A stretch of DNA of 64,000 nucleotides, taken from NCBI GenBank assembly GCA_030674455.1, contig JAUSGQ010000029.1:6625-70624 (forward strand). The letters run 5' to 3'. The position numbers and the translations under genes were made by a program. The stretch is from a bacterium (GTDB lineage Bacteria > Patescibacteriota > Minisyncoccia > Phycocordibacterales > UBA2100). The number at the start of each line of letters is the position of its first letter. The first letter of the stretch is position 1. The notes below the pieces were generated by a model. That model did not search any database. It had not been told where the DNA came from and saw only the letters and a list, made by a program, of their open reading frames with translations. Below are positions 1 through 64,000 of the stretch, piece after piece.

Positions 1-1
1 A

Positions 2-3000
2 TCAACTTCCGGCGACTTAAACATCTCTTCCAACGACAACAACGGCGCTCTAATCAACGACAGTTACTCCGCATGGAACATCAAACTCGGAGGCCAGTCA
101 GACGCCTTCGCAATTCAACGTTCTCCGACAGGCACACTCTCGTACGCCAACTTCTTTAACATCAAGAACAACGGCAATGTCGGCATCGGAACATCTTCTC
201 CATACGCAATGCTCTCCGTTGCAGGCCAAGTCGTCGGCACTTACTTCACCGCCACATCCACCTCGCAAGCCAACACATTCCCGTACGCAAGCACGACCGC
301 GCTCACCGCAAGCGGAAACGCATACCTCGGCACAACGACCATCACAAATCTCGCCGTCTCCAACACGAGTACATCAACATTCGCTGGCGGACTCCAATCG
401 ACATATCTGAACATCACCGGCACATTGGCCACGAGTACATTCGCAAACGGCATCACCACATCCGGCGGAGGACTCGGGATAGGAACATCCACGCCTGCAG
501 GTACAGTCGGCATCAACGGCAACCTATTCGTATCAAATGCAAACGCCTCTTCCACCTTCACCGGCAACGTGGAAGTTTTGGGCGGGCTGAAAATCGGCAC
601 TGGCTCTATTTATCTAAACGGCTCCGCCACTAGCACCTACTCATCTGGACTCCAGGCAAGTGCGCTAAATATCACCGGCACATCCGCAACATCAACATTC
701 GCGCGAGGCATTGACCTCGCTGGTGGATGTTTCAGCATCAACGGCACTTGTGTTGGTGGAGGCGGGACAGACACAGTGGTACGGCTCGGCTCGATACAAA
801 CTTTCAGCGCCTCGTCAACAAATCTCACCTACACAACGCCAGCGAGTACCTCTTATATTGTTGTTGAAGTATGGGGTAGCGGTGGTGGCGGCGGTGGTGG
901 CGGCGATGGTGCCAGCCAGGGCGGCGGTGGCGGCGGCGCTGGCGGGTACTCAATGAAGTTCATTACAAGTCCTGCTTCTACGTACAAATACACGATTACC
1001 GATGGCGGGACTGGCGGTCAAAACGGTGCCAATGGTTCCGCTGGCGGCACGTCATGCTTCGGAACAAACGCCACTGCGTGCACCACTCCGCTCCTAAGCG
1101 CGACCGGAGGCGCCCTTGGGAGTGGCACAGCAGGTGCCGGCGGTGCCGGTGGCGCTGGTTTCAGCGGTGATGTCAATATGACTGGCCAGGGCGGCATTGG
1201 CGGTGGCAACCGCGGTGGGACAGGCGGTAGCGCTCCACGGGGCGGCGGTGGAGGTGTTGGTGGTCCCGAGAATAGCGTTGGCGCGAGTTTCGGCGGCGGC
1301 GGCGGCGGTGCTGCCGCCGCGGGTAGCGCAACAGACGGTGGTAACGGAGGTGTGGGCGGCATCATCGTCTACGAATACAAGACTGTCACATCAGGTACCG
1401 ACCTCGCCGAGAACTATCCTGTTTCTGACCCATCCATATCAGCGGGTGAAATTGTTTCTTTTGACGGAGTGAATCCAATATTCGTTAAGCGTGCGGAGAA
1501 AGGCGAAGGACGACCGCTCGCGGGAATCATTTCCACAAAGCCCGGCCTTCTCCTAGACGATAACGATGACTCGCTCGGAGAAAGGCCCGTCGCTCTTGCC
1601 GGCCGCGTGCCGACGAAAGTTTCCGCAGAGAACGGCCCAATCGCTATCGGCGACCGCATCACGCTTTCCTCGGTGCCGGGTGTCGGTATGAAAGCGAACA
1701 TATTTGACGAATCCATAGGTGTCGCGCTTGAACCGTATGATGCAGACCCTTCGACAATCTCAGGGCAGGCGGGCGTTATCCAAGTCTTTATGAACCTTCA
1801 GCCGGGCATTGACGTGCAGGCAATCGGCAAAGCACTTATCGCTCCCGTTGCAACATCAACGCCCAACACCTTCGACTTCGTCGGCTCGCTAATTGATGCC
1901 ATCGCCGCTCGCATGGGAACCACGACCGTCACGAATGTCGCGCTCACAAATTCATCAACCACTGCGACCGACCTGCTCTGCCTTGGTGGCGATTGCCGCA
2001 CGGCGTGGCCTGACATTGCGACCTCAACGATTGACTTCTCGCAGTACGCGACGCTTGCCGATTTTGCCGTTGCAACCTCCAGTATGTTCGACTTCGTAAG
2101 TCGAACATACGTCACGAAGTATGAATTTGATGCGCTTTTTGCAACCACGACATCCTTGTCCGCCGAAGTCCTTGCGACGAAGGCGGAGCTTGCCGATTTA
2201 ACTACGAACTACGGACTACTGACTACGAACTACTCCACACAAGGAGACACCTTGTCGCAACTCGCATCCGCACTCGCAGGCCTCGCAACTTCTACTCCCG
2301 ATCTATCGCAATACGCATCCCAAGACTGGGTCTCCGCCCTCGTCGCCTCTTCTACGGACTACGCACTACGCACTACGAACTTTTTGACGGGAACAATGAC
2401 AGGAAATATTCTGCCCGACACAGACAACCTCTACGCCCTCGGCTCGCCGGAGAACCGCCTATCTAATGTGTACGCCAAGAACATCAACGCAGGCGACCTC
2501 ACATTCACCGAAACCACGAGCGCAATCTCCGGCGACACCCTCGCCGTCGGCGACATGGTTTCTCTTTACGTCACTTCAACAGCAGGAAGCACCCACACAA
2601 TTCCAATCAACCTCCGCACCGCGCTCAACTCCAACAGCTGGGGGGCCAACAATATCTTCTTCAATACGACAGGAGGATTCGGCATCGGCATCTCCAGCAC
2701 CACAGCTCTCCGAGCGAAGCTTGACGTGGAAGGCGCAATCGCCTCCGGCGACTCCCGCTACCTCACTCTCGCCAACACATCAGGAGCGAACGGCAACGCC
2801 GCCCTCCCGTACAGCTTCACCATCCCCTCAACTTCAGGCGACTTGAACATCTCCTCCAACGACAACAACGGCGCTCTCGTCAACTCCAGCTACTCCGCAT
2901 GGAACATCAACCTTGGAGGCCAATCAGACGCCTTTGCCATACAACGCTCTCCCAATGGAACACTTTCATACGCCAACTTCTTCAACATCAAGAACAACGG

Positions 3001-6000
3001 CAACGTCGGCATCGGAACATCTTCTCCATACGCCATGCTCTCGGTGGCAGGCCAAGTTGTCGGCACTTACTTCACCGCCACATCCACAACACTGGCTAAC
3101 ACCTTCCCATACGCAAGCACGACCGCGCTCACCGCAAGCGGAAACGCATACCTCGGCACAACGACCATCACAAACCTCGCCGTCTCCAACACGAGTACAT
3201 CAACATTCGCTGGCGGGCTCCAATCTACATATCTAAACATCACAGGCACAGTGTCGACATCAACATTCGCCAGAGGTATTGACCTCTCCGGCGGATGCTT
3301 CTCGGTGAATGGCACATGCGTCGGCGGTTCTTCCGTCACGGGTACGACCGGACAGCTTACATACTTCAGCGATACGAATACTGCCGTAGGCACATCCACG
3401 CTCTTTGTCTCCACCGCGAGCAACGTCGGAATCGGAACAACGACGCCCAACTGGACGCTGACATCTTCCAACTCAACAGGCCCTCAGCTTTCCCTCGGCG
3501 ATGGCTCCAACAACTCATGGACATTCAGAAACTCCGGCGCGACACTGTATCTCGCGACTTCCACATACTCCGCCACTTCAACAACAGCGGCTCTTGCCTT
3601 CAACAACTCCACGGGTGCCGCGACATTCGGCTCTCCCGCCACATCAACATTCACAGGAGGAATAACATCTACATACCTGAACATCACCGGCACAAACGCC
3701 ACTTCAACATTCGCTAGAGGAATTGACATCGCGGGCGGATGCTTCGCGATAAATGGAACGTGCGTGGGCGGCTCGTCGCTCACAGGCACCACCGGACAGC
3801 TCGCATACTTTAGCGGTACAGACACCGGAGTTGGAACTTCCACACTATTCATCTCCACAGCAAGCAATGTCGGCATCGGGACGACGACGCCGGGAGCAAC
3901 TCTCACAATCCAAGCCGCTCTCAACGCGACACCATTCATAATTGCATCCTCCACCGGCGCGACGATGCTCTCGGTAGACACGACCGGCGCGCTTTCGGCC
4001 AAATTAAAACAACTCACTGCCGATTACACCGTTGATTCCTCCAGTGCAAGCATCAGTGTCGGCGACGTCGTTTCGTATATCAATGGGAATGCGAAGAAAG
4101 CTAATGCCGTTGTCCCAGGCACCACCATCACCGCCGGCACTCCAGTCGCCGCCAATGCCGTCGCCTCCTCACCCGTCTCCGCCACCACCCTTGACGCCAC
4201 CCACTTCGTGGTGGCATATTCGGGTACTTCAGGCTATGCCAATGCTGTCGTAGGCACCGTCTCCGGCACAACCATCACATACGGCACTCCCGTCGCCCTA
4301 AACGCCGTCGCCTCCACCTACACCTCCGCCACCACCCTTGATTCTACCCACTTTGTGGTGGCGTATAGAAACGGAAGTACAGGCTACGCCAATGCTGTCG
4401 TATCCACCGTCTCCGGTACCACCATCACCGCTGGCACCCCCGTTGCCCTGAACGCCGTTGGCTCCACCTTACAGAATTCAAACTCATCAGCAGTCGCCGC
4501 TCTTGACTCCACCCACTTCGTGGTAGCGTATCGGAACGATGATACCACTTATGCCAACGCCGTCGTCTCCTCAGTCTCCGGTACCACCATCACCGCCGGC
4601 ACTCCCGTAGCGTTGAACGCCGTCGCCTCCAGCTACACCGCCACCGCCTCCCTTGACGCCACCCACTTCGTGGTTACGTATAAGGGCGCCTCAGGCTACG
4701 CCAATGCCGTTGTATCCTCAGTCTCCGGTACCACCATCACCGCCGGCACTCCCGCGGTTCTTAATGCCATCAATTCTTTCTACTCAAATACCGCCTCCCT
4801 TGACGCCACCCACTTCGTGGTAGCGTATTATAACGCGACAACAGGCTTCGGTGACGCCGTCATCTCCTCAGTCTCCGGTACCACCATCACCGCCGGCACT
4901 CCCGTGGCTCTTAATGCTGTTACCTCTACCTCCTACTCCGTCAACGCTCTGGACTCCACCCACTTTGTGGTTGCGTATAATGGCACATCAAACTACGCTA
5001 CCGCCGTCGTTTCTATCGTCTCCGGCACCACTTTCACTCCCGGCACTCCCGTGGCTCTTAATGCCGTTGCATCTGGGTTACATTCCGTTGCGGTCATAGA
5101 CGCCACCCACTTTGTGACGGCGTATCAGAACAACGTTACAACCTACGCTGACGCCGTCGTCTCTAGTCTCAATACCGTTATCGCCGCTGGTACTAACATT
5201 CTCGGCATGGCCACCAACGCTACGACGAGTACTAATAATACGATTACAGTTGCCTCCAACGGCATCGTGACAGGTCTCTCCGGTCTTACCGCTGGAAGCA
5301 CCTACTATTGGAATGGGGCGCTTACCACCACTGCGAGCACCAACTACCCCGTCGGAATCGCGCTCACCACCACCTCAATGCTTCTCAACTCCGGCAATCG
5401 CGGTGCGAGCGCGAGTACCGACCAATTCTTCGGCGATATGATATTCGCCAACAACTTCCGCATCACGGAGAATCAGAGTCTGCCCAACTCGCTCATCTTC
5501 AAGAACCAGCTCAGCCGCGACATCATGTCGCTGGACGAAAACGGCAACATTGCTCTTTCCGGGTTGCTCACGGCCTCCAATATCGGACCGAACATTTTCA
5601 ACCTGCTTGGCACGACTACTATAGATGAGCTCACGGCTTCGACCACCTTGACAAGCTCGGGGCAAGCAAGCACAACACCCACATGGGCAGGGGCGTTCGC
5701 AGACGCGAGTGATACGCTCAAGAGCGCTCTGCAAGAGTTCTCCGACGCGGTAGTTCAAGTCTTCGGCCGGGCAATCTACGCGACAGCGGGCATATTTGAA
5801 AAAATATTTTCAAAAGAGGTGCACACAGACAAACTCTGCGTTTCAGATTCGGAAGGGGAGACATGCGTTACGCGCGCCCAGCTTGATGTGCTTCTTGCTT
5901 CAGCTGCGACTGGAGCCGCTTCCGCCGAAGGCGGAAGTGGCGAAACAGCCAGCTCAACAGTGAGTAGCAGTACTGCCACATCTTCGGATTCTTCCGCGTC

Positions 6001-6385
6001 TTCTGCGTCTAGTTCCGCGCCGTCTGCGGGCGATAGTCAGGTGCCGACTATCGCCATCAACGGCAACAATCCCTCGAACATCACAATAGGCGACACCTAT
6101 GGCGACCTCGGAGCCATCATCACCGGCCCGACAGAATCAGACAAAAATCTTGGCATCTACACATTCCTCGATGGTGTGGCGATGGACACCATACAATTAG
6201 ATACGAGCGTGGCAGGCGAGCATACAATAGATTACGTCGCCACGAACTCCTTCGGCGCCGCGACCAGTACGCGCACAGTGATAATTGAAGCCCCGGCAGA
6301 AGTAGTTGTTGAAGTTCCGGCAGACACGGCAACTACGACAGACTCAACTGCGACTACAACGTCTGCAACAAGTACAACGCCTTAG
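2..6385 (+). CDS. Giant repeat-rich secreted/cell-surface protein, 5'-partial (frame open from window start). Contains NVGIGT(S/T)TP-type motifs, a glycine-rich module, LNITGT-ATSTFARGID-GGCF-INGTCVGG modules, eight ~50-aa 'THFVVAY' repeats, and a C-terminal Ig-like (DUF5011-like) domain with a Ser/Thr-rich linker
   Basis: Frame-2 translation is open from nt 2 and matches the later repeat unit at nt 2829-3250 (internal duplication). The ORF track M at 209 is internal. The C-terminal 'PTIAINGNNPSNITIGDTYGDLGAIITGPT...TRTVII' resembles Ig-like DUF5011 domains. Confidence 0.7.
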   Translation, partial: STSGDLNISSNDNNGALINDSYSAWNIKLGGQSDAFAIQRSPTGTLSYANFFNIKNNGNVGIGTSSPYAMLSVAGQVVGTYFTATSTSQANTFPYASTTALTASGNAYLGTTTITNLAVSNTSTSTFAGGLQSTYLNITGTLATSTFANGITTSGGGLGIGTSTPAGTVGINGNLFVSNANASSTFTGNVEVLGGLKIGTGSIYLNGSATSTYSSGLQASALNITGTSATSTFARGIDLAGGCFSINGTCVGGGGTDTVVRLGSIQTFSASSTNLTYTTPASTSYIVVEVWGSGGGGGGGGDGASQGGGGGGAGGYSMKFITSPASTYKYTITDGGTGGQNGANGSAGGTSCFGTNATACTTPLLSATGGALGSGTAGAGGAGGAGFSGDVNMTGQGGIGGGNRGGTGGSAPRGGGGGVGGPENSVGASFGGGGGGAAAAGSATDGGNGGVGGIIVYEYKTVTSGTDLAENYPVSDPSISAGEIVSFDGVNPIFVKRAEKGEGRPLAGIISTKPGLLLDDNDDSLGERPVALAGRVPTKVSAENGPIAIGDRITLSSVPGVGMKANIFDESIGVALEPYDADPSTISGQAGVIQVFMNLQPGIDVQAIGKALIAPVATSTPNTFDFVGSLIDAIAARMGTTTVTNVALTNSSTTATDLLCLGGDCRTAWPDIATSTIDFSQYATLADFAVATSSMFDFVSRTYVTKYEFDALFATTTSLSAEVLATKAELADLTTNYGLLTTNYSTQGDTLSQLASALAGLATSTPDLSQYASQDWVSALVASSTDYALRTTNFLTGTMTGNILPDTDNLYALGSPENRLSNVYAKNINAGDLTFTETTSAISGDTLAVGDMVSLYVTSTAGSTHTIPINLRTALNSNSWGANNIFFNTTGGFGIGISSTTALRAKLDVEGAIASGDSRYLTLANTSGANGNAALPYSFTIPSTSGDLNISSNDNNGALVNSSYSAWNINLGGQSDAFAIQRSPNGTLSYANFFNIKNNGNVGIGTSSPYAMLSVAGQVVGTYFTATSTTLANTFPYASTTALTASGNAYLGTTTITNLAVSNTSTSTFAGGLQSTYLNITGTVSTSTFARGIDLSGGCFSVNGTCVGGSSVTGTTGQLTYFSDTNTAVGTSTLFVSTASNVGIGTTTPNWTLTSSNSTGPQLSLGDGSNNSWTFRNSGATLYLATSTYSATSTTAALAFNNSTGAATFGSPATSTFTGGITSTYLNITGTNATSTFARGIDIAGGCFAINGTCVGGSSLTGTTGQLAYFSGTDTGVGTSTLFISTASNVGIGTTTPGATLTIQAALNATPFIIASSTGATMLSVDTTGALSAKLKQLTADYTVDSSSASISVGDVVSYINGNAKKANAVVPGTTITAGTPVAANAVASSPVSATTLDATHFVVAYSGTSGYANAVVGTVSGTTITYGTPVALNAVASTYTSATTLDSTHFVVAYRNGSTGYANAVVSTVSGTTITAGTPVALNAVGSTLQNSNSSAVAALDSTHFVVAYRNDDTTYANAVVSSVSGTTITAGTPVALNAVASSYTATASLDATHFVVTYKGASGYANAVVSSVSGTTITAGTPAVLNAINSFYSNTASLDATHFVVAYYNATTGFGDAVISSVSGTTITAGTPVALNAVTSTSYSVNALDSTHFVVAYNGTSNYATAVVSIVSGTTFTPGTPVALNAVASGLHSVAVIDATHFVTAYQNNVTTYADAVVSSLNTVIAAGTNILGMATNATTSTNNTITVASNGIVTGLSGLTAGSTYYWNGALTTTASTNYPVGIALTTTSMLLNSGNRGASASTDQFFGDMIFANNFRITENQSLPNSLIFKNQLSRDIMSLDENGNIALSGLLTASNIGPNIFNLLGTTTIDELTASTTLTSSGQASTTPTWAGAFADASDTLKSALQEFSDAVVQVFGRAIYATAGIFEKIFSKEVHTDKLCVSDSEGETCVTRAQLDVLLASAATGAASAEGGSGETASSTVSSSTATSSDSSASSASSSAPSAGDSQVPTIAINGNNPSNITIGDTYGDLGAIITGPTESDKNLGIYTFLDGVAMDTIQLDTSVAGEHTIDYVATNSFGAATSTRTVIIEAPAEVVVEVPADTATTTDSTATTTSATSTTP
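4095..5170 (+). repeat. Tandem array of about 8 x 150-nt coding repeats inside the giant protein (ANAVVSSVSGTTITAGTPVALNAV...LDATHFVVAY units), possibly propeller-blade-like
   Basis: Repeated peptide units seen in the translation; the nucleotide periodicity of about 150 nt is visible. Confidence 0.75.
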
Positions 6386-6444
6386 ATAATAAATAAAAAC
6401 GTATGAAAAAAGACTTTAACAAAGTGAATGTGTGGATAAGCAAA

Positions 6445-6469
6445 AGCGCGGCGGCTCTGCCGCCGCGCT
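6445..6469 (+). terminator. GC-rich hairpin (agcgcggcggc-tctg-gccgccgcgct) downstream of the giant gene. It is followed by an extended -10-like TGGTACAAT upstream of the RhuM gene
   Basis: Inverted repeat seen in the sequence. There is no strong T-tract, so terminator function is tentative. Confidence 0.4.
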
Positions 6470-6486
6470 GGTACAATGAGTAAAAT

Positions 6487-7506
6487 ATGAAGAAAAAAAA
6501 TAAACTTCCTGACAATCAAATAACATTTTATGAATCACCCGACGGAACGGTGAACATTGAAGTGTTATATGCTGAAGAAAACATTTGGCTTACTCAAAAA
6601 AGAATGGCCGAGCTCTTTAATTGTTCCACAGACAACATTTCGCTTCACTTAAAGAATATTTATCAGGAAAATGAAGTTGACCAAAAATCAACTACCGAGG
6701 AATTCTCGGTAGTTCAAAAAGAGGGAGAAAGAAAGATTGCTCGAAAAGTCACTTTTTATAGTCTCGAGGCCATTATCGCCGTAGGGTATCGAGTAAGCTC
6801 CGAGCGCGGAACACAATTTCGCCAGTGGGCAACGGGCATTTTGAAAAAGTATATCCACAAGGGGTACTCGCTGGATGTGAATCGAATGAAATACGGCTCT
6901 CGTTTTAGCACAAGATATTTTGACGAGCTGTACGAAGAAATCAGAGATATCCGTACGGGTGAGCGGATGATGTATCAAAAAATCACCGATATTTATGCAA
7001 CGGCAATCGATTATTCGCCAAAAGCACATGAGAGCAAAGAATTTTTTGCCACCGTACAAAACAAACTGCACTTTGCCATAACGGGAAAAACTGCGGCAGA
7101 AATTATCACAGAGCGAGTAAGCAGTAAAAAAGACAAAATGGGATTAACGTCTTGGCGATGCTCTCCGAGAGGGAAAATTATGTCAAGCGACACCGTCATT
7201 GCCAAAAATTACTTGGACAAAAAAGAACTAGAACATTTGAACCGCATTGGAAATATGTATTTGGACTATGCTGAATTACAAGTGGCTCGGAGCAAAACAA
7301 TGACTATGAAGGATTGGATAAAAAAACTCAATGCCTTTCTCAAATTTAGCGAATATGAGATTTTGACGAACGCGGGAAAAATATCGCACGAGGTGGCAGT
7401 AGTTTTAGCAGAGCGTGAGTATGGAAAATACCGCGCGATTCAAGACAAAAATTACATTTCTGATTTTGACCGTGAAGTGAAGAAACTACGCAAAAAAACG
7501 CCATGA
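6487..7506 (+). CDS. RhuM-family virulence-associated protein (putative DNA-binding)
   Basis: N-terminal 'ITFYESPDGTVNIEVLYAEENIWLTQKRMAELF...ISLHLKNIY' is the hallmark start of RhuM-family proteins. Confidence 0.8.
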   Translation: MKKKNKLPDNQITFYESPDGTVNIEVLYAEENIWLTQKRMAELFNCSTDNISLHLKNIYQENEVDQKSTTEEFSVVQKEGERKIARKVTFYSLEAIIAVGYRVSSERGTQFRQWATGILKKYIHKGYSLDVNRMKYGSRFSTRYFDELYEEIRDIRTGERMMYQKITDIYATAIDYSPKAHESKEFFATVQNKLHFAITGKTAAEIITERVSSKKDKMGLTSWRCSPRGKIMSSDTVIAKNYLDKKELEHLNRIGNMYLDYAELQVARSKTMTMKDWIKKLNAFLKFSEYEILTNAGKISHEVAVVLAEREYGKYRAIQDKNYISDFDREVKKLRKKTP

Positions 7507-8981
7507 AAAACTTCACCCAAAAAACATTCGGGATTGTCACATCACTTGCGTTAGTATTCGGGCCATTCATAGCACTCGCTCCGAGCGCGAGCGCGGCCTC
7601 CTATGTCAACATCGCAGTCCCCTCAAATACCAGTCTTACCGGAGGACTCTTGCTCTTCTACACTCTTGACGGCACGAAATTCTCTACCACCACCGTCACC
7701 GACATGAGCGGGAACGGGAAGACTGGGACGCCTTCTGTGGCAAGATCGGCTGTTGCGGCCGCGGCGGCACAAGGACAACAAGCATACACAACCGCACAAT
7801 CTACAAGCTGGACTGCTCCCGCCGGAGTAACGAGCGTGAGTGTGGTTTGCGTTGGAGGTGGTGGTAGTTGGGGATCGTACGATGATGGAGAAACACTTTA
7901 CATCAGGTCAGCTGGTGGGGGTGCTCTTGCTTATGCTAATAATATAACAGTAGTGCCAGGTAATGCATATGATGTAGTTGTCGGTAATCATGCACCATCT
8001 AACGGAGGTGTTGGCAATCCCGGTGGAGCAAGTTCCTTTAATGTTACCACATGCAAAGCAAATGGTGGTGGGAGTGGAAGCAACACGTCATCTGCGACAC
8101 ATGGATTAGGCGGAACGGTGGTGTATGGAACTGGTGGAAGTGGAGGTAACGGTGAACAAACTGGCCTCATGTCTGCTGGCGGTGCTGGTGGATATTCGGG
8201 CAATGGCGGCGCAGGCGGGAACGCGACCGGAGGAAATGGCAGTGGTGGAGGTGGAGGAGGAGGTGCTTATGCGGGAGGGATAGGACGTGCTGGTGGGGGT
8301 GTTGGTATTTTAGGGGAGGGAACAAGTGGGGCTGGCGGCACTTCTGGTACTCCCGATGGCGGAGGAGGATCTGGTGGAGGAACGGGGGGAAATGGAAATA
8401 ATATATATGGAGGCGCACCCAAATATGGTGACCTTGCGGCAGTAGGTGCCGTTCGCATCATCTGGGGCACCAGTCGCTCATTCCCATCTACGAATACTGG
8501 GGATATGTCGACAGTCGAGGGAGTCGCGGGAGTCGCCACCACCACAGCCCCCCTCAAAACCACCGGTAAAATCGGCCAAGCCATCAAGTTTGATGGAATC
8601 ACTGCGAGCACCACCGTCGGCAATGTATCCTCATCAGTAAAGTCAGTCGCATTCTGGGCCAAGGTCGCCACCTCAACTACCCAGCAGAACATCATTGACC
8701 TCAACGGCAGTGGAGCAAATATTGAAATCGTAAATGGCGTTGTCACCGCCAACGGCTTCACCAGCCCCACTATATATGTAGACGGAGCAGTAACTTCTAC
8801 CCTCAACAACACCAACTGGCACCATGTAGTAATCACCACCGGCACGAATGTAAACGCCAGCAACGTCTCTCTCGGCGTCGCCTCATCAACCTACTTCGGC
8901 GGCTCTCTAGACGACCTCCGCATCTATAATAAGGCACTATCTGCAAGCGAGGTGAGGAGACTGTACGGATTGGGGAACTAA
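7503..8981 (+). CDS. Secreted glycine-rich protein with C-terminal LamG/concanavalin-A-like lectin domain
   Basis: Signal peptide (MKNFTQKTFGIVTSLALVFGPFIALAPSASAAS). Long GGxGG-rich region introduced by 'WTAPAGVTSVSVVCVGGGG', paralogous to 'YTTPASTSYIVVEVWGSGGGG' in the giant protein. C-terminal 'SLDDLRIYNKALSASEVRRLY' is typical of Laminin_G_3 domains. Confidence 0.65.
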   Translation: MKNFTQKTFGIVTSLALVFGPFIALAPSASAASYVNIAVPSNTSLTGGLLLFYTLDGTKFSTTTVTDMSGNGKTGTPSVARSAVAAAAAQGQQAYTTAQSTSWTAPAGVTSVSVVCVGGGGSWGSYDDGETLYIRSAGGGALAYANNITVVPGNAYDVVVGNHAPSNGGVGNPGGASSFNVTTCKANGGGSGSNTSSATHGLGGTVVYGTGGSGGNGEQTGLMSAGGAGGYSGNGGAGGNATGGNGSGGGGGGGAYAGGIGRAGGGVGILGEGTSGAGGTSGTPDGGGGSGGGTGGNGNNIYGGAPKYGDLAAVGAVRIIWGTSRSFPSTNTGDMSTVEGVAGVATTTAPLKTTGKIGQAIKFDGITASTTVGNVSSSVKSVAFWAKVATSTTQQNIIDLNGSGANIEIVNGVVTANGFTSPTIYVDGAVTSTLNNTNWHHVVITTGTNVNASNVSLGVASSTYFGGSLDDLRIYNKALSASEVRRLYGLGN

Positions 8982-9027
8982 CTATCTGCGCATATCCCAG
9001 AGGCAAGTCAAAACCATCAAGGCTCAA

Positions 9028-9054
9028 AACCATCAAGGCGACGCCTTGATGGTT
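9028..9054. repeat. 27-nt perfect hairpin (aaccatcaaggcg-a-cgccttgatggtt) at the 3' flank of the RAYT gene. A half-copy lies at 9011-9022
   Basis: Seen in sequence; an identical copy lies at 9762-9788. Confidence 0.9.
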
Positions 9055-9740
9055 TCAGTAAAATAAGGGTCATCGGTCGCGACACTTGCGTAATACGCGC
9101 GGGCGTCCTCGAGCATTTTGCGTGGCGCGGTATTGCGGTACACGTCAAACGCGTCGCGGGAAAGTATTGCGACGATGTCTCGTTTCTCACCCGCAAAATC
9201 CGGAAAACTCGAATAGCGATATCCGCGCAGGAATTTTTCCAGCCGTGCCATGTCGCGCACCGCTCCTTTTTTCCATCCCGGTGCGAAGCGCTCGGCAGGA
9301 TTGCAATGGATGTAGTTGACGACGTGCTGGAAGTAGAGGTCTTCCCCCACATGCCGCGAGCGAAACGGTTTCATAAAAAGATTTCCTGTTCGATCGTTTT
9401 TCTTGTTGAAGTACATCGTGTACGCGGTACCGAGTTTCTGCATAAAGCGTGTGATCCCGCCCTCCATGATCTCCTTGAGAAGCAGGTGAAAATGATTCGG
9501 CATGAGGCAGTATGCCCCGATAGATACAAGAGCATTGGAGCGTTCAAGGGAAATTATCTCGCTCGTCGTTCGCTCCGAGAGATTGCTCCGATGCAGCGTG
9601 TCCGTCGAGTTCGCCAGATAGAGAATCTGTAAGAAGCGTTCCGAATTATCCTCGCTTTCGAAGACTATCCGCTTCTCGATGCCTCTGTTGTAACAGTGGA
9701 ACCATTCGTCGATTTGGAATGGGACTGGACGTTGCGCCAT
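9033..9740 (-). mobile_element. IS200/IS605-type Y1 (HUH) transposase, REP-associated tyrosine transposase (RAYT)-like
   Basis: 'LMPNHFHLLL' HUH motif and 'YIHCNPAE'. Likely start MAQRPVPF (ATG at 9740). The ORF-track start at 9794 lies inside the flanking hairpin. Confidence 0.8.
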
Positions 9741-9761
9741 ACGGCAAGTGTACCACAAGAA

Positions 9762-9788
9762 AACCATCAAGGCGACGCCTTGATGGTT
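9762..9788. repeat. Second copy of the 27-nt perfect hairpin, immediately 5' of the RAYT gene
   Basis: Identical to 9028-9054. Confidence 0.9.
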
Positions 9789-9809
9789 CTTCAAGGAGCG
9801 TCGTGTGGA

Positions 9810-10586
9810 TTAGTCAGAACAGGAGGCGAGGATTTTGTTGATTGCCGCGGCGGCTTCGTGCGGGCCTTTTACTTCCATCGTTTGTATGCCGGTTGGGATT
9901 ACGACGGCGTCGTTGCCTCCGGGCGAGAGATCGTCGCCGACAAAAATCATTTGAGCCGGTTCTACTCCGAGGCGTTTCGCCAGCCATTTCACGCCATGCG
10001 CTTTATCAATTTCCCGCGCTGTGATATCAATCGCAGTTCTTCCAGAAATACGGATATCAAGCCCTGTCAGTTTTTGGTCAAGAAAATCTTTGAGTTTCTT
10101 GCGCTTCGCGCGGTCGGTGTCCCACGCGGCCTTCATTTCGGATGAGGCATCCACTCCTAGCCCAGCGAATGTGACTTGCGAATCGCCTGCAAGAAATAAA
10201 CTGCCCCAGCGCGGAGCGCCTTTTAGCACCTCTGTATCTTCGATTGCTTCGTTGAACACTCGCATGATACTTTCGTACTCTTCTTTGGTGAAAGAGAATT
10301 TATAAGCGCTCCTCCATGTGCCGCTTTCAAAAATGAAGCATTGCGCGGCGGTATTGGGGAATAAATACAGGCGGCTTAAATCGGCCTTGCCCAGCGCGGG
10401 CAACAGGTCTTTTTCCATTCTAGCGAAACTCGCGCCCGACATGATGGCGACCGGAGCACGCTTGAGAAGTTCGCACAATCCTGTTGCGACCTCTTGTGAG
10501 GGCGGCTTAAAGCTTTCCGCAATCGTGTTGTCGAGATCGAAGATAACAGCGCGCGGAAATTTTGTAATTCTAGAATCGGCGTTCAT
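9810..10586 (-). CDS. HAD-superfamily hydrolase, subfamily IIB-like (phosphatase or phosphomannomutase-like)
   Basis: 'VIFDLDNTIA' motif I and C-terminal 'FVGDDLSPGGNDAVV'. Start codon overlaps the dedA-family stop (ATGA overlap). Paralog of 29548..30288. Confidence 0.7.
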   Translation of the reverse strand: MNADSRITKFPRAVIFDLDNTIAESFKPPSQEVATGLCELLKRAPVAIMSGASFARMEKDLLPALGKADLSRLYLFPNTAAQCFIFESGTWRSAYKFSFTKEEYESIMRVFNEAIEDTEVLKGAPRWGSLFLAGDSQVTFAGLGVDASSEMKAAWDTDRAKRKKLKDFLDQKLTGLDIRISGRTAIDITAREIDKAHGVKWLAKRLGVEPAQMIFVGDDLSPGGNDAVVIPTGIQTMEVKGPHEAAAAINKILASCSD

Positions 10587-11209
10587 ACGGCTGTATCCTC
10601 GGTTTTCTTCGCGTAATGCTTGTACCATTCTTTAAGGAGCGGGATGAAAGAAGTGATTATGATTACGAGAATAATCGGTGTGATGTAATGGTCAACTTGC
10701 GGAAATGTTTGCCCGAGGAAATATCCCGAAAATGTAATTCCCGCTCCCCACAGAATTCCTCCGGCGATGTTGTATGTCAAGAACGTCCGGTAACGCATTC
10801 CGGCAACGCCTGCAAGTATCGGAGCGAACGTTCGGACAATCGGTACGAAACGGGCCAAAACGATGGCAAGCACGCCGTGCTTTTCATAAAACGCACGCGT
10901 TTTCTCTACGTGAGATTTGCGGAAAAAACGAGAATCCTCGCGCTTAAAAAGCGCCGGCCCGACTTTTGTGCCGAACCAGTAACCCGTACTGTCGCCCAAA
11001 ATTGCCGCAAACGTGATTAAGGGAAGCAGAACCCATACATTGAAAATGCCGTGCGAAGCCAGAAGTCCGGCAGTAAATAGCATGCTGGAGCCCGGAAGAA
11101 AGAACATGAAGAAAATTCCGGTTTCGGCAAAGACTGCCGCGAACAAGCCGGGGTATCCAACAGCACGCACGAAAGTTTCTATGTTGCCCAGATCGGGAAT
11201 ATACGCCAT
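10583..11209 (-). CDS. DedA/VTT-family membrane protein
   Basis: 'FLPGSSMLFTAGLLA...GDSTGYWFG...LARFVPIVRTFAPILAGVAGM' are typical DedA motifs. Confidence 0.85.
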   Translation of the reverse strand: MAYIPDLGNIETFVRAVGYPGLFAAVFAETGIFFMFFLPGSSMLFTAGLLASHGIFNVWVLLPLITFAAILGDSTGYWFGTKVGPALFKREDSRFFRKSHVEKTRAFYEKHGVLAIVLARFVPIVRTFAPILAGVAGMRYRTFLTYNIAGGILWGAGITFSGYFLGQTFPQVDHYITPIILVIIITSFIPLLKEWYKHYAKKTEDTAV

Positions 11210-11228
11210 TTTCGGAATTATAGACTGC

Positions 11229-11352
11229 TAATTTGCAAATCCCAATTTGCAATTTGCAAACAAAATACCAAACCACAATTTCTCAGGCTCGGTTCGTTTG
11301 AGTTTTGTATTTTAGGATTTCTTTGCAAATTGATTTTTGATGCTTGCAAATT
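11229..11352. repeat. About 125-bp intergenic element rich in 'ttgcaaat' repeats; copy 1 of 2
   Basis: Shares 'aatttgcaaa.cccaatttgcaatttgcaaa' and 'gatttctttgcaaattgatttttg..gcttgcaaattc' with 37993-38113. Confidence 0.8.
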
Positions 11353-11364
11353 CGGATTCCCGCA

Positions 11365-12633
11365 TTACACGAACGAATTCGGAATAGGGAACTTTTTGCA
11401 CAAAGTGCGTATTTCTTCGCGGATTTTTTTCTGCGCTTTCGGTTCTGCGCGCTTTTCCAAAGCGTCTACCATGAGTTCCGCGACGCGCGAGCACTCTTTC
11501 TCTTTGAACTTGCGCGTGGTTATCGCGGGTGAGCCGAAGCGGATGCCCGAGGGGTCCATCGGTCCGCGCTTGTCGTCGGCAATCGCATTCTTGTTGAGGG
11601 TTATGCCAACTTCATCAAGAAGATGTTCGGCTTCTTTTCCGGATATTCCGAGCGATGTAAACACGTCGGCAAGAACGAGGTGGTTGTCTGTCCCTCCCGT
11701 CAAAAGGCGGATGTTCCGCTCCTTAAATACTTCTGCCATTGCGCGCGCATTCTTGATGATCTGCGCAGCGTATTTCCTAAATGAGGGGTGAAGCGCCTCT
11801 TTGAACGCGACGGCCTTTCCAGCGATGTTGTTCATGTGCGGGCCGCCTTGGAGGCCGGGGAATACCATCTTGTCGATTTTCTTTGCGATTTCTTCGCTCT
11901 CGCGCGTGAGTATCATTCCTCCTCGCGGACCTCGCAGAGTTTTGTGCGTGGTCGTAGTCATAACGTCGAATCCATAATCAAAAGGATTCTTCGCGGCTTT
12001 GCCCGCAATAAGTCCTGCGATGTGCGCGATGTCGATAACGGAATATGCTCCGACTTCGCGCGCAATCGAAACAAACTTTGCATAATCGAGTTCCCGCGGA
12101 TATGCGGAGAAACCGGCCAAGACGATTTTCGGCTTGTTCGCGATGGCGACTTTGCGCATCGCATCGTAATCAATTTCGCCTGTGTCCGGGTCCTTCATCT
12201 TGTAACGCACGAAGTTAAAGATTTTAGTGATGTAGGTGACGGGATGTCCGTGCGTGAGGTGGCCGCCGTGCGAGAGGTCCATGCCGAGCACCGTGTCGCC
12301 CGGCTGAAGGAGGGCGAAGTAGGTTGCGATGTTGGCATTAGCGCCGCCGAGCGGTTGCACATTTGAGTATTTTGCGCCGAAAAGTTTCTTTGAGCGCTCC
12401 ATCGCCAGATTCTCAACCATCTCACAGTACTTCTGACCGCCGTAGTATTTTTTACCGGGATACCCTTCGGAATATTTGTTCGTAAGGACAGAACTGTTCG
12501 CTTCGCGCACCGCTTTTGAGACATAATTTTCCGAAGGTATAAGTTCAATGCCTTCTGCCTCTCGTTTTTCCTCACCGATAACAGCTTCGTAAACCTGCTT
12601 ATCCTGCTTTCGTATGAATTCGTAGTCTTTCAC
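11365..12633 (-). CDS. glyA: Serine hydroxymethyltransferase
   Basis: 'GIELIPSENYVSKAV...TTTTHKTLRGPRGG' conserved SHMT motifs. Confidence 0.9.
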   Translation of the reverse strand: MKDYEFIRKQDKQVYEAVIGEEKREAEGIELIPSENYVSKAVREANSSVLTNKYSEGYPGKKYYGGQKYCEMVENLAMERSKKLFGAKYSNVQPLGGANANIATYFALLQPGDTVLGMDLSHGGHLTHGHPVTYITKIFNFVRYKMKDPDTGEIDYDAMRKVAIANKPKIVLAGFSAYPRELDYAKFVSIAREVGAYSVIDIAHIAGLIAGKAAKNPFDYGFDVMTTTTHKTLRGPRGGMILTRESEEIAKKIDKMVFPGLQGGPHMNNIAGKAVAFKEALHPSFRKYAAQIIKNARAMAEVFKERNIRLLTGGTDNHLVLADVFTSLGISGKEAEHLLDEVGITLNKNAIADDKRGPMDPSGIRFGSPAITTRKFKEKECSRVAELMVDALEKRAEPKAQKKIREEIRTLCKKFPIPNSFV

Positions 12634-12680
12634 AAAAGTGTTGTTATATGAATAATTTAGTGCCTGCAGGATACCATATT

Positions 12681-13658
12681 TTATCCTGGTTTGTTTTCGA
12701 GACTTCGGAAGCCAGCCACGGTGAGTTCGGCTTTGATTGGAGGATGTGGATTGTATCCTTCGAGCGAGACATGTTCGGGGCGGAATGTATCCAGACTTGT
12801 GACCGCGTCGCCGATTTTGACCGAAGGGAAGGATTTTGGCTCGCGCTCCAACTGCTCCCGAATTGCACTCTCATGGTCTTCATAAAAATGCACGTCGCCG
12901 AAGGTATGAACGAACTCGCCGACCTCTCGCCCTAATATTTTTGCCACGACATGCGCGAGCAAAGCGTAACTTGCGATATTGAACGGAACGCCGAGGAAAA
13001 TATCCGCGCTGCGCTGGTACAGTTGAAGCGATACTTTTTCGTGCTTTATGTTCATCTGATACATGTTGTGGCATATTGGAAAGTGATTCGCTTCCTCGGG
13101 CTTCGCCATCGTGTACAAATATTCCGGATTCCATGATGTCACGATAGCGTTGTGGCAGCTTGGGTCGTTGTGCAGTTCTTCTATCGCCCACGCGAGCTGA
13201 TCAATAGCGCGTCCGTCTTTCGCAGGCCAGCGGCGCCACATGTCGCCGTAAATATTCTTGAGCGCGCCATGTTCCTCGGCGAACTTAGCATCAGTTTTGA
13301 TTTTTGAGACGAACTCTTCCTTGGTCATTTCCGGCTGCCCATTCTTCTTCGCGCGTTCATTGTATGTTCGATACGGGTAGTCGTCCCAGATATGCACGTT
13401 GTTATCGACGAGGTACTTTATGTTGTTTTGCCCCGACATGAACCAGTAGAGTTCATGCAAGACGCCGTTCCAGTAGACTTTTTTAGTTGTTAGCAGTGGA
13501 AACCCCTTCGACAAGTCGAATCGAATTTGCCGCCCGAATGCGCCTATGGTCGCTTTCCCGTGCCCGGCGTCGACCTGCCGGTCTCCGCTTTCGAGAAGTT
13601 CCCGCATCAGGTCAAGGTACTGTTGTTCGGGATGGGGCATATGTAAGGCAGAAGGCAA
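12681..13658 (-). CDS. thyA: Thymidylate synthase (ThyA type)
   Basis: 'PHPEQQYLDLMRELLESG...FPLLTTKKV' typical ThyA N-terminus. True start probably MPHPEQQ at about 13640. Confidence 0.9.
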   Translation of the reverse strand: MPSALHMPHPEQQYLDLMRELLESGDRQVDAGHGKATIGAFGRQIRFDLSKGFPLLTTKKVYWNGVLHELYWFMSGQNNIKYLVDNNVHIWDDYPYRTYNERAKKNGQPEMTKEEFVSKIKTDAKFAEEHGALKNIYGDMWRRWPAKDGRAIDQLAWAIEELHNDPSCHNAIVTSWNPEYLYTMAKPEEANHFPICHNMYQMNIKHEKVSLQLYQRSADIFLGVPFNIASYALLAHVVAKILGREVGEFVHTFGDVHFYEDHESAIREQLEREPKSFPSVKIGDAVTSLDTFRPEHVSLEGYNPHPPIKAELTVAGFRSLENKPG

Positions 13659-13664
13659 TAGGCA

Positions 13665-14291
13665 TTAGTATTTCTTCTGCGTAATTCTGCGTCCGTTCAG
13701 CGATGGGCCGATAGGTTTGGTATCGGCACCTGTAGACGGTCTGCGTCGTGTCGCTTTTTGCGACACGAAGTGATTCCAATTGTCTTTAGCAAAACGGCCG
13801 GTTTTTTTATAATTCTGTTTCGGCGGAGAGGATATTGTTGAAAAAGTTATCTGCGCTATCTCCATACCGGGGCGCAAAATTATCGGAATGTTGTTCTGGT
13901 TGGTGATTTCAAAAGTGATGTTCAAAAAGTGACCCGGGTTTATTATGCCCGCCGTGTTGTGTATCATCAGCCCGACGCGGGCGAGGGATGACTTGCCACC
14001 TACCTGTATAAGGTAGTGGTCGGAGCCGAAAAATTCTTTAGAAATTCCGAGGACAGAAACTCCGGGGTGAAGCACAAATTCTTTCCCGTCTTTTATATTG
14101 ATTTCGCGCGTTTTTGCATAAATCTTTTTAACAGGGTCAACAAACTGCGAATTGTTCTCATCGTTGACGATGAATTTGTTCCCGAGCAGGATGTCGTACG
14201 AAACCGGCTGGAGCCGCGTTTCCTGGAATGGCTTGATGATAATCTCGCCGCTTTTTACCGCTTTCTTTATATCGACGTCTGACAAAAACAT
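13665..14291 (-). CDS. dcd: dCTP deaminase
   Basis: 'MFLSDVDIKKAVKSGEIIIKPF...VSYDILLG' dCTP deaminase/dUTPase fold start. Confidence 0.8.
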   Translation of the reverse strand: MFLSDVDIKKAVKSGEIIIKPFQETRLQPVSYDILLGNKFIVNDENNSQFVDPVKKIYAKTREINIKDGKEFVLHPGVSVLGISKEFFGSDHYLIQVGGKSSLARVGLMIHNTAGIINPGHFLNITFEITNQNNIPIILRPGMEIAQITFSTISSPPKQNYKKTGRFAKDNWNHFVSQKATRRRPSTGADTKPIGPSLNGRRITQKKY

Positions 14292-14420
14292 AATCTAATT
14301 ATAGTGACTTTCGGATATGGATGCAGTTCGAGGCGCGAACGAGGAGCGTACCGAACTGTATGAATAATACAGTAAGGGAGAATCGGAGTTCGCAACGAAG
14401 AAATGCGCCATATCCGAAAG

Positions 14421-15095
14421 TCACTCTATCACAAATATGCGTTCTGTTCCGTAGTATTCTTGCCAGTTAGCGTTATAGAAAGCAAACATGCGCTCCAAGC
14501 GGCTTTGGGGTAATTCCTTTACGCCAAGCTCTTGCATGAGGGTGCGAACTTGCGCTTCGGCGGACGAGAGCTCGACCTTATCGCTTACGACGCGCTCGAA
14601 TTCGGCAAGCCAGCCGTAGCCCGCATTTTTGTCGAGCGTTACGTTGACGCCTTTGCAAATATACTCCTCGCGCTCGCGCGACCACTTCGCCTGATACTTG
14701 AATCCGGCGGAAAGGACGAGTGCGTCCAGTTCAGCGAGAGTCATGGAAACCTTCTCCTCGAATTCCATGCGTGCGATTCCATTGGCGCTCGTGTCGTCTC
14801 CAACCGAGGCTTTGACGACGAGAAGTACTGTTCCATCCTTATCACGCGTACGCACCGAGAAATTCTTGGCACGACCGACAAGATCGGAAAGTCGCCCCGA
14901 AATTTCCGCAGGAAATTTCGGGGCAGTAATCTCAACAAGTTTCTCCAAATCGCCGCTTTCAAAATAATGATTCAACTGTTTGTTCCGTGATGTAAGAGTG
15001 CATCCAGAATTCGCTTTTTTTAGCGCTTCGCGGACTTGGTCTGCGCGTTCCTTATCGCCAAGCAAAGATTTTACTTCCACCTCGTATGAATGCAT
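14421..15095 (-). CDS. CYTH-domain protein (class IV adenylyl cyclase / triphosphate-tunnel metalloenzyme-like)
   Basis: N-terminal 'YEVEVKSLL' resembles the CYTH ExExK motif. Assignment is moderate. Confidence 0.45.
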   Translation of the reverse strand: MHSYEVEVKSLLGDKERADQVREALKKANSGCTLTSRNKQLNHYFESGDLEKLVEITAPKFPAEISGRLSDLVGRAKNFSVRTRDKDGTVLLVVKASVGDDTSANGIARMEFEEKVSMTLAELDALVLSAGFKYQAKWSREREEYICKGVNVTLDKNAGYGWLAEFERVVSDKVELSSAEAQVRTLMQELGVKELPQSRLERMFAFYNANWQEYYGTERIFVIE

Positions 15096-15124
15096 TAGGG
15101 CATTATATCCGTTATAGTAGAGAT

Positions 15125-15787
15125 ATGAAAAAGCATGTTATGGCAATAACTGGTGTAGCGGTTGTTTTTGTTCTCTTTGTGCTGGTCAGAAATTATTCCG
15201 GAATTCATCCAGATTTGCAGCCTACTTTACCAGGTTTGTTGTTGGTTGGAAATTATGAAGGAGCTCGCCCAGTTTTACAACCTTCCATGCCTTTTCCTTC
15301 ACTACCCCCATTACCGTCTTCTCAAGCCGGACATGATTATGGTCCTAGACGACCAACTTATCCTGCGGATGTCCCACTAGGTGTAATGCCCGAGATAGGC
15401 TACACACATAGATATAATACCTTTCGCCCACTTGAAGAGAATGTTGGTGGAACGGAGATTCATTCAGCAAAAATTCTCAACGCACTTCTTGTCTCTATCA
15501 GATATTCTTCCGTCTCGCACAACATTCGCGCCTTTGAATATGGCGAACTCATATACGCTGAAGTCGGGCCAAAAGATGGGGGAGGATGGCAAAACGTATT
15601 TAAGAAAGAAAACGGTGGGTATAGACCCATATTACAGACTCAAGGTAGTGCCTCGTGTGTTCTCTATACAAAATTCAACGCCCCGGTTGGATTGATGTGT
15701 AGATTTGGCGGCGAATGTCTTCTGGTTTCGACCACGACACATCGTTATACAATTAAAAGTTTCCCAGAATGTTGGACGTATAAATAA
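15125..15787 (+). CDS. Hypothetical membrane-anchored protein
   Basis: ORF with N-terminal TM helix (MKKHVMAITGVAVVFVLFVLV) and Pro-rich linker. No recognised domain. Confidence 0.4.
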   Translation: MKKHVMAITGVAVVFVLFVLVRNYSGIHPDLQPTLPGLLLVGNYEGARPVLQPSMPFPSLPPLPSSQAGHDYGPRRPTYPADVPLGVMPEIGYTHRYNTFRPLEENVGGTEIHSAKILNALLVSIRYSSVSHNIRAFEYGELIYAEVGPKDGGGWQNVFKKENGGYRPILQTQGSASCVLYTKFNAPVGLMCRFGGECLLVSTTTHRYTIKSFPECWTYK

Positions 15788-15858
15788 ATGACACCTTTAA
15801 GATTTCACCTCGGATCATTCTCATATTCGTAGAGTTAAATAGATGTTATATTTTCACA

Positions 15859-16431
15859 ATGAAAAAGCCCCTAATCACTGAGGTGGTAGCAATCGGGAGA
15901 AATCGGGAGCTTGGCAAGAACGATAAACTTCTGTGGCATATTCCCGATGACCTAAAACGCTTCAAGCGTCTGACTTTGGGGCATCCGATAATCATGGGAA
16001 GAAAGACGTTCGAATCAATAGTCGGGTACATCGGAGAACCGCTTCCGGGGCGCACGAACATAATAGTTACTCGCCAGACAAGCAAGTTCATCGCGGACAA
16101 TCCTTATTTGCTTATTCGCGCGAATAAGCAAATAGTTGGGAATACCAATTTATCTGCGCAGGATGGAGTGATTGTCGTTAGTTCCATCGAGGAGGGGATT
16201 GAAAAGGCGCGAGAGGAAAATCCGAAAGAAATTCACATCGGAGGCGGCGCGGAGATTTACGAACAAGCGCTTCCATATATAGACAAACTGCAGCTGACAA
16301 TAATCGACGACGAAAAACCAGCGGACACGTTTTTCCCGCCCTACGAACACATATTTACAAAAAAGGTTTTTGAGGAGTCGCGCGAGTGGAACGGCATCAA
16401 ATACAAGTGGATAGATTTAGAGCGCGATTGA
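15859..16431 (+). CDS. folA: Dihydrofolate reductase, with an extra ~20 aa relative to canonical DHFR that coincides with a 30-nt palindromic element
   Basis: 'LLWHIPDDLKRFKRLTLGHPIIMGRKTFESI...LPGRTNIIVTR' and 'IHIGGGAEIYEQALP' DHFR motifs. The insert 'NPYLLIRANKQIVGN' is encoded by palindrome 16105-16134. Confidence 0.85.
   Translation: MKKPLITEVVAIGRNRELGKNDKLLWHIPDDLKRFKRLTLGHPIIMGRKTFESIVGYIGEPLPGRTNIIVTRQTSKFIADNPYLLIRANKQIVGNTNLSAQDGVIVVSSIEEGIEKAREENPKEIHIGGGAEIYEQALPYIDKLQLTIIDDEKPADTFFPPYEHIFTKKVFEESREWNGIKYKWIDLERD
16105..16134. repeat. 30-nt perfect palindrome tatttgcttattcgcgcgaataagcaaata, in-frame within folA
   Basis: Core ttgcttattcgcgcgaataagcaa is shared with palindromes at 27159-27194 and 27504-27539. 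Confidence 0.9.
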
Positions 16432-16466
16432 GGCGCCAGCTATACCTTCTCCAATTAACCTTTCGT

Positions 16467-16572
16467 CATTGCGAGGAATGAGGAGGAACGACGACTTACG
16501 AAGCAATCCAGGGTATCAGAATCAGAACTCCTGGATTGCTTCCCGCCACGCTATGCTCGCGGTCGCAATGAC
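16467..16572 (+). ncRNA. Repeated structured intergenic element (nested stems gtcattgcga/tcgcaatgac and aagcaatccagg/cctggattgctt); copy 1 of 2; function unknown
   Basis: 75-nt core gaagcaat.cagggtat...agaactcctggattgcttcccgccacgctatgctcgcggtcgcaatgac repeated at 49973-50050. A C-to-T change gives a G-U wobble on the + strand. Confidence 0.35.
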
Positions 16573-16607
16573 AGGTAATAATTAGACATACGATGTCTAA
16601 CTTTGAT

Positions 16608-17651
16608 TTAGCGGTTTAGGCTTTTGAGCACTTTCAGATACAGTTTCTCGACGATTTCCTCTTGCGCTTTGCCCGTCTTTACATAATGGTCGAGGCCGGG
16701 CGCTGCGTTAATCTCCAGAATCCAGTAGTTCTTTGGCGGGTCAGAAATTATACCGTTTATCATCAGGTCTACGCCGCAGAGCCGGAGGCCCATGTCGCGG
16801 GTCAGCTTCACCGCGATCTTCTTGAACGCGGGATGAATCGTTGATGTAACGTCTACCGAATCCCCGCCAGTCGAGAGGTTTGCGTTATCTAAGAGAAAGA
16901 TTTGTTGGCCTTTTTTGGGAATCGAGCGCAAGCTCAATTTCTGACTCTTCAGCTTATTTGCTATGCGCGGGTCTTTGAATTTGATACGAGTGTCACGTTT
17001 CAATGCGTCAAAGGAGTGCTGCTTCTTTTTTAGCAATTGCAGAATTGTTGCCTTTCCATCGCCAACGACATTGAGCGGTATCCGTTCGTAGGCCGAAATG
17101 ATTGTCTTATCAAGAACAACGATGCGGTAATCCCGCCCGCTCACGGGTTTTTGCACGATGGCCACTTTGTCATTTCGGAATATGAGCTTCATCGCGCGAA
17201 AAAACTCGCGCTGATTGTGGACAAGGGCGACACCAACTCCTTGGCTGCCGCTATTTGGTTTTACGATAACCGGGAACCCAATCTTTTTTGCGTAACTCAA
17301 AGCCGCTTTTATGTCGCGTCGCGAGCCGATTGCCTCGCACCATTCTTGCGAAAAGAAAGTCTTGCCGCGCACTGCCGGATATCCCATGTGGCGCATGAAA
17401 AATGCCGCGTAATCTTTGTCCTTGGAAATATCCGAGGCGCCGACGGGGTTTAAATCAAGCGTATTGTAACGAAAGTATCTGTTATGGCCATCCTTGCCTG
17501 CCCGGCCAGGGCCTACCCGGCCAGGGTAGCGGATTTGGCCGGCGATTCTCCATTCCGGTTCTAGCACTACGCGCGCGCCAACTCTTGGCGCAAGGCGCTT
17601 CAGTATATTTGCAAGGATTAAATGTTCAGATTTGTACTTCACGCAGCGCAT
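16608..17651 (-). CDS. ATP-grasp family ligase (RimK / cyanophycin-synthetase-like)
   Basis: 'GFPVIVKPNSGSQGVGVALV...YRIVVLD...YWILEINAAPGLDHY' ATP-grasp signatures. Confidence 0.6.
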   Translation of the reverse strand: MRCVKYKSEHLILANILKRLAPRVGARVVLEPEWRIAGQIRYPGRVGPGRAGKDGHNRYFRYNTLDLNPVGASDISKDKDYAAFFMRHMGYPAVRGKTFFSQEWCEAIGSRRDIKAALSYAKKIGFPVIVKPNSGSQGVGVALVHNQREFFRAMKLIFRNDKVAIVQKPVSGRDYRIVVLDKTIISAYERIPLNVVGDGKATILQLLKKKQHSFDALKRDTRIKFKDPRIANKLKSQKLSLRSIPKKGQQIFLLDNANLSTGGDSVDVTSTIHPAFKKIAVKLTRDMGLRLCGVDLMINGIISDPPKNYWILEINAAPGLDHYVKTGKAQEEIVEKLYLKVLKSLNR

Positions 17652-17695
17652 ACTGCCAGAGTTGACCGTCTATTTCAATGGTAGTATGGTGAGGC

Positions 17696-20600
17696 ATGAC
17701 GCATCGGATTTCCGTCACTTCAAACATTCCCGACTCACGCGCACAAAATTACCTCCGCACATTGCGCGAACTTTTTCCTAAAAGCGGCCTCTCGGCCGCC
17801 TCTCTGTTGCAGGTTTACACAATAGACGCCGATTTGTCGGCGAGCGAACTGCGCGAGGCGGCGGAGCGGCTCACGAATCCCATCACGGAGCGTTTTTCAA
17901 CAACACAGATTCCCGCGCCGGATTCATATTCATGCGCGATCGAGATCGGATTCCTCGCCGGCGTTACCGACAACGTGGGCCACACGGCGCGGCAGACGAT
18001 AGAAGATTGCATAGGCAGAGAATTTGCTGAAGGCGAAAGCGTCTATTCTTCCTACATTCTTTTTCTCACGGGCGAGATAACATCGGAGATCGCGCAGAGC
18101 ATGGCTCGCGAGCTCTACAACCCGCTTATTGAGCGTGCGACCGTTTTCTCGGGCGTCCAAAAAGATTTTCCCATTGTAGTACCCAAAGTGAAATTGGCCA
18201 GCTCCGAAGCGTCCGTGGCTGAAGTTAATCTTAATGTGGATGCGGCGGAACTCGAAAAGCTGGGCAAGGAGGGAATCAAGGATTCCTCGGGCGTGCGCCG
18301 CGGGCCACTTTCACTCTCATTGAAACAATTGCAGGTTATACAAAATCATTTCTCAAAGCGTAAACGGAATCCCACTGACATTGAATTGGAATCACTGGCG
18401 CAGACGTGGTCGGAACATTGCAAGCACACGATTTTTGCAGACCCGCTGGATGAAATCAAAGAGGGAATTTATCGAAAATATATAAAGGGAGCGACGGGAA
18501 AAATAAGAAAAGAGAAGGCGAAAAAGCCCGTTAGAGGCACGGCCTCTAACGGGCCAGGGGATTTTTGCGTTTCGGTGTTTACGGATAATTCCGGAGCGAT
18601 CGCATTTGACGATAGATATTTGGTAACTCACAAAGTAGAGACGCACAATTCGCCCTCGGCGCTTGACCCCTTCGGCGGTTCCGTGACGGCTATTGTGGGA
18701 GTAAACCGAGACACGCTTGGGTTCGGGCTCGGCGCAAAACCGATAGTGAATGTATACGGATTTTGCGTTGCTGACCCGAACGATACGACTGCATTGTATC
18801 GGTATTCGGAAAGAAAACAGCCGCTCTTGCCCGCGCGAAGAATTCTTGAAGGAGTGGTTCGAGGGATTAATGCCGGAGGAAATCAGAGCGGAATCCCCAC
18901 GGCTCTCGGATTCCTCGCAGTTGACCCGAGTTATCGCGGCAAGCCCTTAATTTACGGGGGGACCATCGGCCTCATACCCCGTAAAAGCCCTTCGGGCTCA
19001 CGGGGCAGGCCCCGGAAACTATATGAAAAACGTGCTCAAGCAGGAGATTACATCGTTATGGTCGGTGGGCGAGTGGGAGCGGACGGCATTCACGGCGCGA
19101 CGTTTTCCTCCGAATCGCTTTCCAGCGGTTCACCGGCTACAGCAGTACAAATTGGCGACCCCATCACGCAAAAGAAACTCTCGGACGCGATTATCCGCGA
19201 AGCGAGAGACGCCGGATTGTATTCAAGCATTACCGACAACGGAGCGGGAGGGCTTTCCGGTGCTGTTGGTGAAATGGCAAAAGAATCGGGCGGGCCTTCG
19301 CCTCGCCGTAGCGGGCTTCGGCCTCGCGAAGGCGGGTGCATTGTCGACTTGTCGACCGTGCCGCTCAAGTATCCGGGACTCGCGCCATGGCAGATTTGGC
19401 TTTCGGAATCGCAGGAGCGCATGACGCTTGCTGTCCCGAAAAAGAACTGGACAGCTCTCAAAAAGATTTTCGACAGGCACAATGTTGAGGCGACGCGAAT
19501 AGGCACGTTCACGAATTCCGGAAGGTGTATTGTGAAATTTGGAAAGGAAAAAGTCATGGACATGGAAATGTCGTTCTTGCACGACGGCCGTCCCATCGAA
19601 GTTCAGAAAAGCAAAAAGCCCGCGCGCGTGAACAGCGAGCCGCCTGCGGCGGCTCGTTCCAGCGACCTTAGCGAATCGCTTCTCAAGATGCTCGCTCGTC
19701 CGAATATCGGTTCAATATCGTTTATTTCAGAACAGTACGACCACGAAGTGCAGGGCTCATCCGTCACAAAACCACTCGAAGGAAAGGGAAGAGTGAACGC
19801 GGATTCTGCCGTTTTGCAGCCATTGCCCGATACGAACCGCGGCATCGTCTTGGCGCACGGCTATTGCCCGTGGTATTCCGGCATCGACACATACGCGATG
19901 GCGGCGGCATCCATTGATACCGCCATACGCAACGCCGTGTGTGCGGGTGCTTCGCGCGATTACCTGGCAATTCTCGACAACTTCTGCTGGTCCAGCTCGA
20001 ACACGCCGGAGAGATTGTATGAACTCAAAGAATCGGCGCGCGCGTGTTTTGACATAGCGACGGCGTACGGGACGCCGTTCATCTCCGGCAAAGATTCGAT
20101 GTTTAACGATTTTCGCGGATTCACCGAAGACGGCAAAAAAATCCAAATATCCGCACAGCCAACGCTTCTCATCTCCGCTCTCGGCGTCATTCCGGATGTT
20201 ACAAAAGCGATGACGATTGATTTCAAACAAGCAGGCGACTTAATTTATCTTGTTGGAGAAACGAACGATGAACTCGGCGCATCTGAATATTTTGCGATGT
20301 TGGGAGAGGAAAAAGGGAATTTAGTTCCAATTGTTGATGCAAAGAAAAATGCCAGAATCTATGACGCACTCTCTCGCGCCATAAGCGGAAAAGGACATAC
20401 TCACATACTTGAGAATGTAAGGATGTTTGGCTGCGTGGCGTCGGCGATTAGCCTGGGGCGGGGAGGGCTTGGCGTAGCGCTCGCAAAGAGTTGTGTTGCC
20501 GGACAGCTTGGAGCGAGCGTCAATTTGAAGAATATACCGGGCGACGCAAAACAAGACGATTCCATTTTGTTTTCTGAAAGCCAGGGCAGGGTTTTAGTTT

Positions 20601-20776
20601 CCGTACGCGCCGGACACGAGAAAGAGTTCGAGAACATCGTACGCAAACTTCCATTCGTGAAAATAGGCACAACGACGGATAATTCAAATCTCACGCTTTC
20701 CATCGGGCGTCAATATGCCGATATATCGGTATATGAGCTTACGCAGGCTTATAAATCATTTTTTAAGAATTGGTAA
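17696..20776 (+). CDS. purL: Phosphoribosylformylglycinamidine synthase PurL with N-terminal extension (PurS/N-domain-like)
   Basis: 'LAQTWSEHCKHTIFADPLDEI', AIR-synthase-related repeats. Followed by purQ. Confidence 0.85.
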   Translation: MTHRISVTSNIPDSRAQNYLRTLRELFPKSGLSAASLLQVYTIDADLSASELREAAERLTNPITERFSTTQIPAPDSYSCAIEIGFLAGVTDNVGHTARQTIEDCIGREFAEGESVYSSYILFLTGEITSEIAQSMARELYNPLIERATVFSGVQKDFPIVVPKVKLASSEASVAEVNLNVDAAELEKLGKEGIKDSSGVRRGPLSLSLKQLQVIQNHFSKRKRNPTDIELESLAQTWSEHCKHTIFADPLDEIKEGIYRKYIKGATGKIRKEKAKKPVRGTASNGPGDFCVSVFTDNSGAIAFDDRYLVTHKVETHNSPSALDPFGGSVTAIVGVNRDTLGFGLGAKPIVNVYGFCVADPNDTTALYRYSERKQPLLPARRILEGVVRGINAGGNQSGIPTALGFLAVDPSYRGKPLIYGGTIGLIPRKSPSGSRGRPRKLYEKRAQAGDYIVMVGGRVGADGIHGATFSSESLSSGSPATAVQIGDPITQKKLSDAIIREARDAGLYSSITDNGAGGLSGAVGEMAKESGGPSPRRSGLRPREGGCIVDLSTVPLKYPGLAPWQIWLSESQERMTLAVPKKNWTALKKIFDRHNVEATRIGTFTNSGRCIVKFGKEKVMDMEMSFLHDGRPIEVQKSKKPARVNSEPPAAARSSDLSESLLKMLARPNIGSISFISEQYDHEVQGSSVTKPLEGKGRVNADSAVLQPLPDTNRGIVLAHGYCPWYSGIDTYAMAAASIDTAIRNAVCAGASRDYLAILDNFCWSSSNTPERLYELKESARACFDIATAYGTPFISGKDSMFNDFRGFTEDGKKIQISAQPTLLISALGVIPDVTKAMTIDFKQAGDLIYLVGETNDELGASEYFAMLGEEKGNLVPIVDAKKNARIYDALSRAISGKGHTHILENVRMFGCVASAISLGRGGLGVALAKSCVAGQLGASVNLKNIPGDAKQDDSILFSESQGRVLVSVRAGHEKEFENIVRKLPFVKIGTTTDNSNLTLSIGRQYADISVYELTQAYKSFFKNW

Positions 20777-21303
20777 TTATGTTTTCGCAGGAAAATGAGT
20801 CTAATAAAGAGCGCGTTATACCAGACCTGGTTGTTCAAACAGCAGCTTCTCCTGGAGAAAGTTATAAGATATGTGCAGATTTTATAGAAAAGATGCGCAC
20901 AAGATATCCAAAAAGAAATTATCTATTGAAAGGAATCATAGACAATCTCGACCCAGATAAACATCCGAGGACGCCGATTTCATATTTCGGTAAAGTTAAA
21001 GAAGAAATCGTGGGAATAATTGTAGGAGAAAAAGAAGGCGATGTGTTTAATGGTTATATTTTCCTTGTAGATCAGAAATATCAAAACACAAATGTTGCCG
21101 TGTCTCTTATGAGATCCCTTCAAGCAGACGAATCTACCATTAAACTGGTGCCAGCTCCTATTGGCATGCGTAAATATACCTCTCCAGAACAAAGAGAACA
21201 TCTAACACGCGCTCTCGAGCGATATTACAAGAGATTTGGATTCGTTCCTTCATCAAATCATACAATGGTTTGGCACAGAGGAAATCCGAAGAAAAACGTA
21301 TGA
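20770..21303 (+). CDS. Hypothetical protein, possibly GNAT-like acetyltransferase, inserted between purL and purQ
   Basis: AT-rich ORF by eye. Weak GNAT-like C-terminal 'YYKRFGFVP'. Overlaps both neighbours. Confidence 0.35.
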   Translation: MVIMFSQENESNKERVIPDLVVQTAASPGESYKICADFIEKMRTRYPKRNYLLKGIIDNLDPDKHPRTPISYFGKVKEEIVGIIVGEKEGDVFNGYIFLVDQKYQNTNVAVSLMRSLQADESTIKLVPAPIGMRKYTSPEQREHLTRALERYYKRFGFVPSSNHTMVWHRGNPKKNV

Positions 21304-22100
21304 AGAAACCTCAAGTCATAATATTTTCCGGTTACGGACTGAATACGGAGGACGAAACGAAAACCGCTTTTGAGATGGCGGGTGCTACTGCTGATATCGT
21401 GCACATCAACGACATCATCGCTCGCCCGGCAATTTTGAAGAAAGCACAAATTATTGTTTTTCCGGGAGGATTTTCTTATGGCGATGACACCGGCTCGGGC
21501 AAGGCGTATGGCAATCGCTTGAAACATCACCTCGGCAAAGAACTCGAGGAGTTCCTTTCGCGCGACACGCTTATGCTCGGTATTTGCAACGGATTTCAAA
21601 TAATTACGAGCGCGGGCATTTTACCGGGGGCGCTGATCGCCAACGACCCGACTCCGCAAGACGGAGGACGGGCAGGTTCTGCGCGCTACATTTGCAGATG
21701 GGTGGACCTCGAAATAAAAGGAGAAAGCCCGTGGCTCAAAGGAATCAAGACTATTTCAGTTCCTATCGCGCATGGGGAGGGAAAATATTATGTGCCAAAA
21801 GAAACACTCGAAAAGATAAAAAGCGAGGGGGCGATAGCGTTACAGTACTTTGGAGGTGAAACCTCCAAGCACCTAAATCTCCCGGCGAATCCGAACGGCT
21901 CGCTGGAAAATATTGCAGGCATCACCGGCTATGGAGGCCGCGTCTTAGGGCTCATGCCGCATCCCGAGCGCGCGGTTAGGTTCACACAGCTTCCGCACTG
22001 GACATATCTTCGCGAATCATATATACGCCAAGGGGCGCCCTTGCCACAGGAGGGGCCAGGACTGCAAATCTTCAAGAATGCGGTGCGATATTTCGATTAG
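21300..22100 (+). CDS. purQ: Phosphoribosylformylglycinamidine synthase glutaminase subunit
   Basis: 'MKKPQVIIFSGYGLNTEDETKTAFEMAG...LGICNGFQI...HGEGK' class-I GATase PurQ. Confidence 0.85.
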   Translation: MKKPQVIIFSGYGLNTEDETKTAFEMAGATADIVHINDIIARPAILKKAQIIVFPGGFSYGDDTGSGKAYGNRLKHHLGKELEEFLSRDTLMLGICNGFQIITSAGILPGALIANDPTPQDGGRAGSARYICRWVDLEIKGESPWLKGIKTISVPIAHGEGKYYVPKETLEKIKSEGAIALQYFGGETSKHLNLPANPNGSLENIAGITGYGGRVLGLMPHPERAVRFTQLPHWTYLRESYIRQGAPLPQEGPGLQIFKNAVRYFD

Positions 22101-22221
22101 TTTCAATTTGTGTAAGGAAAAAGCGTGATAGAGTTCTAAAGGATTATAGGATTACATGAAGTGTTCCCTAGGCCGCAAGCCTAACGGAATGGGCCAGAAA
22201 GCCCCATGATCCTTATGGTCC

Positions 22222-22893
22222 TTGATAAAGGAGATCGCAGTGAACAAGAGTGACAAATATTTAGTGAACAAAGTTCCGAAACAGATGCGTGAATCCTGGG
22301 AGCGCAATAACCCGGGAGTTCCCGTGCTTGAAGCGCTCCGGCTGGCAAGATATTGTGTCAGGGTGTATCAGTCAGCAATGACGGCCCTTTTTGTGGGCCT
22401 AATCGTCTCGTTTTGGACTTTCTATAATGCGAACGAAATATTCTTCATCCTCGCGTTTTACATGTGTACTCTTCCGTTGGCCGTAATTTTTTTGGTTCTC
22501 GGGATGGAGGTGCCGCAGGAGCCCTACGAGGCACGGATAGAGAAATTCTTGAAGGATCTGCAACAACTCGGCGAAACCCTCGTTTCGTTAATCGCAGAAG
22601 GTTGTGATCGAGAACGTGCAATAGCTTTGGCGGTAACAAGCCAGGCGGCAACTGCAGTTACGGTGCTTGACGCCGAATCTGCAGTAAAGGCAGTGGCAGA
22701 CTGTCTTCTGCGATGCGAGAAAGGCGGCACAATTGATGCGCTTGGCGCCGCGTGTACGCAGTATCAATCATTAAAAAAAGAACACAGGTCACTGTGTTCG
22801 GCTGCACTGCAGTTCGGATTGACGGACGGTAGTGAAGGCCCGTCATTCGCCGTCGCGGAGAAGCTAATAGCATCACGGCCACCAATGCAATAG
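22222..22893 (+). CDS. Hypothetical membrane protein
   Basis: ORF with two predicted TM helices. No recognised domain. Followed by a stem-loop (22903-22947). Confidence 0.35.
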   Translation: MIKEIAVNKSDKYLVNKVPKQMRESWERNNPGVPVLEALRLARYCVRVYQSAMTALFVGLIVSFWTFYNANEIFFILAFYMCTLPLAVIFLVLGMEVPQEPYEARIEKFLKDLQQLGETLVSLIAEGCDRERAIALAVTSQAATAVTVLDAESAVKAVADCLLRCEKGGTIDALGAACTQYQSLKKEHRSLCSAALQFGLTDGSEGPSFAVAEKLIASRPPMQ

Positions 22894-23011
22894 GCCGCTC
22901 GTAGGACGATGACGCCGCTCATCGCATCACGAGCGGCTTCATCTTTTACGACTAAATTGACTTATTAATTGGACGTTGAGAACTTCACTCTTTTAATGCT
23001 AAAATGCATTC

Positions 23012-23539
23012 ATGAATTCTGCTACTGGCTCACCTCTCGTCGGAATCATCATGGGCTCGGATTCGGATTTGCCAGTGATGAAAGACGCGGCGGAGATTCT
23101 CAAGGAATTTGGACTCGAAAGCGAAGTGAAGGTTCTCTCTGCTCATCGAACGCCTGACCAAGCTATTGAATACGCCAAGACTGCAGAGACAAACGGACTC
23201 AAAGTAATTATTGCTGGCGCCGGAGGCGCCGCACACTTGGCGGGAGTTACGGCGGGGAACACGGTTCTTCCCGTTATCGGTGTTCCGATTTCCACTAAAG
23301 CGCTCAAAGGCATAGATTCGCTCCTTTCGACTGCGCAGATGCCGCCTGGAGTTCCCGTTGCGACCGTAGCTATCAATGGCGCAAAGAATGCCGGCATCCT
23401 CGCGGCGCAAATTATCGCGGAAGGGAATCCGGAACTGCGGGAGAAATTGCGCTCATACAAAAAGAAAATGGAAAAGGACGTATTGGCAAAAACGGAAAAG
23501 TTGGCAGACATAGGATACGAAGCGTATCTCAATCAATGA
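23012..23539 (+). CDS. purE: N5-carboxyaminoimidazole ribonucleotide mutase
   Basis: '[15 protein letters not shown]...[11 protein letters not shown]...[15 protein letters not shown]' PurE motifs. Confidence 0.9.
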
Positions 23540-24669
23540 ACATGACTGCCAATGCCTATGCAATCTCCGGTGTTGATGTAGATATAGAAGCCGAAGCATC
23601 GCGCATAATGTACGAGGCCTCAAAGCAGACGTTCGCGAATCGCGACGGGCGCATCGGGGCTGTCGTCACGCCATTCGATGATTTCGCCGGATTGAAAATG
23701 GTTTCTGTCGAAAATCTACCGCGCGGCAGTTTTATGTCGGTGGGTTTTGATACGGCGGGAACAAAAGTAGAAATCGCGCAGAGAGTAGGGAAGCACGACA
23801 CTATCGCGTTCGACCTGCTTGCGATGGTGTGCGACGACGCGATTTTGCGTGGGGGCGAGCCCATCCTAGTCGGGACGAATCTGGATATAAAGAGTCTGGG
23901 CAGTGATGAGAAATACCTGCCAATTATCCGCGAGCTCGCTGTCGGATATGTCAACGCTGCTCGTGAGGCAAATGTCGCCATCATCAACGGCGAGATTGCC
24001 CAAATGGGTTCGCTCGTGCATGGGTGGGGAGATTTTCCGTATCACTGGGGCGCGGCCTGCGTGTGGGTGGCGCGTAAAGAAAAGTTATTTACCGGCGAAG
24101 AAATAAAAAAGGGTGATTCAGTCGTCGTTCTTCGCGAGAATGGTTTTCGCAACAATGGATTTTCTCTGATCAGAAGAATATTCGAGGAAGCGCACGGCGC
24201 AGAGTGGCATACCATTAAGCACGGGGCTTCAACATTAGGATTGCTCGCGCTCACTCCGTCGAAGATTTACTCGCGATTTGTTGTCGGATTGCACGGAGGA
24301 TTTGAATCGGAAGGTTCGTGCAAGATTCACGGTGTGGCGCACATTACCGGCGGCGGCATTCCCGAGAAGCTTGGGCGCGTACTACGCAGAAGCAAGCTCG
24401 GCGCAAACCTGTCTAATCTATTTGAACCCGCGGAGATAGTTTCTCACTGCCAAAAGCTTGGAAATATTCCAGACATGGATGCGTACCGCGCTTGGAACAT
24501 GGGGCAGGGGATGGCGCTCGTTACGCCGGAGCCCGACAAAGTGCTTGCGGAGGCAAAATCAGCTGGAATTGATGCACAGATAGCGGGTGAAATAACGGGC
24601 GAACCGCAGGTTATAATCGAAAGCAAAGGGGTCGAGAACCCTGGACAAAGATTAGTATTTGATGTATAA
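23536..24669 (+). CDS. purM: Phosphoribosylformylglycinamidine cyclo-ligase (AIR synthase)
   Basis: AIRS N/C domains: '[12 protein letters not shown]', '[18 protein letters not shown]', '[11 protein letters not shown]'. Confidence 0.85.
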
Positions 24670-24675
24670 TTATAT

Positions 24676-25647
24676 ATGACTGAAGTTCTCAAAGAAACCA
24701 ACTTTTCCAACCTCGGTGAAAAGAAAACGGGCAAAGTCCGCGACATTTACATACAACCCGAGCGATTGGTGCTCGTGACGACCGACAGACATTCTTCGTT
24801 CGACCGCATCATCGCTCACATCCCGCACAAGGGCCAAGTGCTGAATCAAATCAGCGCTTTTTGGTTTGAGCAGACAAAAGATATTATTCCCAACCACGTA
24901 CTCGCGATTCCGGACCCCAACGTGACCATCGGTAAGAAATGCACGATGGTTCCCGTTGAAGCTGTTGTGCGCGGATATGTCACAGGCGTTACCGGTACAT
25001 CCATTTGGACACGGTACTCAAAAGGAAAACGGGATTTTGGCGATATTGTCTTGCCGGACGGATTGAAGAAAAATCAGAAATTGCCTCACCCGATATTTGA
25101 CCCGACGACAAAAGAAGATACGCACGACAGGACGCTTTCGCTTAAAGAAATGGTCTCAGAAGGATTGGTTACAGCGGAAATCTTGGAGCAGATACAAAAA
25201 ACGGCTCTCGCATTGTTTGCGCGAGGAGAAGAAATCGCAAAATCACGCGGACTTATTCTTGTGGATACGAAGTACGAATTTGGTTTAGACAAGTCTGACT
25301 TGTCGGAATCCGACAAGTCAGACTTGTCTAAAGGGCGATTGGTGTTGATTGACGAAATTCATACGCCCGACTCCTCGCGCTATTGGCAAGCGGATTCCTA
25401 CGAAGAGCGATTTTCAAAAGGCGAAGAGCCCCAGTATTTTGATAAGGAATTTTTACGCCTGTGGTTCAGGGAGCATTGCGACCCCTACAAGGACGCGACA
25501 CTTCCGGAGGCGCCTAAAGAGCTCGTGCAGGAGCTTTCGCGACGCTACATCCAAATGTTCGAGCAGATTACGGGAAAGAAATTCGTACCAGGCGAAGAGC
25601 CGATAATTCCGCGCATGGAGAAGAATTTATCAGCGTATAGCGTCTAG
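24676..25647 (+). CDS. purC: SAICAR synthetase. Contains a short in-frame tandem duplication (KSDLSESDKSDLSK, nt about 25290-25330)
   Basis: 'GKVRDIY...LVLVTTDRHSSFDR', 'VVRGYVTG' SAICAR synthase motifs. Confidence 0.85.
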   Translation: MTEVLKETNFSNLGEKKTGKVRDIYIQPERLVLVTTDRHSSFDRIIAHIPHKGQVLNQISAFWFEQTKDIIPNHVLAIPDPNVTIGKKCTMVPVEAVVRGYVTGVTGTSIWTRYSKGKRDFGDIVLPDGLKKNQKLPHPIFDPTTKEDTHDRTLSLKEMVSEGLVTAEILEQIQKTALALFARGEEIAKSRGLILVDTKYEFGLDKSDLSESDKSDLSKGRLVLIDEIHTPDSSRYWQADSYEERFSKGEEPQYFDKEFLRLWFREHCDPYKDATLPEAPKELVQELSRRYIQMFEQITGKKFVPGEEPIIPRMEKNLSAYSV

Positions 25648-25665
25648 CTTCTAGCGTCTAGAAAT

Positions 25666-27132
25666 ATGACTCAATCAGAAAATGCAAAGAACTACCAGCT
25701 GACCGCGATTAGTTCTGTTGACGGACGTTATCGAGATTTACTTGAACAGTTTGGGGAACGGTTCAGTGAATTTGCCCTCATCCGCGCGCGCATCCGTGTT
25801 GAGTGCGAATATCTTTTGGCGCTTTCAGAAGAAAAAGAATTGGGAATCAGGAAATTATCCGCAGAAGAGAAAGAGATTCTTGTAGGACTTTTTCGCATAT
25901 CGATTGAAGACGCGCGAATCGTGAAAGCAATCGAGAAAGACGGCTACGAAGGAATTCCGGCTACGAATCATGACGTGAAGGCAGTTGAGTACTTCATTAA
26001 GAAAAAGCTCGCAAAAACATCTCTCGCGGATGTTTCTGAATATGTGCATTTCGCGCTTACGTCGGAAGATGTAAATAATTTTGCGTACGCACTTCTTCTT
26101 GCCGACGTTCTGGACATGGAGATAATTCCTGCGATTGATGCCGTTAGGAGCAACCTGAATGACATGTCTTCGAAATACGCCGCAACGCCGATGCTTGCGC
26201 GGACGCATGGCCAACCGGCTTCACCCACGACTTTCGGAAAGGAAATGCGTGTGTTTGAGTCTCGCATTGCCCGCCAGCTTCAGAAACTCAAGTCGAGTAG
26301 TATTCTGGTAAAATTTGCCGGCGCGACAGGGAATTACAACGCACATGTTGTTTCAGCTCCTAAAGTGGATTGGCAAATTTTCAGCGAGAAATTTATAGAA
26401 CGGTTCAATGCGTCCGGCCCACAAGGTGCGACCTTGGGGAATTCTAAAGGTCGCACCTTAAAGGCCGGTATACGGCTCGAACTGAACAAAGCCACAACTC
26501 AAATAGAGCCTCACGACACCTATGTGGAACTTTTCGACACAGTTCGGCTCATCAACACGATACTCACAGGATTTTCGCAGGACATGTGGCGATACATTAG
26601 CGACGGATGGATTACTCAAAAGCCGAAGGCCGGAGAAATCGGTTCTTCGGCGATGCCGCACAAAGTTAATCCGATTGATTTTGAGAATGCGGAAGGGAAT
26701 TTGGGAATTGCGAATTCCCTCTTTGAACATTTTTCTCGAAAGCTACCTATCTCTCGATTACAGCGCGACCTCTCTGATTCTACGGTAGAGCGCACGTTCG
26801 GAACCGCGTTCGCCCACTCTCTTATCGGTTATAAATCGCTCCTAAAAGGGCTCGGCAAGGTCAGCGTAAACGAAAAGGCGATGCTTGAAGACCTGCAAGG
26901 GCACCCGGAAGTTCTTGCGGAAGCATTTCAGACCGTTCTGCGACGCGAGGGCGTGGAGGTTCCATACGAGAAACTAAAAGACCTCACGCGCGGGAAACAA
27001 GTAACGCTAGATGATTTCGCGAAATTTATCGACGGATTATCGGTAGACGAGAAAGTAAAGAAGAATCTAAAAGCATTAAGGCCTGAAAACTACATAGGCC
27101 TTGCCGAGAAGATAGCGAAAGGGAAGAAGTAA
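25666..27132 (+). CDS. purB: Adenylosuccinate lyase
   Basis: 'FALTSEDVNNFAYALLL', 'MPHKVNPIDFEN' lyase_1/ADSL motifs. Confidence 0.9.
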   Translation: MTQSENAKNYQLTAISSVDGRYRDLLEQFGERFSEFALIRARIRVECEYLLALSEEKELGIRKLSAEEKEILVGLFRISIEDARIVKAIEKDGYEGIPATNHDVKAVEYFIKKKLAKTSLADVSEYVHFALTSEDVNNFAYALLLADVLDMEIIPAIDAVRSNLNDMSSKYAATPMLARTHGQPASPTTFGKEMRVFESRIARQLQKLKSSSILVKFAGATGNYNAHVVSAPKVDWQIFSEKFIERFNASGPQGATLGNSKGRTLKAGIRLELNKATTQIEPHDTYVELFDTVRLINTILTGFSQDMWRYISDGWITQKPKAGEIGSSAMPHKVNPIDFENAEGNLGIANSLFEHFSRKLPISRLQRDLSDSTVERTFGTAFAHSLIGYKSLLKGLGKVSVNEKAMLEDLQGHPEVLAEAFQTVLRREGVEVPYEKLKDLTRGKQVTLDDFAKFIDGLSVDEKVKKNLKALRPENYIGLAEKIAKGKK

Positions 27133-27158
27133 CGTCCACCAGTTGCAATTTGAGACAT

Positions 27159-27194
27159 ATCTACTTGCTTATTCGCGCGAATAAGCAAGTAGAT
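27159..27194. promoter_or_regulatory. 36-nt perfect palindrome atctacttgcttattcgcgcgaataagcaagtagat, 15 nt upstream of the ArsR-type regulator gene. Candidate operator or mobile hairpin
   Basis: Perfect dyad symmetry. The same core recurs at 27504-27539 and 16105-16134 with compensatory outer-arm changes. Confidence 0.6.
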
Positions 27195-27208
27195 GATACA
27201 ATGAGCAG

Positions 27209-27475
27209 ATGCATGAAATAGAATTGGAACGGCAGCTCAAAGTGCTAGGCAACAGACGGAGGCTTGCTATCCTGAATCTTTTGCGCAAGCGAAAGGATGT
27301 AAACGTAAGCGATATAGCAGACGCCATCAAGCTTTCACTTACATCAACATCGAGGCACTTGATTATGCTTGAGCGAATGGGGTTCGTCGAAAAGGAACAA
27401 AAAAGTCTTAACGTGTACTATCGAATCACTTCTACTCCAGCAGATACGTTGCGTGATGTGCTTAAACTGCTCTAG
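27209..27475 (+). CDS. ArsR/SmtB-family HTH transcriptional regulator (88 aa)
   Basis: 'GNRRRLAILNLLRKRKDVNVSDIADAIKLSLTSTSRHLIMLERMGFV' winged-HTH ArsR pattern. Confidence 0.75.
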   Translation: MHEIELERQLKVLGNRRRLAILNLLRKRKDVNVSDIADAIKLSLTSTSRHLIMLERMGFVEKEQKSLNVYYRITSTPADTLRDVLKLL

Positions 27476-27503
27476 CGATGCCCCACGTGTGAATTTCGAT
27501 GTT

Positions 27504-27539
27504 CAATACTTGCTTATTCGCGCGAATAAGCAAGTATTG
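27504..27539. repeat. 36-nt perfect palindrome caatacttgcttattcgcgcgaataagcaagtattg, 3' of the ArsR-type regulator gene
   Basis: Seen in sequence. Confidence 0.9.
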
Positions 27540-27600
27540 AGAATATGAAGAAGAAGGAATGATGAATAAAAGTGATGAAGAAAACAGACTTTCAGTTAAT

Positions 27601-28377
27601 TTATTGCCGGAGGCCTAAGCCCGTGCGGATGAAGTACCAGTTTACGGCTATGAGAATCGCGGTGAGCGCTCCTAAGACGCCGAGACTGGTCATTAGAGAT
27701 ACGTCTGATACGCCCATAAAACCATCGCGGAAGCCGTTTACCATGTAGAAAATGGGGTTTGCAAAAGTCAATTTCTGCCAAAGCGGCGGGAGCGCTAGCG
27801 CCGAATAGAAAACGCCGCCGAGATACACAAGCGGAGTCAAAACGAATGTCGGTACGATGGTGATTCCGTCAAAACTTTTTGCATAGATGCCGTTTACAAG
27901 CCCGGCCAGGGAAAATAACATGCTGGAAAGAATTAAGAATATGAGAATTGTAAACGGTTGCGTTAGAGGCAATGAGGTGAAAAAGGCAGAAATAATTATG
28001 ACCAAAATTCCTATCGTTATTCCGCGCACCATGCCGCCGGCGACATATCCCGCGATTATGACCCACACGGGTGTCGGCGAGACGAGTATTTCATCGATGT
28101 TGCGTGAGAAGAATTTGGCCTGAAAGAAAGTCGTTGCCACGTTTGAAAATGAGTTGGTGACGACCGCGAGCATCACGAGCCCGGGGACAACGAACGTGAT
28201 ATACGGGTATCCGCCGATTTCTCCGATGCGGCCTCCGAGAACTTTTCCGAATACGAGAAAGTAGAGAACTGAAGTGATTATGGACGGCAAGAATGTTTGC
28301 GGCCAAATGCGGAATATGCGAACAACGTCTTTTCGGACGATGGTGTAAAACGATGTGAGCATTTGAGAAGGAGTCAT
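27601..28377 (-). CDS. ABC-2 type transporter permease
   Basis: Six-TM profile. 'ABC-2' family signature region 'TFANPIFYMVNGFRDGFMG'. Confidence 0.75.
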   Translation of the reverse strand: MTPSQMLTSFYTIVRKDVVRIFRIWPQTFLPSIITSVLYFLVFGKVLGGRIGEIGGYPYITFVVPGLVMLAVVTNSFSNVATTFFQAKFFSRNIDEILVSPTPVWVIIAGYVAGGMVRGITIGILVIIISAFFTSLPLTQPFTILIFLILSSMLFSLAGLVNGIYAKSFDGITIVPTFVLTPLVYLGGVFYSALALPPLWQKLTFANPIFYMVNGFRDGFMGVSDVSLMTSLGVLGALTAILIAVNWYFIRTGLGLRQ

Positions 28378-28389
28378 AGCGTATAGCGT

Positions 28390-28755
28390 TTAGCGATTAG
28401 CGTTTAGTTCTAATTTCTTAATCATGACTGACAGCATCTTCTGAACTTCTGTTAACAAATTCTTCGCCTTATCATAGTTAATACGCTTGTGTGCAGATTC
28501 CGCGATCAGAATTTGCGTTTCTAGCTCGGCGGCTGAACCATCGGCTATGCGCAAAAAGTGCAGGAAATCTTTTTTTGTGTTCCGTCGATGGCCCTCTGCA
28601 ATATTTGATGGGATTGAAACAGCCGCCCGGCACATCTGACTCTGGAGCCCAAATAATTCGCGCGGTGGAAATTCGCTTGTTCTAGCGTATACCTCTTTTG
28701 CAAGCTCTACAGCCTTTTGCCAGACAATCAGTTCTTTGAACGATGTGATGTACAT
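28390..28755 (-). CDS. Four-helix-bundle protein (23S rRNA intervening-sequence protein family), flanked by 13-bp inverted repeats agcgattagcgtt / aacgctaatcgct
   Basis: 'ELIVWQKAVELAKEVYARTSEFPPRELFGLQSQMCRAAVSIPSNIAEGHRR...GSAAELETQILIA' is the canonical 4HB family pattern. Inverted repeats at 28392-28404 and 28777-28789. Confidence 0.8.
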   Translation of the reverse strand: MYITSFKELIVWQKAVELAKEVYARTSEFPPRELFGLQSQMCRAAVSIPSNIAEGHRRNTKKDFLHFLRIADGSAAELETQILIAESAHKRINYDKAKNLLTEVQKMLSVMIKKLELNANR

Positions 28756-28780
28756 ATTTCTATCCGCTATTCGCTGAACG

Positions 28781-29551
28781 CTAATCGCTGTTTTTTGCAG
28801 TTAACTGCAAAAAGACCTCCTCTAATTTCCCCCCGCGATAGCCCTGCTTTTGCGCCTTATCTTCGTCGTGCAGGGACAGAACCTCGTCCATTGTTCCCGA
28901 GGCGACGATAATTCCCTTATTGATGATGGCTACATGTTTGCAGAGCTGTTCCGCTTCTTCGAGATAATGAGTGGTGAGCAGAATGGTGACGCCGCGTTTG
29001 GTTAAGATATGTAGGTAATCCCACATTTCACGGCGCAGCTCCACATCGACGCCGGCCGTCGGCTCGTCGAGTATCAAAAATCGCGGCTTATGAATGAGTG
29101 CGCGCGCAATCAAAAGCCGGCGCTTCATTCCGCCGGAGAGCGACCAGCCGGTCTCGTTTCTTTTGTCGCCTATGCCGAGGTCCTTCAGCAACTGGTCCGC
29201 ATAGGGAATCGCGGTCTTGCGCGGGATTCCGTAGTATCCTCCCTGATTTACAACCACGTCGATACATTTTTCAAAGGGATTAAAATTGATTTCTTGCGGG
29301 ACGACGCCTATGTATGTGCGCGCCGCTTCGGAATCTTTTTCTATGTCGTAGCCAAACACGGATATGCTGCCGCCCGTTTTATTTACCAATCCGGTTACGA
29401 TGCCGATGATGGTGGTTTTTCCGGCGCCATTCGGGCCCAGAAGTGCGAAAAAATCGCCAGCAGGAATATCGAGCGACACGTCCTTCAGCGCTTCTGTGCC
29501 GTTACTATAAGTTTTCTTAAGATTCTTGATTGAAAGGGCAAGCGATGTCAT
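28781..29551 (-). CDS. ABC transporter ATP-binding protein
   Basis: Walker A 'GPNGAGKTT', signature 'LSGGMKRRL', Walker B 'LILDEPTAGVD'. Confidence 0.85.
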   Translation of the reverse strand: MTSLALSIKNLKKTYSNGTEALKDVSLDIPAGDFFALLGPNGAGKTTIIGIVTGLVNKTGGSISVFGYDIEKDSEAARTYIGVVPQEINFNPFEKCIDVVVNQGGYYGIPRKTAIPYADQLLKDLGIGDKRNETGWSLSGGMKRRLLIARALIHKPRFLILDEPTAGVDVELRREMWDYLHILTKRGVTILLTTHYLEEAEQLCKHVAIINKGIIVASGTMDEVLSLHDEDKAQKQGYRGGKLEEVFLQLTAKNSD

Positions 29552-30288
29552 GAGTTAAGAGTTGGCAAAAGCTGTTCAATGTAGGAATAAGTTTCGCGAT
29601 AATCGGCCACCGCGTGCGTGGGTATTTTGCCTATGACCGTCTCGTCATTCCCACCTGGGAACAAGGCGTCGCCCACGTACACAGAATCTTCCCTCTTCCA
29701 CCCCATTTTTTCTATGAAGGCGGGTACGTTGTAGCCTTTATTCTTGCCAAATTCAAAGAAATCGAGGTTTGTAGTTCCACCAATACGAACTTCAACTCTT
29801 GTTTTTTCCAATGCCTTCACGTCGGCCGCCATGTCTTTGAGGAGCGCAATCCTTTTCTTGCCGCCCGGGTCAAAAGCATCTTTCTTATCGTGGTCTTCGT
29901 GATGGCCTATGAGCGAAAAAGCAATCTGCGAATCTCGATCTTCAACGATGTCGTTCTCGTCGCGCACTTTGAGATTCAATTGCTTACGCGCCTTTGCAAC
30001 GAATGCAAGAATCGCATCTTTCTGCTCTTTGGAAAGCGACCGGTTCCACAAAACCTTGCCATCGCGCGTTTCCGCGCGGTTGCCGTTTTGGCCGAGGATG
30101 TGATAAAGACCCTCGAGCTCCGGCCTCAAATGCTTTTTTATATCCTGCGCACCGTGGCCGGATACCACTGTGACATCAGCGCGTTCGCATAACTTCTTCA
30201 GAATCGGCGCATGTTCTGGCAGAATCAAAGACTTGCTCGGCGTGAGCGTGTTATCGAGGTCGAAGAAGACATGTTTCGTCATATTCAC
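29548..30288 (-). CDS. HAD-superfamily hydrolase, subfamily IIB-like; paralog of 9810..10586
   Basis: 'VFFDLDNTLT', 'VYVGDALFPGGNDETV'. Confidence 0.7.
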   Translation of the reverse strand: MNMTKHVFFDLDNTLTPSKSLILPEHAPILKKLCERADVTVVSGHGAQDIKKHLRPELEGLYHILGQNGNRAETRDGKVLWNRSLSKEQKDAILAFVAKARKQLNLKVRDENDIVEDRDSQIAFSLIGHHEDHDKKDAFDPGGKKRIALLKDMAADVKALEKTRVEVRIGGTTNLDFFEFGKNKGYNVPAFIEKMGWKREDSVYVGDALFPGGNDETVIGKIPTHAVADYRETYSYIEQLLPTLNS

Positions 30289-30860
30289 AAATCCTTGAGA
30301 GGTAGGCCGTTAATGAAATCTTTCTTTCCTATATCAACGCCATTTTTGCGGAGAATTGAATAGGCGGTAACGATATGAAAATAGAAATTCGGTAGCAAGT
30401 ATTCTGTAGCATACTCGAAGCCGGTGGCATATCTATTCTTCCAATAGGGAAGTGTTATCTTAATTTCTTCTTTTCCGATAATTTGCTCCGGTTTGATCGT
30501 CTTCAGAAATGCTATCGTCTTTTCGATGCGCGCCTTGAGTTCATCCACCGTTTTCTCGTTATCCTCGTAGACGGGAATTTCTACCTCTGCGAGCCGCGCC
30601 GCGCCTCCTTTTGCATTGTCGCAGGCGATTTGCACCTGCCGGATGAAATGAAACTGGTCGAAGACGAGCCGGTCGTTCAAGAGCGAAGCGAGATGTTTTG
30701 AGCCGGGGTGGCGTTCTGTTCCTCTGGATTCTGCGTGAGCGATGGCCTTATCCATTATTTTGGGGAGCATCGAAAGCGCCTTAATCATCGGCGGGACAGT
30801 GACCGCGTAGAGGTTTGTCTGCTGCATATCACCATTCACTACCCGTTTTGCTTCTCCCAA
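30285..30860 (-). CDS. DUF1993-family protein
   Basis: 'LYAVTVPPMIKAL...QVQIACDNAKGGAARLAEVEIPVYEDNE...KPEQ' matches the DUF1993 pattern as remembered. Confidence 0.55.
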   Translation of the reverse strand: MGEAKRVVNGDMQQTNLYAVTVPPMIKALSMLPKIMDKAIAHAESRGTERHPGSKHLASLLNDRLVFDQFHFIRQVQIACDNAKGGAARLAEVEIPVYEDNEKTVDELKARIEKTIAFLKTIKPEQIIGKEEIKITLPYWKNRYATGFEYATEYLLPNFYFHIVTAYSILRKNGVDIGKKDFINGLPLKDL

Positions 30861-31417
30861 TAACTTGCGGATGCCGAGACATATTCCGCAACCCGTCTTT
30901 CGGCTTCGGCCGCGAAGCGGGTTGCCATTTGTTCGCGCTCATTTTCCGGCGAACCGCTTGCAAGCCACTTTTCCAGAACATCAATTTGTTTAGGATTTGA
31001 AAGCGCGAGGCGGCGGCCTTTGGCCGCCGCCCGCAGAAGCGTCGGGCCGCCGATGTCCGTTTTTTCGATAACGCTTGCGGATGTCGCTTTTGGATCTTGA
31101 GTTTCTTTCTCAAGCGGATAGAGATTCACGTAGACCAAATCAATGTTCGCAATATTAAGCCGCTTTAGCTCGGCAAAGTCCTCGGGTGTTGAGGCAAGAA
31201 GTCCGGCATATATTTCTCTCGAGAGCGTAACAACGCTATGTCCTAAGATTGGAGCCCCTATGGTGTCTGCGACATCTTTGCACGGAATGTTATTTTGCTT
31301 TAAATAGCTTGTGGTTCCGGCAGAAGCCAAAATGTTCCATCCATTCTTAATCAACGCCTGCGCTAGGCGCAAGAGAGGCTCATTTTTTTCGTAGGAGGTG
31401 AGAAGCGCGGTTTTCAT
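30839..31417 (-). CDS. IMP cyclohydrolase-like protein (MGS-like domain, stand-alone PurH N-terminal domain homolog)
   Basis: 'ALLTSYEKNEPLLRLAQALIKNGWNILASAGTTSYLKQNNIPCKDVADTIGAPILGH...IDLVYVNLYPL' resembles the PurH cyclohydrolase domain. Confidence 0.6.
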   Translation of the reverse strand: MKTALLTSYEKNEPLLRLAQALIKNGWNILASAGTTSYLKQNNIPCKDVADTIGAPILGHSVVTLSREIYAGLLASTPEDFAELKRLNIANIDLVYVNLYPLEKETQDPKATSASVIEKTDIGGPTLLRAAAKGRRLALSNPKQIDVLEKWLASGSPENEREQMATRFAAEAERRVAEYVSASASYWEKQNG

Positions 31418-31429
31418 AGTCAGATTCTA

Positions 31430-31870
31430 TCACACACCCAATTCCTTTTTTCCCGCTACTGCTATTAATGCTTCATAAAGATTGCGACCCCACGTCGTTC
31501 TTTGCAGAAGCCAACCATAGTTGATTAGTTCAGGAAATCCAAAGTAAATTTGAGCTATTATTTCCTTTCTTCCTGTTCCGGCAGTTTCGGCCTCGTTCAC
31601 TCTTTGATAGATATTCTTCACTGCCTCAAGAACTTTTGCGGGAGAAGTATGGCTCGTTATCAACTCAAGCCCTTGCCTCCTTTTCGGTAACAAGTTTCGA
31701 GCAAAAAGCTTCAATCTGCCATCTCTACTATGAGATAGATCAGTCAGCCGCTTAACTTCTGAACGCAACTCGTGAATTGCTCGGACTACATCTGCTTCAG
31801 ATAAGTTAAATGGCTCGGACCCAACTATAGGTCGGATGATTTCCTGACTGTTTTTTAATACCTCAATCAC
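31430..31870 (-). CDS. Hypothetical protein
   Basis: ORF only. Confidence 0.3.
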   Translation of the reverse strand: MIEVLKNSQEIIRPIVGSEPFNLSEADVVRAIHELRSEVKRLTDLSHSRDGRLKLFARNLLPKRRQGLELITSHTSPAKVLEAVKNIYQRVNEAETAGTGRKEIIAQIYFGFPELINYGWLLQRTTWGRNLYEALIAVAGKKELGV

Positions 31871-31880
31871 ATCCCACAGT

Positions 31881-32645
31881 TTACCTTGCGACGGAGTCTT
31901 TTTTAAGCAATGAAATGGCCTCGGAAACGGTGGTCATGAATTGTGCGGGAAAGATAATAGTGGAATTCTTTTCCACGGATATCTCCGCCATAGTTTGAAG
32001 CGTGCGCAATTGAAGCGCGACAGGGTGTTTGGCGATGATGTCGGCGGCTTCGCCCAATTTAACAGCTGCCTGGAATTCGCCTTCGGCGGCGACAATCTTT
32101 GCGCGCCGCTCTCTTTCCGCCTCCGCTTCCTTTGCCATCGCTCGTTGCATATTGTCGGGCAGAGCGATGTCTTTGATTTCCACTGCTGTAACTTGAGCGC
32201 CCCACGGCTCCGTGTGAGCATCTATCACATTCTTAATCTGTTCGTTTATCTTTAATGTCTCCGAAAGGAGTTGGTCGAGGCTGAATTGGCCGACGACATT
32301 GCGCACGGTGGTTTGCGATATCTGGTTGGTCGCATCGTACACATCTTCTATCGCAATCACCGCCTTTTCAGGGTTTGTGACTTTGTAGTAGGCGACGGCA
32401 GCAATATCAATGGAAACGTTGTCACGGGTGATGATTTTTTGAGATGCTATTTGCATCGTGACCGTGCGCAGGGAAACGCGCGTCATCAGCTGAAAGGGAA
32501 CAAAAATCAGTCGAAAACCGGGCTCGCGCACGCCGGTGAATTTGCCGAGGAGGAATACCACGCCCCTTTCGTATTGTTTAACAACTCGAATACAAGCGAG
32601 AAGATATAGAAAGACTAACGAAAGGATAAAGTATCCCGCATCCAT
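31881..32645 (-). CDS. SPFH/Band-7 (stomatin/prohibitin-like) membrane protein
   Basis: N-terminal TM followed by '[18 protein letters not shown]...[17 protein letters not shown]...AIEDV...TTVRNVVG'. Confidence 0.8.
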
Positions 32646-32704
32646 AGGGTCATTATTTCATGCTAAATGTGGCGGTGCAACCCACTATCGTGTTATTCTG
32701 ATTT

Positions 32705-33163
32705 GTGATGAAAGACGGGAAAAAGGTGGGAATAACTGCGGGGGCGTTCGACTTATGCCACGCTGGACACATGATAGTGTTCAAGGAGGCAAAAATGGTC
32801 TGCGACTATCTAATAGTGGCGCTTCAGGACGACCCATCGGACACAACATCTGATTACCGCGGGAAGAAAAAGAATAAGCCGATAATGTCGCTTGAGGAGC
32901 GCAAGATGATTTTGGAGGGAATCCGCTACGTGGATGAGGTGATAGTTTACCATTCGGAGGAAGACCTTCATGAACTGCTTGTCAGTTTAAAGCCGGATAT
33001 TCGCATCATCGGTATCGACTGGAAAGGTAAGAAATACACAGGGTACGAACTTCCTATAGAAATGCACTATAATTCTCGCAGCCATGACTTTTCAACGTCG
33101 GCCCTGCGGAAGCGCGTTTATGAAGCAGAGTTGCAAAAGATGAAGGAGGAAGAGGAGCGCTAA
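32705..33163 (+). CDS. Cytidylyltransferase-like nucleotidyltransferase (HxGH family; TagD/RfaE-domain-II-like)
   Basis: 'GITAGAFDLCHAGHMIVFKEAK' HIGH motif. Confidence 0.7.
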   Translation: MMKDGKKVGITAGAFDLCHAGHMIVFKEAKMVCDYLIVALQDDPSDTTSDYRGKKKNKPIMSLEERKMILEGIRYVDEVIVYHSEEDLHELLVSLKPDIRIIGIDWKGKKYTGYELPIEMHYNSRSHDFSTSALRKRVYEAELQKMKEEEER

Positions 33164-33298
33164 CGCCAGATTTTACTGTTTTCGCCAGGTATTAAGCTCT
33201 CTATTGAGCGGTGGATAACTCTGTGGCGCGTGAATGCGTTTTGACTCATACTTTGTATACGAAATTGGTCGACTTACAAATATAATAAATTTCACAAT

Positions 33299-33502
33299 AT
33301 GAACTTACACGCAATCGCATTCATTCTCCTCATCGTCGGTGGTCTGAACTGGGGTCTTTCGGCGGTCGGCCTGAATGTTGTCAACTTGATCGTTGGCAGC
33401 TGGCCGATAGTCGAGCAGATCGTCTACATTTTGGTAGGCCTTGCAGCTATCTACGAAGCTGTGACGTACAAACAGCACTTTGCTGCCGGAGCAACTGTAT
33501 AA
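33299..33502 (+). CDS. DUF378-family small membrane protein
   Basis: 'FILLIVGGLNWGLSAVGLNVV' typical DUF378 pattern. A plausible promoter (ttgact ... tataat) lies upstream. Confidence 0.6.
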   Translation: MNLHAIAFILLIVGGLNWGLSAVGLNVVNLIVGSWPIVEQIVYILVGLAAIYEAVTYKQHFAAGATV

Positions 33503-33556
33503 GGTTGAACCGTCGTTTTTACACAGGCCGCGCAAGCGGCCTGTGTGTTTTTGCAC

Positions 33557-34900
33557 CTACCCAAATAGGTTATATAGAAGCCATAGGTTCAGCACGACGA
33601 TGAACCCTGCAAGGGCGTATGAGGCAACTTTGAGCCATGATTTATTCACAAAAGCACCCATTTTCTCCCTGTTGCTCGTAAACATAACAAGCGGTATTAC
33701 CGCGAAAGGCAACTGAATGCTCAAAATGACCTGGCTCAAAATCAGCAGTTTACCGACGCCGAAGTCTCTAAAATACAGAATTACCGCAAGCGCCGGGATT
33801 ATGGCGAGCGAGCGTGTCATGAGCCGTTGAATCCACGGCTTGAGCTTTAAGTTCAAAAACCCTTCCATAATGATTTGCCCGGTAAGAGTTCCCGTAAGGG
33901 TGGAATTTTGGCCGGACGCGAGAAGCGCGAGAGCAAACACAATACTAGCGCCGGAGGCACCGAGAAGCGGAGAAAGCAATTTGTAAGCCTCTGATATATC
34001 ATTTACATCCTGATAACCGGAAAAGTGAAAGGTAGCTGCTGAAACTATCAAAATAGCGGCATTCACGAAAAACGCTCCCGATAGTGCAATTACCGTATCT
34101 ATGGTGGCGAACTTGACTGCCTCTTTCTTGCCTTCTAAATCGCGCTCGAACCGGCGCGTCTGCACGATAGAGGAGTGGAGGAACAAATTGTGGGGCATAA
34201 CGGTCGCGCCTATTATGCCGAGCGCGATATAAAGCATTTCTTTATCGGAGAAAATAGCGGCGGAAGGAATAAATCCCGCCAGAAGCGGCGCGATTTCGGG
34301 GCGCGATAAGAATAACTCAAGCCCGAATGCGACGACGATGGTGCTGATGAGAACGATGATGAGCGCCTCAAGATAGCGAAACCCTTTTTTCTGCAGCATT
34401 AAAATGAGCAGAACATCCGCCGCGGTGATTATTACGCCGATTGCAAGCGGAATGTTGAACAGAAGATTGAGGGCGATTGCCGAACCGATGACTTCCGCGA
34501 GGTCGCACGCAATTATCATGATTTGCGCCATAAGCCACAAAAAGAGCCGCACCGGCTTTCTGTAGCTCTCTCGACAGGCTTGTGCGAGGTCGCGGCCTGT
34601 TGCAATTCCGAGTTTCAGCGCGAGATGCTGAAGAAGGATTGCCATTAAACTTGAAAGCAATACTACGAATAAGAGGGAATAGCCGAACTTTGCGCCGCCT
34701 GCGAGGTCGGTCGCCCAGTTGCCAGGGTCCATATAACCAACGGCGACTAAATATCCCGGGCCGGAAAATGCCAGAAGTTTGCGCAGGAAAGATGCGCCGG
34801 GCGGGACGTGTATGGAACTATGCACCTCCGAAAGGCTCTTTTGTTCTTCTTCTATAAATGCGCCTGCGCTCATCTCATTAGAAATAGGTTGCGGAAACAC
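33557..34900 (-). CDS. mntH: Nramp-family divalent metal (Mn2+/Fe2+) transporter
   Basis: 'GPGYLVAVGYMDPGNWATDLAGGAKFGYSLL' Nramp consensus. Confidence 0.9.
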   Translation of the reverse strand: MFPQPISNEMSAGAFIEEEQKSLSEVHSSIHVPPGASFLRKLLAFSGPGYLVAVGYMDPGNWATDLAGGAKFGYSLLFVVLLSSLMAILLQHLALKLGIATGRDLAQACRESYRKPVRLFLWLMAQIMIIACDLAEVIGSAIALNLLFNIPLAIGVIITAADVLLILMLQKKGFRYLEALIIVLISTIVVAFGLELFLSRPEIAPLLAGFIPSAAIFSDKEMLYIALGIIGATVMPHNLFLHSSIVQTRRFERDLEGKKEAVKFATIDTVIALSGAFFVNAAILIVSAATFHFSGYQDVNDISEAYKLLSPLLGASGASIVFALALLASGQNSTLTGTLTGQIIMEGFLNLKLKPWIQRLMTRSLAIIPALAVILYFRDFGVGKLLILSQVILSIQLPFAVIPLVMFTSNREKMGAFVNKSWLKVASYALAGFIVVLNLWLLYNLFG

Positions 34901-34991
34901 ACCGTCCCCCTTCGCCTATTTGATTACGACTAATAATGTTTTCCTGCATGCAATATAATTGTTAATCCGCAATTTCTAACGGGACAGGTAT

Positions 34992-35411
34992 TCAATTCAC
35001 GCGTGGAATCTGCATTCCGTGCGGGTCATTCTTCGGACTCCCCAAAAAGCAATGCAATCGTTTCGCGACTTCGTCGCTCACGCCGTGTTCAAGCCGGTTT
35101 GCCTCGGCATGCACCTTTGAGCGGGGGACTTTGAGCGTGGAGTGCAGGAATACTTCTATAATACGGTGTTTGAAGGTTAATGATTGTGCGATTTTCTGCC
35201 CGCGCGGAGTAAGTGTAATGGATGCATATTTGTGGGGGACTACGAGGCCGTCGCGCATCAGGTCCTTTAGGCGTTCTGAAACGGTGGACTTGCTCAAATG
35301 CAAATACTTGGCCGTCTCGGTCGTGGATGCTCGGCCGCCGTGCCTCTCCTGCAAAAGATATATCGCCCGCAAATAATCTTCCCGTGTCGCACTGATAGTC
35401 TTTGCCCGCAT
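34992..35411 (-). CDS. DtxR/MntR-family metal-dependent transcriptional regulator
   Basis: 'REDYLRAIYLLQERHGGRASTTETAKYLHLSKSTVSERLKDLMRDGLV' DtxR-type HTH. Start taken as MRAKTISATRE, immediately after the palindrome. Confidence 0.75.
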   Translation of the reverse strand: MRAKTISATREDYLRAIYLLQERHGGRASTTETAKYLHLSKSTVSERLKDLMRDGLVVPHKYASITLTPRGQKIAQSLTFKHRIIEVFLHSTLKVPRSKVHAEANRLEHGVSDEVAKRLHCFLGSPKNDPHGMQIPRVN

Positions 35412-35435
35412 AATGTTCGTATATACGAACATTAT
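35410..35435. promoter_or_regulatory. 26-nt perfect palindrome ataatgttcgtatatacgaacattat abutting the DtxR/MntR start. Candidate autoregulatory metalloregulator operator
   Basis: Perfect dyad seen in sequence, positioned at the regulator's translation start. Confidence 0.5.
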
Positions 35436-35949
35436 CAAACTCGTCAATAAACGTCAATGGGGAAAAGAGAGAGCCGCCGGAGAAACCAAGCATTTGGTGG
35501 TTTCCCCAGCGGCACGACAGTGAATTAACACTCACATAATTCACCGTTGTAGTGGTGGTGTACTAGTTGAACACCACTGGCTTCGCACGCGGGCTTAAGG
35601 TACTTAAAAGCTTCGCGAGGCAAAAGCAGCGCAGTGTTCTGCAACCGTATTCCACTCAAGGCGTCTACCGGAGTGGAGCCCACAGAAAACTCCAAGGGCT
35701 CAACTCCGTTGGAATTCTTTCTGTAGGTTCTAGCCACCCAATGCGAACGTCCTCCCTGCCATTTTTGTTGCAGAAATCCAAATCGAGTGAAAAACAGAGG
35801 CGACTTAGATGCCCACATGAACCCATCGCTCACTTCGAGCGATTTTTTAGAATTTGGCGGAGTCGCATTCCATGCGATCCACTCCGCCGTTACAGCTAAA
35901 AGAGCCGGTTGCTGTTGCATGACTATTCCCCATATCAAAGTTGCAATAC

Positions 35950-36115
35950 TTGCAACGTGCGTTTCGGTTGCCGATGTTCTGGCCTACGCGAATGGAAACA
36001 GTAAAGGCACAGACGGTCAAACAAAATGAGTGCATAACTATTGAGATAATCAAAGTTTTCTTCAGAATTGAGAAGGCGTCCAGTTTGTGTTATGTATATG
36101 GCAGCGGACGAGACG
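35950..36115. repeat. About 165-bp direct repeat, copy 1 (about 85-90 % identical to 37025-37190), flanking the IS200-like element
   Basis: Seen in sequence. Confidence 0.8.
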
Positions 36116-36180
36116 TTATTTTTTTTGGTGAGTCCATTAAAGAGGAGAGCAGCGTGCATATTTTATTCGCGGGGAAAAGG

Positions 36181-36247
36181 GAAAAGGTGTCAGGAATCTT
36201 TTGTTGGAAAAGAAAAGGCAAGAAAAGGTGTCAGGAACCTTTTGTTG
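36181..36247. repeat. Left terminal repeats of the IS200-like element: two tandem hairpins gaaaaggtgtcagga(a/t)c(c/t)ttttgttg
   Basis: Inverted copies (cctgacaccttttc x3) lie at 36927-36990. Confidence 0.8.
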
Positions 36248-36265
36248 ATATGGTATAGTACACAA

Positions 36266-36940
36266 ATGGGAAGAGCGCTTCGTACTGATGTCGGAGGTTA
36301 TGTGTACCATGTATTAAATCGAGCGAACGCTCGCTCGACGATATTCAGGACAAAGGCAGATTACGAGTTGTTTGAAAAGGTGCTTGAAGAGGCCAAGGAA
36401 TTAATCGGCATGAGAATTCTTGCGTACTGCATCATGCCAAATCACTGGCATCTCGTGCTGTATCCCAAGAGTGATGGCGATTTGTCGAAGTTTGTTAATT
36501 GGCTGACGTTAACGCACACCCAACGCTGGCATGCCGCACATAATACGATTGGACACGGCCACTTGTATCAAGGGCGATACAAATCATTTCTGTGCGAGGA
36601 TGATGTTCACTTTATTCATCTCGTGCGATATGTGGAGCGTAATGCTTTACGAGCCAATCTTGCGCCTCGGGCAGAGGATTGGCGATGGGGAAGTGCGTGG
36701 CGACGGATTAACGGTACCGCGAAGCAGAAAGAATTGCTCGGTTCATGGCCGGTGCATATGCCGCAACGATATGTTGAACTCTTGAATCATCCGCAATCGG
36801 AGGAAGAAGTTAATGCGATGCGGCGGGCAGTTACCCGTGGCAATCCGTATGGTTCAGACGAATGGATAGAAAGGATGATAAAGAAGTTCCGTCTCGAAAC
36901 AACGGTTCGTTCGAGGGGCAGACCAAGAAAAGGTTCCTGA
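36266..36940 (+). mobile_element. IS200/IS605-type Y1 (HUH) transposase
   Basis: 'YHVLNRAN...RILAYCIMPNHWHLVL...HLYQGRYKSF...YVERNALRANL'. Start taken at MGRALRTD; the ORF-track start at 36068 reads through the flanking repeats. Confidence 0.8.
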
Positions 36941-36990
36941 CACCTTTTCCCTGACACCTTTTCCACCTTTTCTCCCACTGACACCTTTTC
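36927..36990. repeat. Right terminal repeats of the IS200-like element (gaaaaggttcctgacaccttttcc, then degenerate ctgacaccttttc units)
   Basis: Reverse complement of the left-end units. Confidence 0.8.
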
Positions 36991-37024
36991 TCCTCCCCAA
37001 TGAGGAAAGTTTCCTGCGATTTCC

Positions 37025-37190
37025 GTCGCAGAATACGGTTGCCAATGTTTCTGGCCTGAATAAATGGAAACAGTAAAGACACAGACGGTCAAACAAAATG
37101 AGTGCATAACTATTGAGCTATGGTCAAAGTTCTTTGCCGAATTGAGAACGCGTCCAGTTTGTGTTATGTATATGGCAGCGGACGAGGTCT
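37025..37190. repeat. About 165-bp direct repeat, copy 2
   Basis: Matches 35950-36115. Confidence 0.8.
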
Positions 37191-37235
37191 GATTTCGTCC
37201 TCGAACATCCCGTCACTTTATGGAAGGACAGCACC

Positions 37236-37616
37236 ATGCATAACCTGCGTGTTTTAGTTGTCGAGGACAACAACGATGATCGGATATTGGTCGTCCGAGC
37301 ATTGGAGGGAAAAGTCTCGACGCTGGATGTTACATCCAGTGTAGAAGAGGCGATGCCGCGACTCAGTAGTTGGCGGTACGACGTAATAGTGGCAGACCTT
37401 AGTCGTCCGCCTGGGTTTTCGGGTTTTGACCTACTGAAGATAATCGCAGGATCTATTGATGCCGCTTTCATTGTCCTTTTGGACGACGAAGATGAGGAAG
37501 TAGAGCAAGCGGTCGCACTAGGCGCGGTTCGCGTCGGCAAGGAATTGGATGGAAGGATGGCCGGGCTCGTCGCGGCCCTGGAACAAATAGCGGCTCGGAA
37601 GGAAGCTGGGCAATAA
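37236..37616 (+). CDS. Stand-alone response-regulator receiver (CheY-like) domain protein
   Basis: 'LRVLVVEDNNDDRILVVRAL ... YDVIVADLSRPP ... LLKII' receiver-domain Asp pocket. Confidence 0.6.
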   Translation: MHNLRVLVVEDNNDDRILVVRALEGKVSTLDVTSSVEEAMPRLSSWRYDVIVADLSRPPGFSGFDLLKIIAGSIDAAFIVLLDDEDEEVEQAVALGAVRVGKELDGRMAGLVAALEQIAARKEAGQ

Positions 37617-37697
37617 TAGCCGCCGTGGAAAAGCGGAGGGAAAAGCCAAACGGCAGATCTCTTCCAAGACCGGCGGCTTTTCTCTTTTTAAACATTC

Positions 37698-37736
37698 AAA
37701 AAGCCACCGCCCTCCGAAGGAGGGCGGTGGCTTTTT
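37698..37736. terminator. Bidirectional rho-independent terminator (aaaagccaccgccctcc-gaagg-agggcggtggcttttt)
   Basis: 17-bp GC-rich stem flanked by A/T runs on both sides. Confidence 0.8.
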
Positions 37737-37753
37737 GCTCAAACAAACGAAAA

Positions 37754-37906
37754 CTATTTCTTATTGCCCAAAATCTTGAACATTCCGGTGCCGCACACGG
37801 TGCAGGAACCCTTGAGCGCCCTGCGGCCGTTCTTCATCTCCACCTCGGCCGCATCCTTGATGTCTCTCTTCTCCTTGCATTTCACACAATATCCTTGCTC
37901 TGCCAT
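37754..37906 (-). CDS. DUF5679-family small zinc-ribbon protein (50 aa, MAEQGYCVKCKEKRDIKDAAEVEMKNGRRALKGSCTVCGTGMFKILGNKK)
   Basis: Hand-translated. Below the ORF-track length cut-off. CxxC...CxxC pattern and the conserved 'MKNGR' core. Confidence 0.65.
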   Translation of the reverse strand: MAEQGYCVKCKEKRDIKDAAEVEMKNGRRALKGSCTVCGTGMFKILGNKK

Positions 37907-37992
37907 AGATTCTTAATATTAAACGTTATTAATAAGCTTGGCCATATTGTATACCCCGCTTGCGTGATATGCCACAAGGCGTTATAGGCCAC

Positions 37993-38113
37993 AAATTTGC
38001 AAAACCCAATTTGCAATTTGCAAAAGAAATTTCAATTTTCAAAGCGGTTTTGCCGTTTGATTCTTGTAGTTTTTGATTTCTTTGCAAATTGATTTTTGGA
38101 GCTTGCAAATTCT
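37993..38113. repeat. 'ttgcaaat'-rich intergenic element; copy 2 of 2
   Basis: Matches 11229-11352. Confidence 0.8.
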
Positions 38114-38146
38114 GGGAATTCCGAAGGAGAAACTGGGAGTGGCTCT

Positions 38147-38704
38147 TTAAGGTCGCACCTTGAAATTCCGCCAAGAGTCCTTAAGAAAGGTCAGCACAAG
38201 GGTTGCCAGAAGGGTTGCAAGCCACACGATGCCCGTTATCAATAGAAAGTCATTGATTCGGTTCTCCGTTTCTTTTAATGAGCGTCCCACCGCGACAAAT
38301 CCGTCCGAATAGGGAAGTACAACAAGCGCGAACCTGGCATTCGACTCGGGTTGCCATGTTATTAGATTCTCGCCGCGCTCGTTTGCATATTGCAAAACGC
38401 CTTCCGGAAGAATGGGCGCTGTGCCATTCAGTTGTCCTGTTGAGGCGATCGGCTTATATGCGGAATTGTAAATGACAAGAAATGGCGCGGAACTCTCCTT
38501 AATGTTCACGATATTTGCGGTAGCAAAATCAGCGGGCGTCTTTCCGCTCTCGAGTATTCTCACGGCATCTTTGGCGATCTGTATCTGCGGCTCGTTGGCC
38601 GACTGGCGCAAGCTCTGCTGGGCAAGAAGATAGGCGAGCCCGCACACGCCGGTTACAGCAACGGAAAGCAGAAGCCAGTATTGCAGATATGAGAGTTGCT
38701 TCAT
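38147..38704 (-). CDS. Hypothetical membrane protein (N- and C-terminal TM helices)
   Basis: ORF only. Confidence 0.4.
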   Translation of the reverse strand: MKQLSYLQYWLLLSVAVTGVCGLAYLLAQQSLRQSANEPQIQIAKDAVRILESGKTPADFATANIVNIKESSAPFLVIYNSAYKPIASTGQLNGTAPILPEGVLQYANERGENLITWQPESNARFALVVLPYSDGFVAVGRSLKETENRINDFLLITGIVWLATLLATLVLTFLKDSWRNFKVRP

Positions 38705-38985
38705 GGTGCAATTCTAGCATTTTCTTGGAAAGCCCGAGGAGACACCTCCCCCTTCCCATCCTTCGCCAAGGCTTCGGAGGGCGCCGTGGGTGAGGAGTCA
38801 CCTCGGAAACTTCGGAATCCTACAAGGTGCGACCTTAAAGAGCGACTCCCAAGGTCGCACCTTGGGTGCCACCAAATCAAGGACTCCCCTTGATTTTTGG
38901 GTTATCCACACCTTATGGCGGTTCACCTTGCATTCATGCTAGGATATGCTATAATTATATTAATTACGAGCTAAATTAATATAAT

Positions 38986-40434
38986 ATGGATGAAAATAAG
39001 ACTAAAGAGGTGGCATTGAAAGAGTTTTTGGAAATCCCTTATGAAAAGCTTGAGGAACTTAACCTCAAGGCAAAAGAGCGCGGCGAATCGGCTTCGCAGT
39101 CTGTTCTTGAGAAAGAATACACCGACTACCTGAAGAAAGAGAAGCGCATCAAGGCGGTTACGCTGTGCTTCACCGATATTGAGGGCCGGCTCCACATGCT
39201 CGACTACGACAAGGATTTTTTGCTCGACTCTCTTTCAAACCTCACGTTCGACGGTTCATCCATACGAGGCTTTACGCCCCAGCACGAATCGGATTTGCGC
39301 TTGGAAATCGACTGGTCAAGCATCCGATATTTGCCTTCTGATATTTTTGGTCCCGGCAAAATCATTTTCTTTGCTTCCGTTTTGAATCGCGACAGAACTC
39401 CGTACCACTCGGATTTCAGAAGCCAGCTCAAACTCTACACCAGCAAATTAAAGAAGAGCGAAGGTCTTACCGCATTTGCAGCGTGCGAGATAGAAGGTTT
39501 CGTTGTTGACGGAGTAAATGCCGAGCAGACTTACGGCGAAACCGGCGGCTTCAAATTAATTTCTTCCGGCGGGTATTATCACTCGCTTCCTATGGATAAG
39601 CTCCGCCTGTTTATTGACAGTGCGGCTGAAGCGCAGAGAGCTATGGGCTTCAAGAATGAGAAAGACCACCCAGAAGTCGCGCCTTCGCAGTTTGAAATGA
39701 ACTACTCATACGCTGAAGTCGTGCGCGCGGCCGACAACGTACAGCTGTACAAGCTCGTGTGCCGCCAAGTGGCGCGCAAATCCGGCATGACGGCGACATT
39801 CCTGCCTAAGCCAATCACGGGAATTAACGGTTCCGGCATGCACACCAACTTCTCTGTTTCCAAGAACGGAAAAAACATTTTCTTCGATGCGAAGGGTGCA
39901 GACGGCCTCTCGAAGATGGCGTGGGATTTCATCTCGAAGCTTCTCAATCACGCGCCGGATATCTGCCTCGTAATGAACTCTTCGGTCAACAGCTATCGCC
40001 GGCTAGACCCACACTTTGAAGCGCCGAACCAGATAAAAGTTTCCGCGATAGACAGAGGTTCGATGATACGCATTCCGATAGGAAATGAGAAAACGGCGCG
40101 CATCGAGATGCGCTCGGTAGCACCCGACTCCAACCCGTACCTCGTTCTTTACACGATGCTGCGCACTGGCCTCGAGGGACAGAAATTGCAGAAGGATAAA
40201 AACAAGCGCGACAGAGTGCGCGTCTTGCCCGACAACATAGGCGACGCCATCGCCGATTTCAAATCGAGCAAGTTCATCACGCAGATTTTGGGCGAAGACA
40301 GCAAAGAGAAATTCGCGGCCTTTAAGCAGGCGGCGGCAGACCGCTCGCCGAAAGCTTTGGGCGGTAAGGTAAAGGAGTCTGAAGTCATCTATCATCACGA
40401 AGTGACGAACCAACTCCTATGGAACAACTTCTAG
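38986..40434 (+). CDS. glnA: Glutamine synthetase (type I-like catalytic domain with an N-terminal ~70-aa extension)
   Basis: 'FDGSSIRGF', 'NGSGMHTNFS', 'DRGSMIRIP' GS motifs. Confidence 0.85.
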   Translation: MDENKTKEVALKEFLEIPYEKLEELNLKAKERGESASQSVLEKEYTDYLKKEKRIKAVTLCFTDIEGRLHMLDYDKDFLLDSLSNLTFDGSSIRGFTPQHESDLRLEIDWSSIRYLPSDIFGPGKIIFFASVLNRDRTPYHSDFRSQLKLYTSKLKKSEGLTAFAACEIEGFVVDGVNAEQTYGETGGFKLISSGGYYHSLPMDKLRLFIDSAAEAQRAMGFKNEKDHPEVAPSQFEMNYSYAEVVRAADNVQLYKLVCRQVARKSGMTATFLPKPITGINGSGMHTNFSVSKNGKNIFFDAKGADGLSKMAWDFISKLLNHAPDICLVMNSSVNSYRRLDPHFEAPNQIKVSAIDRGSMIRIPIGNEKTARIEMRSVAPDSNPYLVLYTMLRTGLEGQKLQKDKNKRDRVRVLPDNIGDAIADFKSSKFITQILGEDSKEKFAAFKQAAADRSPKALGGKVKESEVIYHHEVTNQLLWNNF

Positions 40435-41783
40435 CGCGCGAGAAGAACGGCAGGATAGTAAAAGCGTCCTTTTGGCTACTTATTTTGGGCGCGATAGTCG
40501 GATTAGGAAGCATATTCTTCGCTGGAGCGTCCGCAGGCGTGTTTGATTCAAGCTCTATAGATACGGGCGACACGGCGTGGATGCTCGTCTCGGCCGCGTT
40601 CGTCATGCTCATGACGCCCGCTGTCGGATTTTTCTACGGTGGAATGGTCTCCTCGAAAAATGTCGTCTCTGTCTTAAAACAATCGCTCGTCATTTTTTCT
40701 CTTGTAACTGTCCAATGGGCGGTCATCGGCTATAGCTTGGCGTTTGCGCCGGATGTCGGCGGCATTATCGGCAATTTGGATTTCTTTGGTTTGCGCGGCG
40801 TGGGATTTGCGCCCGACCCGAATTATGCCGCGACAATTCCCGCGCTTGTGTTTATGGTGTACCAGTCGATGTTCGCCACGATTACCCCCGTACTTATTAT
40901 CGGTGCATTTGTGGAACGAATTAAATTCAAGACGCTTGTAGTATTCACTCTGCTCTGGGCGACTCTCGTGTATGACCCGATAGCGCACTGGGTGTGGTCG
41001 CCGGATGGATGGCTGCGCGCTCTCGGGGCGCTCGATTTTGCCGGAGGAACGGTGGTTCACATGAGCGCGGGCTTCTCGGCGCTCGCCGCGGCGCTCCTTG
41101 TCGGCAGGCGGCTCAAGCAATCTAACATCGGCGAGAATGCGAACAACATCCCGTTCGTTATTTTGGGCGCGGTTCTGCTGTGGTTCGGCTGGTTCGGCTT
41201 TAACGCCGGCTCGGCTCTCACGGCCGGAGCGCTCGCGGCGAGCGCATTCGTCGCTACTAATATCGCCGCCGCTGTCGCGGCGCTCACATGGGCGACTCTC
41301 TCATGGGCGGAAAACAAGAAACCCTCGGCCATGTCGGCCGCCACGGGCGCCGTTTGCGGTTTCGTCGCAATCACACCCGCTTCAGGATTTGTCGGCCCCA
41401 TCGCTGCTATCGCTATTGGAATCATCGGCGGAGTCGTAACCTACGGGGCGGTGTGGCTGCGAACCAAGAAAACAAAAATAGACGACACGCTCGATGTGTG
41501 GGCGGCGCACGGAATAGGAGGATTGACGGGCGCGGTACTCACCGGATTTTTTGCGGAGAAAGTTATCAACTCTGCGGGCAACAACGGACTCTTGTTCGGC
41601 AATCCCAATCAGCTTCTTGTGCAAGTCATAGCGGTTGCCGCTGTCGGAGTCTATTCTTTTGCTGCGACGTGGCTGATATTGAAACTGCTCACATTCTTTA
41701 AGATGCCACTCCGAGTCAGTGAAGCCGAAGAAGTCCAAGGGCTAGACATGGCGGTGCATGGAGAAGCTGGTTACAGGTTATAG
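40419..41783 (+). CDS. amt: Ammonium transporter (Amt family)
   Basis: 'DTAWMLVSAAFVMLMTPAVGFFYGGMV', 11-TM profile. Overlaps glnA by 16 nt. Confidence 0.9.
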   Translation: MEQLLAREKNGRIVKASFWLLILGAIVGLGSIFFAGASAGVFDSSSIDTGDTAWMLVSAAFVMLMTPAVGFFYGGMVSSKNVVSVLKQSLVIFSLVTVQWAVIGYSLAFAPDVGGIIGNLDFFGLRGVGFAPDPNYAATIPALVFMVYQSMFATITPVLIIGAFVERIKFKTLVVFTLLWATLVYDPIAHWVWSPDGWLRALGALDFAGGTVVHMSAGFSALAAALLVGRRLKQSNIGENANNIPFVILGAVLLWFGWFGFNAGSALTAGALAASAFVATNIAAAVAALTWATLSWAENKKPSAMSAATGAVCGFVAITPASGFVGPIAAIAIGIIGGVVTYGAVWLRTKKTKIDDTLDVWAAHGIGGLTGAVLTGFFAEKVINSAGNNGLLFGNPNQLLVQVIAVAAVGVYSFAATWLILKLLTFFKMPLRVSEAEEVQGLDMAVHGEAGYRL

Positions 41784-41864
41784 GTGTTAGGATATAGCTT
41801 AATAGTGCGAGTTCGTGAGATTCATGAGGTTAAACCTCATCGATTTAAGAGTTTAATATAAAAG

Positions 41865-41899
41865 AAAGCGCCCGACGACTGAAAGCCGTCGGGCGCTTT
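41865..41899. terminator. Bidirectional terminator hairpin (aaagcgcccgacg-actgaaagc-cgtcgggcgcttt)
   Basis: Seen in sequence between convergent genes. Confidence 0.75.
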
Positions 41900-41916
41900 C
41901 CTGTCGTTGGGCGCTA

Positions 41917-42132
41917 CTAGATGCCAGTCTTCAGCGACAGCGCTGGGGCGCCAGCCAGAATTTGCTCGAGCTCTTCCATGGAGCCTTGGAAATCAGTCAA
42001 TTTGGCGAACATGACAAACTGTTCGCCGTCTTGCCTTCCCCACGATTCTAGGAGAGAGCACCCATGTCTTTCGAGCGTTCCCAACGCCTCGAACGCCGAA
42101 GCGGCGTTCGAGGTTTTTACCTGGATATCCAT
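41917..42132 (-). CDS. Small hypothetical protein (about 71 aa from MDIQVKTS...)
   Basis: ORF only. Confidence 0.3.
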   Translation of the reverse strand: MDIQVKTSNAASAFEALGTLERHGCSLLESWGRQDGEQFVMFAKLTDFQGSMEELEQILAGAPALSLKTGI

Positions 42133-42339
42133 AAAGACCTTTCTCCCCCGCGAGGGGACTATAAAGAAAAAAACAAGAACCCAAGTTGCATTGGCACTAT
42201 CGCAAATCACAGAGAGAGAGAGTCAATTGTAAGAGCCAGTAGCTGGTAGCCAGTAGCTTGTAGCCGGAAGAGTCAACACCCTGAGAATTTCTCCGCAGAT
42301 TTAAACTGCGTAGTAGGGTATTGCCTCGAAAGAAAATAC

Positions 42340-42878
42340 TCACACTTGCCGTTTATTAATGAAATCGATCAGGGACTCGCTAAAGCTCCTAGCAATTTCT
42401 TCCCGCGTCGGGTGTATTTCCAGAATTGATGCGTCCGGAGGTTCTGCAATGGACTTCGATTCGAGGTAAGGCATCCATTTAGTGAAGTGCGTACGGCCGC
42501 CATTTTTTACATTTACAAATGCGGTAATTCCGATACTTGATAATTTCTCGGCCCGAAATGGACTCGCTCCTTTTTCAGGCTGGATACATGCGAACTGTAC
42601 CCTGAAATTCTCAACATGCGGCTGCAGTTCGCCGAGATTCTCAAAAACTTCTTTGCAGGCGCTACCTATCTCATTTTTGAAGTCGCTAGTAACGAGTTTT
42701 GAGTCTGATGAAAGTCTAAAATCCACCAACTCTTTAGTGATTTTCTCTTGGGTAGGAAACTTGCCGAAGAAGCGCATACGCCAATTAAACATCATCACAT
42801 AACGATGCACAATCAGTGCGCTGGGATTTGCACATCTGTGTCTGTCGGATAAGCCATCCATACAGTACAATCTGCTCA
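42340..42878 (-). CDS. Hypothetical protein (start MSRLYCMDG). Divergent from the dehydrogenase gene, with back-to-back start codons
   Basis: ORF. The longer track ORF (to 43020) would overlap the divergent gene. Confidence 0.4.
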
Positions 42879-43879
42879 TGAAGATACTGGTTTTTAGTGT
42901 TGATGAGGAGGTTCGCTCGATTCTTGGGCCAGCGCTTACGGAACACACGGTTGTATATATTGATGACATAGTTTCCGCCAAAGCTCTCGCTGAACATTCT
43001 GATGCCGATGCGGTTTCCATATTTACGACTTCCGAATTTAAGAAAGCTCAAATAGATGCTCTGCCGAAACTGAAATGCATTTCCACGCGGTCGACAGGGG
43101 TCGACCACATTGATGTTGCGTACGCTAAGGAAAAGGGAATTACTGTGTGCAATGTGCCGAGGTACGGAGCAGTAACCGTCGCGGAATTTACCTTCGCGCT
43201 GATGCTTACGCTTTCCCGCAGGATTTTTGAGGCATTTCATCAGGTGCGCGAAGAGGGAAGTTTCAAGACAGCTTCTCTTGAAGGCTTCAATCTTTTCGGG
43301 AAGACATTGGGTGTTGTCGGCACCGGCAGCATAGGGCGCAATGTCGTCAGAATTGCGAAAGGTTTTGGACTGAACGTTCTCATGTTCGACCCTCGACAGG
43401 ATAAATCTCTTGAAAGCGAGCAGTCGAAATACGTTTCGTTTGATGAACTGCTCGCGGGTTCCGACATCGTGACACTCCATGTTCCATACACGAAAGAAAA
43501 TCACTATCTACTGAACAAAGAAGCATTTGCAAAAATCAAACGCGGCGCATTCGTCATCAATACAGCGCGCGGAGAGCTGATTGACACGGAAGCGCTCTTG
43601 GACGCGCTCAAGAGCGGACAGGTTGCTGGAGCGGGATTGGACGTCTTGGAGGAAGAGCGGGTTCTCAAGGATGAAATCGAATTGGTGAAGGGAATAGAAT
43701 CAATGAATGAATTGAAAATCCTCATTCGCGACCACGCGCTCATTGATATGCCGCGCGTCGTCATTACGCCGCACATCGCGTTCTTTTCGCGCGAGGCGTA
43801 TCACGAAATTTTGGAAGTAACGGCATCGAACATCACGAGTTTTGCGGCAGGCAAGGCGACGAACGTTGTTACGTCATGA
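42878..43879 (+). CDS. D-isomer-specific 2-hydroxyacid dehydrogenase (glycerate/hydroxypyruvate or lactate dehydrogenase family)
   Basis: NAD-binding 'LGVVGTGSIGRNV', catalytic-domain layout. Confidence 0.8.
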   Translation: MKILVFSVDEEVRSILGPALTEHTVVYIDDIVSAKALAEHSDADAVSIFTTSEFKKAQIDALPKLKCISTRSTGVDHIDVAYAKEKGITVCNVPRYGAVTVAEFTFALMLTLSRRIFEAFHQVREEGSFKTASLEGFNLFGKTLGVVGTGSIGRNVVRIAKGFGLNVLMFDPRQDKSLESEQSKYVSFDELLAGSDIVTLHVPYTKENHYLLNKEAFAKIKRGAFVINTARGELIDTEALLDALKSGQVAGAGLDVLEEERVLKDEIELVKGIESMNELKILIRDHALIDMPRVVITPHIAFFSREAYHEILEVTASNITSFAAGKATNVVTS

Positions 43880-43944
43880 ACGAACCCAAGGAGAGACCTT
43901 AAAGAATCACTCCCAAGGTCTCACCTTGGGTACAACTCATTATT

Positions 43945-45204
43945 ATGAAAAAGTGGATTACAAACAGCGACGCATTGAGTACAAGCGAGCTTAGGAAGGA
44001 CGCGCTTTCCATCGCGGAGGCCGCTTACAATGCGATTGATACGGATGCAGTTATACGTTCGCGTCTCGTGCTCACGGGCTCGGAGCTTACGGTAGGGGGG
44101 AAGACGTATGACCTCAATACATTCTCTAAAATAAAAATACTCGGATTCGGCAAGGCATCGTGCAAAGCAGTCCAGACCCTTGAGTCGCTGCTGAAGGAGC
44201 GCATATCTCAGGGTGTGGCAATAGATATGCATGCCGGCGTCTGCGACATTGTCGACGTAGAGAAGGGCACGCACCCGAGACCATCGCCGGAAAATGTCGC
44301 AGCCACCGAGAAAATCGTGAACATGGCGAAAGAAAAATCCGACAATGAACTTTACATTGTCGCTGTCTCCGGCGGAGGTTCATCGCTCCTCTGCTGGCCA
44401 ATCGGCGAGAGTGAGCAGGGTGCGCGGCTGTACGACGACTTCAGGAGAGTGGGCGGTACCATTGAGGAAATTAATACCGTTCGCAAACACATTTCAGGCG
44501 TCAAAGGCGGAGGGCTCGCCGGCATGCTTTATCCTGCAACGGTTATCGGGCTCGTATTTTGCGACGTTCCCGGAGACCATTTTGAAGAGGTCGCATCTGG
44601 CCCGACGTACTATGACGCAAGCACCGTTGCAGACGCGCAAACGGTGCTCGACCGCTATGGATTGAGCGGTTATACGCTGAACGAAACGCCGAAGGATAAA
44701 AAGTTGTTTGAGAGGGTGAACAATGTGCCGGTTATTTCCAACACAGTCCCGCTTGACGCCATGGCGGCAGAGGCACATCGCCTCGGGTACAAACCGGTCA
44801 ATGTCGGCAAATCTCTCTATGAACATCCGGCAGAATTGCTGAAGAGAATGTATAACGAGCTAGGAGAGAATACTGCTGTTATCGCCGGAGGTGAGCCGAG
44901 TTTCGCAATAGACCGCCCGGGAAAAGGCGGGCGATGCCAATATGTAGCGGTACAAGCGCTGAAAAATATAAAAGAAGGAGAACTATTGCTTGCCTTTGCT
45001 TCGGACGGGAGGGATAATTCCGACGCGGCTGGCGCGATAGCAGATTCGCAAACGCTTACGAAAGCTAAAGCAAAGAATCTATCTATTGACGATGCAATCG
45101 AAAGCTTGAACACCTACGATTTTTTGGAGGCCACCGGCGACATGCTGTATACTGGGGCTACTGACGCGAATGTTTCAGATTTATTCTTGTTGATGAAGAA
45201 GTAA
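43945..45204 (+). CDS. Glycerate kinase (MOFRL / glycerate 2-kinase family)
   Basis: 'ILGFGKAS', 'AVSGGGSSLL', C-terminal MOFRL-like region. Confidence 0.7.
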   Translation: MKKWITNSDALSTSELRKDALSIAEAAYNAIDTDAVIRSRLVLTGSELTVGGKTYDLNTFSKIKILGFGKASCKAVQTLESLLKERISQGVAIDMHAGVCDIVDVEKGTHPRPSPENVAATEKIVNMAKEKSDNELYIVAVSGGGSSLLCWPIGESEQGARLYDDFRRVGGTIEEINTVRKHISGVKGGGLAGMLYPATVIGLVFCDVPGDHFEEVASGPTYYDASTVADAQTVLDRYGLSGYTLNETPKDKKLFERVNNVPVISNTVPLDAMAAEAHRLGYKPVNVGKSLYEHPAELLKRMYNELGENTAVIAGGEPSFAIDRPGKGGRCQYVAVQALKNIKEGELLLAFASDGRDNSDAAGAIADSQTLTKAKAKNLSIDDAIESLNTYDFLEATGDMLYTGATDANVSDLFLLMKK

Positions 45205-45280
45205 TGTTTAACAAATCTTTACCGCATCAGTTCCCGAGGAGACACCTTGCAGAGCCAAGGAGTCACCTCGGGAACCAGCA

Positions 45281-46507
45281 ATGAGTTCTATGCAGAAAAT
45301 TACAGACATAATCGCGCGGGAGGCGGCAGATTCGCGCGGACGTCCCACTCTTTCTGTAACGGTAGTAGCGGGAGAAGGCACCGGTACATTTGACGTACCG
45401 TCCGGCGCATCAACCGGCTCGCTTGAGGCGTGCGAACTGCGCGATGTGGGCGGCGGCGTGTCGCGCGCCATAGACAATGTGAATTCGCTTATCAAACGCG
45501 AGATTGTCGGAATGGATTTACACGACCAATCGAAAATCGATGCGAAAATTATCGCGCTCGACGGCACAGTCAATAAATCGAAACTTGGAGGCAATGCCAC
45601 GATAGGCGTTTCGATTGCCCTGGCCAAAGCGGCGGCGAAGGCGGAAAACATCGAGCCGTTCGAGTATTTGCGCCAGCTGGCAAGCATTAAACCTTCCCGA
45701 AAAGTTCCCTATCTATATTTGAATTACATCAATGGCGGAAAACATGCGAAATCGCCCATAGCGTTTCAGGAACACATGCTTGTGCCTGATACTGAATCAG
45801 TTACGGAAGCGCTTGAGATGGCAAAAATCCTTGAGAAATCTTTGTACGAAATTGTTGCTAAAAAATACGGTGCGGAAGTTGCCGCAGAAGTGGGCGACGA
45901 GGGCGGCTATGTGCTACCGAATGGCACATACGAGACACCGTTTGAATTATCAGAGCAGGCGATCAATGAATCCGGTTTTGGCGGCAAATGCTTTATCGCG
46001 GCGGACATCGCGGCATCTTCTTTTTTCGAGAACGGTTCATACGTCATGCAGGGCAAGTCATACTCCGCCGATGAATTACGGGAAATATATGTATCGCTCA
46101 CGAAGAAGTTTCCCATTCTTTCTATTGAAGACCCGTTCTTTGAGGAATCGTTCGAAGATTTTGCAAAACTGCAAAAGCAAACGGATGTACGGATTGTCGG
46201 CGACGACCTGACGGTGACTAACAAGAGCTTGCTCACGCGCGCAATTGGCATGGGCAGTATCCGCTCGGTAATAATCAAGCCGAATCAGATAGGGACTCTT
46301 TCGGAAACGCTCGATACCATGCACGAGGCTCGCTTGCGCGATGTGGACTGTATTGTGAGCCACCGCAGCGGCGAGACCAACGACGACTTTATCGCGGACC
46401 TCGCGTTTGCGTTCGGCTGTTTCGGTTTAAAGACCGGCTCACTGCGTAAACCTGAACGCGTAATCAAATACAAACGATTAGAGAAGATCAGTTTGATGGG
46501 GGAGTAA
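45281..46507 (+). CDS. eno: Enolase
   Basis: 'ARE..DSRGRPT..V', 'SHRSGETND' enolase signatures. Confidence 0.85.
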   Translation: MSSMQKITDIIAREAADSRGRPTLSVTVVAGEGTGTFDVPSGASTGSLEACELRDVGGGVSRAIDNVNSLIKREIVGMDLHDQSKIDAKIIALDGTVNKSKLGGNATIGVSIALAKAAAKAENIEPFEYLRQLASIKPSRKVPYLYLNYINGGKHAKSPIAFQEHMLVPDTESVTEALEMAKILEKSLYEIVAKKYGAEVAAEVGDEGGYVLPNGTYETPFELSEQAINESGFGGKCFIAADIAASSFFENGSYVMQGKSYSADELREIYVSLTKKFPILSIEDPFFEESFEDFAKLQKQTDVRIVGDDLTVTNKSLLTRAIGMGSIRSVIIKPNQIGTLSETLDTMHEARLRDVDCIVSHRSGETNDDFIADLAFAFGCFGLKTGSLRKPERVIKYKRLEKISLMGE

Positions 46508-46512
46508 ATAGT

Positions 46513-47316
46513 ATGGGCAGGCAATCCCGTTCGCAAATAGTAGTAACCGTCGGACCTGCAAGCACCGATGTCTCTACAATTCTGCGGATGATAGCCGGAG
46601 GAATGGATGTCGCGCGGATTAATTTTTCTCACGGCACGCATGAATCCAACGGAGGACACATACAGAATATTCGCGAGGCGGCGAAAAAGGCGGGTAAGAC
46701 AATTCCGATAATCCAAGACTTGGCCGGTCCGCGGATGAAGACGGACGTTGGACACGCATTTAATTCGAAAGAAACTGAAATAGTCACGCAGAAGGACATT
46801 TCGGACCTTGATTTTGGCATCAAGGAAGGCGTCGAATACATAGCGCAATCATACGTTGGCACGGCAGAGGATATTCGCACCTTGCGAAGAGCGATACAAG
46901 AGCGTGGAGCAAAGATTCACATCGTCGCGAAAATCGAGCGGAGGGAAGCTGTGGAGAATTTTGATGCAATTTTAGAGGAGGCTGATGCGATTATGGTCGC
47001 TCGAGGTGATTTGGGATTAAATGTGCCGATAGAGGAGATTCCATTTCTGGAAAAAGAAATGGTGGGGAAAGCAAAGAAAGCAGGGAAGCCCGTCATCGTT
47101 GCGACGGAAATGATGTACTCGATGGTGGAGAGCAATCGGCCGACGCGAGCCGAGGTAACGGACATTGCCTACGCGATTCTCATCGGTTCCGACGCCGTTA
47201 TGCTCTCCGATGAAACGGCGCGGGGTAAACATCCGGTTGAGGCAGTGGAAATAATGGAGAAAATTGTGTCGCGCTCTGAAGTTACCGCTAAAACCGGAAG
47301 CATCAATTCACTGTGA
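46513..47316 (+). CDS. pyk: Pyruvate kinase, minimal form (267 aa; A-domain barrel only, no B or C-terminal domains)
   Basis: 'IVVTVGPAS...MDVARINFSHG', 'IVAKIERREAVEN', 'MVARGDLG' PK motifs. Stop codon is 2 nt before the RAYT hairpin. Confidence 0.75.
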   Translation: MGRQSRSQIVVTVGPASTDVSTILRMIAGGMDVARINFSHGTHESNGGHIQNIREAAKKAGKTIPIIQDLAGPRMKTDVGHAFNSKETEIVTQKDISDLDFGIKEGVEYIAQSYVGTAEDIRTLRRAIQERGAKIHIVAKIERREAVENFDAILEEADAIMVARGDLGLNVPIEEIPFLEKEMVGKAKKAGKPVIVATEMMYSMVESNRPTRAEVTDIAYAILIGSDAVMLSDETARGKHPVEAVEIMEKIVSRSEVTAKTGSINSL

Positions 47317-47317
47317 G

Positions 47318-47336
47318 ATTGAGATGACATCTCAAT
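47318..47336. repeat. 19-nt perfect hairpin attgagatg-a-catctcaat, 5' flank of the RAYT gene
   Basis: Identical copy at 48055-48073. Confidence 0.9.
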
Positions 47337-47367
47337 GGTTTTGCGAGTCTATGATAGACTTTTAGCC

Positions 47368-48042
47368 ATGACTCGTCGTCATGAATTTTCTGTCGATGAA
47401 TGGTATCACTGCTTCAATCGCGGAGTTGATAAGCGGATTGTGTTTGAGAACGAACAGGATGCCTCTCGTTTTCTCATCATCCTATACCTTGCAAACGGAA
47501 CCGAGCCAATGCAAATCTTTAACACGGACAAGCCAACGTTTGCCAAAGCCCTTGAGGAATATCGCGGCAAACCTATCGTTTCGCTTGGCGCATACTGCTT
47601 GATGCCAAATCACTTTCATTTACTTCTCAAGGAGATAATAGAAGGTGGTATAAGCGAATTTATGAGAAAACTCGGGATAGCATACACGATGTATTTTAAT
47701 GCAAAAAATCAGCGTGTTGGGAATCTATTTATTAGGCCGTTCCGGTCGCGTCATGTACGCGATGACAGTTATTTCCAAAGAGTTCTGCAATATATACATT
47801 GCAATCCTGCTGAATTGTATGAACCAGGTTGGAAATTGGGTAAAGTTAAAGACGTCCGGTTATTGGAGAAAAAACTTATCGAATATCCATACTCCAGCCT
47901 TCAAAGTTATGCAAAAGCGGGGGCATCAAACCCGATTCTTTCAGGTGAAGGACTTGAGATTGCGGATCAGTTACCGCTATCACAAATGCTCGACGAAGCA
48001 CAGGCCTATTATTCTGATGTTGCAGGGAGTCTTTTGCGGTAA
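47368..48042 (+). mobile_element. IS200/IS605-type Y1 transposase (RAYT-like); paralog of 9033..9740
   Basis: 'FSVDEWYHCFNRG...LMPNHFHLLLKEI...YIHCNPAE'. Confidence 0.8.
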
Positions 48043-48054
48043 ATTGCAAAATCC

Positions 48055-48073
48055 ATTGAGATGACATCTCAAT
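48055..48073. repeat. Second copy of the 19-nt hairpin, 3' flank of the RAYT gene
   Basis: Seen in sequence. Confidence 0.9.
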
Positions 48074-48194
48074 ATTCGTCTCGTACAAACACTTGCGTTG
48101 TTTGAGGACATGTGGTATATCTACGGCCGGAGATGGCATAGATTTAGCCATTTTGAGCCGTTATTAAGCCATATTTTAATCAATTTATAAACAT

Positions 48195-49907
48195 ATGTAT
48201 CGAGTTTACATTTCGAGTTTAATCGCCGCGTTGGGCATCATAAGCCCCGCAATCGCCCTTTCGCAGAGCTATTCATATCCCTACATGACGGCAACCGGCT
48301 GTGTCAGCCTTTCGCGCGATTTAACCGTCGGGTCGCGAAGCTCCGATGTGACATCTCTCCAGAATTTCCTTCTCACGCAGAATTATCCCGGCTCCGGTGC
48401 CTGGATGGTGACCGGTTATTTCGGTTCCGCGACACGTCAGGCAGTTCTCAACTTCCAATCGCAGAGAGGCCTTGCCGGAACCGGCATTGCTGATGCGCAG
48501 ACGCGCGCCGCAATCTCGGTTTCCACGTGCAGCGGCAACTACGGTTCATACGTTTACAATTCGGCATACTATGCTCCGGTACCGACTGTCGCACCAACAT
48601 ACACATACCCGAACACCACGAATGTTCTCATCAATTTGCTCTCGGTAACGTCAGGCCCGGTAGGAACATCAGTGACGATTTACGGAAACGGTTTTGATGC
48701 CGCCTACAATAATGTGTACTTCGGCAACACTCCCGTCTCCGGCAACATCGCTTCCAACGGAAGCTCGCTCACGTTTACCGTACCAACATCGTTCACTTCA
48801 AATTGCACCGGATACGGATGCACTATCTACAACAGGTACACAAATCCGGGCGTTTACCAGATTTACGTAACCAACACCAGAGGAACGAGCAACAGCCTTC
48901 CGTTCACTGTTACGGCCGGTGGAGTTGCCGGATGCCCGTGGTATATAAACTTTGGAAATTGCGGAAGCTGGAATGGCGGTGCCTATTGGAACGCGAACGT
49001 AAACAGCTTGTATCCGACATCGGGCGGAGTCGGCACGTCTGTTACGGTTTTCGGCTCAGGATTTTCGCAGAGAGGCAACTCCGTGCATTTTGGTCCGGGC
49101 GTGATAACGAACCTGACATCTTCGGATGGCACATCGCTTTCATTCACCGTTCCATCCCAGTTCACGGGCTACGGCTCTCAATCCATGGCGGTAGGAACGT
49201 ATAACGTTTCCGTCACTAACGACAGAGGGTCAACAAGCAACTCGCTTCCTTTCACAGTTACTTCTATAGAACAAAACACGCTTCCCCCGACGATTACCAG
49301 CGTAAACGGGCCCACGCGGATTGCAGCCGGTGCGGCGGGAGTATGGAGCATTACGCTCAGCAGCTATGGAGCATCTAACATAACTACATCTGTGAGATGG
49401 GGCGATGAAGGTACCTATGGTATACCGGTAGCCGCAACTTCTCAAACAGTTACATCCGCAACATCGCAGACTCTCACGTTTACTCACACGTATCAGACAG
49501 GAGGTGTCTACATGGCAGTGTTCACCGTTACAGACAACGCGGGCAGACAAAACACCGCGTCTGCGACAGTGATCGTTACTCCTTACGGCTCATCCCAGCT
49601 CGCGCTTTCGAATGTCACACCTGCGACCGGCAGAGTTGGTACACTCGTAACGATTACGGGAACAGGTTTTACGCTTTCGGGTAACACCGTGCATTTTGGA
49701 ACAGGGGGCGCTTCAAATCTGACATCTTCAAACAACGGAACGACGCTCTACTTTACGATTCCGGCGTACCTTTCTCCTTGCGATGTAGTGGCACAAGGAA
49801 ATATGTGCCCTCAATATATCCAGCAGGTAACGCCCGGCTCATATCCGATATACGTGAGCAACGCCGCAGGACAGACAGGAACCCTCTACTTTACGGTTAC
49901 TCAATAA
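48195..49907 (+). CDS. Secreted protein with peptidoglycan-binding-like domain and multiple IPT/TIG-like Ig-fold repeats
   Basis: Signal peptide. 'SDVTSLQNFLLTQNY...GYFGSATRQAVLNFQSQRGLAGTGIADAQTRAAI' (PG_binding_1-like). Repeated 'TSGPVGTSVTIYGNGF...' units. Confidence 0.65.
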   Translation: MYRVYISSLIAALGIISPAIALSQSYSYPYMTATGCVSLSRDLTVGSRSSDVTSLQNFLLTQNYPGSGAWMVTGYFGSATRQAVLNFQSQRGLAGTGIADAQTRAAISVSTCSGNYGSYVYNSAYYAPVPTVAPTYTYPNTTNVLINLLSVTSGPVGTSVTIYGNGFDAAYNNVYFGNTPVSGNIASNGSSLTFTVPTSFTSNCTGYGCTIYNRYTNPGVYQIYVTNTRGTSNSLPFTVTAGGVAGCPWYINFGNCGSWNGGAYWNANVNSLYPTSGGVGTSVTVFGSGFSQRGNSVHFGPGVITNLTSSDGTSLSFTVPSQFTGYGSQSMAVGTYNVSVTNDRGSTSNSLPFTVTSIEQNTLPPTITSVNGPTRIAAGAAGVWSITLSSYGASNITTSVRWGDEGTYGIPVAATSQTVTSATSQTLTFTHTYQTGGVYMAVFTVTDNAGRQNTASATVIVTPYGSSQLALSNVTPATGRVGTLVTITGTGFTLSGNTVHFGTGGASNLTSSNNGTTLYFTIPAYLSPCDVVAQGNMCPQYIQQVTPGSYPIYVSNAAGQTGTLYFTVTQ

Positions 49908-49918
49908 TTGAATAGATA

Positions 49919-49956
49919 GAAAAGCGCGCAAAGTGCCAATGCACTTTGCGCGCTTT
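49919..49956 (+). terminator. Rho-independent terminator (aaaagcgcgcaaagtgc-caat-gcactttgcgcgctttt)
   Basis: Seen in sequence. Confidence 0.8.
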
Positions 49957-49972
49957 TGGCGTTTGCCATGTC

Positions 49973-50050
49973 GAAGCAATTCAGGGTATACGTGCCAGAA
50001 CTCCTGGATTGCTTCCCGCCACGCTATGCTCGCGGTCGCAATGACTGGGT
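49973..50050 (+). ncRNA. Repeated structured intergenic element; copy 2 of 2
   Basis: Matches the 16497-16572 core. Confidence 0.35.
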
Positions 50051-50097
50051 GATAGACGCAAAAAAACCTGAAGTTGAAATATGCTAATATCAAAATA

Positions 50098-51387
50098 ATG
50101 CCTCACAAGAAAATCATCCATTCCGTCACTCATAAGACATTCGCCTCTCTAAAAATCCGGAATTACCGGCTGTATTTTTTAGGCCAGGTTATCTCCGTCG
50201 CGGGAACGTGGATGCAAACGGTCGCCTTGGGATGGCTGGTGCTGCAGCTCACTGGCTCGGGCGCACAACTGGGAGCAGTAGTTGCTACGGCCTTCATTCC
50301 GCTGCTTATTTTTGGGCCTTTGGGAGGAGTTATCGCAGACCGTTTTGAAAAGCACAAAATGCTCATTTTCACGCAGTCGGCGCTAGCAACGCTCGCGCTC
50401 TCACTTAGTATTTTGGTGTATTCGGGCCTAACGCAGGTTTGGATGCTGTACATTTTTGCGTTTTTGTACGGATTGGTGCGTTCTGTAGACGAACCGACCG
50501 GGCAATCTTTCGTTTTGGAAATGGTCGATGAGAGCCATATGAAAAATGCAGTCAGCCTTAATTCAATGAGAGGCAATCTTGCGCGCGCCGTGGGCCCGAT
50601 GATCGCGGGATTTCTCATTGCGGGAGTCGGCATCGCGTTCTGTTTTCTTTTTAACGCGCTCTCGTATATCGCAGTTATCTGGATGCTTCTTATTATGGAT
50701 AAGAGCGAACTTAGACGGCACAAGGTAATAGCGAATCGCTCGCAAACTGTACGCGACGGAATTCGTTTTATCCTCGCGAATCCGCTCATCAAGAACACAC
50801 TCATCATGATGGCGATTATCGGAACGCTTTCCTATGAGTGGCAGGTAAGCCTTCCGCTCCTAGCACAGCGCACGTTCAATGGCGATGCGGCCAGTTACGC
50901 GGCTCTCATGTCTTCTTTCGGAGTAGGAGCCGTCATCGGAGGGCTCTATGCCGCGAGCCGCCACAAACTTTCCACCCGCAATCTGATAATGTTTGTTTTT
51001 CTTTTCGGGATGAGCATTATCGCTGCGGCCATGATGCCGACTATCCAACTGACAATGTTAGGAATGGTATTCGTCGGATTCTTTTCGATTAACCTTACAT
51101 CAATAGCTAACACAATGGTGCAATTGGAAAGCACCCCGGAAATGCGCGGACGGGTCATGTCTTTCTGGACTGTCGCCATGATGGGCTCGACTGCGATCGG
51201 CGGCCCTATCATCGGGCTCATCGGTGAACATATCGGCGCGCGCTGGGGGCTTCTTACCGGAGGTTTGGCCGCGCTTGTGGCAGTTGGAATCGCCGCGTAC
51301 CCGCTTCTCAAAACGAACATGGTCAAAGTGATTCCGGAAACCGCGGAGATTGAAGAGGAAACTCCGAGAGCAGAAGTCAACGGTTGA
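50098..51387 (+). CDS. MFS transporter
   Basis: 12-TM profile. 'FLGQVISVAGTWMQTVALGWLVL' MFS_3-like N-terminus. Confidence 0.8.
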   Translation: MPHKKIIHSVTHKTFASLKIRNYRLYFLGQVISVAGTWMQTVALGWLVLQLTGSGAQLGAVVATAFIPLLIFGPLGGVIADRFEKHKMLIFTQSALATLALSLSILVYSGLTQVWMLYIFAFLYGLVRSVDEPTGQSFVLEMVDESHMKNAVSLNSMRGNLARAVGPMIAGFLIAGVGIAFCFLFNALSYIAVIWMLLIMDKSELRRHKVIANRSQTVRDGIRFILANPLIKNTLIMMAIIGTLSYEWQVSLPLLAQRTFNGDAASYAALMSSFGVGAVIGGLYAASRHKLSTRNLIMFVFLFGMSIIAAAMMPTIQLTMLGMVFVGFFSINLTSIANTMVQLESTPEMRGRVMSFWTVAMMGSTAIGGPIIGLIGEHIGARWGLLTGGLAALVAVGIAAYPLLKTNMVKVIPETAEIEEETPRAEVNG

Positions 51388-51409
51388 AACACTTCCGTTC
51401 TCTTGTCCG

Positions 51410-51589
51410 CTACAAATCCTTGCGCTCTCGCTCCTTTCTGACATTCTCTTCCTCGTCTCTTTTCTTTCTGTAAGTGCCGACTTCGTCAGACGGCTCCTGC
51501 TTTCGCGCGTGATAAATTTTCGCAGTTCCTGAATGTTTCTTTTGCTCTAGCTGATCCTTTAGCCACTCTTTATGTTCTCTGTCGGCCAT
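51410..51589 (-). CDS. Possible small basic protein (59 aa, MADREHKEWLKDQLEQKKHSGTAKIYHARKQEPSDEVGTYRKKRDEEENVRKERERKDL)
   Basis: Hand-translated intergenic ORF; speculative. Confidence 0.2.
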   Translation of the reverse strand: MADREHKEWLKDQLEQKKHSGTAKIYHARKQEPSDEVGTYRKKRDEEENVRKERERKDL

Positions 51590-51740
51590 GCGGCAATTGT
51601 ATCCCGAAAAGGGAAATCACAGCAATCTTTATTCCACAACGGTATGAAGATTTTGACAACTAGCCAAGAAATGTGTACAATCAATCCTTTTGAAAAGGGA
51701 GGGCATATAACACAAGAGCAGTCTGTAGGATTTCACATAT

Positions 51741-52769
51741 ATGGAAAACAAATTACGTGTCGGCGTTGTGGGAGCTACCGGATTCACCGGCGAGGAGCTG
51801 GTGAAGATTCTTTCGCGCCATCCGAATGTTGAAGTCACCTATGTTTCCGGAAAAGAAGACCGCAGTGAAAGAATCCAGGACATTTTCCCATATCTCAAGA
51901 ATTCGGTTGATTTGAAGTGCGATGCGTTTTCCGCAGATGAGGCCATAGAGAAAACGGACCTGGTTTTTCTTTCATTGCCTCACACGCTCTCGATGCAAAG
52001 CGCGCCGTTATTCCTCCAGGCGGGAAAGAAGGTGATAGATATCAGCGCGGATTATCGTTTGCAGGATACGAAGGTCTACGAGAAGTTCTATAAGACGGCT
52101 CATCTGGATGCAGCAAATTTGAAAGCAGCTGTTTACGGCCTGCCGGAATTGAATCGCGAACAAATCAAATCTGCAAAACTTATCGCAAATCCGGGCTGCT
52201 ATCCGACGGGCTCAATACTGGGCATCGCCCCCGGGCTCGCGAGCGGAGTCTTCGACGAAAGCTCAATCCAAATTGATGCAAAAAGCGGGGTAACGGGAGC
52301 CGGAAGAAAAGCCGACAAAGCTCTCCATTTCTCTGAAGTGAATGAATCAGTCAAGGCGTACAGACTTTTTGAACACCAGCATGTTCCGGAAATTGACCAG
52401 GCGCTTTCGGGTGTTTCCAAAAAAGAGGTGAGTGTCGTTTTTGTGCCGCATTTAATCCCTATAAACAGGGGTATCTTGAGTACTATCTATGTGAAGCTCG
52501 CGAAGAAAATGAATACGGAGGAATTGCTCGCGGTCTACAAGAAATTCTATAAAAACGAACCATTTGTGAAAGTCTATGACGCCGGGCGCCTGCCGGAAAT
52601 AAAATATGTCGTAAACACCAATTTCTGCGATATCGGACTGAAGGTCAACGAGTCAAAAAATCTCGCGGTCATAGTGACGGCAATTGATAATTTGCAGAAA
52701 GGCGCGGCGGGTCAGGCGGTTCAGAACATGAACATTATGTGCGGGTTTGAAGAAACAGCCGGCTTATGA
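51741..52769 (+). CDS. argC: N-acetyl-gamma-glutamyl-phosphate reductase
   Basis: 'LRVGVVGATGFTGEEL', 'NPGCYPT' ArgC motifs. A promoter-like ttgaca...tgtgtacaat lies upstream (about 51654-51690). Confidence 0.9.
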   Translation: MENKLRVGVVGATGFTGEELVKILSRHPNVEVTYVSGKEDRSERIQDIFPYLKNSVDLKCDAFSADEAIEKTDLVFLSLPHTLSMQSAPLFLQAGKKVIDISADYRLQDTKVYEKFYKTAHLDAANLKAAVYGLPELNREQIKSAKLIANPGCYPTGSILGIAPGLASGVFDESSIQIDAKSGVTGAGRKADKALHFSEVNESVKAYRLFEHQHVPEIDQALSGVSKKEVSVVFVPHLIPINRGILSTIYVKLAKKMNTEELLAVYKKFYKNEPFVKVYDAGRLPEIKYVVNTNFCDIGLKVNESKNLAVIVTAIDNLQKGAAGQAVQNMNIMCGFEETAGL

Positions 52770-52774
52770 ACATG

Positions 52775-52875
52775 TCCGAATCTACGAATTATCCGAATGC
52801 TACGAATGGCTACAAATGTGGGAATTTATTATTTGTAGTTATTTGTAGATTGGAATCCATTTGTAGATTGGTACA
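52775..52875. repeat. Intergenic repeat element (cgaatgctacgaatggctacaaatgt ... attatttgtagattggaat), copy 1, upstream of argJ
   Basis: Shared with 54980-55110. Confidence 0.75.
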
Positions 52876-52881
52876 CCCTGT

Positions 52882-54099
52882 ATGAAAATTATCTCCGGAG
52901 GTGTTACTGCCCCAAAAGGCTTTAAAGCGAACGGTCTATACTGCGGAATTAAGAAATCAAAAAACAACGACCTCGCTCTTATATATTCGGAAGTGCCGTG
53001 CGCGGCCGCGGGTGTTTTTACAGCCAATAAGGTGCACGCTTCCTGCGTGGAAATAAACCAGGAACATCTCAAGGACGGGAAGGCGCAAGCCATAATCGCG
53101 AATTCCGGGAACGCTAATTGCATGACTGGTAAGAGTGGTTTCGAGAATTCGCGCAGAATGGCATCCGTTGCGGCTCGTGCATTAGGCCTGAAAGATTCGG
53201 ATGTTTGCGTCGCCTCGACCGGCGTAATTGGCCATTCATTGCCCATAGAAAAAATCTCTGATGCCGTGCCGGCGCTCGCAAAGGGTTTAAGCTCGGGCGG
53301 CAGTAAAAATGCGGCGCGCGGAATTATGACAACCGACACCACGATGAAAGAGGTCGCAGTTGAGTTTATGATAGGCACAAGCCGTGTGCGCATGGGAGCG
53401 ATTGCAAAAGGCGCCGGCATGATTCATCCGCAGATGGAGCTTTCTAAACACGCGACGATGCTTTGCTTTGTTACTACTGATGCCGCGATTGCGCCGAAAG
53501 CACTTCGCGAATCGCTGGATGCGGCTACTCAAAAATCATTCAACATGATTACGATAGACGGCGACATGTCCACGAATGACATGGTGCTCGTGCTTGGAAA
53601 CGGTAAGGCACAGAACAAAACCATTGCTCCAAATTCAAAAGAGGCCGGCGTTTTTGCCGAGGCGCTTGAATCTATTTTGCTCAGGCTTGCGCAGATGATG
53701 GTGCGCGACGCGGAGGGTGCGACGAAATTCGTTACGGTTAGAGTCAACAATGCGAAGAGTTCCGAGGATGCCCGCATAGCCGCGCGCGCTGTCGCTTCTT
53801 CTACGCTCGTCAAATGCGCGCTTTTCGGCTCCGACCCGAATTGGGGAAGAATTGCCGCGGCCGTTGGCCATTCAGGCGCCTCTGTGGATCCGTGGAAAAT
53901 AAAAATATTTCTCGGAAAATTCCTGGTGTCGAAAGATGGAGGCGCCGTTGTGAACAAGCCGGGCGTTCTTGACCGCGAGTTGAAGAAAAAAGATATAGCG
54001 ATTACGCTTGACCTTGGTCTCGGGAGCCATTCTGCGACGGCCTACACATGTGACCTGTCCACAAATTACGTTAAACTTAATTCCGCGTACCATACGTAA
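52882..54099 (+). CDS. argJ: Bifunctional glutamate N-acetyltransferase / amino-acid acetyltransferase
   Basis: 'ATTGVIGHSLP', 'MITTDTT', 'TIDGDMSTNDMVLVL' ArgJ motifs. Confidence 0.9.
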   Translation: MKIISGGVTAPKGFKANGLYCGIKKSKNNDLALIYSEVPCAAAGVFTANKVHASCVEINQEHLKDGKAQAIIANSGNANCMTGKSGFENSRRMASVAARALGLKDSDVCVASTGVIGHSLPIEKISDAVPALAKGLSSGGSKNAARGIMTTDTTMKEVAVEFMIGTSRVRMGAIAKGAGMIHPQMELSKHATMLCFVTTDAAIAPKALRESLDAATQKSFNMITIDGDMSTNDMVLVLGNGKAQNKTIAPNSKEAGVFAEALESILLRLAQMMVRDAEGATKFVTVRVNNAKSSEDARIAARAVASSTLVKCALFGSDPNWGRIAAAVGHSGASVDPWKIKIFLGKFLVSKDGGAVVNKPGVLDRELKKKDIAITLDLGLGSHSATAYTCDLSTNYVKLNSAYHT

Positions 54100-54103
54100 T
54101 TCT

Positions 54104-54979
54104 ATGCCTTCCGACAAATCAATAATACGCAAAGCAGATGTCCTCATTGAGGCGCTTCCGTACATACAGAATTTTTACGGAAAGACCATCGTCATTAAAT
54201 ACGGCGGCGCGGCGATGACCGATAAAAGTTTGCGCAAGGAAGTTCTTCGCGACATCGTTTTTATGAACTACGTCGGCATGCGCCCGATACTCATTCACGG
54301 CGGTGGGCCGATGGCGACGGCTCGGCTTAAAGAACTCGGGCGCGAGGTGAGGTTCGTAAATGGCTATCGCGTTACCGACAAAGAATCCATGGCCATTATT
54401 GAGGAGGAGTTCATGAAAATAAATACGGAAATCGTGCAGGAGCTGACAGCGCTCGGCTCGGCGGCAATTTCGCTATCCGGCAAAGAAGACCGCTTCATCC
54501 AGGTCGTGAAGCACGCGCCTATTGACGGCCAGGACATCGGATTTGTCGGTGAGATAAAGAACATCAACAGCGACGTGCTTCAGAAAATCATCGCAAGCGA
54601 TATTATCCCGGTCATTCCTCCCATCGGCATCGGAATTAAGGATGATCTGCCGTACAACATCAATGCCGATCAGGTCGCAGCCGAGATTGCGAGAAGTGTG
54701 CGCGCGCTCAAACTCGTCGTGCTCACGAATGTGAGCGGTATTTTGACCGACATTAAAAACCCGTCCTCGCTCCTCTCGCACGTAAATGCCGAAGAGGCAA
54801 AGCAGATGATTGATTCCGGCGTTATCTCAGCTGGTATGATACCGAAAGTAAATTCGTGCCTTCGCGCTTTGGACAGGGGAGTCAGGAAGGCCCACATTAT
54901 TGACGTACAGGTACCGCACGGGATACTCATGGAAATCTTTACGGATAAAGGTATCGGAACGGAGATAGTTAAAAAATGA
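54104..54979 (+). CDS. argB: Acetylglutamate kinase
   Basis: 'IVIKYGGAAM', 'ILIHGGGP'. Start taken at MPSDKS, 4 nt after the argJ stop. Confidence 0.85.
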   Translation: MPSDKSIIRKADVLIEALPYIQNFYGKTIVIKYGGAAMTDKSLRKEVLRDIVFMNYVGMRPILIHGGGPMATARLKELGREVRFVNGYRVTDKESMAIIEEEFMKINTEIVQELTALGSAAISLSGKEDRFIQVVKHAPIDGQDIGFVGEIKNINSDVLQKIIASDIIPVIPPIGIGIKDDLPYNINADQVAAEIARSVRALKLVVLTNVSGILTDIKNPSSLLSHVNAEEAKQMIDSGVISAGMIPKVNSCLRALDRGVRKAHIIDVQVPHGILMEIFTDKGIGTEIVKK

Positions 54980-55110
54980 TACCAATCTACAAATGTATTC
55001 CAATCTACGAATGCCAATCTACAAATGATACGAATGCTACGAATGGCTACAAATGTTAGTATTTCACATTTGTAATTATTTGTAGATTGGAATATATTCG
55101 CAGATTGGAA
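54980..55110. repeat. Intergenic repeat element, copy 2 (three ccaatctacaaatg units, then an inverted atttgtagattgg), upstream of argD
   Basis: Seen in sequence. Confidence 0.75.
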
Positions 55111-55122
55111 CATGTTTAAATT

Positions 55123-56298
55123 ATGAAATCAAAAGACATCATTGGTTTGTACAAAGATTACGTGATGCCCACGTATTTCACGACTCCGCTTGCCATCGTG
55201 CGCGGAAAGGGTACCTACGTTTGGGATGCCGAGGGAAATAAGTATCTCGATTTTTTCCCCGGATGGGCGGTGAGCGGTATCGGCCATTGCCATCCTGAAG
55301 TGGTGAAAGCAATAAAATATCAGGCGGGTAAACTCATTCACGTCTCAAATAATTACTTTAGCGAGCAGCAGGGGACGCTTGCAAAAGAAATCGTCTCCAA
55401 TGCTTTTCCCGGAAAAGTCTTTTTCTGCAATTCCGGAGCGGAGGCAAACGAAGTAGCGATCAAGCTCGCCAGAAAATACGGCAATCCGGAGCGCAATGAA
55501 GTCATTACAATGGAGCGCTCATTCCACGGGCGCACGATTGCGACAGTTACAGCGACAGGACAAAAGAAATTCCAAAAAGGGTTCGAGCCGCTTCCCGCAG
55601 GGTTTGCGACAGTACCCTTTAATGATTTTGCCGCTCTCGAGCGTGCTATAACTGCAAAAACTGCTGCAATTATGTTGGAGCCGGTACAGGGCGAAGGAGG
55701 CGTTAATGTTGCCGACGTGCAATATCTGACAGCGGTACGTAAGATTTGCACCGAGAAGAATATTCTCCTTATCTTCGATGAGGTCCAATCTGGAATGGGC
55801 CGCACTGGCAAGATGTTTGCGTATCAGAATCTCGCAATTGTTCCCGACATACTGACGCTGGCAAAATCTTTGGGAGGCGGTTTCCCAATTGGCGCCACCT
55901 TGGCTAAAGCCAGCATCGCGGATACGCTTGGTCCTGGTACGCACGGAACCACATTCGGCGGAAGCCCGTTGGCATGCGCAGCCGGGCTCGCGGTATTTAA
56001 GGCGATTAAGAAAGAAAAACTTCTGAAGAATGCGGTTGTCTTGGGTGCGTATTTGCAAAAGAAACTCAATGAACTGAAAAAGAAACACAGCGTAATTCGC
56101 GAAGTCCGCGGCGTCGGACTCATGTTGGGAGTGGAACTTACTACGGAAGGCAAAAAAATCTACGAAGAGTGCCTGAAAAAAGGGCTGCTCATCAACTGCA
56201 CACAGGAAAACGTGTTGCGCATCATGCCTCCAATAACGGTAACGAAAAGCGAGATTGATAAAGCGATTTCCATTTTGGATAAGGTACTCGACGCATAG
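55123..56298 (+). CDS. argD: Acetylornithine aminotransferase
   Basis: Class-III aminotransferase motifs 'LLIFDEVQSGMGRTGK', 'DILTLAKSLGGG'. Confidence 0.9.
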   Translation: MKSKDIIGLYKDYVMPTYFTTPLAIVRGKGTYVWDAEGNKYLDFFPGWAVSGIGHCHPEVVKAIKYQAGKLIHVSNNYFSEQQGTLAKEIVSNAFPGKVFFCNSGAEANEVAIKLARKYGNPERNEVITMERSFHGRTIATVTATGQKKFQKGFEPLPAGFATVPFNDFAALERAITAKTAAIMLEPVQGEGGVNVADVQYLTAVRKICTEKNILLIFDEVQSGMGRTGKMFAYQNLAIVPDILTLAKSLGGGFPIGATLAKASIADTLGPGTHGTTFGGSPLACAAGLAVFKAIKKEKLLKNAVVLGAYLQKKLNELKKKHSVIREVRGVGLMLGVELTTEGKKIYEECLKKGLLINCTQENVLRIMPPITVTKSEIDKAISILDKVLDA

Positions 56299-56350
56299 AT
56301 AGGGAAATAGATGAAATTGAGGATGATTGAGATACTTCCCGTTTGAGTTG

Positions 56351-56386
56351 TTCTATTCCAGTGTTTTGCAAAACACTGGAATAGAA
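56351..56386. promoter_or_regulatory. 36-nt perfect palindrome ttctattccagtgttttgcaaaacactggaatagaa, 6 nt upstream of the ArsR-type regulator gene
   Basis: Perfect dyad. Further copies at 56646-56675 and 57479-57530. Confidence 0.6.
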
Positions 56387-56391
56387 CTAGA

Positions 56392-56676
56392 ATGTTAAGA
56401 ATGGCAAATCGCAGTTACCGCACCATAGAACGCATCGTGAAGGGTTACGCCAACCACCGGCGGTTAGAGATATTAGATTTATTGCGCAAGGAACCGGAGC
56501 TTTCTGTGGAGGACATCTCTGAAAAACTGAAGATCGGGTATCAGAATGCTTCCGACCATATTCGCAAGCTTTCAATCGCGGGCCTTGTGGCCAAGCGGAA
56601 CGAGGGTCCAAGCGTTCGACACAAGCTTACGCCTCGGGCAGAGTCTATTCTAGTGTTTTGCAAAACACTGGAATAA
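56392..56676 (+). CDS. ArsR-family HTH transcriptional regulator (94 aa). Its last ~10 codons are encoded by a copy of the palindrome
   Basis: 'HRRLEILDLLRKEPELSVEDISEKLKIGYQNASDHIRKLSIAGLV'. Confidence 0.7.
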   Translation: MLRMANRSYRTIERIVKGYANHRRLEILDLLRKEPELSVEDISEKLKIGYQNASDHIRKLSIAGLVAKRNEGPSVRHKLTPRAESILVFCKTLE

Positions 56677-56717
56677 GAAGAGCGGCGGATGAGATTGTGA
56701 TATTTGCTTCATGTGCT

Positions 56718-57467
56718 ATGGAAACTTCAATCCGGCCAAAATACGATTTGGACAAAATAAAGTTTTCCACCGGTTCGCCGACATGGGAACGCGCGGTTGA
56801 ATTGTTCGAGAAGGGAAAGGTAACGAAATTTCAGGACAATGAAGGCTCATATTCGGCAACTGTCATTGGCACAAAACCGTATGAAGTTTGGGTATCTGCG
56901 GAGAAATTCGACGTAGGAGACTGCAATTGCTATCTCGGGCAGAAGGATGAATTATGCAAACATCTTGTTGCACTTGCGATACGGGTTGTAACTGGTGGCA
57001 ACTCGCTTTCTGAGAAACAAAAAAAGATGGTCGCTGTGCCTATTTGTAGTGGCAGGGAGGGAGAACTGGATAAGGAGAAGTTACAATCTGTGCAGACCGC
57101 AATTTCCGTGGCAATGAAATGTATCAAGGCCTATAACGGACCATCACGCACGTGGTTTATATATCAGGCTTCGCTCGCGGAAGGATGCACTCGCCTTGCC
57201 GCCACTTTTTCCGAATTACCCGTGAGCGAGCAAACTGCACAAATCGTCTTAAAGACACTTTTGCGTCTTGATGAAAAGCTTTGCCGAGGCGGAGTGGATG
57301 ATTCCGATGGCGCTGTCGGCGGTTTCATAGAGGACGCGGTCAGTATGCTCCTAGAGTATGTGAAATTAGAGCCATCATGCATAGGCGCATTTGAAATACT
57401 CAAAGGTCAATCGACGTGTTTCGAGTGGGAAGAGCCGCTCTTGAAAATCTCCAAAAGAGAAGGGTAG
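56718..57467 (+). CDS. SWIM zinc-finger domain protein
   Basis: 'DCNCYLGQKDELCKHLVA' = C-x-C-x9-C-x-H SWIM signature. Start taken at METSIRP. Confidence 0.6.
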   Translation: METSIRPKYDLDKIKFSTGSPTWERAVELFEKGKVTKFQDNEGSYSATVIGTKPYEVWVSAEKFDVGDCNCYLGQKDELCKHLVALAIRVVTGGNSLSEKQKKMVAVPICSGREGELDKEKLQSVQTAISVAMKCIKAYNGPSRTWFIYQASLAEGCTRLAATFSELPVSEQTAQIVLKTLLRLDEKLCRGGVDDSDGAVGGFIEDAVSMLLEYVKLEPSCIGAFEILKGQSTCFEWEEPLLKISKREG

Positions 57468-57478
57468 CTTACGACTTC

Positions 57479-57530
57479 TCTATTCCAGTGTTTTGCCCAC
57501 CAGAGGTCGGCAGGCAAAACACTGGAATAG
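57479..57530. repeat. Third copy of the ccagtgttttgc...gcaaaacactgg palindrome, with an 18-nt insertion in the loop
   Basis: Seen in sequence. Confidence 0.85.
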
Positions 57531-57670
57531 GGGAAATGGGAGAAAGGAATAACGGGTTTCGTAAAGATGCTCCCTGTTTGTCCACGCATTGCGTGGCTAC
57601 AAACAGCAGGTCTATCGGTTCATGATAGACACCTGTAGACGGCCCGCAGGGCATGTACTGCGGGTAAGAT

Positions 57671-59131
57671 TTGTGGGATGATTTGTCTATGATTCCTCCC
57701 GAAAAAGTGACTCTATTGGAAAGTCTGGTATTTGGGCAGCGAGTGGCTGAAGAAGAGCCCCGTCTGGAGGAGTACTTTGTTGAAACTTTGCTTTGGCGAA
57801 AGATTTTGCGTGGGGAAATAGACATCGTGTACGGAATGAAAGGGTCCGGAAAAAGCGCAATTTTCCATCTTCTGACAACTGGTCGAAATATGCCCGCTGG
57901 CATCAGGGTAATTCCTGCGGAGTATACTCGTGGAACGCCGGTTTTTAATGCAATAAAAACCGATCCACCTCCATCAGAAGTTCAGTTTGTGTATCTCTGG
58001 AAGCTGTATGTACTTTCACTTATTGCGAACGACGCCGAGATATTGAAAGTTCTCAAAAGCGATCACGCAGAACTTGTAGCAGAACTAGGTTCGGTGGGTG
58101 TAATTGGTGAGGATAAGGGTGAAATTCTAAAAAAAGCTCTACGGTATGTAGATACCATAAAAATACCCAATCTCGTCGAAGTGGGAATTAGTCACTCACA
58201 GGAGGCAGAGGACAAAAGAATAAATGTAGATCGAGCGATGGACGTACTTAATCATATTTTATCAAAAACAGGAAGTAACGTGTGGGTCTTGTTCGATCGA
58301 CTGGACTCGGTGTTTGATGATAACTCAGGTCTTGAAGAAAACGCACTCCGGGCATTATTTAAGACCTACAGAGATTTCTCAAGATACGATCATATATGTC
58401 TCAAGATATTTCTTCGTACCGATATCTGGAAAGCATTAACCAGTAAGGGATTTCGGGAGGCAAGTCACATAACGCAATCCGAAACAATTGAGTGGTCGGA
58501 GGTAAACATCGTAAACCTCATTGTCAGGCGCATTCTTAGCAATCCAAATATTGCCACTTTTTACCATGTTGTGCCAGAGCAAGTATTGGCCAATTATGAC
58601 GAACAGAAGAAGCTCTTTTATAGAATATTTCCAGATCAAATTGACGCAGGTTCAAGAAAGTCGGAAACCATAAGATGGTTGATGACGCGGGTGGGGGATG
58701 GAACACGACAGGTTGCACCTCGCGAACTCATTCATCTCTTAAATCAGTCGAAAGATGAGCAAATCAAAGCGTTGGAGCTTGGTGAATCTGTACCTGATGG
58801 AGAACATCTCTTTTCACCAGCAGCTATGAAAAGAGCATTGCCCGCAGTATCTCAAGTTCGTCTGGAACAAACTATCTTTGCTGAATACCCCAATTTGAGA
58901 CAGCACATTCTCATGCTGGAGAGCGAGAAAGCAACACAAACTCTCGAAACATTATCGAAAATCTGGAACGTGGATGAAGGGGAAACACTTAAAATTGCGT
59001 CAACCCTAGTTGAGATTGGTTTCTTTGAGCTACGTGGAGAAAAGAGAAAGCCGGAGTATTGGGTACCCTTCCTCTATCGGCCTCATTTAAAATTGATTCA
59101 GGGCAAAGCGGAGGAGGATGAATATGCTTAA
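57671..59131 (+). CDS. Uncharacterised P-loop NTPase (Walker A GMKGSGKSA, Walker B VWVLFDRLD); candidate defence/toxin-system ATPase
   Basis: Walker motifs seen. No confident family assignment. Operonic with a zeta-toxin-like gene. Confidence 0.5.
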   Translation: MWDDLSMIPPEKVTLLESLVFGQRVAEEEPRLEEYFVETLLWRKILRGEIDIVYGMKGSGKSAIFHLLTTGRNMPAGIRVIPAEYTRGTPVFNAIKTDPPPSEVQFVYLWKLYVLSLIANDAEILKVLKSDHAELVAELGSVGVIGEDKGEILKKALRYVDTIKIPNLVEVGISHSQEAEDKRINVDRAMDVLNHILSKTGSNVWVLFDRLDSVFDDNSGLEENALRALFKTYRDFSRYDHICLKIFLRTDIWKALTSKGFREASHITQSETIEWSEVNIVNLIVRRILSNPNIATFYHVVPEQVLANYDEQKKLFYRIFPDQIDAGSRKSETIRWLMTRVGDGTRQVAPRELIHLLNQSKDEQIKALELGESVPDGEHLFSPAAMKRALPAVSQVRLEQTIFAEYPNLRQHILMLESEKATQTLETLSKIWNVDEGETLKIASTLVEIGFFELRGEKRKPEYWVPFLYRPHLKLIQGKAEEDEYA

Positions 59132-59294
59132 AGCCATTTTGTTGCGGTATTGCAAACTCTCTGTCCAAAGTTCTTCTTGACGCGCATCATAAGCTTGATT
59201 GGGCAGTTGACGCCTGCTATGGCAAAAGAAATTTCAAATCTGAACCGGAGCGATTGGAGTTTTTGTTTGATTTATACAAGAAACTAACAAACGT

Positions 59295-60008
59295 ATGAAT
59301 ATAATCAATGAGGATAAAGAGCTTGCGGAGAGGGCGATGATTTGGGTTAAGCAGAATCAAAGACAGATTGTTGAAGATTTTGCTGGAAAGTTTCTTCCTG
59401 CTCCGGAACAAGCCGTATCAATCTTCATGGCAGGTTCACCGGGGGCCGGTAAAACTGAGTTCTCTCGACGCTTAATCGAAAAACAATTCGGCGCAGAGAA
59501 CAAATATATTATGCGTATTGATGCAGATGAAATTCGTTCGAAACTACCGTGTTATGTGGCAGGCAAATCGCATATTTTTCAACCTGCTGTTTCCGTTGCG
59601 GTTGAAAAGATACACGATCACGCCTTAGGCACGGGTAAAAGTTTCGTCTTGGATGGGACACTTACCAACCTAAAGAAGGCGCGCGACAATATTAAAAGGT
59701 CTCTTGAGAAGTCTCGGGTGGCATTCATCGAATATATCTATCAGGACCCCATCGTTGCGTGGGATTTCACCCAAAAAAGGGAGGCAGTGGAGGGTAGAAA
59801 TATTCCGCGGGATGCGTTCATAGACCAGTTCTTCCTTGCCAGAGAGAATGCTACAATTCTGAAGAGAGAGTTTGGGAAAGATATCACTCTCGACGTCGTC
59901 ACAAGGAACATCAGTACTAATGAGTACAAGTATTGGTTTAACGTTGACAATGTTGACAGCTGTATAAAAGATGAGTATAGTAAGGACCAGCTTTTAAAGA
60001 ATTTATGA
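59295..60008 (+). CDS. Zeta-toxin-family P-loop kinase-like protein
   Basis: 'IFMAGSPGAGKTEFSRRL...YIMRIDADEIR' parallels the zeta/PezT Walker A plus downstream catalytic Asp motif (GGQPGSGKT...IDNDTFK). Confidence 0.6.
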   Translation: MNIINEDKELAERAMIWVKQNQRQIVEDFAGKFLPAPEQAVSIFMAGSPGAGKTEFSRRLIEKQFGAENKYIMRIDADEIRSKLPCYVAGKSHIFQPAVSVAVEKIHDHALGTGKSFVLDGTLTNLKKARDNIKRSLEKSRVAFIEYIYQDPIVAWDFTQKREAVEGRNIPRDAFIDQFFLARENATILKREFGKDITLDVVTRNISTNEYKYWFNVDNVDSCIKDEYSKDQLLKNL

Positions 60009-60238
60009 AAGACTTTATTTACATTATCAAGTCTCTTTTCAAAAGAGAGGAGATAAAGATGCTTCCCAAGGTAAACCATAAAGAGGAAGTAACTGACCCC
60101 GTGTATCACTTTTTTGTGCATGGAAAAGCAATCGAAAGAAAGCGTGTATACGATAAGGCTCTTAAGGCTGCAGAAGCAGACCAAAAGGAAATCATTCGGA
60201 AATACAAATTACTTGAAAAGGATTTAGCGTCTGCGTAG
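60005..60238 (+). CDS. Small hypothetical protein (77 aa), translationally coupled (ATGA overlap) to the zeta-like gene
   Basis: ORF with overlapping start/stop. Predicted helical/coiled C-terminus. Confidence 0.4.
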   Translation: MKDFIYIIKSLFKREEIKMLPKVNHKEEVTDPVYHFFVHGKAIERKRVYDKALKAAEADQKEIIRKYKLLEKDLASA

Positions 60239-60566
60239 CCGCCCAGTGTCCGGCGATATTCTCAATTGCTGCCACTGCGTCCGTCTTGAGAATTGGTCGA
60301 CGAGGTGGGCGTCGGCACTTGTAGACAGGCCGTCTACAGGCGAATCAGTAGATTTCGTAGCTTGGCCTGCCTATCTCAACCCCATAGGCCACGATTTTCC
60401 ACAGTCTTCAAGATTGCACAAAAATACTGTGTGATATAGTGCGGTCGTGTCAGCACAAAAACCCACCCGTCCACAGGCGAATCAGCAGATTTCGTGGCTT
60501 GGCCTGCCGATATCTGTCCTATCGGCCACTGCGAAAAAGCATGCGGGAGTGCGCCGCGTAATCAGG

Positions 60567-62975
60567 ATGGAAGAGGCCGGCATCGGAGACGTGCGGCGCG
60601 TGGGAGGGAAAAATGCATCTCTCGGCGAGATGATTCAGGAGCTTTCTTCGCAAGGCATTCGCGTGCCGACGGGGTTCATAATCACTACCGACGGTTATCG
60701 CTCGTTCATAGAAGAAGCGGGGTTGACGCCGTTTATTAAGACGACGCTCAAGAATGTAAGCGCGAAGAACCTCGATGTTCTTGAGAAGTCGTGCCAAAAA
60801 GTACGGCACGCGATCGAGAAGGCAGACATTCCTATCTCGCTTCAGAATGAGATTACGGAAGCGTATGCGGAAATGGAGAAGCAGTATGGAAATAATATCG
60901 ACGTGGCCATCCGCTCAAGCGCCACGGCCGAAGACCTTCCGGGCGCCAGCTTTGCCGGCGGGTACGAAACATATCTTGGCATTCGCGGGAAGAACGATGT
61001 CTTGAAGGCCGTCAAATCATCGTTCGCATCGCTTTTCACCGCGCGCGCTGTCTCGTACAGAATAGATAAAAAGTTCGACCATTTCGCAATAGCGCTCTCA
61101 GTCGCAATTCAGCGGATGGTGCGCACAGACATGGGCGCCTCCGGCGTCATGTTTACTATCGATACGGAAACAGGTTTTGAAGACGTCATCATTATCAACG
61201 GTGCTTACGGATTGGGTGAAATGGTCGTGCAAGGGCACGTCATACCGGATGAATACCTGGTCGCAAAGCATCGCCTGCACCACGCGCCGGCTCCCATCAT
61301 CGGCAAAAAGCTCGGAGCGAAGAGCTCGAAGATGGTCTATGGCCCAAAGGGAGGCATTAAGCCTGTGAAGGTGGTTAAGACGAACGCGAAAGACAGAGCG
61401 AAGTTCGTCCTCAATGACGAGCAAATACTGATGCTCGCGCACTGGGCCGAGATAATTGAAAAGCACTACACGAAAAAGCGCGGCACGAAGAGCCCGATGG
61501 ATATTGAATGGGGGCTCGACGGGAGAACGAACGAACTGTTCGTTTTGCAGGCGCGGCCGGAAACTGTCCAAGTCTCAAAAGACCGCGGAAAGCTAAAAGA
61601 ATATATTTTGAGAGAAGAGGGAACGTTGCTTGCCAAAGGATTTTCTGTCGGCAATAAAATTGTCACCGGCAAAGCACGCGTCATTGGAAGTTTGCGCGAC
61701 ATGAGCACGCTGCTTCCCGGCGAAGTACTAATCACCGAAATGACAGACCCGGATTGGGAGCCCATCATGAAAAAAGCCGCCGCAATCGTTACCGACAAGG
61801 GCGGGCGAACATCGCATGCGGCAATCGTGAGCCGCGAACTGGGCCTTTCGGCTGTGGTTGGCGCGGAGCCTGTCACGAGGCACATAAAGACCGGACAAAT
61901 GGTTACGGTAGATACTACTGGAAGCGAGGGGAGGATTTACGCGGGCGCGCTGAAATTTGAAGTTCGGGAAACAAATGTTGCAAGCATTCCCAAGACGCGG
62001 ACAAAGATAACGATGAACATCGCCACGCCGGACACGGCGTTCGAAAAATCATTCCTGCCGAATAGCGGCGTAGGGCTTGCCAGAGAAGAATTCGTTATCG
62101 CCGCATCTGTCGGCGTCCACCCCTTGGCACTCTTGCACTACAAAGAGCTTGAACCGAAGATGCAGAAAAAGGTTGATGCCATTACGCGCGGCTGGGAAGA
62201 CAGGAGCGCGTATTATGTCGACAACCTCGCGTTCGGCATCGCAAAAATCGCCGCCGCCTTTTATCCGAAGCAGGTGATCGTGCGATTCTCCGATTTTAAG
62301 AGCAACGAGTACCGCTCGCTCCTTGGCGGAGATCTGTTTGAGCCGCATGAAGAAAATCCGATGTTGGGCTGGCGGGGCGCGTCGCGCTACTATGACCCGA
62401 AATTCCGCGAAGCATTTCTTTTGGAATGCCGCGCGATGCACAAAGTAAGAGTCTCCATGGGATTGGACAATGCGATACCGATGATCCCATTCTGCCGGAC
62501 TCTTGAGGAGGGGCGAAAGGTACTGGAAACAATGAAAGACGGGGGGTTATTCCCCAATCTGCTTCCGCACGAAGAGGAAACGGATGCATCGGTTACGCCC
62601 GTTATCGTCATGTGCGAGGTGCCGTCGAATGCGATTCTTGCCGAGGAGTTCTTGGAGATTTTTGACGGCATGTCTATCGGCTCAAATGATTTGACCCAGC
62701 TCACGCTCGGTCTTGACCGCGACTCGGGAATCGTGAACAGAGTGGCAGACGAGAACGATCCGGCAGTAAAGAAATTAATTTCGCAGGTTATTGCCGTTTG
62801 CAGAAAGAAGAAGAAATACGTCGGCATTTGCGGGCAAGGGCCGTCGGACCATCCGGCCTTTGCGAAATTCCTCGTTGAACAGGGAATTGAAAGCATGTCT
62901 TTGAATCCTGATTCTGTAATCAAGACAACGATAGCCGTGGCAAAAATTGAGGCGAAGATGCACAAAAGCCGGTAG
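60567..62975 (+). CDS. ppsA: Phosphoenolpyruvate synthase (pyruvate, water dikinase)
   Basis: 'VGGKNASLGEM', 'GGRTSHAAIVSRELG', C-terminal PEP-utilising domain. Start taken at MEEAGIGDV; the ORF-track start at 60447 would read through an upstream direct repeat. Confidence 0.85.
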   Translation: MEEAGIGDVRRVGGKNASLGEMIQELSSQGIRVPTGFIITTDGYRSFIEEAGLTPFIKTTLKNVSAKNLDVLEKSCQKVRHAIEKADIPISLQNEITEAYAEMEKQYGNNIDVAIRSSATAEDLPGASFAGGYETYLGIRGKNDVLKAVKSSFASLFTARAVSYRIDKKFDHFAIALSVAIQRMVRTDMGASGVMFTIDTETGFEDVIIINGAYGLGEMVVQGHVIPDEYLVAKHRLHHAPAPIIGKKLGAKSSKMVYGPKGGIKPVKVVKTNAKDRAKFVLNDEQILMLAHWAEIIEKHYTKKRGTKSPMDIEWGLDGRTNELFVLQARPETVQVSKDRGKLKEYILREEGTLLAKGFSVGNKIVTGKARVIGSLRDMSTLLPGEVLITEMTDPDWEPIMKKAAAIVTDKGGRTSHAAIVSRELGLSAVVGAEPVTRHIKTGQMVTVDTTGSEGRIYAGALKFEVRETNVASIPKTRTKITMNIATPDTAFEKSFLPNSGVGLAREEFVIAASVGVHPLALLHYKELEPKMQKKVDAITRGWEDRSAYYVDNLAFGIAKIAAAFYPKQVIVRFSDFKSNEYRSLLGGDLFEPHEENPMLGWRGASRYYDPKFREAFLLECRAMHKVRVSMGLDNAIPMIPFCRTLEEGRKVLETMKDGGLFPNLLPHEEETDASVTPVIVMCEVPSNAILAEEFLEIFDGMSIGSNDLTQLTLGLDRDSGIVNRVADENDPAVKKLISQVIAVCRKKKKYVGICGQGPSDHPAFAKFLVEQGIESMSLNPDSVIKTTIAVAKIEAKMHKSR

Positions 62976-63001
62976 CCTGTAGCTAGCAGCTTGTAGCCAA
63001 A

Positions 63002-64000
63002 ATGCAAAACGAGAAACATGCAATTCGGCCGGTCGCACTGATAATTCTGGACGGATGGGGACATCGCGAAGAATCACAACACAACGCTATCTTTCACGCC
63101 AAGATTCCTCATTACGACGCGATGTGGAAGCACTATCCGCACACGACGCTCCTTGCGAGCGAGGGAGGGGTCGGACTTCCGGAAGGGCAGATAGGCAACA
63201 GCGAAGTCGGCCATATGACCATAGGTGCAGGAACGATAATAGACACCAGTCTCGTCCGTATCAATAAATCAGCGCAGGAAGGAAAATTCTTGAAGAACGT
63301 GGTTTTCCAGAAGATATTCGCTCATGTCAAAAACAACGATTCCACCCTGCACGTGTTGGGACTGGTGAGCCCTGGGGGAATCCACAGCCACAGCGACCAT
63401 CTCAATGCATTTTTGGAGGCGGCCAAAGAATCCGGCGTAACAAAAGTCGCCATTCATGCGTTCACCGACGGGCGCGACACGCCGCCGCGCAGCGCTTCAA
63501 AGTACCTGCGAGAACTTGAAAATGAACTGTCCAGACTTGGGATTGGACGCATCGCAACGGTCTCCGGCAGATTCTACGCGATGGATCGCGATAACAACTG
63601 GGAGAGATTGAAGCAGTTTGAAGATGCTGCTTTTCACGCCAGCGCAATTCTGAAAAGTTCCGACAGGCCGTCGGAAGTCATAGAGCAGCAATACAAACAG
63701 GGAGCGCTTGACGAACACTTGAAGCCCATCGTTTTTCTTGATGAGCGCGGGAAAACAGAAACAATCGGAGGAAATGATGCCGTATTCCTTTTTAATTTTC
63801 GCGCCGACCGCGTGCGGGCATTTACGAAAAAGGCGCTCGAGTATGCCGAAGGAAAGAACATGCTCATTGCCACGATGACTGAATATCACCCGAAGTTTGC
63901 GGTTGAAGTCGCATTTCCTCCGTTCTCGATCGAAACTACGCTGAGTAGCGAGATTTCCAAAGCCGGTTTTTCACAAGTGCATATTGCCGAGACTGAGAAA
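63002..64000 (+). CDS. gpmI: 2,3-bisphosphoglycerate-independent phosphoglycerate mutase, 3'-partial (runs off the window)
   Basis: Hand-translated: 'IRPVALIILDGWGHRE...GNSEVGHMTIGAG...GGIHSHSDHL'. Confidence 0.85.
   Translation, partial: MQNEKHAIRPVALIILDGWGHREESQHNAIFHAKIPHYDAMWKHYPHTTLLASEGGVGLPEGQIGNSEVGHMTIGAGTIIDTSLVRINKSAQEGKFLKNVVFQKIFAHVKNNDSTLHVLGLVSPGGIHSHSDHLNAFLEAAKESGVTKVAIHAFTDGRDTPPRSASKYLRELENELSRLGIGRIATVSGRFYAMDRDNNWERLKQFEDAAFHASAILKSSDRPSEVIEQQYKQGALDEHLKPIVFLDERGKTETIGGNDAVFLFNFRADRVRAFTKKALEYAEGKNMLIATMTEYHPKFAVEVAFPPFSIETTLSSEISKAGFSQVHIAETEK

Follow-up and report, generated by a model that had tools for sequence, protein, structure and literature searches.

The glycine-rich domain family Gly_rich_2 (PF21722) is known from the tip proteins of phage tail fibres; close known systems are gp24 of cyanophage Pam3 (PDB 7YPX), the "tail wing brush" gp33 of mycobacteriophage Bxb1 (9D93) and gp38 of Salmonella phage S16, and also the extracellular glycine-rich domain of ALK/LTK (PDB 7LIR and 7LRZ). 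For one phage tail fibre, the fold has been proposed to recognise the host receptor. Proteins of the Pam3 gp24 type are the terminal part of a short, trimeric fibre of the virion, are homotrimers with a dedicated chaperone (gp25), possess an N-terminal helical docking domain and are encoded among virion structural genes, while other PF21722 homologues are mostly small proteins of 220-400 aa that often contain an FN3 domain. Seven-bladed beta-propellers with four-stranded blades of about 50 aa are found in the PLL/PHL lectins of Photorhabdus and in the EPTP domain of LGI1. The giant proteins of Patescibacteria, such as L002 (4,593 aa), L022 (3,380 aa) and P0339 (2,047 aa), are N-terminally anchored, have shaft modules, a two-cysteine cap and a propeller in common, and carry an Ig-like domain and a low-complexity tail at the C-terminus. 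For RhuM, a role as a toxin domain of defence loci has been proposed (PMC3710099), and in E. coli one PDC-S05 representative, unrelated to the gene described below, protected about 1000-fold against phages T5 and T7 (PMC12881386). According to the part of the published record drawn on here, cultivated Patescibacteria are all epibionts, and work on host recognition by episymbionts has dealt mainly with type IV pili, a type IV secretion system and a few adhesins.

The window, which is the whole 64,000-nt stretch of bacterial DNA that was analysed, appears, judging from its sequence, to begin with the 3' two-thirds of a gene for a giant cell-surface protein, followed by a putative mobile anti-phage gene and a gene for a predicted secreted, lectin-like protein. 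All the domains encoded at the locus are of already known kinds, and the modules of the fibre are otherwise typical of phage tail-fibre tips. The features are as follows.

2..6385, plus strand: gene for the giant protein, C-terminal 2127 aa, 5' end outside the window
2..451, plus strand: shaft module A, copy 1 (motif NVGIGTSSP)
722..760, plus strand: two-cysteine cap motif GGCFSINGTCVGG, again at 3290-3328 and 3734-3772 (regular expression and self-BLAST)
818..1372 (aa 273-457), plus strand: Gly_rich_2 domain (PF21722; Pfam) of the giant protein, with flanking strands LTYTTPASTSYIVVEVWG and GGIIVYEY
1412..2827 (aa 471-942), plus strand: stalk region, not assigned to any family, with a short motif resembling tail spikes near aa 800-828
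2828..3277, plus strand: shaft module A, copy 2, 2826 nt (942 codons) downstream of copy 1 and in frame with it
3194..3907 (aa 1065-1154 and 1213-1302), plus strand: shaft module B, two copies, each with motif NVGIGTTTP (self-comparison)
4121..5176, plus strand: predicted 7-bladed beta-propeller of seven "THFVVAY" repeats of about 50 aa and a closing strand (repeats and AlphaFold2)
6050..6286, plus strand: Bact_surface_Ig-like domain (PF16403, formerly DUF5011; Pfam), then a Thr-rich tail
6445..6469, no strand assigned: GC-rich hairpin with an 11-bp stem, between the stop codon of the giant gene and the RhuM gene
6487..7506, plus strand: RhuM-family gene, PADLOC candidate PDC-S05 (PF13310 and PDC-S05 HMMs)
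7503..8981, plus strand: gene for the secreted two-domain protein of 492 aa, its ATG overlapping the RhuM stop codon (translation)
7503..7595, plus strand: predicted Sec signal peptide MKNFTQKTFGIVTSLALVFGPFIALAPSASA, then AS after the cleavage mark (read by eye from the sequence)
7770..8501 (aa 90-333), plus strand: TNF-like beta-sandwich and glycine-rich lattice (PF21722)
8580..8966 (aa about 360-488), plus strand: LamG/concanavalin-A-like jelly roll

An uninterrupted reading frame (frame 2) extends from nt 2 to the stop codon at 6383-6385, while the other two frames contain 62 and 54 stops; the giant surface-type protein recognised by an earlier, sequence-only reading is thus borne out as a single frame of 2127 aa that continues beyond the 5' edge of the window. 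The DUF5011-type domain that it had suggested was found as PF16403 in the Pfam search (E 1.3e-6, 28.8 bits vs a cutoff of 27), and the same C-terminal layout of Ig-like domain and tail recurs in L001, L007, L008, L022, L023, L033, L043 and P0339. The cap motif is also present in 31 related loci. The stalk has weak matches to End_tail_spike (Pfam, E 0.008) and phrog_1171 (PHROG, E 3.5e-4), and the stalk and module A are kept collinear in the related locus L055, with 55% identity over 568 aa.

The glycine-rich module is common to the giant protein and the LamG protein, as had been noticed earlier. PF21722 matches the giant protein at aa 256-470 (35.0 bits, E 2e-8, profile positions 4-224 of 226) and the LamG protein (25.7 bits, E 1.4e-5, profile positions 1-214 of 226), both above the gathering threshold of 24.3 bits, and profile-profile comparison of the two copies gave a probability of 98.6% (E 6.6e-16). 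An HMM built from 71 homologues of the giant protein's copy scored E 4.5e-45 on the giant protein and E 1e-13 on the LamG protein. As nearly the whole profile is covered and sets of 114 and 71 homologues retain the flanking non-glycine strand motifs, the similarity is more than low complexity. The two proteins cannot be called paralogous adhesin-like proteins, since they have one distantly related domain in common and nothing else (pairwise BLASTP, E 0.99). A practical correction is that the module, which had been described as unusual, is a curated Pfam family whose structures have been solved in phage tail fibres and in ALK. The fold found is that of the Pam3 gp24 type, a TNF-like beta-sandwich with a stacked lattice of extended glycine-rich segments, and the giant protein's copy is a predicted TNF-like/glycine-rich domain.

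The best structural matches of this domain are the virion proteins Pam3 gp24 and Bxb1 gp33, its BFVD matches are phage "glycine-rich domain-containing proteins", and PHROG tail-fibre families match both the glycine-rich module (phrog_863, E 1.9e-27, in the giant protein) and the shaft (phrog_9942 "tail fiber protein", E 2e-6, in module A copy 1). These matches would be expected if the products were virion components, encoded by the tail-fibre genes of a phage, whether integrated or degraded, or by those of a phage-tail-like particle, as would the viral contig L052, on which three tandem genes of the same family lie beside a virion structural gene, the atypical GC3 of the RhuM and LamG genes and the adjoining Y1 transposase. 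We nevertheless give a virion origin very little weight. Unlike the genes for Pam3 gp24-type proteins, those described here have housekeeping neighbours, the 57 kb downstream being housekeeping throughout and without another phage gene; the LamG protein carries a predicted Sec signal peptide; homologous giant proteins with an N-terminal transmembrane helix are encoded in Patescibacteria chromosomes beside EF-G and Obg genes; and the GC3 of the giant gene (0.616) is at the level of the genome backbone. The domain also differs from the Pam3 gp24 type in its setting, for it is found in a Sec-secreted LamG fusion and inside a cellular protein of more than 2,100 aa, and neither an N-terminal helical docking domain nor a gene for a gp25-like chaperone came to notice. 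Among the 51 reference-genome loci searched, only six have PF21722 inside a giant Patescibacteria protein, to which the window adds another.

The "THFVVAY" repeats form a tandem array, as the sequence-only reading had held, while its count of eight repeats of about 150 nt is better given as seven full repeats plus a closing strand or partial unit. Tandem Repeats Finder reported 6.3 copies with a period of 147 nt at 4121-5067, and seven THFV motifs are found at aa 1400-1702 with one partial flanking unit. The AlphaFold2 model of the array (pLDDT 88.5, pTM 0.85) contains 29 strands, four per repeat, and its best Foldseek matches are 7-bladed propellers, namely the Photorhabdus PLL/PHL lectins, LGI1 EPTP and Sec12. 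The array and the PLL/PHL lectins and LGI1 EPTP are alike in their seven four-stranded blades, with target-normalised TM-scores of 0.61-0.72, although sequence identity is only 7-14% and the likeness is thus one of fold. The tentative remark that the array might be propeller-like was therefore sound, and on this model we confidently predict a 7-bladed beta-propeller that is lectin-like in shape. The Pfam search returned no model for the repeat family; Clathrin_propel was borderline on a single repeat (21.4 bits vs a cutoff of 21.3), and a weak EPTP match was found only in the L022 giant protein.

The neighbouring protein contains the LamG domain attributed to it earlier, with Laminin_G_3 at 33.4 bits vs a cutoff of 27.6 and a jelly-roll fold, and an exact copy of the 492-aa protein, from a MAG, is annotated at NCBI as "LamG-like jellyroll fold domain-containing protein". 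The nearest PDB sequence match of this domain is the S-layer-domain protein 4qvs, LamG and propeller folds are usual in carbohydrate-binding modules and sialidases, and the propeller repeat family is widespread, with 4,461 cluster representatives, many of which are stand-alone proteins of non-CPR bacteria, in some cases bearing T9SS sorting domains. All this could suit a role of the fibre and the LamG protein in the envelope or in foraging, as S-layer-like armour or for capture of free polysaccharide, rather than in attachment to cells. Such a role seems unlikely to us, given that the PF21722 fold is the proposed receptor-recognising part of a phage fibre, that the modular giant architecture is concentrated in Patescibacteria, of which the cultivated members are epibionts in the sources mentioned above, and that the flanking genes in the window include neither a glycoside hydrolase nor a transporter linked to the locus.

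The 51 relatives found in reference genomes are almost all from Patescibacteria, with ORFs of 2,000-4,600 aa, and 18 of them start with an HTH_17-like domain, after which comes a single transmembrane helix. The full-length P0339 has such an HTH-like and transmembrane N-terminus and is collinear with aa 1000-2094 of the giant protein described here, with 46% identity over 1149 aa; it differs in having neither PF21722 nor the stalk. On its modules, cap and C-terminus the giant protein can be placed in the Patescibacteria giant-protein family, and the occurrence of its relatives suggests that the source is an uncultured ultrasmall bacterium of the Patescibacteria type (CPR). The flanking genes are housekeeping genes for SHMT, ThyA, DHFR, a purine biosynthesis operon, GlnA, enolase and PPDK. 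CPR genomes seldom encode de novo purine synthesis, which counts against the main reading set out below.

We propose, as a reading that we regard as moderately probable, that the locus encodes a membrane-anchored adhesion fibre and a secreted lectin-like partner for attachment of an episymbiont to its host, with RhuM as a separate mobile defence gene. Because the N-terminus lies outside the window, the anchor is taken from homologues only: by homology with its full-length relatives, a single transmembrane helix at the N-terminus would fix the giant protein in the membrane, and a long ectodomain would project outward. The visible part of this ectodomain would run from shaft modules, each closed by a two-cysteine cap, through PF21722, the stalk, more shaft modules, the propeller and the Ig-like domain to the Thr-rich tail. 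The downstream two-gene unit would supply first RhuM/PDC-S05 and then the Sec-secreted protein with PF21722 and LamG domains. The fibre and the LamG protein may bind glycans or proteins on the surface of another cell, with the LamG domain, the face of the propeller and the distal loops of the glycine-rich lattice as contact sites, and this binding would serve attachment to the host, while RhuM would work apart, as a mobile defence gene that landed in a variable locus.

The association of giant and LamG genes noticed earlier recurs in other Patescibacteria, as a LamG-domain gene follows the giant gene in four of the nine cases in which the 3' end of the giant gene is visible; in L007, L023 and L047 the proteins encoded 3' of the giant gene are multi-LamG proteins. 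That this holds in only four of the nine, and that the next gene is one for EF-G, Obg or SLT in three others, counts against the attachment reading. The locus offers concrete candidates for host recognition by ultrasmall episymbiotic bacteria: a fibre with a proposed receptor-recognising fold, a lectin-like propeller in that fibre, and a secreted LamG partner whose gene recurrently adjoins giant genes. If the attachment role is true, a comparison of strains would naturally turn to the loops of the glycine-rich tip as determinants of specificity. A more far-reaching and, taken as a whole, improbable form of the proposal is that giant Patescibacteria fibres across the lineage, derived from phage receptor-binding modules, are at once adhesins and ToxR-like one-component sensors with an exchanged 3' cassette. 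Membrane-tethered proteins with tail-fibre shafts, a TNF-like/polyglycine tip and a propeller would then carry an excisionase-like HTH at the cytoplasmic N-terminus that couples host contact to gene expression, and the swapping of LamG lectins and RhuM would retune host range and phage resistance.

Between the giant and LamG genes lies a RhuM gene, as had been read from the DNA earlier, with matches to PF13310 (E 8e-103, 343.5 bits vs a cutoff of 33.7) and, over its full length, to PDC-S05 (E 2.6e-142, positions 1-336 of 342). Its GC content is 39.7% and its GC3 is 0.418, vs 0.50-0.63 in 16 sampled housekeeping genes. The hairpin upstream, with its T-run on the minus strand, may be a terminator. 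As in other RhuM genes, a foreign base composition is combined with a variable locus, and RhuM follows the giant gene in two of the nine cases with a visible 3' end. Here it lies outside any restriction-modification or other recognised defence locus, and its likeness to PDC-S05 is one of sequence; we consider it a candidate toxin-like anti-phage gene and, as the best reading, a mobile insert unrelated to the fibre.

The overlap of the stop codon of RhuM and the start codon of LamG (ATGA, 7503-7506) could mean that the two are a functional pair rather than the result of an accidental insertion. They might then form one cassette that is independent of the giant gene, for instance a defence or exclusion system in which the secreted protein, resembling phage receptor-binding proteins, serves as decoy or sensor; the LamG gene, with a GC3 of 0.471, also falls under the sampled housekeeping range, the hairpin parts both genes from the giant gene, and in L022 a RhuM gene is likewise found 3' of the giant gene. 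A cassette seems improbable all the same, since the catalogue entry for PDC-S05 is a single-gene candidate and none of the PADLOC models matches the LamG protein, the RhuM gene of L022 is followed by one for an unrelated 697-aa protein, and the LamG proteins of L007, L023 and L047 are encoded 3' of giant genes without RhuM.

Within the giant gene, the repeat seen earlier between nt 1-420 and 2829-3250 lies in the same frame of the same protein, while the DNA of the copies is not nearly identical. The two copies of module A, aligned as nt 1-452 with 2827-3278, have 88.7% nucleotide identity over about 450 nt and 95% protein identity over their first 120 aa; at the fixed 2826-nt offset, ungapped identity drops to background past about nt 450-480. 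Consequently, the gene contains two copies, 2.8 kb from each other, of a segment no shorter than 450 nt, and no 2.83-kb duplicated block is present within the window, which is a second practical correction. Over 140 codons, the pair has dS 0.39, dN 0.024 and dN/dS 0.06, and the duplication is therefore old and under strong purifying selection, as opposed to the recent duplication or ongoing gene conversion first suggested; such proteins had also been called fast-evolving in the earlier reading, yet this module of the giant protein evolves under constraint. The longest exact run common to both copies is 65 nt, so that the assembly hazard pointed out earlier is modest. That the pair is itself an assembly artefact, through a chimeric join or a collapsed repeat, is hardly credible: the contig is metagenome-assembled, the 65-nt run is exact, and the window begins within copy 1, whose full extent is not visible, yet the copies differ at 11% of positions, mainly synonymous, with the frame intact, and L055 has the collinear unit of stalk and module A. 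Its repetition is also the rule in the relatives, with 5-18 module matches per protein, which likewise speaks against an artefact. Module A is an old, selected module repeat. A shorter motif of the giant gene reappears at further offsets in self-alignment, and the two copies of module B (repeat family D4) have 79-81% protein identity and 77% nucleotide identity.

The giant gene is open in frame 2 from nt 2 to its stop at 6383-6385 (2127 aa), with 62 and 54 stops interrupting the remaining two forward frames over this stretch. The gene extends 5' beyond the window and therefore its C-terminal portion alone is in view. Its module map was compiled from Pfam, PHROG, motif and self-comparison results and is given here with the two genes that follow it.

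Features of the giant protein (aa, numbered from the window start) and of the adjacent genes (nt)
aa 1-253: shaft module A, with the motif NVGIGTSSP and, at its end, the two-cysteine cap GGCFSINGTCVGG
aa 273-457: Gly_rich_2 domain (PF21722)
aa 471-942: stalk, without family assignment and with a weak tail-spike-like motif only
aa 943-1109: second copy of module A, with cap
aa 1110-1340: a pair of B modules sharing 79-81% identity, and the third cap
aa ~1374-1725: seven THFVVAY repeats
aa 1746-2010: region without family assignment, and Ser/Thr-rich linker
aa 2017-2095: Bact_surface_Ig-like domain (PF16403)
C-terminus: Thr-rich tail
nt 6487-7506: 339-aa ORF (RhuM), 3' of the giant gene
nt 7503-8981: 492-aa ORF (LamG protein), its start ATG overlapping the RhuM stop codon (ATGA)
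492-aa protein, N-terminus: signal-peptide-like sequence, with a predicted cleavage site between ASA and A, read by eye
492-aa protein, after the signal-peptide-like N-terminus: PF21722 domain

All components come from known families or folds; NCBIfam yielded no usable names. The two copies of module A (nt 1-452 and 2827-3278) are offset by 2826 nt, i.e., 942 codons, and are thus in frame; they share 88.7% nucleotide identity and, across their first 120 aa, 95% protein identity. Past nt ~480, ungapped identity at the fixed 2826-nt offset falls to the random level, so that no 2.83-kb duplicated block exists within the window. The repeated module itself measures 450 nt or more and is present in two copies 2.8 kb apart, of which the first is cut by the window edge. 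Over 140 codons, the copies differ by 32.5 synonymous and 7.5 non-synonymous changes (dS 0.39, dN 0.024, dN/dS 0.06). The duplication is therefore old, with purifying selection on both copies, and the near-identical 2.83-kb repeat described in the sequence-only reading does not hold, nor does its origin by recent duplication or gene conversion, which is rejected on the dS value. An assembly artefact is a less likely explanation. The longest exact run common to both copies is 65 nt, which makes the assembly risk modest, and repetition is normal in this protein family, with 5-18 module hits per protein among relatives. The metagenomic relative L055 also has a stalk followed by module A, collinear with the giant protein (55% identity over 568 aa). 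Inside the duplicated module, nt 301-390 and 3127-3216 are identical at 89 of 90 positions, against ~11% divergence overall; this stretch may be a small gene-conversion tract or may be locally constrained.

Both the giant protein and its LamG neighbor exceed the gathering threshold of PF21722 and cover nearly the full profile. Their glycine-rich modules belong to separate homologue families, in each of which the non-glycine strands are conserved along with the glycines: the pattern is AYTTAGTYSWVAPAGVTSVSVV-GGGG ... GAVRIIW over 114 homologues and FT..GT.T.P.G...I.VEV.GGGG ... G.VIV.EY over 71. As these flanking strands are conserved in homologues, compositional bias does not account for the similarity, and the shared module noticed in the sequence-only reading is real. 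The homology is visible only by Pfam, by profile-profile comparison (hhalign probability 98.6%, E 6.6e-16) and by an HMM built from homologues of the giant protein's module, which matches the LamG protein at E 1e-13. An HMM from the LamG-type family alone did not recover the module of the giant protein at the E < 1e-5 level, and pairwise BLASTP of the two modules was not significant (E 0.99). Together, these comparisons indicate that the two modules are distantly related. The two proteins had also been called paralogous; whole-protein paralogy is rejected, since a single domain is all that they have in common.

The module has several links to phages. The PHROG families matched are phrog_863 (E 1.9e-27) and phrog_4474 (E 4.9e-45), the latter being the family of the LamG protein's glycine-rich domain, and the BFVD matches are phage 'glycine-rich domain-containing proteins'. 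The Pam3 fold is described as a TNF-like sandwich whose strands run on into a lattice, four layers deep, of glycine-rich motifs, with variable distal tips proposed to recognize host receptors (PMC9608196). PDB sequence searches with either glycine-rich protein returned artificial Gly-Ser linkers only, and tblastn of the LamG protein's glycine-rich domain against 50,697 phage records returned zero matches, probably because of low-complexity masking. In the IMG/VR contig UViG_3300033073_000996 (L052, 5256-9557), three tandem phage genes, encoding 401, 385 and 644 aa and each assigned to phrog_4474, are close to a gene for a virion structural protein. PF21722 is also found inside other Patescibacteria giant proteins (L015, L026, L044, L046 and L048).

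These phage affinities could suggest a prophage origin of the locus. The remaining 55 kb of the window is, however, ordinary chromosome (SHMT, ThyA, Dcd, DHFR, purL/Q/E/M/C/B, Nramp, GlnA, Amt, enolase and PPDK), in which neither phage genes nor tRNA genes were found, and because of these housekeeping surroundings the prophage explanation, the less likely one, is rejected in favor of a cellular locus.

The 50-aa repeats form a beta-propeller in the AlphaFold2 model (91 homologues; pLDDT 88.5, pTM 0.85), with four strands per repeat plus one closing strand. The best Foldseek matches in the PDB are 7-bladed propellers, i.e., the Photorhabdus fucose lectins PLL/PHL (target-normalized TM-score 0.67-0.72), LGI1 EPTP and Sec12, and six-bladed sialidases rank after them. 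The earlier suggestion of a propeller-like array is thereby supported, while its count of eight 150-nt repeats is corrected to seven blades: there are seven THFV motifs, and Tandem Repeats Finder reports a 147-nt period with 6.3 copies. The repeat family has no Pfam model but is large: a cutoff of E <= 1e-3 gives 4,461 cluster representatives, and one of E <= 1e-30 gives 514. Among its members are other giant proteins as well as stand-alone ones, part of which have T9SS sorting domains.

Among one-genome-per-species references, the relatives of module A are almost all from Patescibacteria (Saccharibacteria, Kaiserbacteria, Paceibacterota and Parcubacteria), in ORFs of ~2,000-4,600 aa. Scans of reference genomes and of metagenomes brought up relatives only. 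Eighteen of these ORFs begin with a conserved excisionase-like HTH (HTH_17 E 1e-4 to 7e-3, below threshold), followed at about aa 110-250 by one hydrophobic helix. The HTH of the homologues (loci L002-L051, e.g., L007 6653-13672 and L004 803-8239, and the homologue P0339) spans ~60 aa with the consensus ...GYT.DYIGQLCR.GK....VGR.WYV..., and the order in these proteins is HTH, single transmembrane helix and giant ectodomain. P0339, which is full length (2047 aa), has this N-terminus and is collinear with aa 1000-2094 of the giant protein at 46% identity. It is unusual for a giant surface protein to carry a cytoplasmic domain of DNA-binding type, and the N-terminus of the relatives would be compatible with a signaling role.

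Given the homology of its visible part to these anchored relatives, the giant protein would be membrane-anchored and surface-exposed. We propose that the glycine-rich tip, the propeller and the LamG domain may bind surface molecules on another cell and that such binding could serve episymbiotic attachment. The main rival is an envelope or glycan-capture role without attachment, with which the fucose-lectin-like propeller would also be compatible; the receptor-recognizing tips proposed for the Pam3 lattice are more suggestive of attachment. As a whole, the sequence-only reading, of adhesin-like proteins for partner attachment, is confirmed in part in its observations and supported in part in its interpretation. 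Two features appear mildly novel, neither being described in the literature searched: phage receptor-binding-type modules inside lineage-typical giant proteins of Patescibacteria, and the HTH-plus-transmembrane N-terminus of the relatives. Searches on PF21722, or on Patescibacteria together with tail fibers, found no prior description.

The 339-aa ORF is a RhuM-family gene (PF13310, E 8e-103) that matches PADLOC PDC-S05 over its full length (E 2.6e-142); a look-up of its exact protein gave no record. RhuM has been proposed as a toxin domain occurring in restriction-modification-associated defense loci (PMC3710099), and in E. coli one PDC-S05 representative lowered the plating of phages T5 and T7 ~1000-fold (PMC12881386). 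Its GC content is 39.7% and its GC3 0.418, compared with 56% and 0.616 in the giant gene and a GC3 of 0.50-0.63 in 16 sampled housekeeping genes. A GC-rich hairpin (6445-6469) lies between RhuM and the giant gene. The most plausible reading of RhuM is a defense-type gene that was acquired horizontally. GC3 is also low (0.471) in the LamG gene, whose exact 492-aa product is present in NCBI, from a MAG.

The 3' end of the giant gene is visible in nine cases, including the window. LamG-domain proteins come directly after it in L007, L023 and L047 and, with the window, in 4 of 9; this linkage is recurrent, not obligatory. RhuM follows in two of the nine, the window and the Paceibacterota locus L022 (492-14272). 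There, a RhuM gene comes 25 nt after a giant gene coding for 3,380 aa; it has 53.5% identity to that of the window and is likewise low in GC (39.8%, compared with 53% in the giant gene of L022). The RhuM linkage is based on these two cases. In three other loci, EF-G, Obg and SLT genes follow. The overlapping start and stop codons might suggest that RhuM and the LamG protein are a functional pair, a less likely reading: in L007, L023 and L047, LamG genes follow giant genes without RhuM. In L022, RhuM precedes an ORF of 697 aa for which Pfam, PADLOC and the other searches gave no match. Small conserved ORFs of ~170-200 aa lie between the giant and LamG genes in L007 (13714-14319) and L023 (12115-12627), the position of RhuM in the window; they share 31% identity and have no Pfam match.

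Two IS200-like transposase genes are found in the window.

Transposase genes
nt 9033-9794, minus strand: IS200-like Y1 transposase (Pfam Y1_Tnp, E 3.6e-8)
nt 36068-36940: second IS200-like transposase (Y1_Tnp, E 9e-18)

A further hit of the first, to the NCBIfam model of REP-associated tyrosine transposases, stays below cutoff (E 3.9e-9). Two copies of one 29-nt palindromic hairpin, AAAACCATCAAGGCGACGCCTTGATGGTT, flank the gene (9026-9054 and 9760-9788), and a 16-nt tandem repeat lies at 9008-9039. No further copy of the palindrome occurs anywhere in the window (0 expected by chance), the second transposase gene included. Between the CYTH and DHFR genes, a 233-aa ORF without Pfam match (15086-15787) has a very low GC3 of 0.329, against 0.50-0.63 for the sampled housekeeping genes. 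The 570-aa protein encoded at 48195-49907, with PG_binding_1 peptidoglycan-binding and IPT/TIG domains, is likely another envelope protein.

Follow-up and report, generated by a model that had tools for sequence, protein, structure and literature searches.

The 64-kb window, by which we mean the whole stretch of DNA that was analysed, belongs to the genome of a groundwater member of the Patescibacteria (CPR) and carries two compact units in which a Y1 transposase gene is bracketed by a pair of hairpins. We regard them as probable examples of a RAYT/TIRYT-like element that is rarely mobile and long-lived, in which the hairpin would be cut by the enzyme of its own unit and paralogues diverge together with their hairpins. 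In our view, the units are neither classical IS200 elements nor a high-copy REP system.

Unit A is delimited by AACCATCAAGGCGACGCCTTGATGGTT, a 27-nt palindrome with exact copies at 9028-9054 and 9762-9788, and has the following features (upstream and downstream refer to the orientation of the gene):

9008-9023, minus strand: additional half-site (3' arm), in which 16 nt of the outer arm and tail of the downstream hairpin are repeated in tandem
9027-9055, minus strand: downstream hairpin with a 14-bp perfect stem, AAACCATCAAGGCG-N-CGCCTTGATGGTTT (27-nt exact match at 9028-9054)
9033-9740, minus strand: Y1-A gene, 235 aa, HUH/Tyr single-strand DNA transposase of the RAYT type, with His83, His85 and Tyr143
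9747-9755, minus strand: putative extended -10 promoter, TGGTACACT, 6 nt upstream of the ATG and without a Shine-Dalgarno sequence (leaderless type)
9762-9788, minus strand: upstream hairpin with a 13-bp stem

The whole 64-kb window held no further copies of AACCATCAAGGCGACGCCTTGATGGTT with up to three mismatches, and shuffled sequence gave 0 matches. The downstream hairpin includes the Y1-A stop codon (9033-9035, minus strand) and encodes the C-terminal tail ..TIKASP(stop). The start codon (9738-9740) is separated from the upstream hairpin by 21 nt, and the outer foot of that hairpin is the unit boundary, where similarity to other A-type units ends. Thus, the preliminary description was right in placing gene A between identical perfect hairpins, with the stop codon within one copy and the start close to the other, apart from a distance given there as 22 nt. 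It had also noted an additional half-site near 9011-9022, which is real. The half-site AACCATCAAGGC occupies 9012-9023, within a 16-nt tandem duplication of tcaaaaccatcaaggc (9008-9023 and 9024-9039), and in a homologue locus (L108) the downstream hairpin is likewise followed by an additional 3' arm. Folded as single-stranded DNA, the hairpins yielded -13.9 kcal/mol (9027-9055) and -13.6 kcal/mol, with z ≈ -7 (-7.0 for the downstream copy). The unit is flanked in the window by genes for a LamG-type protein and a HAD-like hydrolase; exact-match look-up of gene A and of the HAD-like neighbour returned no match.

Unit B has the same layout and a different palindrome, ATTGAGATGACATCTCAAT (19 nt), with exact copies at 47318-47336 and 48055-48073 and no others in the 64-kb window. 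Its features are:

47318-47336, plus strand: upstream hairpin, ATTGAGATG-A-CATCTCAAT, with the inner extension GG at 47337-47338
47352-47360, plus strand: putative extended -10 promoter, TGATAGACT, 7 nt upstream of the ATG
47368-48042, plus strand: Y1-B gene, 224 aa, paralogue of A
48051-48073, plus strand: downstream hairpin with the 5' inner extension ATCC, identical to a solo hairpin at the orthologous site in loci L157-L159

Proteins A and B share 55% identity over 214 residues (E = 6e-89), and hairpin B folded as single-stranded DNA with -5.2 kcal/mol (z ≈ -3). The upstream hairpin begins one base after the stop codon of the pyruvate kinase gene (47314-47316). Both the bracketing of a paralogous transposase by a different perfect hairpin and its position just behind pyruvate kinase had been pointed out before, and our coordinates agree. 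Two more pairs of perfect palindromes were located in the window, at 27159/27503 (with a third copy at 16105) and 56350/56644, bracketing small open reading frames (27159-27540 and 56350-56675). We considered these pairs as further Y1 units and rejected them, as the enclosed frames resemble, by eye, ArsR-type helix-turn-helix regulators; the palindromes are read as operators.

Both proteins passed the gathering score of 23 for Pfam Y1_Tnp (PF01797), with 34.2 bits for A and 30.3 bits for B. In an alignment of 49 homologues, Asn82, His83 and His85 (NHFH) and Tyr143, His145 and Asn147 (YIHCNP) were invariant, so that the HUH/Tyr catalytic residues expected from the preliminary description are indeed in place. 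A search of PDB sequences with the family profile gave only marginal matches (ISDra2 TnpA, E = 0.5), and a search by fold was therefore needed. The AlphaFold (AF2) model of Y1-A had a pLDDT of 90, and its best match was 4er8, the complex of E. coli RAYT with a REP hairpin (E = 1e-6). IS608 and ISDra2 TnpA were among the fold matches at ~1e-3 (the structures matched include 2xm3 and 2vjv). The only NCBIfam model matched was the equivalog REP_Tyr_transpos (NF047646), with partial matches of 36.6 bits for A and 42.0 bits for B, below the cut-off of 80 bits; transpos_IS200 matched neither protein. Besides Y1_Tnp, no Pfam family was matched by A or B at E ≤ 0.01, and no HTH-like C-terminal domain was detected.

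In Table 1 of Quentin et al. 2018 (PMC6006769), class 2 TnpAY1 proteins (the RAYT class) are characterised by Y---NP and by an HuH motif preceded by N or D, and IS200 transposases (subclass 1.1) are listed by the same source with Y---Q and DH[VI]H. The NHFH and YIHCNP motifs of A and B correspond to the class 2 signature of that table. Judged by published motifs and length, the two proteins (NHFH / FMQ / YIHCNP) appear nearest to subclass 2.1, for which the subclass descriptions of Quentin et al. give NH[YF]H / FQ / Y[IV]HLNP and a median of 238 aa. According to these descriptions, the majority of the "TIRYT" genes reported by Di Nocera et al. 2013 (PMC3733652) belong to subclass 2.1, and Patescibacteria are not among the taxa that they name for any subclass. 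Literature searches for RAYT or TnpAREP in combination with the names of CPR taxa brought up no relevant paper.

The family is large. At E ≤ 1e-5, 2,927 protein clusters (90% identity) were matched, and of the first 600 pattern-matched stretches listed from species-representative genomes, 565 encoded a relative. The hosts are essentially Patescibacteria (Kaiserbacteria, Paceibacterota, Nomurabacteria and others), and database entries for these proteins already carry the names transposase or RayT. Plasmid and phage collections contained distant relatives only, with at most 40% identity over partial matches.

To see how general the bracket is, the 150 nt upstream and the 150 nt downstream of the gene were compared in 77 complete Patescibacteria homologue loci. 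A shared segment of at least 15 nt was present in 60 of these loci but in only 1 of 287 control pairs, which were drawn from the same loci. Stems of at least 6 bp occurred in 49 of the 60 segments (1.7% of shuffled segments). The paired-hairpin bracket is a trait of the family, and each unit has its own hairpin sequence; an apical AGG...CCT core is common to the hairpins of many units. Among the 60 units, the pair was direct in 28, inverted in 27 and symmetric in 5, a split between direct and inverted that neither the IS608 nor the REPIN model alone predicts. In hairpins A and B, orientation is set by the single central base only. Hairpin similarity correlated with protein similarity (Mantel r = 0.21, with 0 of 2000 permutations as high). 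Moreover, 26 of 70 homologue loci have a TATAAT-like box, in many cases together with TG, whose end lies 6 nt upstream of the ATG, and a Shine-Dalgarno sequence is lacking. Together with the hairpins, these elements make each unit look self-sufficient (hairpin, promoter, leaderless reading frame, hairpin), and from their sequence the extended -10 promoters of A and B would be functional. At one end of several homologue units, the hairpin is present two or three times. Some have a copy inside the Y1 reading frame, three of the four in-gene copies being near residues 51-61. Multi-hairpin ends and in-gene copies have been reported for REPtrons, the in-gene copy for subclass 2.4.

The units occur at different places in different genomes. 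Genes 78-87% identical to A were found in six neighbourhoods, namely the window, one site shared by L081 and L134 (Trypsin_2 / Aminotran_5), the L087 site (rplI / PDZ protease), L102, L107 and L117. The 21-nt hairpin core CATCAAGGCGNCGCCTTGATG stands at both ends of all A-type units in these neighbourhoods. Six of the seven A-type units end in the hairpin with a GTTTT tail, and L117 has the core without the tail. The similarity of the A-type units to the window ends at the outer hairpin feet. Homologues of B (73-78% identical) likewise sit in other neighbourhoods; the B-type units keep the apical TGAGATG-N-CATCTCA, and their basal pairs differ between units and co-vary between the two ends of a unit. 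A conserved tetranucleotide beside each hairpin, a check suggested in the preliminary description, did not materialise in the A-type units, where no guide, cleavage motif or target sequence was recognisable and no GT[AG]G foot was seen.

For pairs of A-type genes, dN/dS was 0.06-0.07 and pS 0.58-0.76 (saturated), and the hairpin core was identical at 21 of 21 positions. The core has thus been constrained at the nucleotide level while synonymous sites became saturated. Together with the individual hairpin of each unit and the Mantel correlation, this supports the co-evolution of hairpin and transposase suggested earlier. In L081 and L134, the unit occupies the same site and the Y1 proteins are 86-87% identical, about as conserved as the neighbouring ClpB, which indicates that units are long-lived and can be handed down vertically over long times. 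Where a locus had a second Y1 copy, that copy was 27-42% identical to A, and paralogues within one locus were 27-55% identical overall. We saw no near-identical copies at different sites in the partial genomes, hence no sign of recent transposition and nothing like a recent IS burst. No clean excision or empty-site pair was found. Locus L115, tried as the empty site for the L081 unit, has neither unit nor hairpin, but its intergenic region is otherwise rearranged by other indels and says little about the unit boundaries. Similarly, L097 was tried as a solo-hairpin site near rplI. Its hairpin is followed by GGTATAC, like the upstream end in L081, but the position is not strictly homologous.

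A gain can be followed at the pyruvate-kinase site. The gene order of 2-Hacid_dh, MOFRL, enolase, pyruvate kinase and PG_binding protein is conserved in relatives. In L160 (pyruvate kinase 73% identical), a 24-nt spacer without hairpin or Y1 gene precedes the conserved TGTGGTATA promoter of the next gene. L161 and L162 (74%) also lack the hairpin and have an unrelated rve-family IS at the site; L161 has no Y1 gene. The closest relatives, L157-L159 (79%), carry a solo hairpin, ATCCATTGAGATGACATCTCAAT, identical to the right hairpin B of the window including the inner ATCC, and the window carries the full unit B without target duplication. From this distribution, the unit, or at least the hairpin, was gained at the site, and a cognate hairpin that stands alone, with no gene beside it, can be maintained without change. 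In L157, the solo hairpin is preceded by ~15 nt resembling the 3' end of Y1-B (ccgctatttcgcaacacATCC compared with gcggtaaattgcaaaATCC). This apparently retained 3' flank favours loss of the left hairpin and gene, by deletion or by excision, as the stretch is compatible with either. Alternatively, the window may have gained the Y1-B gene beside an existing hairpin.

Cognate hairpins beyond the brackets were scarce. The 64-kb window contained none in addition, and the 795 kb flanking 57 homologue units contained 9 (a density estimate from partial genomes), which makes the units more like low-copy "TIRtron"-type or minimal IS-like units than a classical REP/REPIN system. When metagenome contigs were scanned for exact matches to the hairpin A core, 63 loci with 71 sites emerged; of these sites, 16 flank Y1 genes, 13 are intergenic and solo, 12 are near contig ends and 30 lie inside long open reading frames; contigs of 265-588 kb had one exact match each. 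We rejected these matches as a REP census, as 30 of the 55 sites not beside Y1 lie inside long reading frames. One of them, in TopA, aligns gap-free to NKGDALT of E. coli and is native coding sequence, palindromic by chance. The in-frame class is ambiguous, and its members were not counted as REP copies. The hairpin feet are AAAC/GTTT in A and ATCC or none in B, with no GT[AG]G, and the two hairpins count as REPs only weakly. Absence of the hairpins elsewhere had been named beforehand as speaking against the initial reading; they do occur elsewhere.

These counts weigh on the possibility of a classical domesticated REP-RAYT system, in which immobile Y1 genes maintain genome-wide hairpins (REP/REPIN) and the flanking copies are REPs beside the gene (a REPtron). 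Much in the data resembles the TnpAREP/RAYT of E. coli (4er8), which is the best structural match, has Y---NP and is encoded between cognate hairpins. The E. coli system likewise has divergent paralogues, each with its own hairpin family as reported for RAYTs, and long-term persistence, as in the unit kept here at an orthologous site under purifying selection. Solo copies do exist (hairpin B in L157, the intergenic and contig-end sites of the A core and the nine extra copies near units), and the hairpin copies within some Y1 genes recall subclass 2.4. However, the copy density is far below that of REPs, more than half of the core sites away from Y1 genes are the in-frame ones, of which at least the TopA case is native coding sequence, and we observed no high-copy dispersed REPs in the data examined. 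The GT[AG]G foot and the bulged stem of the E. coli hairpins are absent here, the REP_Tyr_transpos scores are well under the cut-off, A and B are ~70 aa longer with a helical C-terminal region, and hairpin pairs are direct as often as inverted. The whole unit, and not the hairpin alone, is found in different neighbourhoods. We consider this explanation rather unlikely. It is still less probable, indeed very improbable, that the units are ordinary active elements of the IS200 group (IS200/IS605 family) with the hairpins as left-end and right-end structures. The Y1_Tnp match, the HUH/Y1 fold shared with IS608 and ISDra2 TnpA, the minimal size of ~0.76 kb with tnpA alone, the hairpins at both ends, on which the mechanism would depend, and the lack of target duplication would all suit such elements. 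In contrast, IS200, IS608 and ISDra2 have DH[VI]H and Y---Q in place of NHFH and Y---NP, a protein of about 150 aa as opposed to 224-235 aa, and imperfect, subterminal hairpins with cleavage sites at a distance, whereas identical perfect palindromes stand exactly at the termini here. The high-identity multi-copy behaviour of these elements was not seen in the partial genomes, nor were a match to transpos_IS200 or close relatives in the plasmid and phage collections.

A third explanation, which we hold to be very improbable, takes the palindromes as operators or bidirectional terminators unrelated to DNA cleavage, their pairing serving expression control only. The palindrome pairs around the two small frames that look, by eye, ArsR-type lend it some weight, as do the AAAAC...GTTTT form of hairpin A and the location of the left hairpin B after the pyruvate kinase stop codon. 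The left-end hairpin of IS200 has been reported to act as a terminator. A consensus terminator scan, however, called neither hairpin, and ordinary terminators are not sequence-conserved across neighbourhoods and saturated synonymous divergence. Moreover, the hairpin travels with the gene, whose product is an HUH nuclease with a closest structural relative solved in complex with such a hairpin. A termination role can coexist with the RAYT/TIRYT-like unit that we prefer.

The closest known counterpart is the TIRYT or "TIRtron". As far as it is outlined in the TIRYT sections of Di Nocera et al. 2013 (PMC3733652), it consists of a RAYT-like Y1 gene for ~230-240 aa between matching terminal repeats, some of them self-complementary, and these repeats are absent or rare in the rest of the genome, as was found for A and B in the data examined. 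The motifs of subclass 2.1 in the descriptions of Quentin et al. are also close to those of A and B. TIRYT units fall largely into subclass 2.1 (Bertels group 1). This group is described as one of two among the RAYTs that most resemble insertion sequences, and its flanking 16-mer counts are low. On the other hand, the hairpins here are perfect and of the AGG..CCT type, whereas the same sections give GGGGWSAS-type inverted repeats for TIRtrons, and the C-terminal HTH-like domain (DnaA_C/HTH_23/HTH_28) described for subclass 2.1 in those descriptions has no Pfam counterpart here. The architecture is thus of the known REPtron and TIRtron kinds; what is new is a large clade from CPR bacteria whose units end very cleanly in perfect palindromes. 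The preliminary description had proposed REP-RAYT-style or minimal IS200-like units. Its RAYT side is upheld by the class 2 motifs, the 4er8 fold and the family-wide bracket; a high-copy REP population did not come to light in the data examined.

We propose the following model for the RAYT/TIRYT-like unit, which is ~0.76 kb long and consists of a cognate hairpin, a short spacer with the putative extended -10 element, a leaderless Y1 gene and the second hairpin copy. By analogy with the solved RAYT-REP and IS608 complexes, the Y1 protein most likely recognises its own hairpin in single-stranded DNA, e.g. the lagging-strand template, and cleavage by Tyr143 would take place at the feet of the hairpin or close to them, assisted by a metal ion that His83 and His85 bind. 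The unit would then be excised as single-stranded DNA and re-inserted without target duplication, and hairpin copies may be left behind or seeded. Movement is rare, copies last long under strong purifying selection, and paralogues diverge together with their hairpins. Such cleavage of single-stranded hairpins would explain how hairpins and proteins diverge together and yet stay matched. We must also note that the central hairpin base flips between A and T among copies. These flips, the half-site and the multi-hairpin ends fit repeated processing or slippage at palindromes and do not fix the cleavage sites.

A bolder version, speculative and on the whole unlikely, sees the units as autonomous "proto-REPtrons" that stand, as living intermediates, between insertion sequences of the IS200 type and domesticated RAYT/REPIN systems. 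Here, the enzyme would move its own gene and hairpin(s), leave solitary hairpins behind or seed them, also in frame within genes, and occasionally mobilise a neighbouring gene as a hairpin-bounded cassette. The last step is suggested by L018, L022 and L035, where a third hairpin copy brackets an adjacent unrelated gene (hairpin, gene X, hairpin, Y1, hairpin). If this were true, the abundance of perfect palindromes in streamlined CPR genomes would be owed in large part to proto-REPtrons.

RAYTs serve as the textbook example of transposase domestication, and their origin from IS200-like elements is still argued from a few proteobacterial and cyanobacterial systems. The present family belongs to very small, streamlined CPR genomes and is often represented there by several divergent paralogues. 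Its anatomy is unusually clean, the exact termini being two identical hairpins, and the specificity of enzyme for hairpin, the cleavage position and the modes of spread (gene plus hairpin or hairpin only) thereby become testable with short oligonucleotides. The bracket also provides a simple annotation rule for marking the units and the hairpin-encoded C-terminal tails ..KTIKA[ST]P(stop) on neighbouring genes.

Finally, the window contains one more Y1 gene, more distant from A and B:

36266-36940, plus strand: third, distant Y1 gene (C), with an NHWH motif and inverted GGAAAAGGTGTCAGGAA-type repeats at its flanks

The repeats around gene C are other than hairpins A or B. The gene was detected by tblastn with E = 4e-11, and its product scored 64 bits with NCBIfam REP_Tyr_transpos, against the 80-bit cut-off.

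The 21-nt core of hairpin A, the palindrome flanking the RAYT-type gene of unit A, was also found inside other genes. In 13 reverse-transcriptase genes from metagenome loci, the core lay in frame immediately after the YADD box, where it was translated as PSRRRLD, and several other gene families held it in frame as HQG[DV]ALM. The loci with an in-ORF core were L100, L101, L116, L118, L125, L131, L138, L145, L146, L148, L149, L152 and L154, along with others from metagenomes. The central base flipped between A and T in orthologues (L133/L144 and L111/L139), replacing Asp with Val. The in-frame occurrences may be partly a matter of ascertainment; the TopA instance is native coding sequence.

Hairpins of Y1 units also involved neighbouring genes. 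In L081, which carries an A-type unit, the convergent aminotransferase gene (Aminotran_5) ran into the unit's downstream hairpin and ended there (10706-10726). Its C-terminus, ..KTIKATP*, was hairpin-encoded and identical to the tail of several Y1 proteins; read on either strand, this hairpin contributed a stop codon (CCTTGA). Three of the other compared loci had the unit's hairpin in three copies, the third bracketing an unrelated neighbouring gene, in the order hairpin, gene X, hairpin, Y1, hairpin, with hairpin spacings of ~ 620-710 nt:

L018, 8691-10090
L022, 9952-11345
L035, 57-1400

This arrangement suggests either occasional cassette-like capture or local duplication of the hairpin.

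At the position orthologous to window 47317-48194, between the pyruvate kinase and PG_binding protein genes, L161/L162, another relative, carried an unrelated rve-family (DDE) insertion sequence (3308-4508). This intergenic spot looks like a hot spot for insertions.

The window held a third Y1 gene, with inverted GGAAAAGGTGTCAGGAA-type repeats on both sides (two copies upstream, several downstream), all enclosed by direct repeats (window 35977-37195). Its REP_Tyr_transpos score was 64 bits, with a cut-off of 80 bits.

36266-36940, third Y1 gene, motif NHWH
35977-36121 and 37049-37195, direct repeats of ~ 145 nt, 88-90% identical

Perfect hairpins with a stem of at least 9 bp numbered 26 in the window, compared with ~ 2 in shuffles, and about half fell within long ORFs; in-frame palindrome insertion is one possible source. 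Two small ORFs were each bracketed by perfect palindromes of 30-38 nt. Judged by eye, these ORFs resemble ArsR-type helix-turn-helix regulators, a likeness by which the palindromes would probably be operators.

25284-25332, 49-nt perfect palindrome within ORF 24676-25647
2082-2110, 14894-14924, 18526-18554 and 42087-42113, further perfect hairpins
27159-27540 and 56350-56675, palindrome-bracketed small ORFs
16105-16134, third copy of the palindrome that brackets the ORF at 27159-27540, within ORF 15859-16431

Intergenic blocks dense in short repeats of the TTTGCAAAT and CTACAAAT types returned at distant window sites with 83-88% identity, and may represent shared regulatory regions:

11218-11353 and 37982-38112, recurring block
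52779-52875 and 55016-55112, recurring block

Follow-up and report, generated by a model that had tools for sequence, protein, structure and literature searches.

The two TTGCAAAT-rich repeat copies analysed here are probably palindromic insertions of ~125 bp, MITE/REPIN-like and of the IVS type, which represent a miniature of a ~0.5-kb cassette carrying a PF05635 gene. In our best reading, any effects of the copies as promoters or RNA hairpins are by-products of the insertion, and we found no support for a dedicated operator or leader RNA. Both copies lie in a 64-kb window, meaning the whole stretch of DNA that was analysed.

The initial annotation had described two "ttgcaaat" elements, and both proved real and non-random. 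The 31-nt block AATTTGCAAANCCCAATTTGCAATTTGCAAA matched twice (11230-11260 and 37994-38024), as did the 38-nt block GATTTCTTTGCAAATTGATTTTTGNNGCTTGCAAATTC (11316-11353 and 38075-38112), all with zero mismatches in a search tolerating up to three, where shuffled sequences are expected to yield none. The five direct repeats it had counted are instead TTGCAA cores placed in two inverted 31-44-nt units, and TTTGCAAA, which occurs 13 times in the window versus 2.85 expected, is its own reverse complement. The unit, U, has the form AATTTGCAA-N4-CAATTTGCAATTTGCAAA..., spans ~31-44 nt, and is present twice per element in inverted orientation with heads outward. Spacing of the TTGCAA cores is conserved at 0/14/21 or 0/7/21. 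Searching the 64 kb with a unit profile (nhmmer) returned exactly four units, forming the two pairs of copies A and B.

Each element combines one near-perfect and one degenerate unit. In copy A, the near-perfect unit Ua (TAATTTGCAAATCCCAATTTGCAATTTGCAAACAAAAT...; 11229-11272, plus strand, E = 1.2e-12) holds the exact 31-nt block and points its head toward the dedA start, while the degenerate unit U' (GAATTTGCAAGCATCAAAAATCAATTTGCAAAGAAATC...; 11310-11353, minus strand, E = 9.3e-9) holds the exact 38-nt block and has its head 11 nt past the glyA stop codon. The variable middle between them (11273-11309), delimited by pairwise alignment and folding, contains a small apical hairpin (11282-11302) and keeps a degenerate 7-nt phasing. 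Copy B is built alike, with the exact 31-nt block in Ua (37993-38036, plus strand, E = 2.5e-11; head toward the DUF5679 gene), a variable middle at 38037-38068 (alignment and fold; apical hairpin 38042-38058), and the exact 38-nt block in U' (38069-38112, minus strand, E = 2.6e-9; head 35 nt past the stop of a 185-aa ORF). An inverted-repeat search found another REP-like palindrome (38134-38162) adjoining the head of copy B's U'. A 7-nt periodicity extends across the whole element (lag-7/14 autocorrelation z = 4.0 and 3.6). This periodicity is significant and the pairs are convergent, although the units are too interrupted and degenerate to count as strict tandem heptamer arrays.

As first described, both copies lie upstream of minus-strand genes in identical orientation, and Pfam identified these genes as a dedA/VTT-domain gene downstream of copy A (10583-11209; PF09335, E = 3.4e-20) and a DUF5679 zinc-ribbon gene 87 nt from copy B (37754-37906; PF18930, E = 2.5e-17). 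Both copies also lie downstream of minus-strand genes. Upstream of copy A is glyA (SHMT; 11365-12633, stop at 11365), an ORF assigned by dcd-thyA-glyA-dedA synteny and Pfam SHMT matches in relatives, and upstream of copy B is the 185-aa ORF (stop at 38147). On the downstream side, a -10-like hexamer sits exactly 7 nt beyond each element end. In copy A, a promoter scan placed the element-borne TTGGGA (11245-11240, minus strand, inside Ua) 17 nt from TATAAT (11217-11222), which is not repeat sequence and lies 7 nt from the dedA ATG (11209). In copy B, our reading of the sequence places TTGGGT (38009-38004, minus strand, inside Ua) 17 nt from TATAAC (37986-37981). The DUF5679 gene has a second promoter-like site, GTGGCA-18-TACAAT (37975-37946), independent of the element.

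Comparison with related genomes indicated which of these parts came first. In the two closest relatives (L082 and L083), whose DedA proteins are 87% and 84% identical, just 51-52 nt separate glyA from dedA. The element is missing from this spacer, which already carries TTGGTG/TTGGTT-17-TATAAT-11-ATG. Relatives without the element have TATAAT or TATACT 11-12 nt before the dedA start codon. Because the close relatives' spacer already has TTGGTN-17-TATAAT-ATG, we infer that the -10 and start codon are ancestral and the repeat is the insertion. Judged from copy A's glyA-dedA site, the elements are lineage-specific insertions in short spacers between co-directional genes, and copy A contributes only a new -35-like TTGGGA at 17 nt. 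The filled site is not simply the empty site plus the element, since ~16 nt of the empty-site spacer are replaced too, and no target-site duplication was found at the flanks of either copy. MITE traits that are present include terminal inverted repeats and, at the copy A site, presence/absence polymorphism between related genomes. No transposase or recombinase tied to the arms was found, and the sole ORF of the element's longer relative encodes a PF05635 four-helix-bundle (4HB) protein.

This longer relative, with the arrangement U, PF05635 gene, inverted U', was found after gatB, aroQ (two variants), lemA and tktN, as well as after metG with diverged arms. The arms and the PF05635 gene thus occur together in at least five different operon contexts. 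Part of these loci were retrieved by protein identity and hence without bias from the DNA motif, whereas the invariance of the right arm among the fetched loci partly reflects ascertainment by exact search patterns. The arms around one cassette ORF are 43 nt long and 74% complementary. Gene-less elements align end to end with the cassette minus its ORF (70-80% identity over ~120 nt). At the level of sequence, these comparisons show that the gene-less form is the cassette's left end joined to its right end, and that arms and 4HB gene co-occur in many different operon contexts. Copies A and B have no ORF inside, and the 64-kb window contains no TTTGCAA-type 4HB cassette.

Other PF05635 genes are similarly flanked by short-period arrays, mostly of heptamers and often inverted, in the window, in a planctomycete, and on most cyanobacterial plasmids examined. 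Inverted (AGCGNNT)4 arrays enclose the PF05635 gene of the window (28390-28755), and the planctomycete gene is flanked by (ATGACGA)n and (TCGTCAT)n. On cyanobacterial or other plasmids, 11 of 14 4HB genes are bordered on one or both sides by heptamer arrays; near those genes, strict arrays numbered 15 in 3.6 kb of flanks versus 11 in 48.7 kb elsewhere.

DNA scans found the element family dispersed in Kaiserbacteria-like CPR genomes: it was returned from Kaiserbacteria (three contigs belonging to a single MAG) and other Patescibacteria, and from numerous contigs of groundwater, soil and sediment origin. Inverted TTGCAAA arrays of like design appeared in Tepidisphaerales, Phycisphaerales and Pirellulales, such similar arrays being those of Planctomycetota/Verrucomicrobiota. 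Copy number is low, with two per 64 kb in the window and at least three in one related MAG. The neighbouring genes are unrelated housekeeping genes such as ruvC, gatB, aroQ, tkt and metG, with dedA a further neighbour, and the U head often coincides with the stop codon of the upstream gene. At a site downstream of orthologous ruvC genes (86% amino acid identity), Ua is identical at 31 of 31 positions, while nearby coding DNA differs by ~20% and the middle has a 15-nt indel. Aligned sequences at this site show the terminal unit unchanged where adjacent DNA has diverged.

The shared promoter or operator that had been proposed fared poorly against this distribution. Among eight full elements, four have the near-perfect unit turned toward the downstream start and four toward the upstream stop; this 4:4 split is essentially the MITE-like pattern, with either orientation relative to genes, that the initial annotation had set against its own proposal, though copy number is low. 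Orthologous promoters of close relatives lack the element, the neighbours are unrelated, and the arms bracket a mobile-looking cassette. What survives of the promoter idea is that the element end supplies TTGGGA or TTGGGT 17 nt from a -10 in both copies; the dedicated operator, iteron array and leader RNA find no support. Against an iteron or operator array of a shared regulon, the site is not conserved at the orthologous glyA-dedA promoter, has no fixed orientation or distance, and would have functionally unrelated targets.

On the gene strand, copies A and B fold into long hairpins of ~45 bp, with interruptions (-36 and -39 kcal/mol; z = -3.6 and -5.1), and a similar fold, with 36-45 pairs, was obtained for nine full elements from other genomes. 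Taken by themselves, the variable middles show weak structure relative to shuffles (z from -0.03 to -2.5; copy A, -1.6; copy B, -2.3). Both strands fold about equally well, and neither folding nor G-U pairing favours one of them. Covariation, suggested earlier as a check, was not detected by RNAalifold, which returned invariant pairs only. The element stem is A/U-rich, and no intrinsic terminator (G+C-rich stem plus U-tract) was found on the gene strand; a terminator scan inside the element gave only small hairpins on the plus (antisense) strand. The whole window had no Rfam match at gathering score and no rRNA, and all copies lie between protein genes.

Taken together, we propose that the element is a short variable middle enclosed by two inverted terminal units with 7-nt periodicity, and that its putative parent is a cassette in which two U units bracket a PF05635 gene ("23S rRNA intervening-sequence protein", S23p). 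The element would spread or persist as selfish DNA through a putative trans-acting function. Read-through from upstream would then produce an interrupted AU-rich RNA hairpin of ~45 bp, and glyA read-through transcripts would carry copy A as a 3'-UTR or intercistronic hairpin. By analogy with rRNA IVSs that carry S23p, such a hairpin could plausibly serve as an RNase III substrate or as a 3'-end structure. At the window sites, the downstream gene would retain a promoter because the outward-facing element end puts TTGGGN, a -35-like sequence, 17 nt from the resident -10. Supplying this -35 was presumably tolerated or selected after insertion rather than being the raison d'être of the sequence.

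Several other explanations deserve weighing. The architecture fits the published definition of a REPIN (conserved inverted ends, variable spacer of conserved length, hairpin; PMC3116915), and the copies might be REP doublets that a RAYT (REP-associated tyrosine transposase) mobilises in trans, mechanistically unrelated to the 4HB gene. Pfam identified three Y1_Tnp/RAYT-like genes in the window, of which two are within 1-1.5 kb of a copy, and the cassette of L022 has a RAYT ~240 nt away. However, the three window RAYTs each sit beside their own different hairpin REP (AAACCATCAAGGCGACGCCTTGATGGTTT, GAAAAGGTGTCAGGAACCTTTTC and ATTGAGATGACATCTCAAT) and none is flanked by TTTGCAA units. Likewise, the L022 RAYT is preceded by CCAGCAGGGTTCGAC repeats, and L082 has a nearby RAYT despite its empty site. 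We regard mobilisation by a RAYT as unlikely, and it would leave the arms around 4HB genes unexplained.

Heptad arrays bound by the omega repressor offer a model for a protein-binding array, in which TTTGCAAA palindromes, invariably spaced at offsets of 0 and 21 bp and thus by two helical turns, would act as operators or heptad sites regulating adjacent promoters. Conservation beyond the needs of a hairpin (Ua 31/31 at the orthologous ruvC site), the retained core spacing, and the overlap of TTGCAA cores with the -35 region in both window copies are consistent with such binding. Yet orthologous promoters of close relatives do without the element, its orientation is evenly divided, and many copies are found away from promoters, where they overlap a stop codon or separate convergent genes (L009, L037). 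The neighbours share no common function, and the only regulator-like gene near the copies is a receiver-only response-regulator domain (37236-37616, Pfam). We consider regulation by a bound protein somewhat less likely still. Alternatively, the host may have independently acquired a terminator, 3'-end stabiliser or intercistronic processing site wherever a hairpin was useful. Most of the relatives examined have a palindrome of one kind or another between glyA and dedA, drawn from three unrelated families (those of the more distant L075/77 and L079/80 are unrelated to the element), arginine-operon spacers in the window form analogous long hairpins (z = -6.5 and -8.5), and the U head's frequent position on a stop codon would also fit. 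We nevertheless consider host selection for RNA structure quite improbable: the two closest relatives do without any hairpin in this spacer, and the gene strand offers neither the terminator signature, strand asymmetry nor covariation.

If the preferred reading, insertion of a miniature cassette, is extended, a broader though rather speculative possibility arises. PF05635 (S23p/IVS protein) genes with flanking inverted heptamer arrays may form a class of small mobile cassettes found in several phyla (CPR, Planctomycetota and Cyanobacteria, along with the rRNA IVS of Coxiella) and inserting precisely between the genes of operons. Their 4HB protein, which is related to Avd, the nucleic-acid-binding protein of diversity-generating retroelements, would recognise the heptad arms of its own cassette, either as RNA or as DNA, with gene-less hairpins as non-autonomous satellites. 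If true, the PF05635 cassette system would account, as its footprints, for heptameric intergenic repeats that have long lacked an explanation in cyanobacteria (STRR) and Xanthomonas.

Among known systems, the Correia/NEMIS elements of Neisseria are intergenic inverted-repeat MITEs of ~100-150 bp with outward promoters. They form hybrid promoters for the neighbouring gene, their transcribed hairpins are cut by RNase III, and they duplicate a TA target and reach hundreds of copies. In contrast, the elements described here have no visible target-site duplication and few copies, and their larger relative carries a 4HB gene rather than a transposase. Short ORF-less forms of the 23S rRNA IVS occur in other bacteria. 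IVSs with an S23p (PF05635) ORF, as in Coxiella burnetii and Leptospira, resemble our elements in being small, selfish-looking inserts with terminal inverted repeats and a long stem (PMC4990558). In Coxiella, the IVS combines an S23p ORF and a terminal inverted-repeat stem of 28 bp with GACAGAT heptamers upstream of the ORF, and RNase III cleaves it at the first heptamer (PMC4990558). Tandem heptamers at the 5' side are a further likeness, and the 4HB ORF in the loop is matched by the related cassettes but not by the window copies. The elements differ in sitting in mRNA spacers between protein genes instead of helix 25 or 45 of 23S rRNA, and in their heptad (AATTTGC versus GACAGAT in Coxiella); RNase III cleavage is here a prediction by analogy. 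REPINs (Bertels and Rainey 2011, PMC3116915) share the conserved inverted ends, variable spacer of conserved length, hairpin potential, extragenic dispersal and singlet remnants, whereas our elements have no associated RAYT in the window or L022, low copy number, and 7-nt-periodic ends that also bracket a 4HB gene. Finally, the heptameric repeats GGGAATC of Xanthomonas and GGGGA(C/T)T of Nostoc (Rehm et al. 2015, PMC4692102) and the STRR of Calothrix are likewise intergenic arrays of about four heptamers near ORF ends. The Xanthomonas arrays often form convergent inverted pairs able to fold into stem-loops, and the paper mentions neither S23 nor a link to 4HB genes (PMC4692102). Xanthomonas and Nostoc arrays are G-rich and have been studied as G-quadruplexes, whereas the elements here are A/T-rich, degenerate and interrupted.

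The initial annotation described two copies of one repeat sharing two common blocks, and both blocks were recovered. With up to three mismatches allowed, a 31-nt block, AATTTGCAAANCCCAATTTGCAATTTGCAAA, occurred at 11230-11260 and 37994-38024 and a 38-nt block, GATTTCTTTGCAAATTGATTTTTGNNGCTTGCAAATTC, at 11316-11353 and 38075-38112, all with 0 mismatches, whereas shuffles are expected to yield none of either. The motif TTTGCAAA was found 13 times in the window against 2.85 expected. It is self-complementary, so the earlier label of five direct repeats misleads: its cores lie in two inverted units with heads pointing outward and a variable middle between them. The near-perfect unit, Ua (11229-11272 and 37993-38036, plus strand), reads (T/A)AATTTGCAA-N4-CAATTTGCAATTTGCAAA-(C/A)(A/G)AAAT, and the degenerate unit, U' (11310-11353 and 38069-38112, minus strand), reads GAATTTGCAAGC-NN-CAAAAATCAATTTGCAAAGAAATC. 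TTGCAA cores fall at offsets 0/14/21 in Ua and 0/21 in U'. These palindromic ends are periodic at 7 nt, with "CAA" recurring at that interval across ~44 nt of the element and significant autocorrelation peaks at lags 7 and 14 (z = 4.0 and 3.6). A profile search of the 64 kb returned four units in total, all within the two copies.

Both copies lie between minus-strand genes identified from ORFs and Pfam. Copy A (11229-11353) fills most of the 155-nt spacer from the glyA stop (11365) to the dedA start (11209), and copy B (37993-38112) sits between the stop of a 185-aa ORF (38147) and the start of a DUF5679 gene (37906). On the gene strand they fold into long interrupted hairpins of -36 and -39 kcal/mol (z = -3.6 and -5.1), and the opposite strand of both folds about equally well. 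Folded alone, the variable middles gave weak z-scores (-0.03 to -2.5), so the idea that pairing in the middle persists as its sequence changes has only modest support.

Copy A is almost certainly an insertion, and the promoter beside it predates the repeat. Relatives share the dcd-thyA-glyA-dedA-hydrolase gene order, and in the two closest the glyA-dedA spacer is empty: 51 nt in L082 (DedA 87%; TAA-N11-TTGGTG-17-TATAAT-11-ATG) and 52 nt in L083 (DedA 84%; TAA-N12-TTGGTT-17-TATAAT-11-ATG). The same spacer holds a different palindrome, CCCCACAAGTCTGACTTGTC..., in L075/77 (DedA 82%) and another, GAGTTAC...GTAACTC, in L079 and L080 (DedA 84% and 75%); L074 is identical to the window and represents the same strain. 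In the window the element stands between the stop codon and the resident TATAAT, and an element-borne TTGGGA lies exactly 17 nt from that ancestral hexamer. From this spacing we infer that the element replaced the old -35 box with one of its own. About 16 nt of ancestral spacer are missing from the filled site, and its comparison with the empty sites revealed no target-site duplication. Copy B has the same geometry (TTGGGT-17-TATAAC, with the element end 7 nt from the hexamer), and a second, independent promoter-like site lies nearer the DUF5679 gene. For its orthologous site, the nearest homologues of the 185-aa protein were at most 52% identical and in other contexts, and no database record was found for the exact DUF5679 protein.

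The dedA orthologues (window 11207-11222; L082 ~880-903; L083 ~1480-1503; L079; L080) carry TATAAT or TATACT 7-12 nt before the start codon and have no Shine-Dalgarno sequence, which suggests that mRNAs in this lineage may be leaderless or nearly so. The same geometry was seen at L049 and L026, two loci from the searches described below.

Scans with exact Ua sub-patterns returned 32 loci from species-representative genomes and 41 from metagenome contigs. A coherent group belonged to Candidatus Kaiserbacteria and other Patescibacteria, including three contigs of the MAG RIFCSPHIGHO2_02_FULL_49_16 as well as nzgw465 and 58_22. Nine further full elements had the same two-unit design and similar folds (36-45 pairs); others were single units. 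A second group with G+C ~0.6, including Tepidisphaerales, Phycisphaerales and Pirellulales, carried inverted (TTGCAAA)n arrays of the same design between genes. Right-arm invariance across the fetched loci was in part imposed by the search pattern, but the left arm, which was not part of it, kept TCAATTTGCAAA in 10 of 10 elements. In L023 and L037, where the element follows orthologous ruvC genes (86% amino acid identity), Ua was identical at 31 of 31 positions, whereas adjacent coding DNA differed at about one-fifth of sites; the middle carried a 15-nt indel and L037 had lost the outer part of U'. At the level of sequence, then, Ua is evidently under constraint, and it may have been kept intact either by selection or by conversion and re-insertion.

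Orientation was conserved at the two window copies, as originally reported, but not across the family. Of eight elements between co-directional genes, four (window A and B, L026 and L049) had Ua toward the start of the downstream gene and four (L016, L023, L025 and L060) had it toward the stop of the upstream gene, while those in L009 and L037 lay between convergent genes. Very often the unit head supplied or abutted the upstream gene's stop codon (TAATTTGCAA or TGAATTTGCAA; L009, L016, L022, L023, L025, L037, L055, L060 and L085). Stop-codon positions and mixed orientation are unlike an operator or 5' leader. The initial interpretation is supported in part: a tie to promoter proximity stands, but a shared operator or leader RNA is not supported, given these two features and the empty orthologous spacers.

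The same arms also bracket a gene. In L022, the gatB TAA overlaps Ua and is followed by 25 nt, the ATG of a 115-aa ORF, its stop, 26 nt and the reverse complement of a U variant. The ORF encodes a PF05635 four-helix-bundle (4HB) protein, the "23S rRNA intervening sequence protein" (Pfam, E = 4.7e-16), whose closest solved relative is 2RLD. The same cassette follows aroQ in L059 and lemA in L063. Homologues fetched by protein identity, blind to the DNA motif (L085-L092), all had this layout, with TTTGCAA arms between two transketolase genes (L085) and between aroQ and aroE (L086), and further cassettes between metG and tatD (L087-92); in L087 the protein was 68% identical and the arms were diverged AATTTNN heptads. 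Gene-less elements, including both window copies, align end-to-end with cassettes minus the ORF at 70-80% identity over ~120 nt, which relates them to a 4HB cassette that recurs in many contexts. Their length equals the cassette's left end plus its right end, and those in L016 and L026 retain an ATG at the cassette's start-codon position. The element is therefore probably a cassette derivative.

Heptamer arrays accompany PF05635 genes more generally. The window has one such gene (28390-28755, minus strand) between ABC ATPase and permease genes, bracketed by inverted (AGCGNNT)4 arrays (28378-28790), which include the stop codon of the upstream gene and lie directly against both start codons; at 25630-25663 a lone array of this type with "AAATATG" joins two other genes. 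A Tepidisphaerales 4HB gene, also between ABC transporter genes, is flanked by (ATGACGA)n and (TCGTCAT)n. We examined 14 4HB genes on cyanobacterial and other plasmids, at sites including those between ribonucleotide-reductase subunit genes (opposite strand), cas10/cmr3, cas6/cas4 and similar pairs. Heptamer arrays lay on at least one flank in 11 (for example GGGAGTA/TCCCTAC, AAAGGGA/TCCCTTT, TAGGGTG/CTACACC, GTGACAG/CTGTCAC, GCTAAAA, GGAGTCA and CTTCTGC), two had arrays of period 8-9 and one had none. Where both flanks had arrays they were mostly inverted, and direct in L105. Under a strict criterion the 4HB flanks (3.6 kb) contained 15 arrays and the other 48.7 kb contained 11, most of which extend the 4HB-flank arrays. 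In the Coxiella 23S rRNA intervening sequence (IVS), an S23p ORF occurs together with a 28-bp stem of terminal inverted repeats and with three to four GACAGAT heptamers, and RNase III cuts at the first heptamer (PMC4990558). Intergenic heptamers of Xanthomonas and Nostoc, which usually number four units and are frequently paired convergently, have no known function, and the paper describing them does not mention S23p (PMC4692102). Our literature search for a link between 4HB/S23p genes and heptamers found nothing beyond the Coxiella remark, and no paper on the repeat sequence itself.

On balance we favor a gene-less insertion element derived from the 4HB cassette. Such an element would be either selfish or neutral DNA whose spread or maintenance depends on a function supplied in trans. 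Read from the upstream gene, it would fold into a long A/U-rich hairpin, which RNase III might cleave as it does IVSs, although we consider such processing rather doubtful. Insertions would persist at sites where a -35 is rebuilt by the outward-facing end; real donation of a -35 is plausible but tentative. A REPIN (a hairpin-forming REP doublet) moved by a RAYT transposase would fit the architecture, which matches the REPIN definition (PMC3116915), and three RAYT-like Y1_Tnp genes are present in the window. Yet each is bracketed by its own, different hairpin repeat: AAACCATCAAGGCGACGCCTTGATGGTTT (9026-9054 and 9760-9788) at 9033-9794 on the minus strand, and on the plus strand GAAAAGGTGTCAGGAACCTTTTC (36178-36252 and 36919-36952) at 36068-36940 and ATTGAGATGACATCTCAAT (~47318-47336 and ~48056-48074) at 47335-48042. 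Searching all loci with the three proteins (tblastn) gave matches, none flanked by a U unit, and we regard this origin as unlikely.

An array of heptads or operators for a DNA-binding protein would account for both the sequence conservation and the 21-bp spacing; it leaves the empty orthologous promoters, the 4:4 orientation and the stop-codon positions unexplained, and seems improbable. A terminator or processing hairpin selected by the host is very unlikely, since the closest relatives do without one and the elements show neither a terminator signature nor strand asymmetry nor covariation. An intrinsic terminator was rejected after a terminator/promoter scan, and minimum free energies and G-U counts, compared between strands to separate RNA from DNA function, did not differ consistently. 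The covariation analysis proposed at the outset, run with RNAalifold on ten elements, gave invariant pairs alone and 0 compensatory ones, so an RNA family lacks covariation support. A sigma-54 promoter was dismissed by inspection (GG-N10-GC spacing is absent), and scans of the window against Rfam (gathering threshold) and for tRNAs, like a phage collection search, found no match.

The window is rich in other repeats. The RAYT-like gene at 36068-36940 also lies between ~145-bp direct repeats (35977-36121 and 37049-37195, ~90% identical). Palindromes of ~110-140 nt built of CTACRAAT/ATTTGTAG arrays (52770-52881 and 54980-55122) fill the argC-argJ and argB-argD spacers of an arginine operon as very stable hairpins (z = -6.5 and -8.5); they resemble the ttgcaaat elements in design but have GTAG in their repeat unit. 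Identical perfect palindromes flank two small genes: TACTTGCTTATTCGCGCGAATAAGCAAGTA (27162-27191 and 27507-27536, with a third copy at 16105-16135) an ArsR/HTH_5 gene by Pfam (27209-27475), and TCTATTCCAGTGTTTTGCAAAACACTGGAATAGA (56352-56385 and 56644-56675) a gene ArsR-like by sequence alone (56392-56676). These may be operators through which the genes regulate themselves, or a further cassette-like arrangement. A REP-like family around AAGGTCGCACCTT (26414-26468, 38134-38162, 38823-38872 and 43887-43936) has one copy directly adjoining copy B and two bracketing the 185-aa gene (38147-38704). A 77-nt repeat, CGAAGCAATCCAGG...CGCGGTCGCAATGAC, occurs at 16499-16575 and 49972-50048 (91% identical), and a palindromic element in L055 (~6300-6400) with its CGAAGCAATCCAG and CGCAATGAC motifs, likely of the same family, lies beside a single U unit. 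This adjacency suggests an accumulation of distinct repeat families within shared spacers, as in a BIME-like mosaic. The very large ORF at 209-6385 (~2058 aa) has several families of internal repeats (95-300 nt) and probably encodes a repetitive surface protein; its two in-frame CTACGNA heptamer-like stretches (2197-2235 and 2348-2385) were set aside as coding.

For annotation, these blocks are better treated as insertions that happen to rebuild a -35 box than as a regulon signature. The evidence joins three things kept apart in the literature we searched: short, hairpin-forming dispersed repeats, heptameric intergenic repeats and the widespread 4HB "IVS protein" genes. If the link holds, it offers a concrete handle on the role of the PF05635 protein and the origin of heptamer arrays, and implies that IVS-type elements colonize mRNA operons, besides rRNA, in small CPR genomes. 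The known kinds touched here are thus REPIN/MITE-like repeats, IVS elements and heptameric intergenic repeats, and the main interest lies in their link through the PF05635 cassette.

Follow-up and report, generated by a model that had tools for sequence, protein, structure and literature searches.

Why should a palindrome that brackets the gene of a small DNA-binding protein also lie, in frame, inside the coding sequence of an essential enzyme? The question is raised by a 64,000-nucleotide stretch of patescibacterial DNA, analysed here as a whole and referred to as the window, in which a 24-nt core, TTGCTTATTCGCGCGAATAAGCAA, is matched exactly at positions 16108, 27165 and 27510, three occurrences against none expected. 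No further match was found in the window at up to three mismatches, and 100 shuffles yielded no match. A sequence-only reading of this DNA had described three perfect palindromes of 30, 36 and 36 nt with this common core. The palindromes and the core are confirmed, as are the first two lengths; the third palindrome is 38 nt long.

The palindromes and their surroundings

The intragenic box (16105-16134, 30 nt) lies in frame in folA and, as had been claimed and as reading of the ORF confirms, encodes YLLIRANKQI (Y83-I92). The upstream box (27159-27194, 36 nt) is located 26 nt past the purB stop codon and 14 nt before the start of an ArsR/SmtB-family winged-helix gene (27209-27475, plus strand), while the downstream box (27503-27540, 38 nt) follows 27 nt past the stop of that gene, between it and a convergent ABC-2 permease gene (27601-28377, minus strand). 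The upstream and downstream copies have 30 nt in common (TACTTGC...GCAAGTA), and the folA copy is one compensated pair away from them (TAT...ATA). A box orthologous to that at 27159-27194 is present in L022, L027, L057, L063, L065 and L077-L080.

Several familiar explanations can be set aside. The whole window is without an Rfam match, which rejects a known RNA family. The GC-rich stem and T-run of an intrinsic terminator are not seen at the boxes, with no terminator-like site between 27050 and 27650 and no T-run following the stem, and no sigma-70-like promoter is recognised at the upstream box; both an intrinsic terminator and a sigma-70 promoter at the boxes were therefore rejected. Conservation over 20-30 nt and the lack of arrays argue against a restriction-site or CRISPR explanation.

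The box and the ArsR-type protein

The bracketed gene encodes a protein of 88 aa that matches Pfam HTH_5 (E=3.8e-10) and NCBIfam NF033788 (62.8 bits, cutoff 55), and the solved structures closest to it are HlyU and PagR. There is no cysteine in the 88-aa sequence, which therefore lacks an ELCVCD-type metal site, and the residues of the Cys-rich α3 and the α5 metal-sensing sites are not found in it; it resembles the non-metal ArsR/SmtB members HlyU, PagR and SdpR. The window has a second paralogue at 56392-56676, which a third palindrome flanks on both sides, and a paralogue that follows folA in relatives (48% identical) is bracketed by TGTCTAATTC-N4-GAATTAGACA.

Homologues of the protein stand beside the palindrome in 14 of 72 pattern-derived loci (tblastn). 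For an unbiased test the best 80 homologue loci were picked from metagenomes by protein similarity. In these protein-picked loci TTC-N4-GAA, which has a background of 0.07 per 120 nt, occurs no more than 110 nt upstream of the homologue in 65 of 72 and just downstream of it in 68 of 75; 58 of 67 loci across Patescibacteria have it both before and after the gene. The cassette has a consistent geometry, one box 14-50 nt upstream of the start codon and one just past the stop, and the two sites lie 345 bp apart in the window, against a mode of about 295 bp among the homologue loci. The hairpin-gene-hairpin layout noticed earlier around 27209-27475 is thus real and is conserved in homologue loci.

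Across the family the general motif is CT[T/A]ATTC-N4-GAAT[T/A]AG, and its centre depends on the protein that it accompanies: the LS[FL]T...MLE subfamily, to which the window clade belongs, always has GCGC, and the LSFK...AVL subfamily has GTGA, TCAC, GCAC or GTAC between arms of the type TCTCTAATTC. The locus has two marks of an ArsR/SmtB protein with its operator, a match to the family model and an adjoining inverted-repeat site that co-varies with the protein. A conserved site-gene-site layout in which the type of site tracks the protein subfamily argues that the palindrome is the cognate box of this protein, and on adjacency and co-variation we consider it probable that the protein is an autoregulator acting through that box. 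This is the better supported half of what had been proposed earlier as an alternative, namely an ArsR operator that was then copied. A dimer of the protein is predicted to bind the inner half-sites and, when bound, would repress its own gene.

Dispersed copies in the Patescibacteria

The box is not confined to the cassette. A scan with the exact 20-nt core, one genome per species, which by its design skews the copy set toward conserved cores, returned 72 core loci, every one in Patescibacteria; single assemblies hold as many as 12-14 copies. Kaiserbacteria-like genomes have about 3-14 exact-core copies each, and contigs of Harrison-, Wolfe- and Uhrbacteria carry 1-2 as against the 11-14 of some Kaiserbacteria-like assemblies. 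Viral contigs hold no exact cores, for which reason a phage origin of the box was rejected. The palindrome is perfect in nearly every copy and is 22-46 nt long.

Assigned to classes that rest on our own crude ORF calling, the copies number 19 between convergent, 31 between co-directional and 6 between divergent genes. Most sit past the ends of genes. The copies are biased to gene ends, not promoters, and such a promoter-shy dispersal, evident in the convergent and divergent classes, is unusual for a regulon. Indeed, the genes adjoining the boxes are functionally mixed, and a coherent regulon was rejected on this ground. Many solo sites adjoin the same gene families in different species, and are therefore old and retained. 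The dispersed boxes are predicted to be further binding sites of the protein, which might serve as roadblocks or help to organise the chromosome rather than act as promoter operators of the classical kind, and they may have reached new places by the copying of a pre-formed box.

About 9% of the copies are inside real genes, eight of them within recognisable ones: folA, mnmA, queA, purN, a murD-like gene, alr, a ppsA-like gene and a FAD oxidoreductase gene. The expectation that coding copies are always in frame is upheld in eight of eight, all read in a single frame (Y-x-LIRANK-x-I) because TAA or TAG interrupts the other two. The effect on the host protein differs from gene to gene. Set against PDB 1yy3, QueA shows a clean insertion of 17 aa at its copy, PurN has some 7-11 extra residues at its copy, and in MnmA the net length is unchanged at this point, so simple insertion does not cover every genic copy. 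The best-supported reading of the distribution is that the box multiplied, in perfectly palindromic form, within a group centred on Kaiserbacteria, and that some copies came to lie in coding sequence.

Origin of the symmetry

Positions 11-13 are symmetric in 97 of 105 distinct exact-core copies, compared with 0.22 expected for independent arms; the other 8 are asymmetric by one step. At pairs 10-12 there are 18, 45 and 30 double changes, with 0-1 G.U pairs and 1-6 unpaired cells, and the arm covariation score (0.284 vs 0.136) is reached by none of 500 shuffles. The compensatory pattern noticed in the outer arms is real as a symmetric covariation, in which the arms pair by Watson-Crick complementarity only and G.T wobble is absent. 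Complementarity is 0.88 at position 15 and declines gradually further out, reaching background near position 22.

The conclusion first drawn from this pattern, selection for the hairpin rather than for primary sequence, does not stand. The 20-nt core shows no difference between syntenic sites beside the gene, as opposed to only about 75% identity in the neighbouring genes. In distant relatives the sites are consistently asymmetric: complementarity drops to 0.27 (position 7) and 0.24 (position 10), which is background, yet the half-site motif is kept. As the half-site motif is kept without pairing, the conserved function is protein recognition and not the hairpin.

This leaves the near-perfect symmetry of the multiplied copies to be explained. 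Binding by a dimer leaves the symmetry at positions 11-12 unaccounted for, and those positions vary freely within one genome. Quasipalindrome template-switch mutagenesis (the Ripley model), a process known from reporter systems in E. coli, is expected to turn imperfect inverted repeats into perfect ones and to let the palindrome grow outward, with no need of selection. Perfect boxes of varying length are of the kind that it predicts, and the outward-decaying, wobble-free covariation fits DNA-level symmetrisation as well as it fits selection. Template switching is a process, not a genomic element, and is a candidate only; the perfect, variably extended symmetry may have come from hairpin-templated correction of this kind or from selection.

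The copy in folA

The folA gene (15859-16431, plus strand) encodes a dihydrofolate reductase (DHFR) of 190 aa in which the catalytic Asp and the fold are kept. The protein is identical to one from a MAG, and its close relatives are Candidatus Kaiserbacteria. The window itself is part of a genome of that group. The loop insert (16075-16167, plus strand, approximately residues 73-103) is missing in most orthologues: most Parcubacteria DHFRs have 166 aa and a short loop (RDPNWKYEGV), rather than an insert of equal length without the palindrome. Measured by alignment, the insertion that holds the palindrome is of about 23 aa, in the loop between β strands C and D, and falls between T68 and D69 of the E. 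coli enzyme. An AlphaFold model (mean pLDDT 79) keeps the DHFR fold, places the insert between strands 67-70 and 104-107, and renders residues 73-103 as two weak helices and a disordered stretch. Alignment and model together agree with the surface-loop position suggested from the sequence. An assembly chimera is excluded by the same in-frame palindrome in independent NCBI, ENA and Logan assemblies.

The insert, SKFIADNPY[LVMF]LIRANK[QH]IVG..., is common to a subclade 84-89% identical and to one relative 73% identical. Sister lineages have another small inverted repeat in the folA loop, ATATCGACC-TCGTA-GGTCGATAT, encoding YIDLVGRY, some other lineages have a non-palindromic 19-aa insert there, and one relative has an extra 75-nt in-frame insertion within the palindrome itself. 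In a neighbour-joining tree of the DHFRs with the loop removed these loop states are mixed and the branching is too weakly resolved to separate a single origin from several.

At the orthologous folA site the TTG/CAA of the window (L, Q) is replaced in L055 by GTG/CAC (V, H), and the palindrome of L074 shows the half-step GTG/CAA. None of the palindrome codons differs synonymously, compared with gene-wide differences in about 0.32 of the codons for identical residues, a contrast that is suggestive only. The folA copy is best read as an old, tolerated in-frame insertion that is kept symmetric at the DNA level through paired substitutions.

Rearrangements at the boxes and rival explanations

In place of the single box between purB and the ArsR-type gene in the window, relatives have differing segments of 0.6-2.2 kb that are bounded by boxes and carry PD-(D/E)xK-like and HNH-like genes. 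In L158 a solo chimeric box lies downstream of folA where relatives have a box-paralogue-box cassette, and the upstream box of L057 is a left/right chimera of two variants. The genes that flank the cassette are very diverse. Other repeats are found in these genomes: an element of about 73 nt with a TA duplication has inserted into the box in two of them, and a RAYT-like gene in the window (9033-9794) is flanked by palindromes of its own that differ from the box. The purC gene of the same genome has a unique 49-nt perfect palindrome that constitutes a 12-aa insertion relative to close relatives, and thus points to local inverted duplication.

The exchanged segments, the two chimeric boxes and the diversity of the flanking genes could be taken to mean that the palindromes are crossover sites at the borders of gene cassettes that can be exchanged, comparable to integrons or invertible segments, and are worked by a site-specific recombinase or by homologous recombination. 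We find this highly doubtful: no recombinase gene is linked to the boxes, their perfect symmetry gives them no polarity, and in-frame solo copies and a conserved protein partner would be left unexplained. Plain homologous recombination of 30-46-bp repeats accounts for the deletions without a dedicated system, and recombination of this kind between boxes would be enough for all the box rearrangements seen. More can be said for a selfish, REP- or MITE-like palindrome mobilised in trans by some transposase, with the ArsR-type gene a frequent landing place or domesticated partner and with no function for the host. Copy number is expanded in some lineages only, the copies share with REP elements a preference for gene 3' ends, unrelated enzymes have received in-frame insertions in the manner of the Rickettsia palindromic elements (PMC10969869), and the presence in these genomes of the 73-nt element and the RAYT-like gene indicates that small mobile repeats exist there. 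TA is moreover near-invariant at positions 14-15, and the flanks are compatible with CTAG or TTAA targets. The TA may equally be a duplication or part of the element, however, since a target duplication would look the same as the palindrome's own sequence; neither a parent IS nor a transposase associated with the box was found, nor any filled/empty pair with exact borders, so that the MITE-type mobility first suggested for the folA copy stays a suggestion. The cassette and the co-variation of site and protein also reach far beyond the lineages with expansion, and the solo sites are, as described, old residents beside the same gene families. A purely selfish element is in our judgement unlikely.

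The remaining reading of the palindrome as a nucleic acid structure would make it an RNA hairpin, i.e. a terminator, a 3'-end stabiliser or an RNase III site, with its arms kept paired by selection on the transcript. Folded as DNA, the predicted hairpins are stable, at -11.5 to -15.9 kcal/mol with z-scores of -4.9 to -6.3, and both the preference for gene 3' ends and the strong arm covariation would be in keeping with such a role. It is nevertheless very improbable: the 93 double changes counted at pairs 10-12 include essentially no G.U intermediate, the stem is not followed by a U-tract and corresponds to no Rfam family, the core keeps its sequence and never covaries, distant members of the family drop the pairing and keep the motif, and the symmetry is strand-neutral, which transcription is not. 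The reading of the palindrome as the box of its neighbouring protein could itself be carried further in either of two directions, for which we would claim no more than a modest chance. The ArsR-type protein and its box might be a self-propagating partnership without a transposase, in which the cassette relocates, solo boxes seed sites that include essential genes, and symmetrisation forces paired amino acid changes; or the boxes might be sites at which a new nucleoid-associated system of Patescibacteria organises the chromosome.

Comparison with known systems

Literature searches for a system of this box and an ArsR-type protein found no prior description. The nearest regulatory counterparts are the ArsR/SmtB autorepressors HlyU, PagR and SdpR, with which the locus shares the match to the family model and a TTC...GAA inverted repeat upstream of the protein's own gene. 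It differs from them in the second box right after the stop codon, in boxes that are perfect palindromes of 30-46 nt, in some ten extra copies per genome that are biased to gene ends and in part lie in coding sequence, and in a protein without metal-site residues. REP/REPIN-RAYT systems likewise comprise short palindromic repeats, mainly past gene ends, and a partner gene bracketed by two copies. There the bracketed gene is a RAYT of the Y1/HUH type, whereas here it encodes an ArsR-type winged-helix DNA-binding protein and not a HUH/Y1 transposase; the copies are also perfect where REP sequences are imperfect, some are genic, and copy number is far lower. Integron attC sites are imperfect palindromes with extrahelical bases and a linked IntI integrase, and are unlike these perfect palindromes, beside which no integrase was seen in the ORFs read.

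For the copies in coding sequence the closest precedent is that of the Rickettsia palindromic elements, palindromic repeats found in frame in unrelated housekeeping genes, where they encode a conserved peptide at tolerated positions (PMC10969869). In-frame insertion into unrelated genes is common to both. The Rickettsia elements are of about 100-150 bp and have no known partner protein, in contrast to the 22-46 nt and the ArsR-type partner of the patescibacterial box.

Implications

Very few regulators have been studied in the Patescibacteria, and the box and its protein offer a phylum-wide pairing that is directly testable, with a site of about 30 bp. Here a transcription-factor site behaves like a repeat family and gets into coding sequence. 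In folA this provides a natural case in which the symmetry of DNA, and not the function of the protein, sets correlated substitutions in an essential enzyme (L/Q, V/H, M/H). In the window and the relatives sampled, the enzyme loops of folA, purB, purC and queA are hot spots of small in-frame palindromes, which bears on annotation and on alignment-based inference in this group.

Inverted repeats other than the ArsR-type box, the perfect palindrome that is the putative site of the 88-aa ArsR/SmtB-type protein, also lie in-frame within genes of the window. In purC (24676-25647) a 49-nt perfect palindrome at 25284-25332, encoding KSDLSESDKSDLSK, constitutes a 12-aa in-frame insertion that is lacking in the close relatives' loci L057 and L027. 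Its sequence has no other occurrence in the window or the relatives' loci compared, and it resembles the product of a local inverted duplication. The neighbouring purB (25666-27132) carries, likewise in-frame, an imperfect inverted repeat at 26414-26468, whose arms measure 22 nt and which encodes GPQGATLGNSKGRTLKA; this repeat is present in L063 and L057, absent from purB of L027, and has AAGGTCGCACCTT in common with a second repeat at 38823-38864.

Between purB and the ArsR-type gene, four relatives' loci contain a variable region with PD-(D/E)xK-like and HNH-like genes (L022 5258-7472, L063 3652-4556, L057 2596-3164 and L027 2090-2685), limited by boxes in L022 and L063; the window is without it. 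Boxes of two different families also occur as neighbours, only about 35-120 nt apart, in L051 (334-357 and 390-429) and L069 (975-1010). Elsewhere in the window, a gene on the minus strand for a 23S rRNA-intervening-sequence protein (28390-28755; PF05635, a four-helix bundle) has an ABC-2 permease gene on one side and an ABC ATPase gene on the other.

A second ArsR-type paralogue (94 aa, 56392-56676, plus strand) has its own palindrome family, GTTCTATTCCAGTGTTTTGC|GCAAAACACTGGAATAGAAC, on both sides (56350-56387 and 56646-56675), and a SWIM-zinc-finger-like gene comes next (56658-57467), with a third copy (57480-57530) after it. Directly past this cassette, on the plus strand, is the gene for a 486-aa Sll1717-family P-loop ATPase (57671-59131; NF047389, 208 bits), which weakly matches an anti-phage protein model.

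The window also holds a classical REP-RAYT-REP layout, in which a RAYT-like ORF of 253 aa (9033-9794, minus strand) has palindromes AAACCATCAAGGCG-A-CGCCTTGATGGTTT on either side (9027-9055 and 9762-9788), unrelated to the ArsR-type box. The ORF carries the HUH-type motif 'NHFHLL' and a weak, below-cutoff match (E=3.9e-9) to NF047646, the REP-associated tyrosine transposase model.

In folA of a sister lineage (L157 3001-3519), the small inverted repeat in the same DHFR loop that holds the window's insert is a different one, ATATCGACC-TCGTA-GGTCGATAT, encoding YIDLVGRY. The box itself is interrupted in two genomes by a structured element of ~73 nt (approximately L073 476-552 and L069 864-940), in one case in-frame (75 nt) within the folA copy of the box. 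In both, the element occupies the identical box position (GCGAA^TA^AGC), where TA is apparently duplicated; it is possibly a small mobile element with the box as its target.
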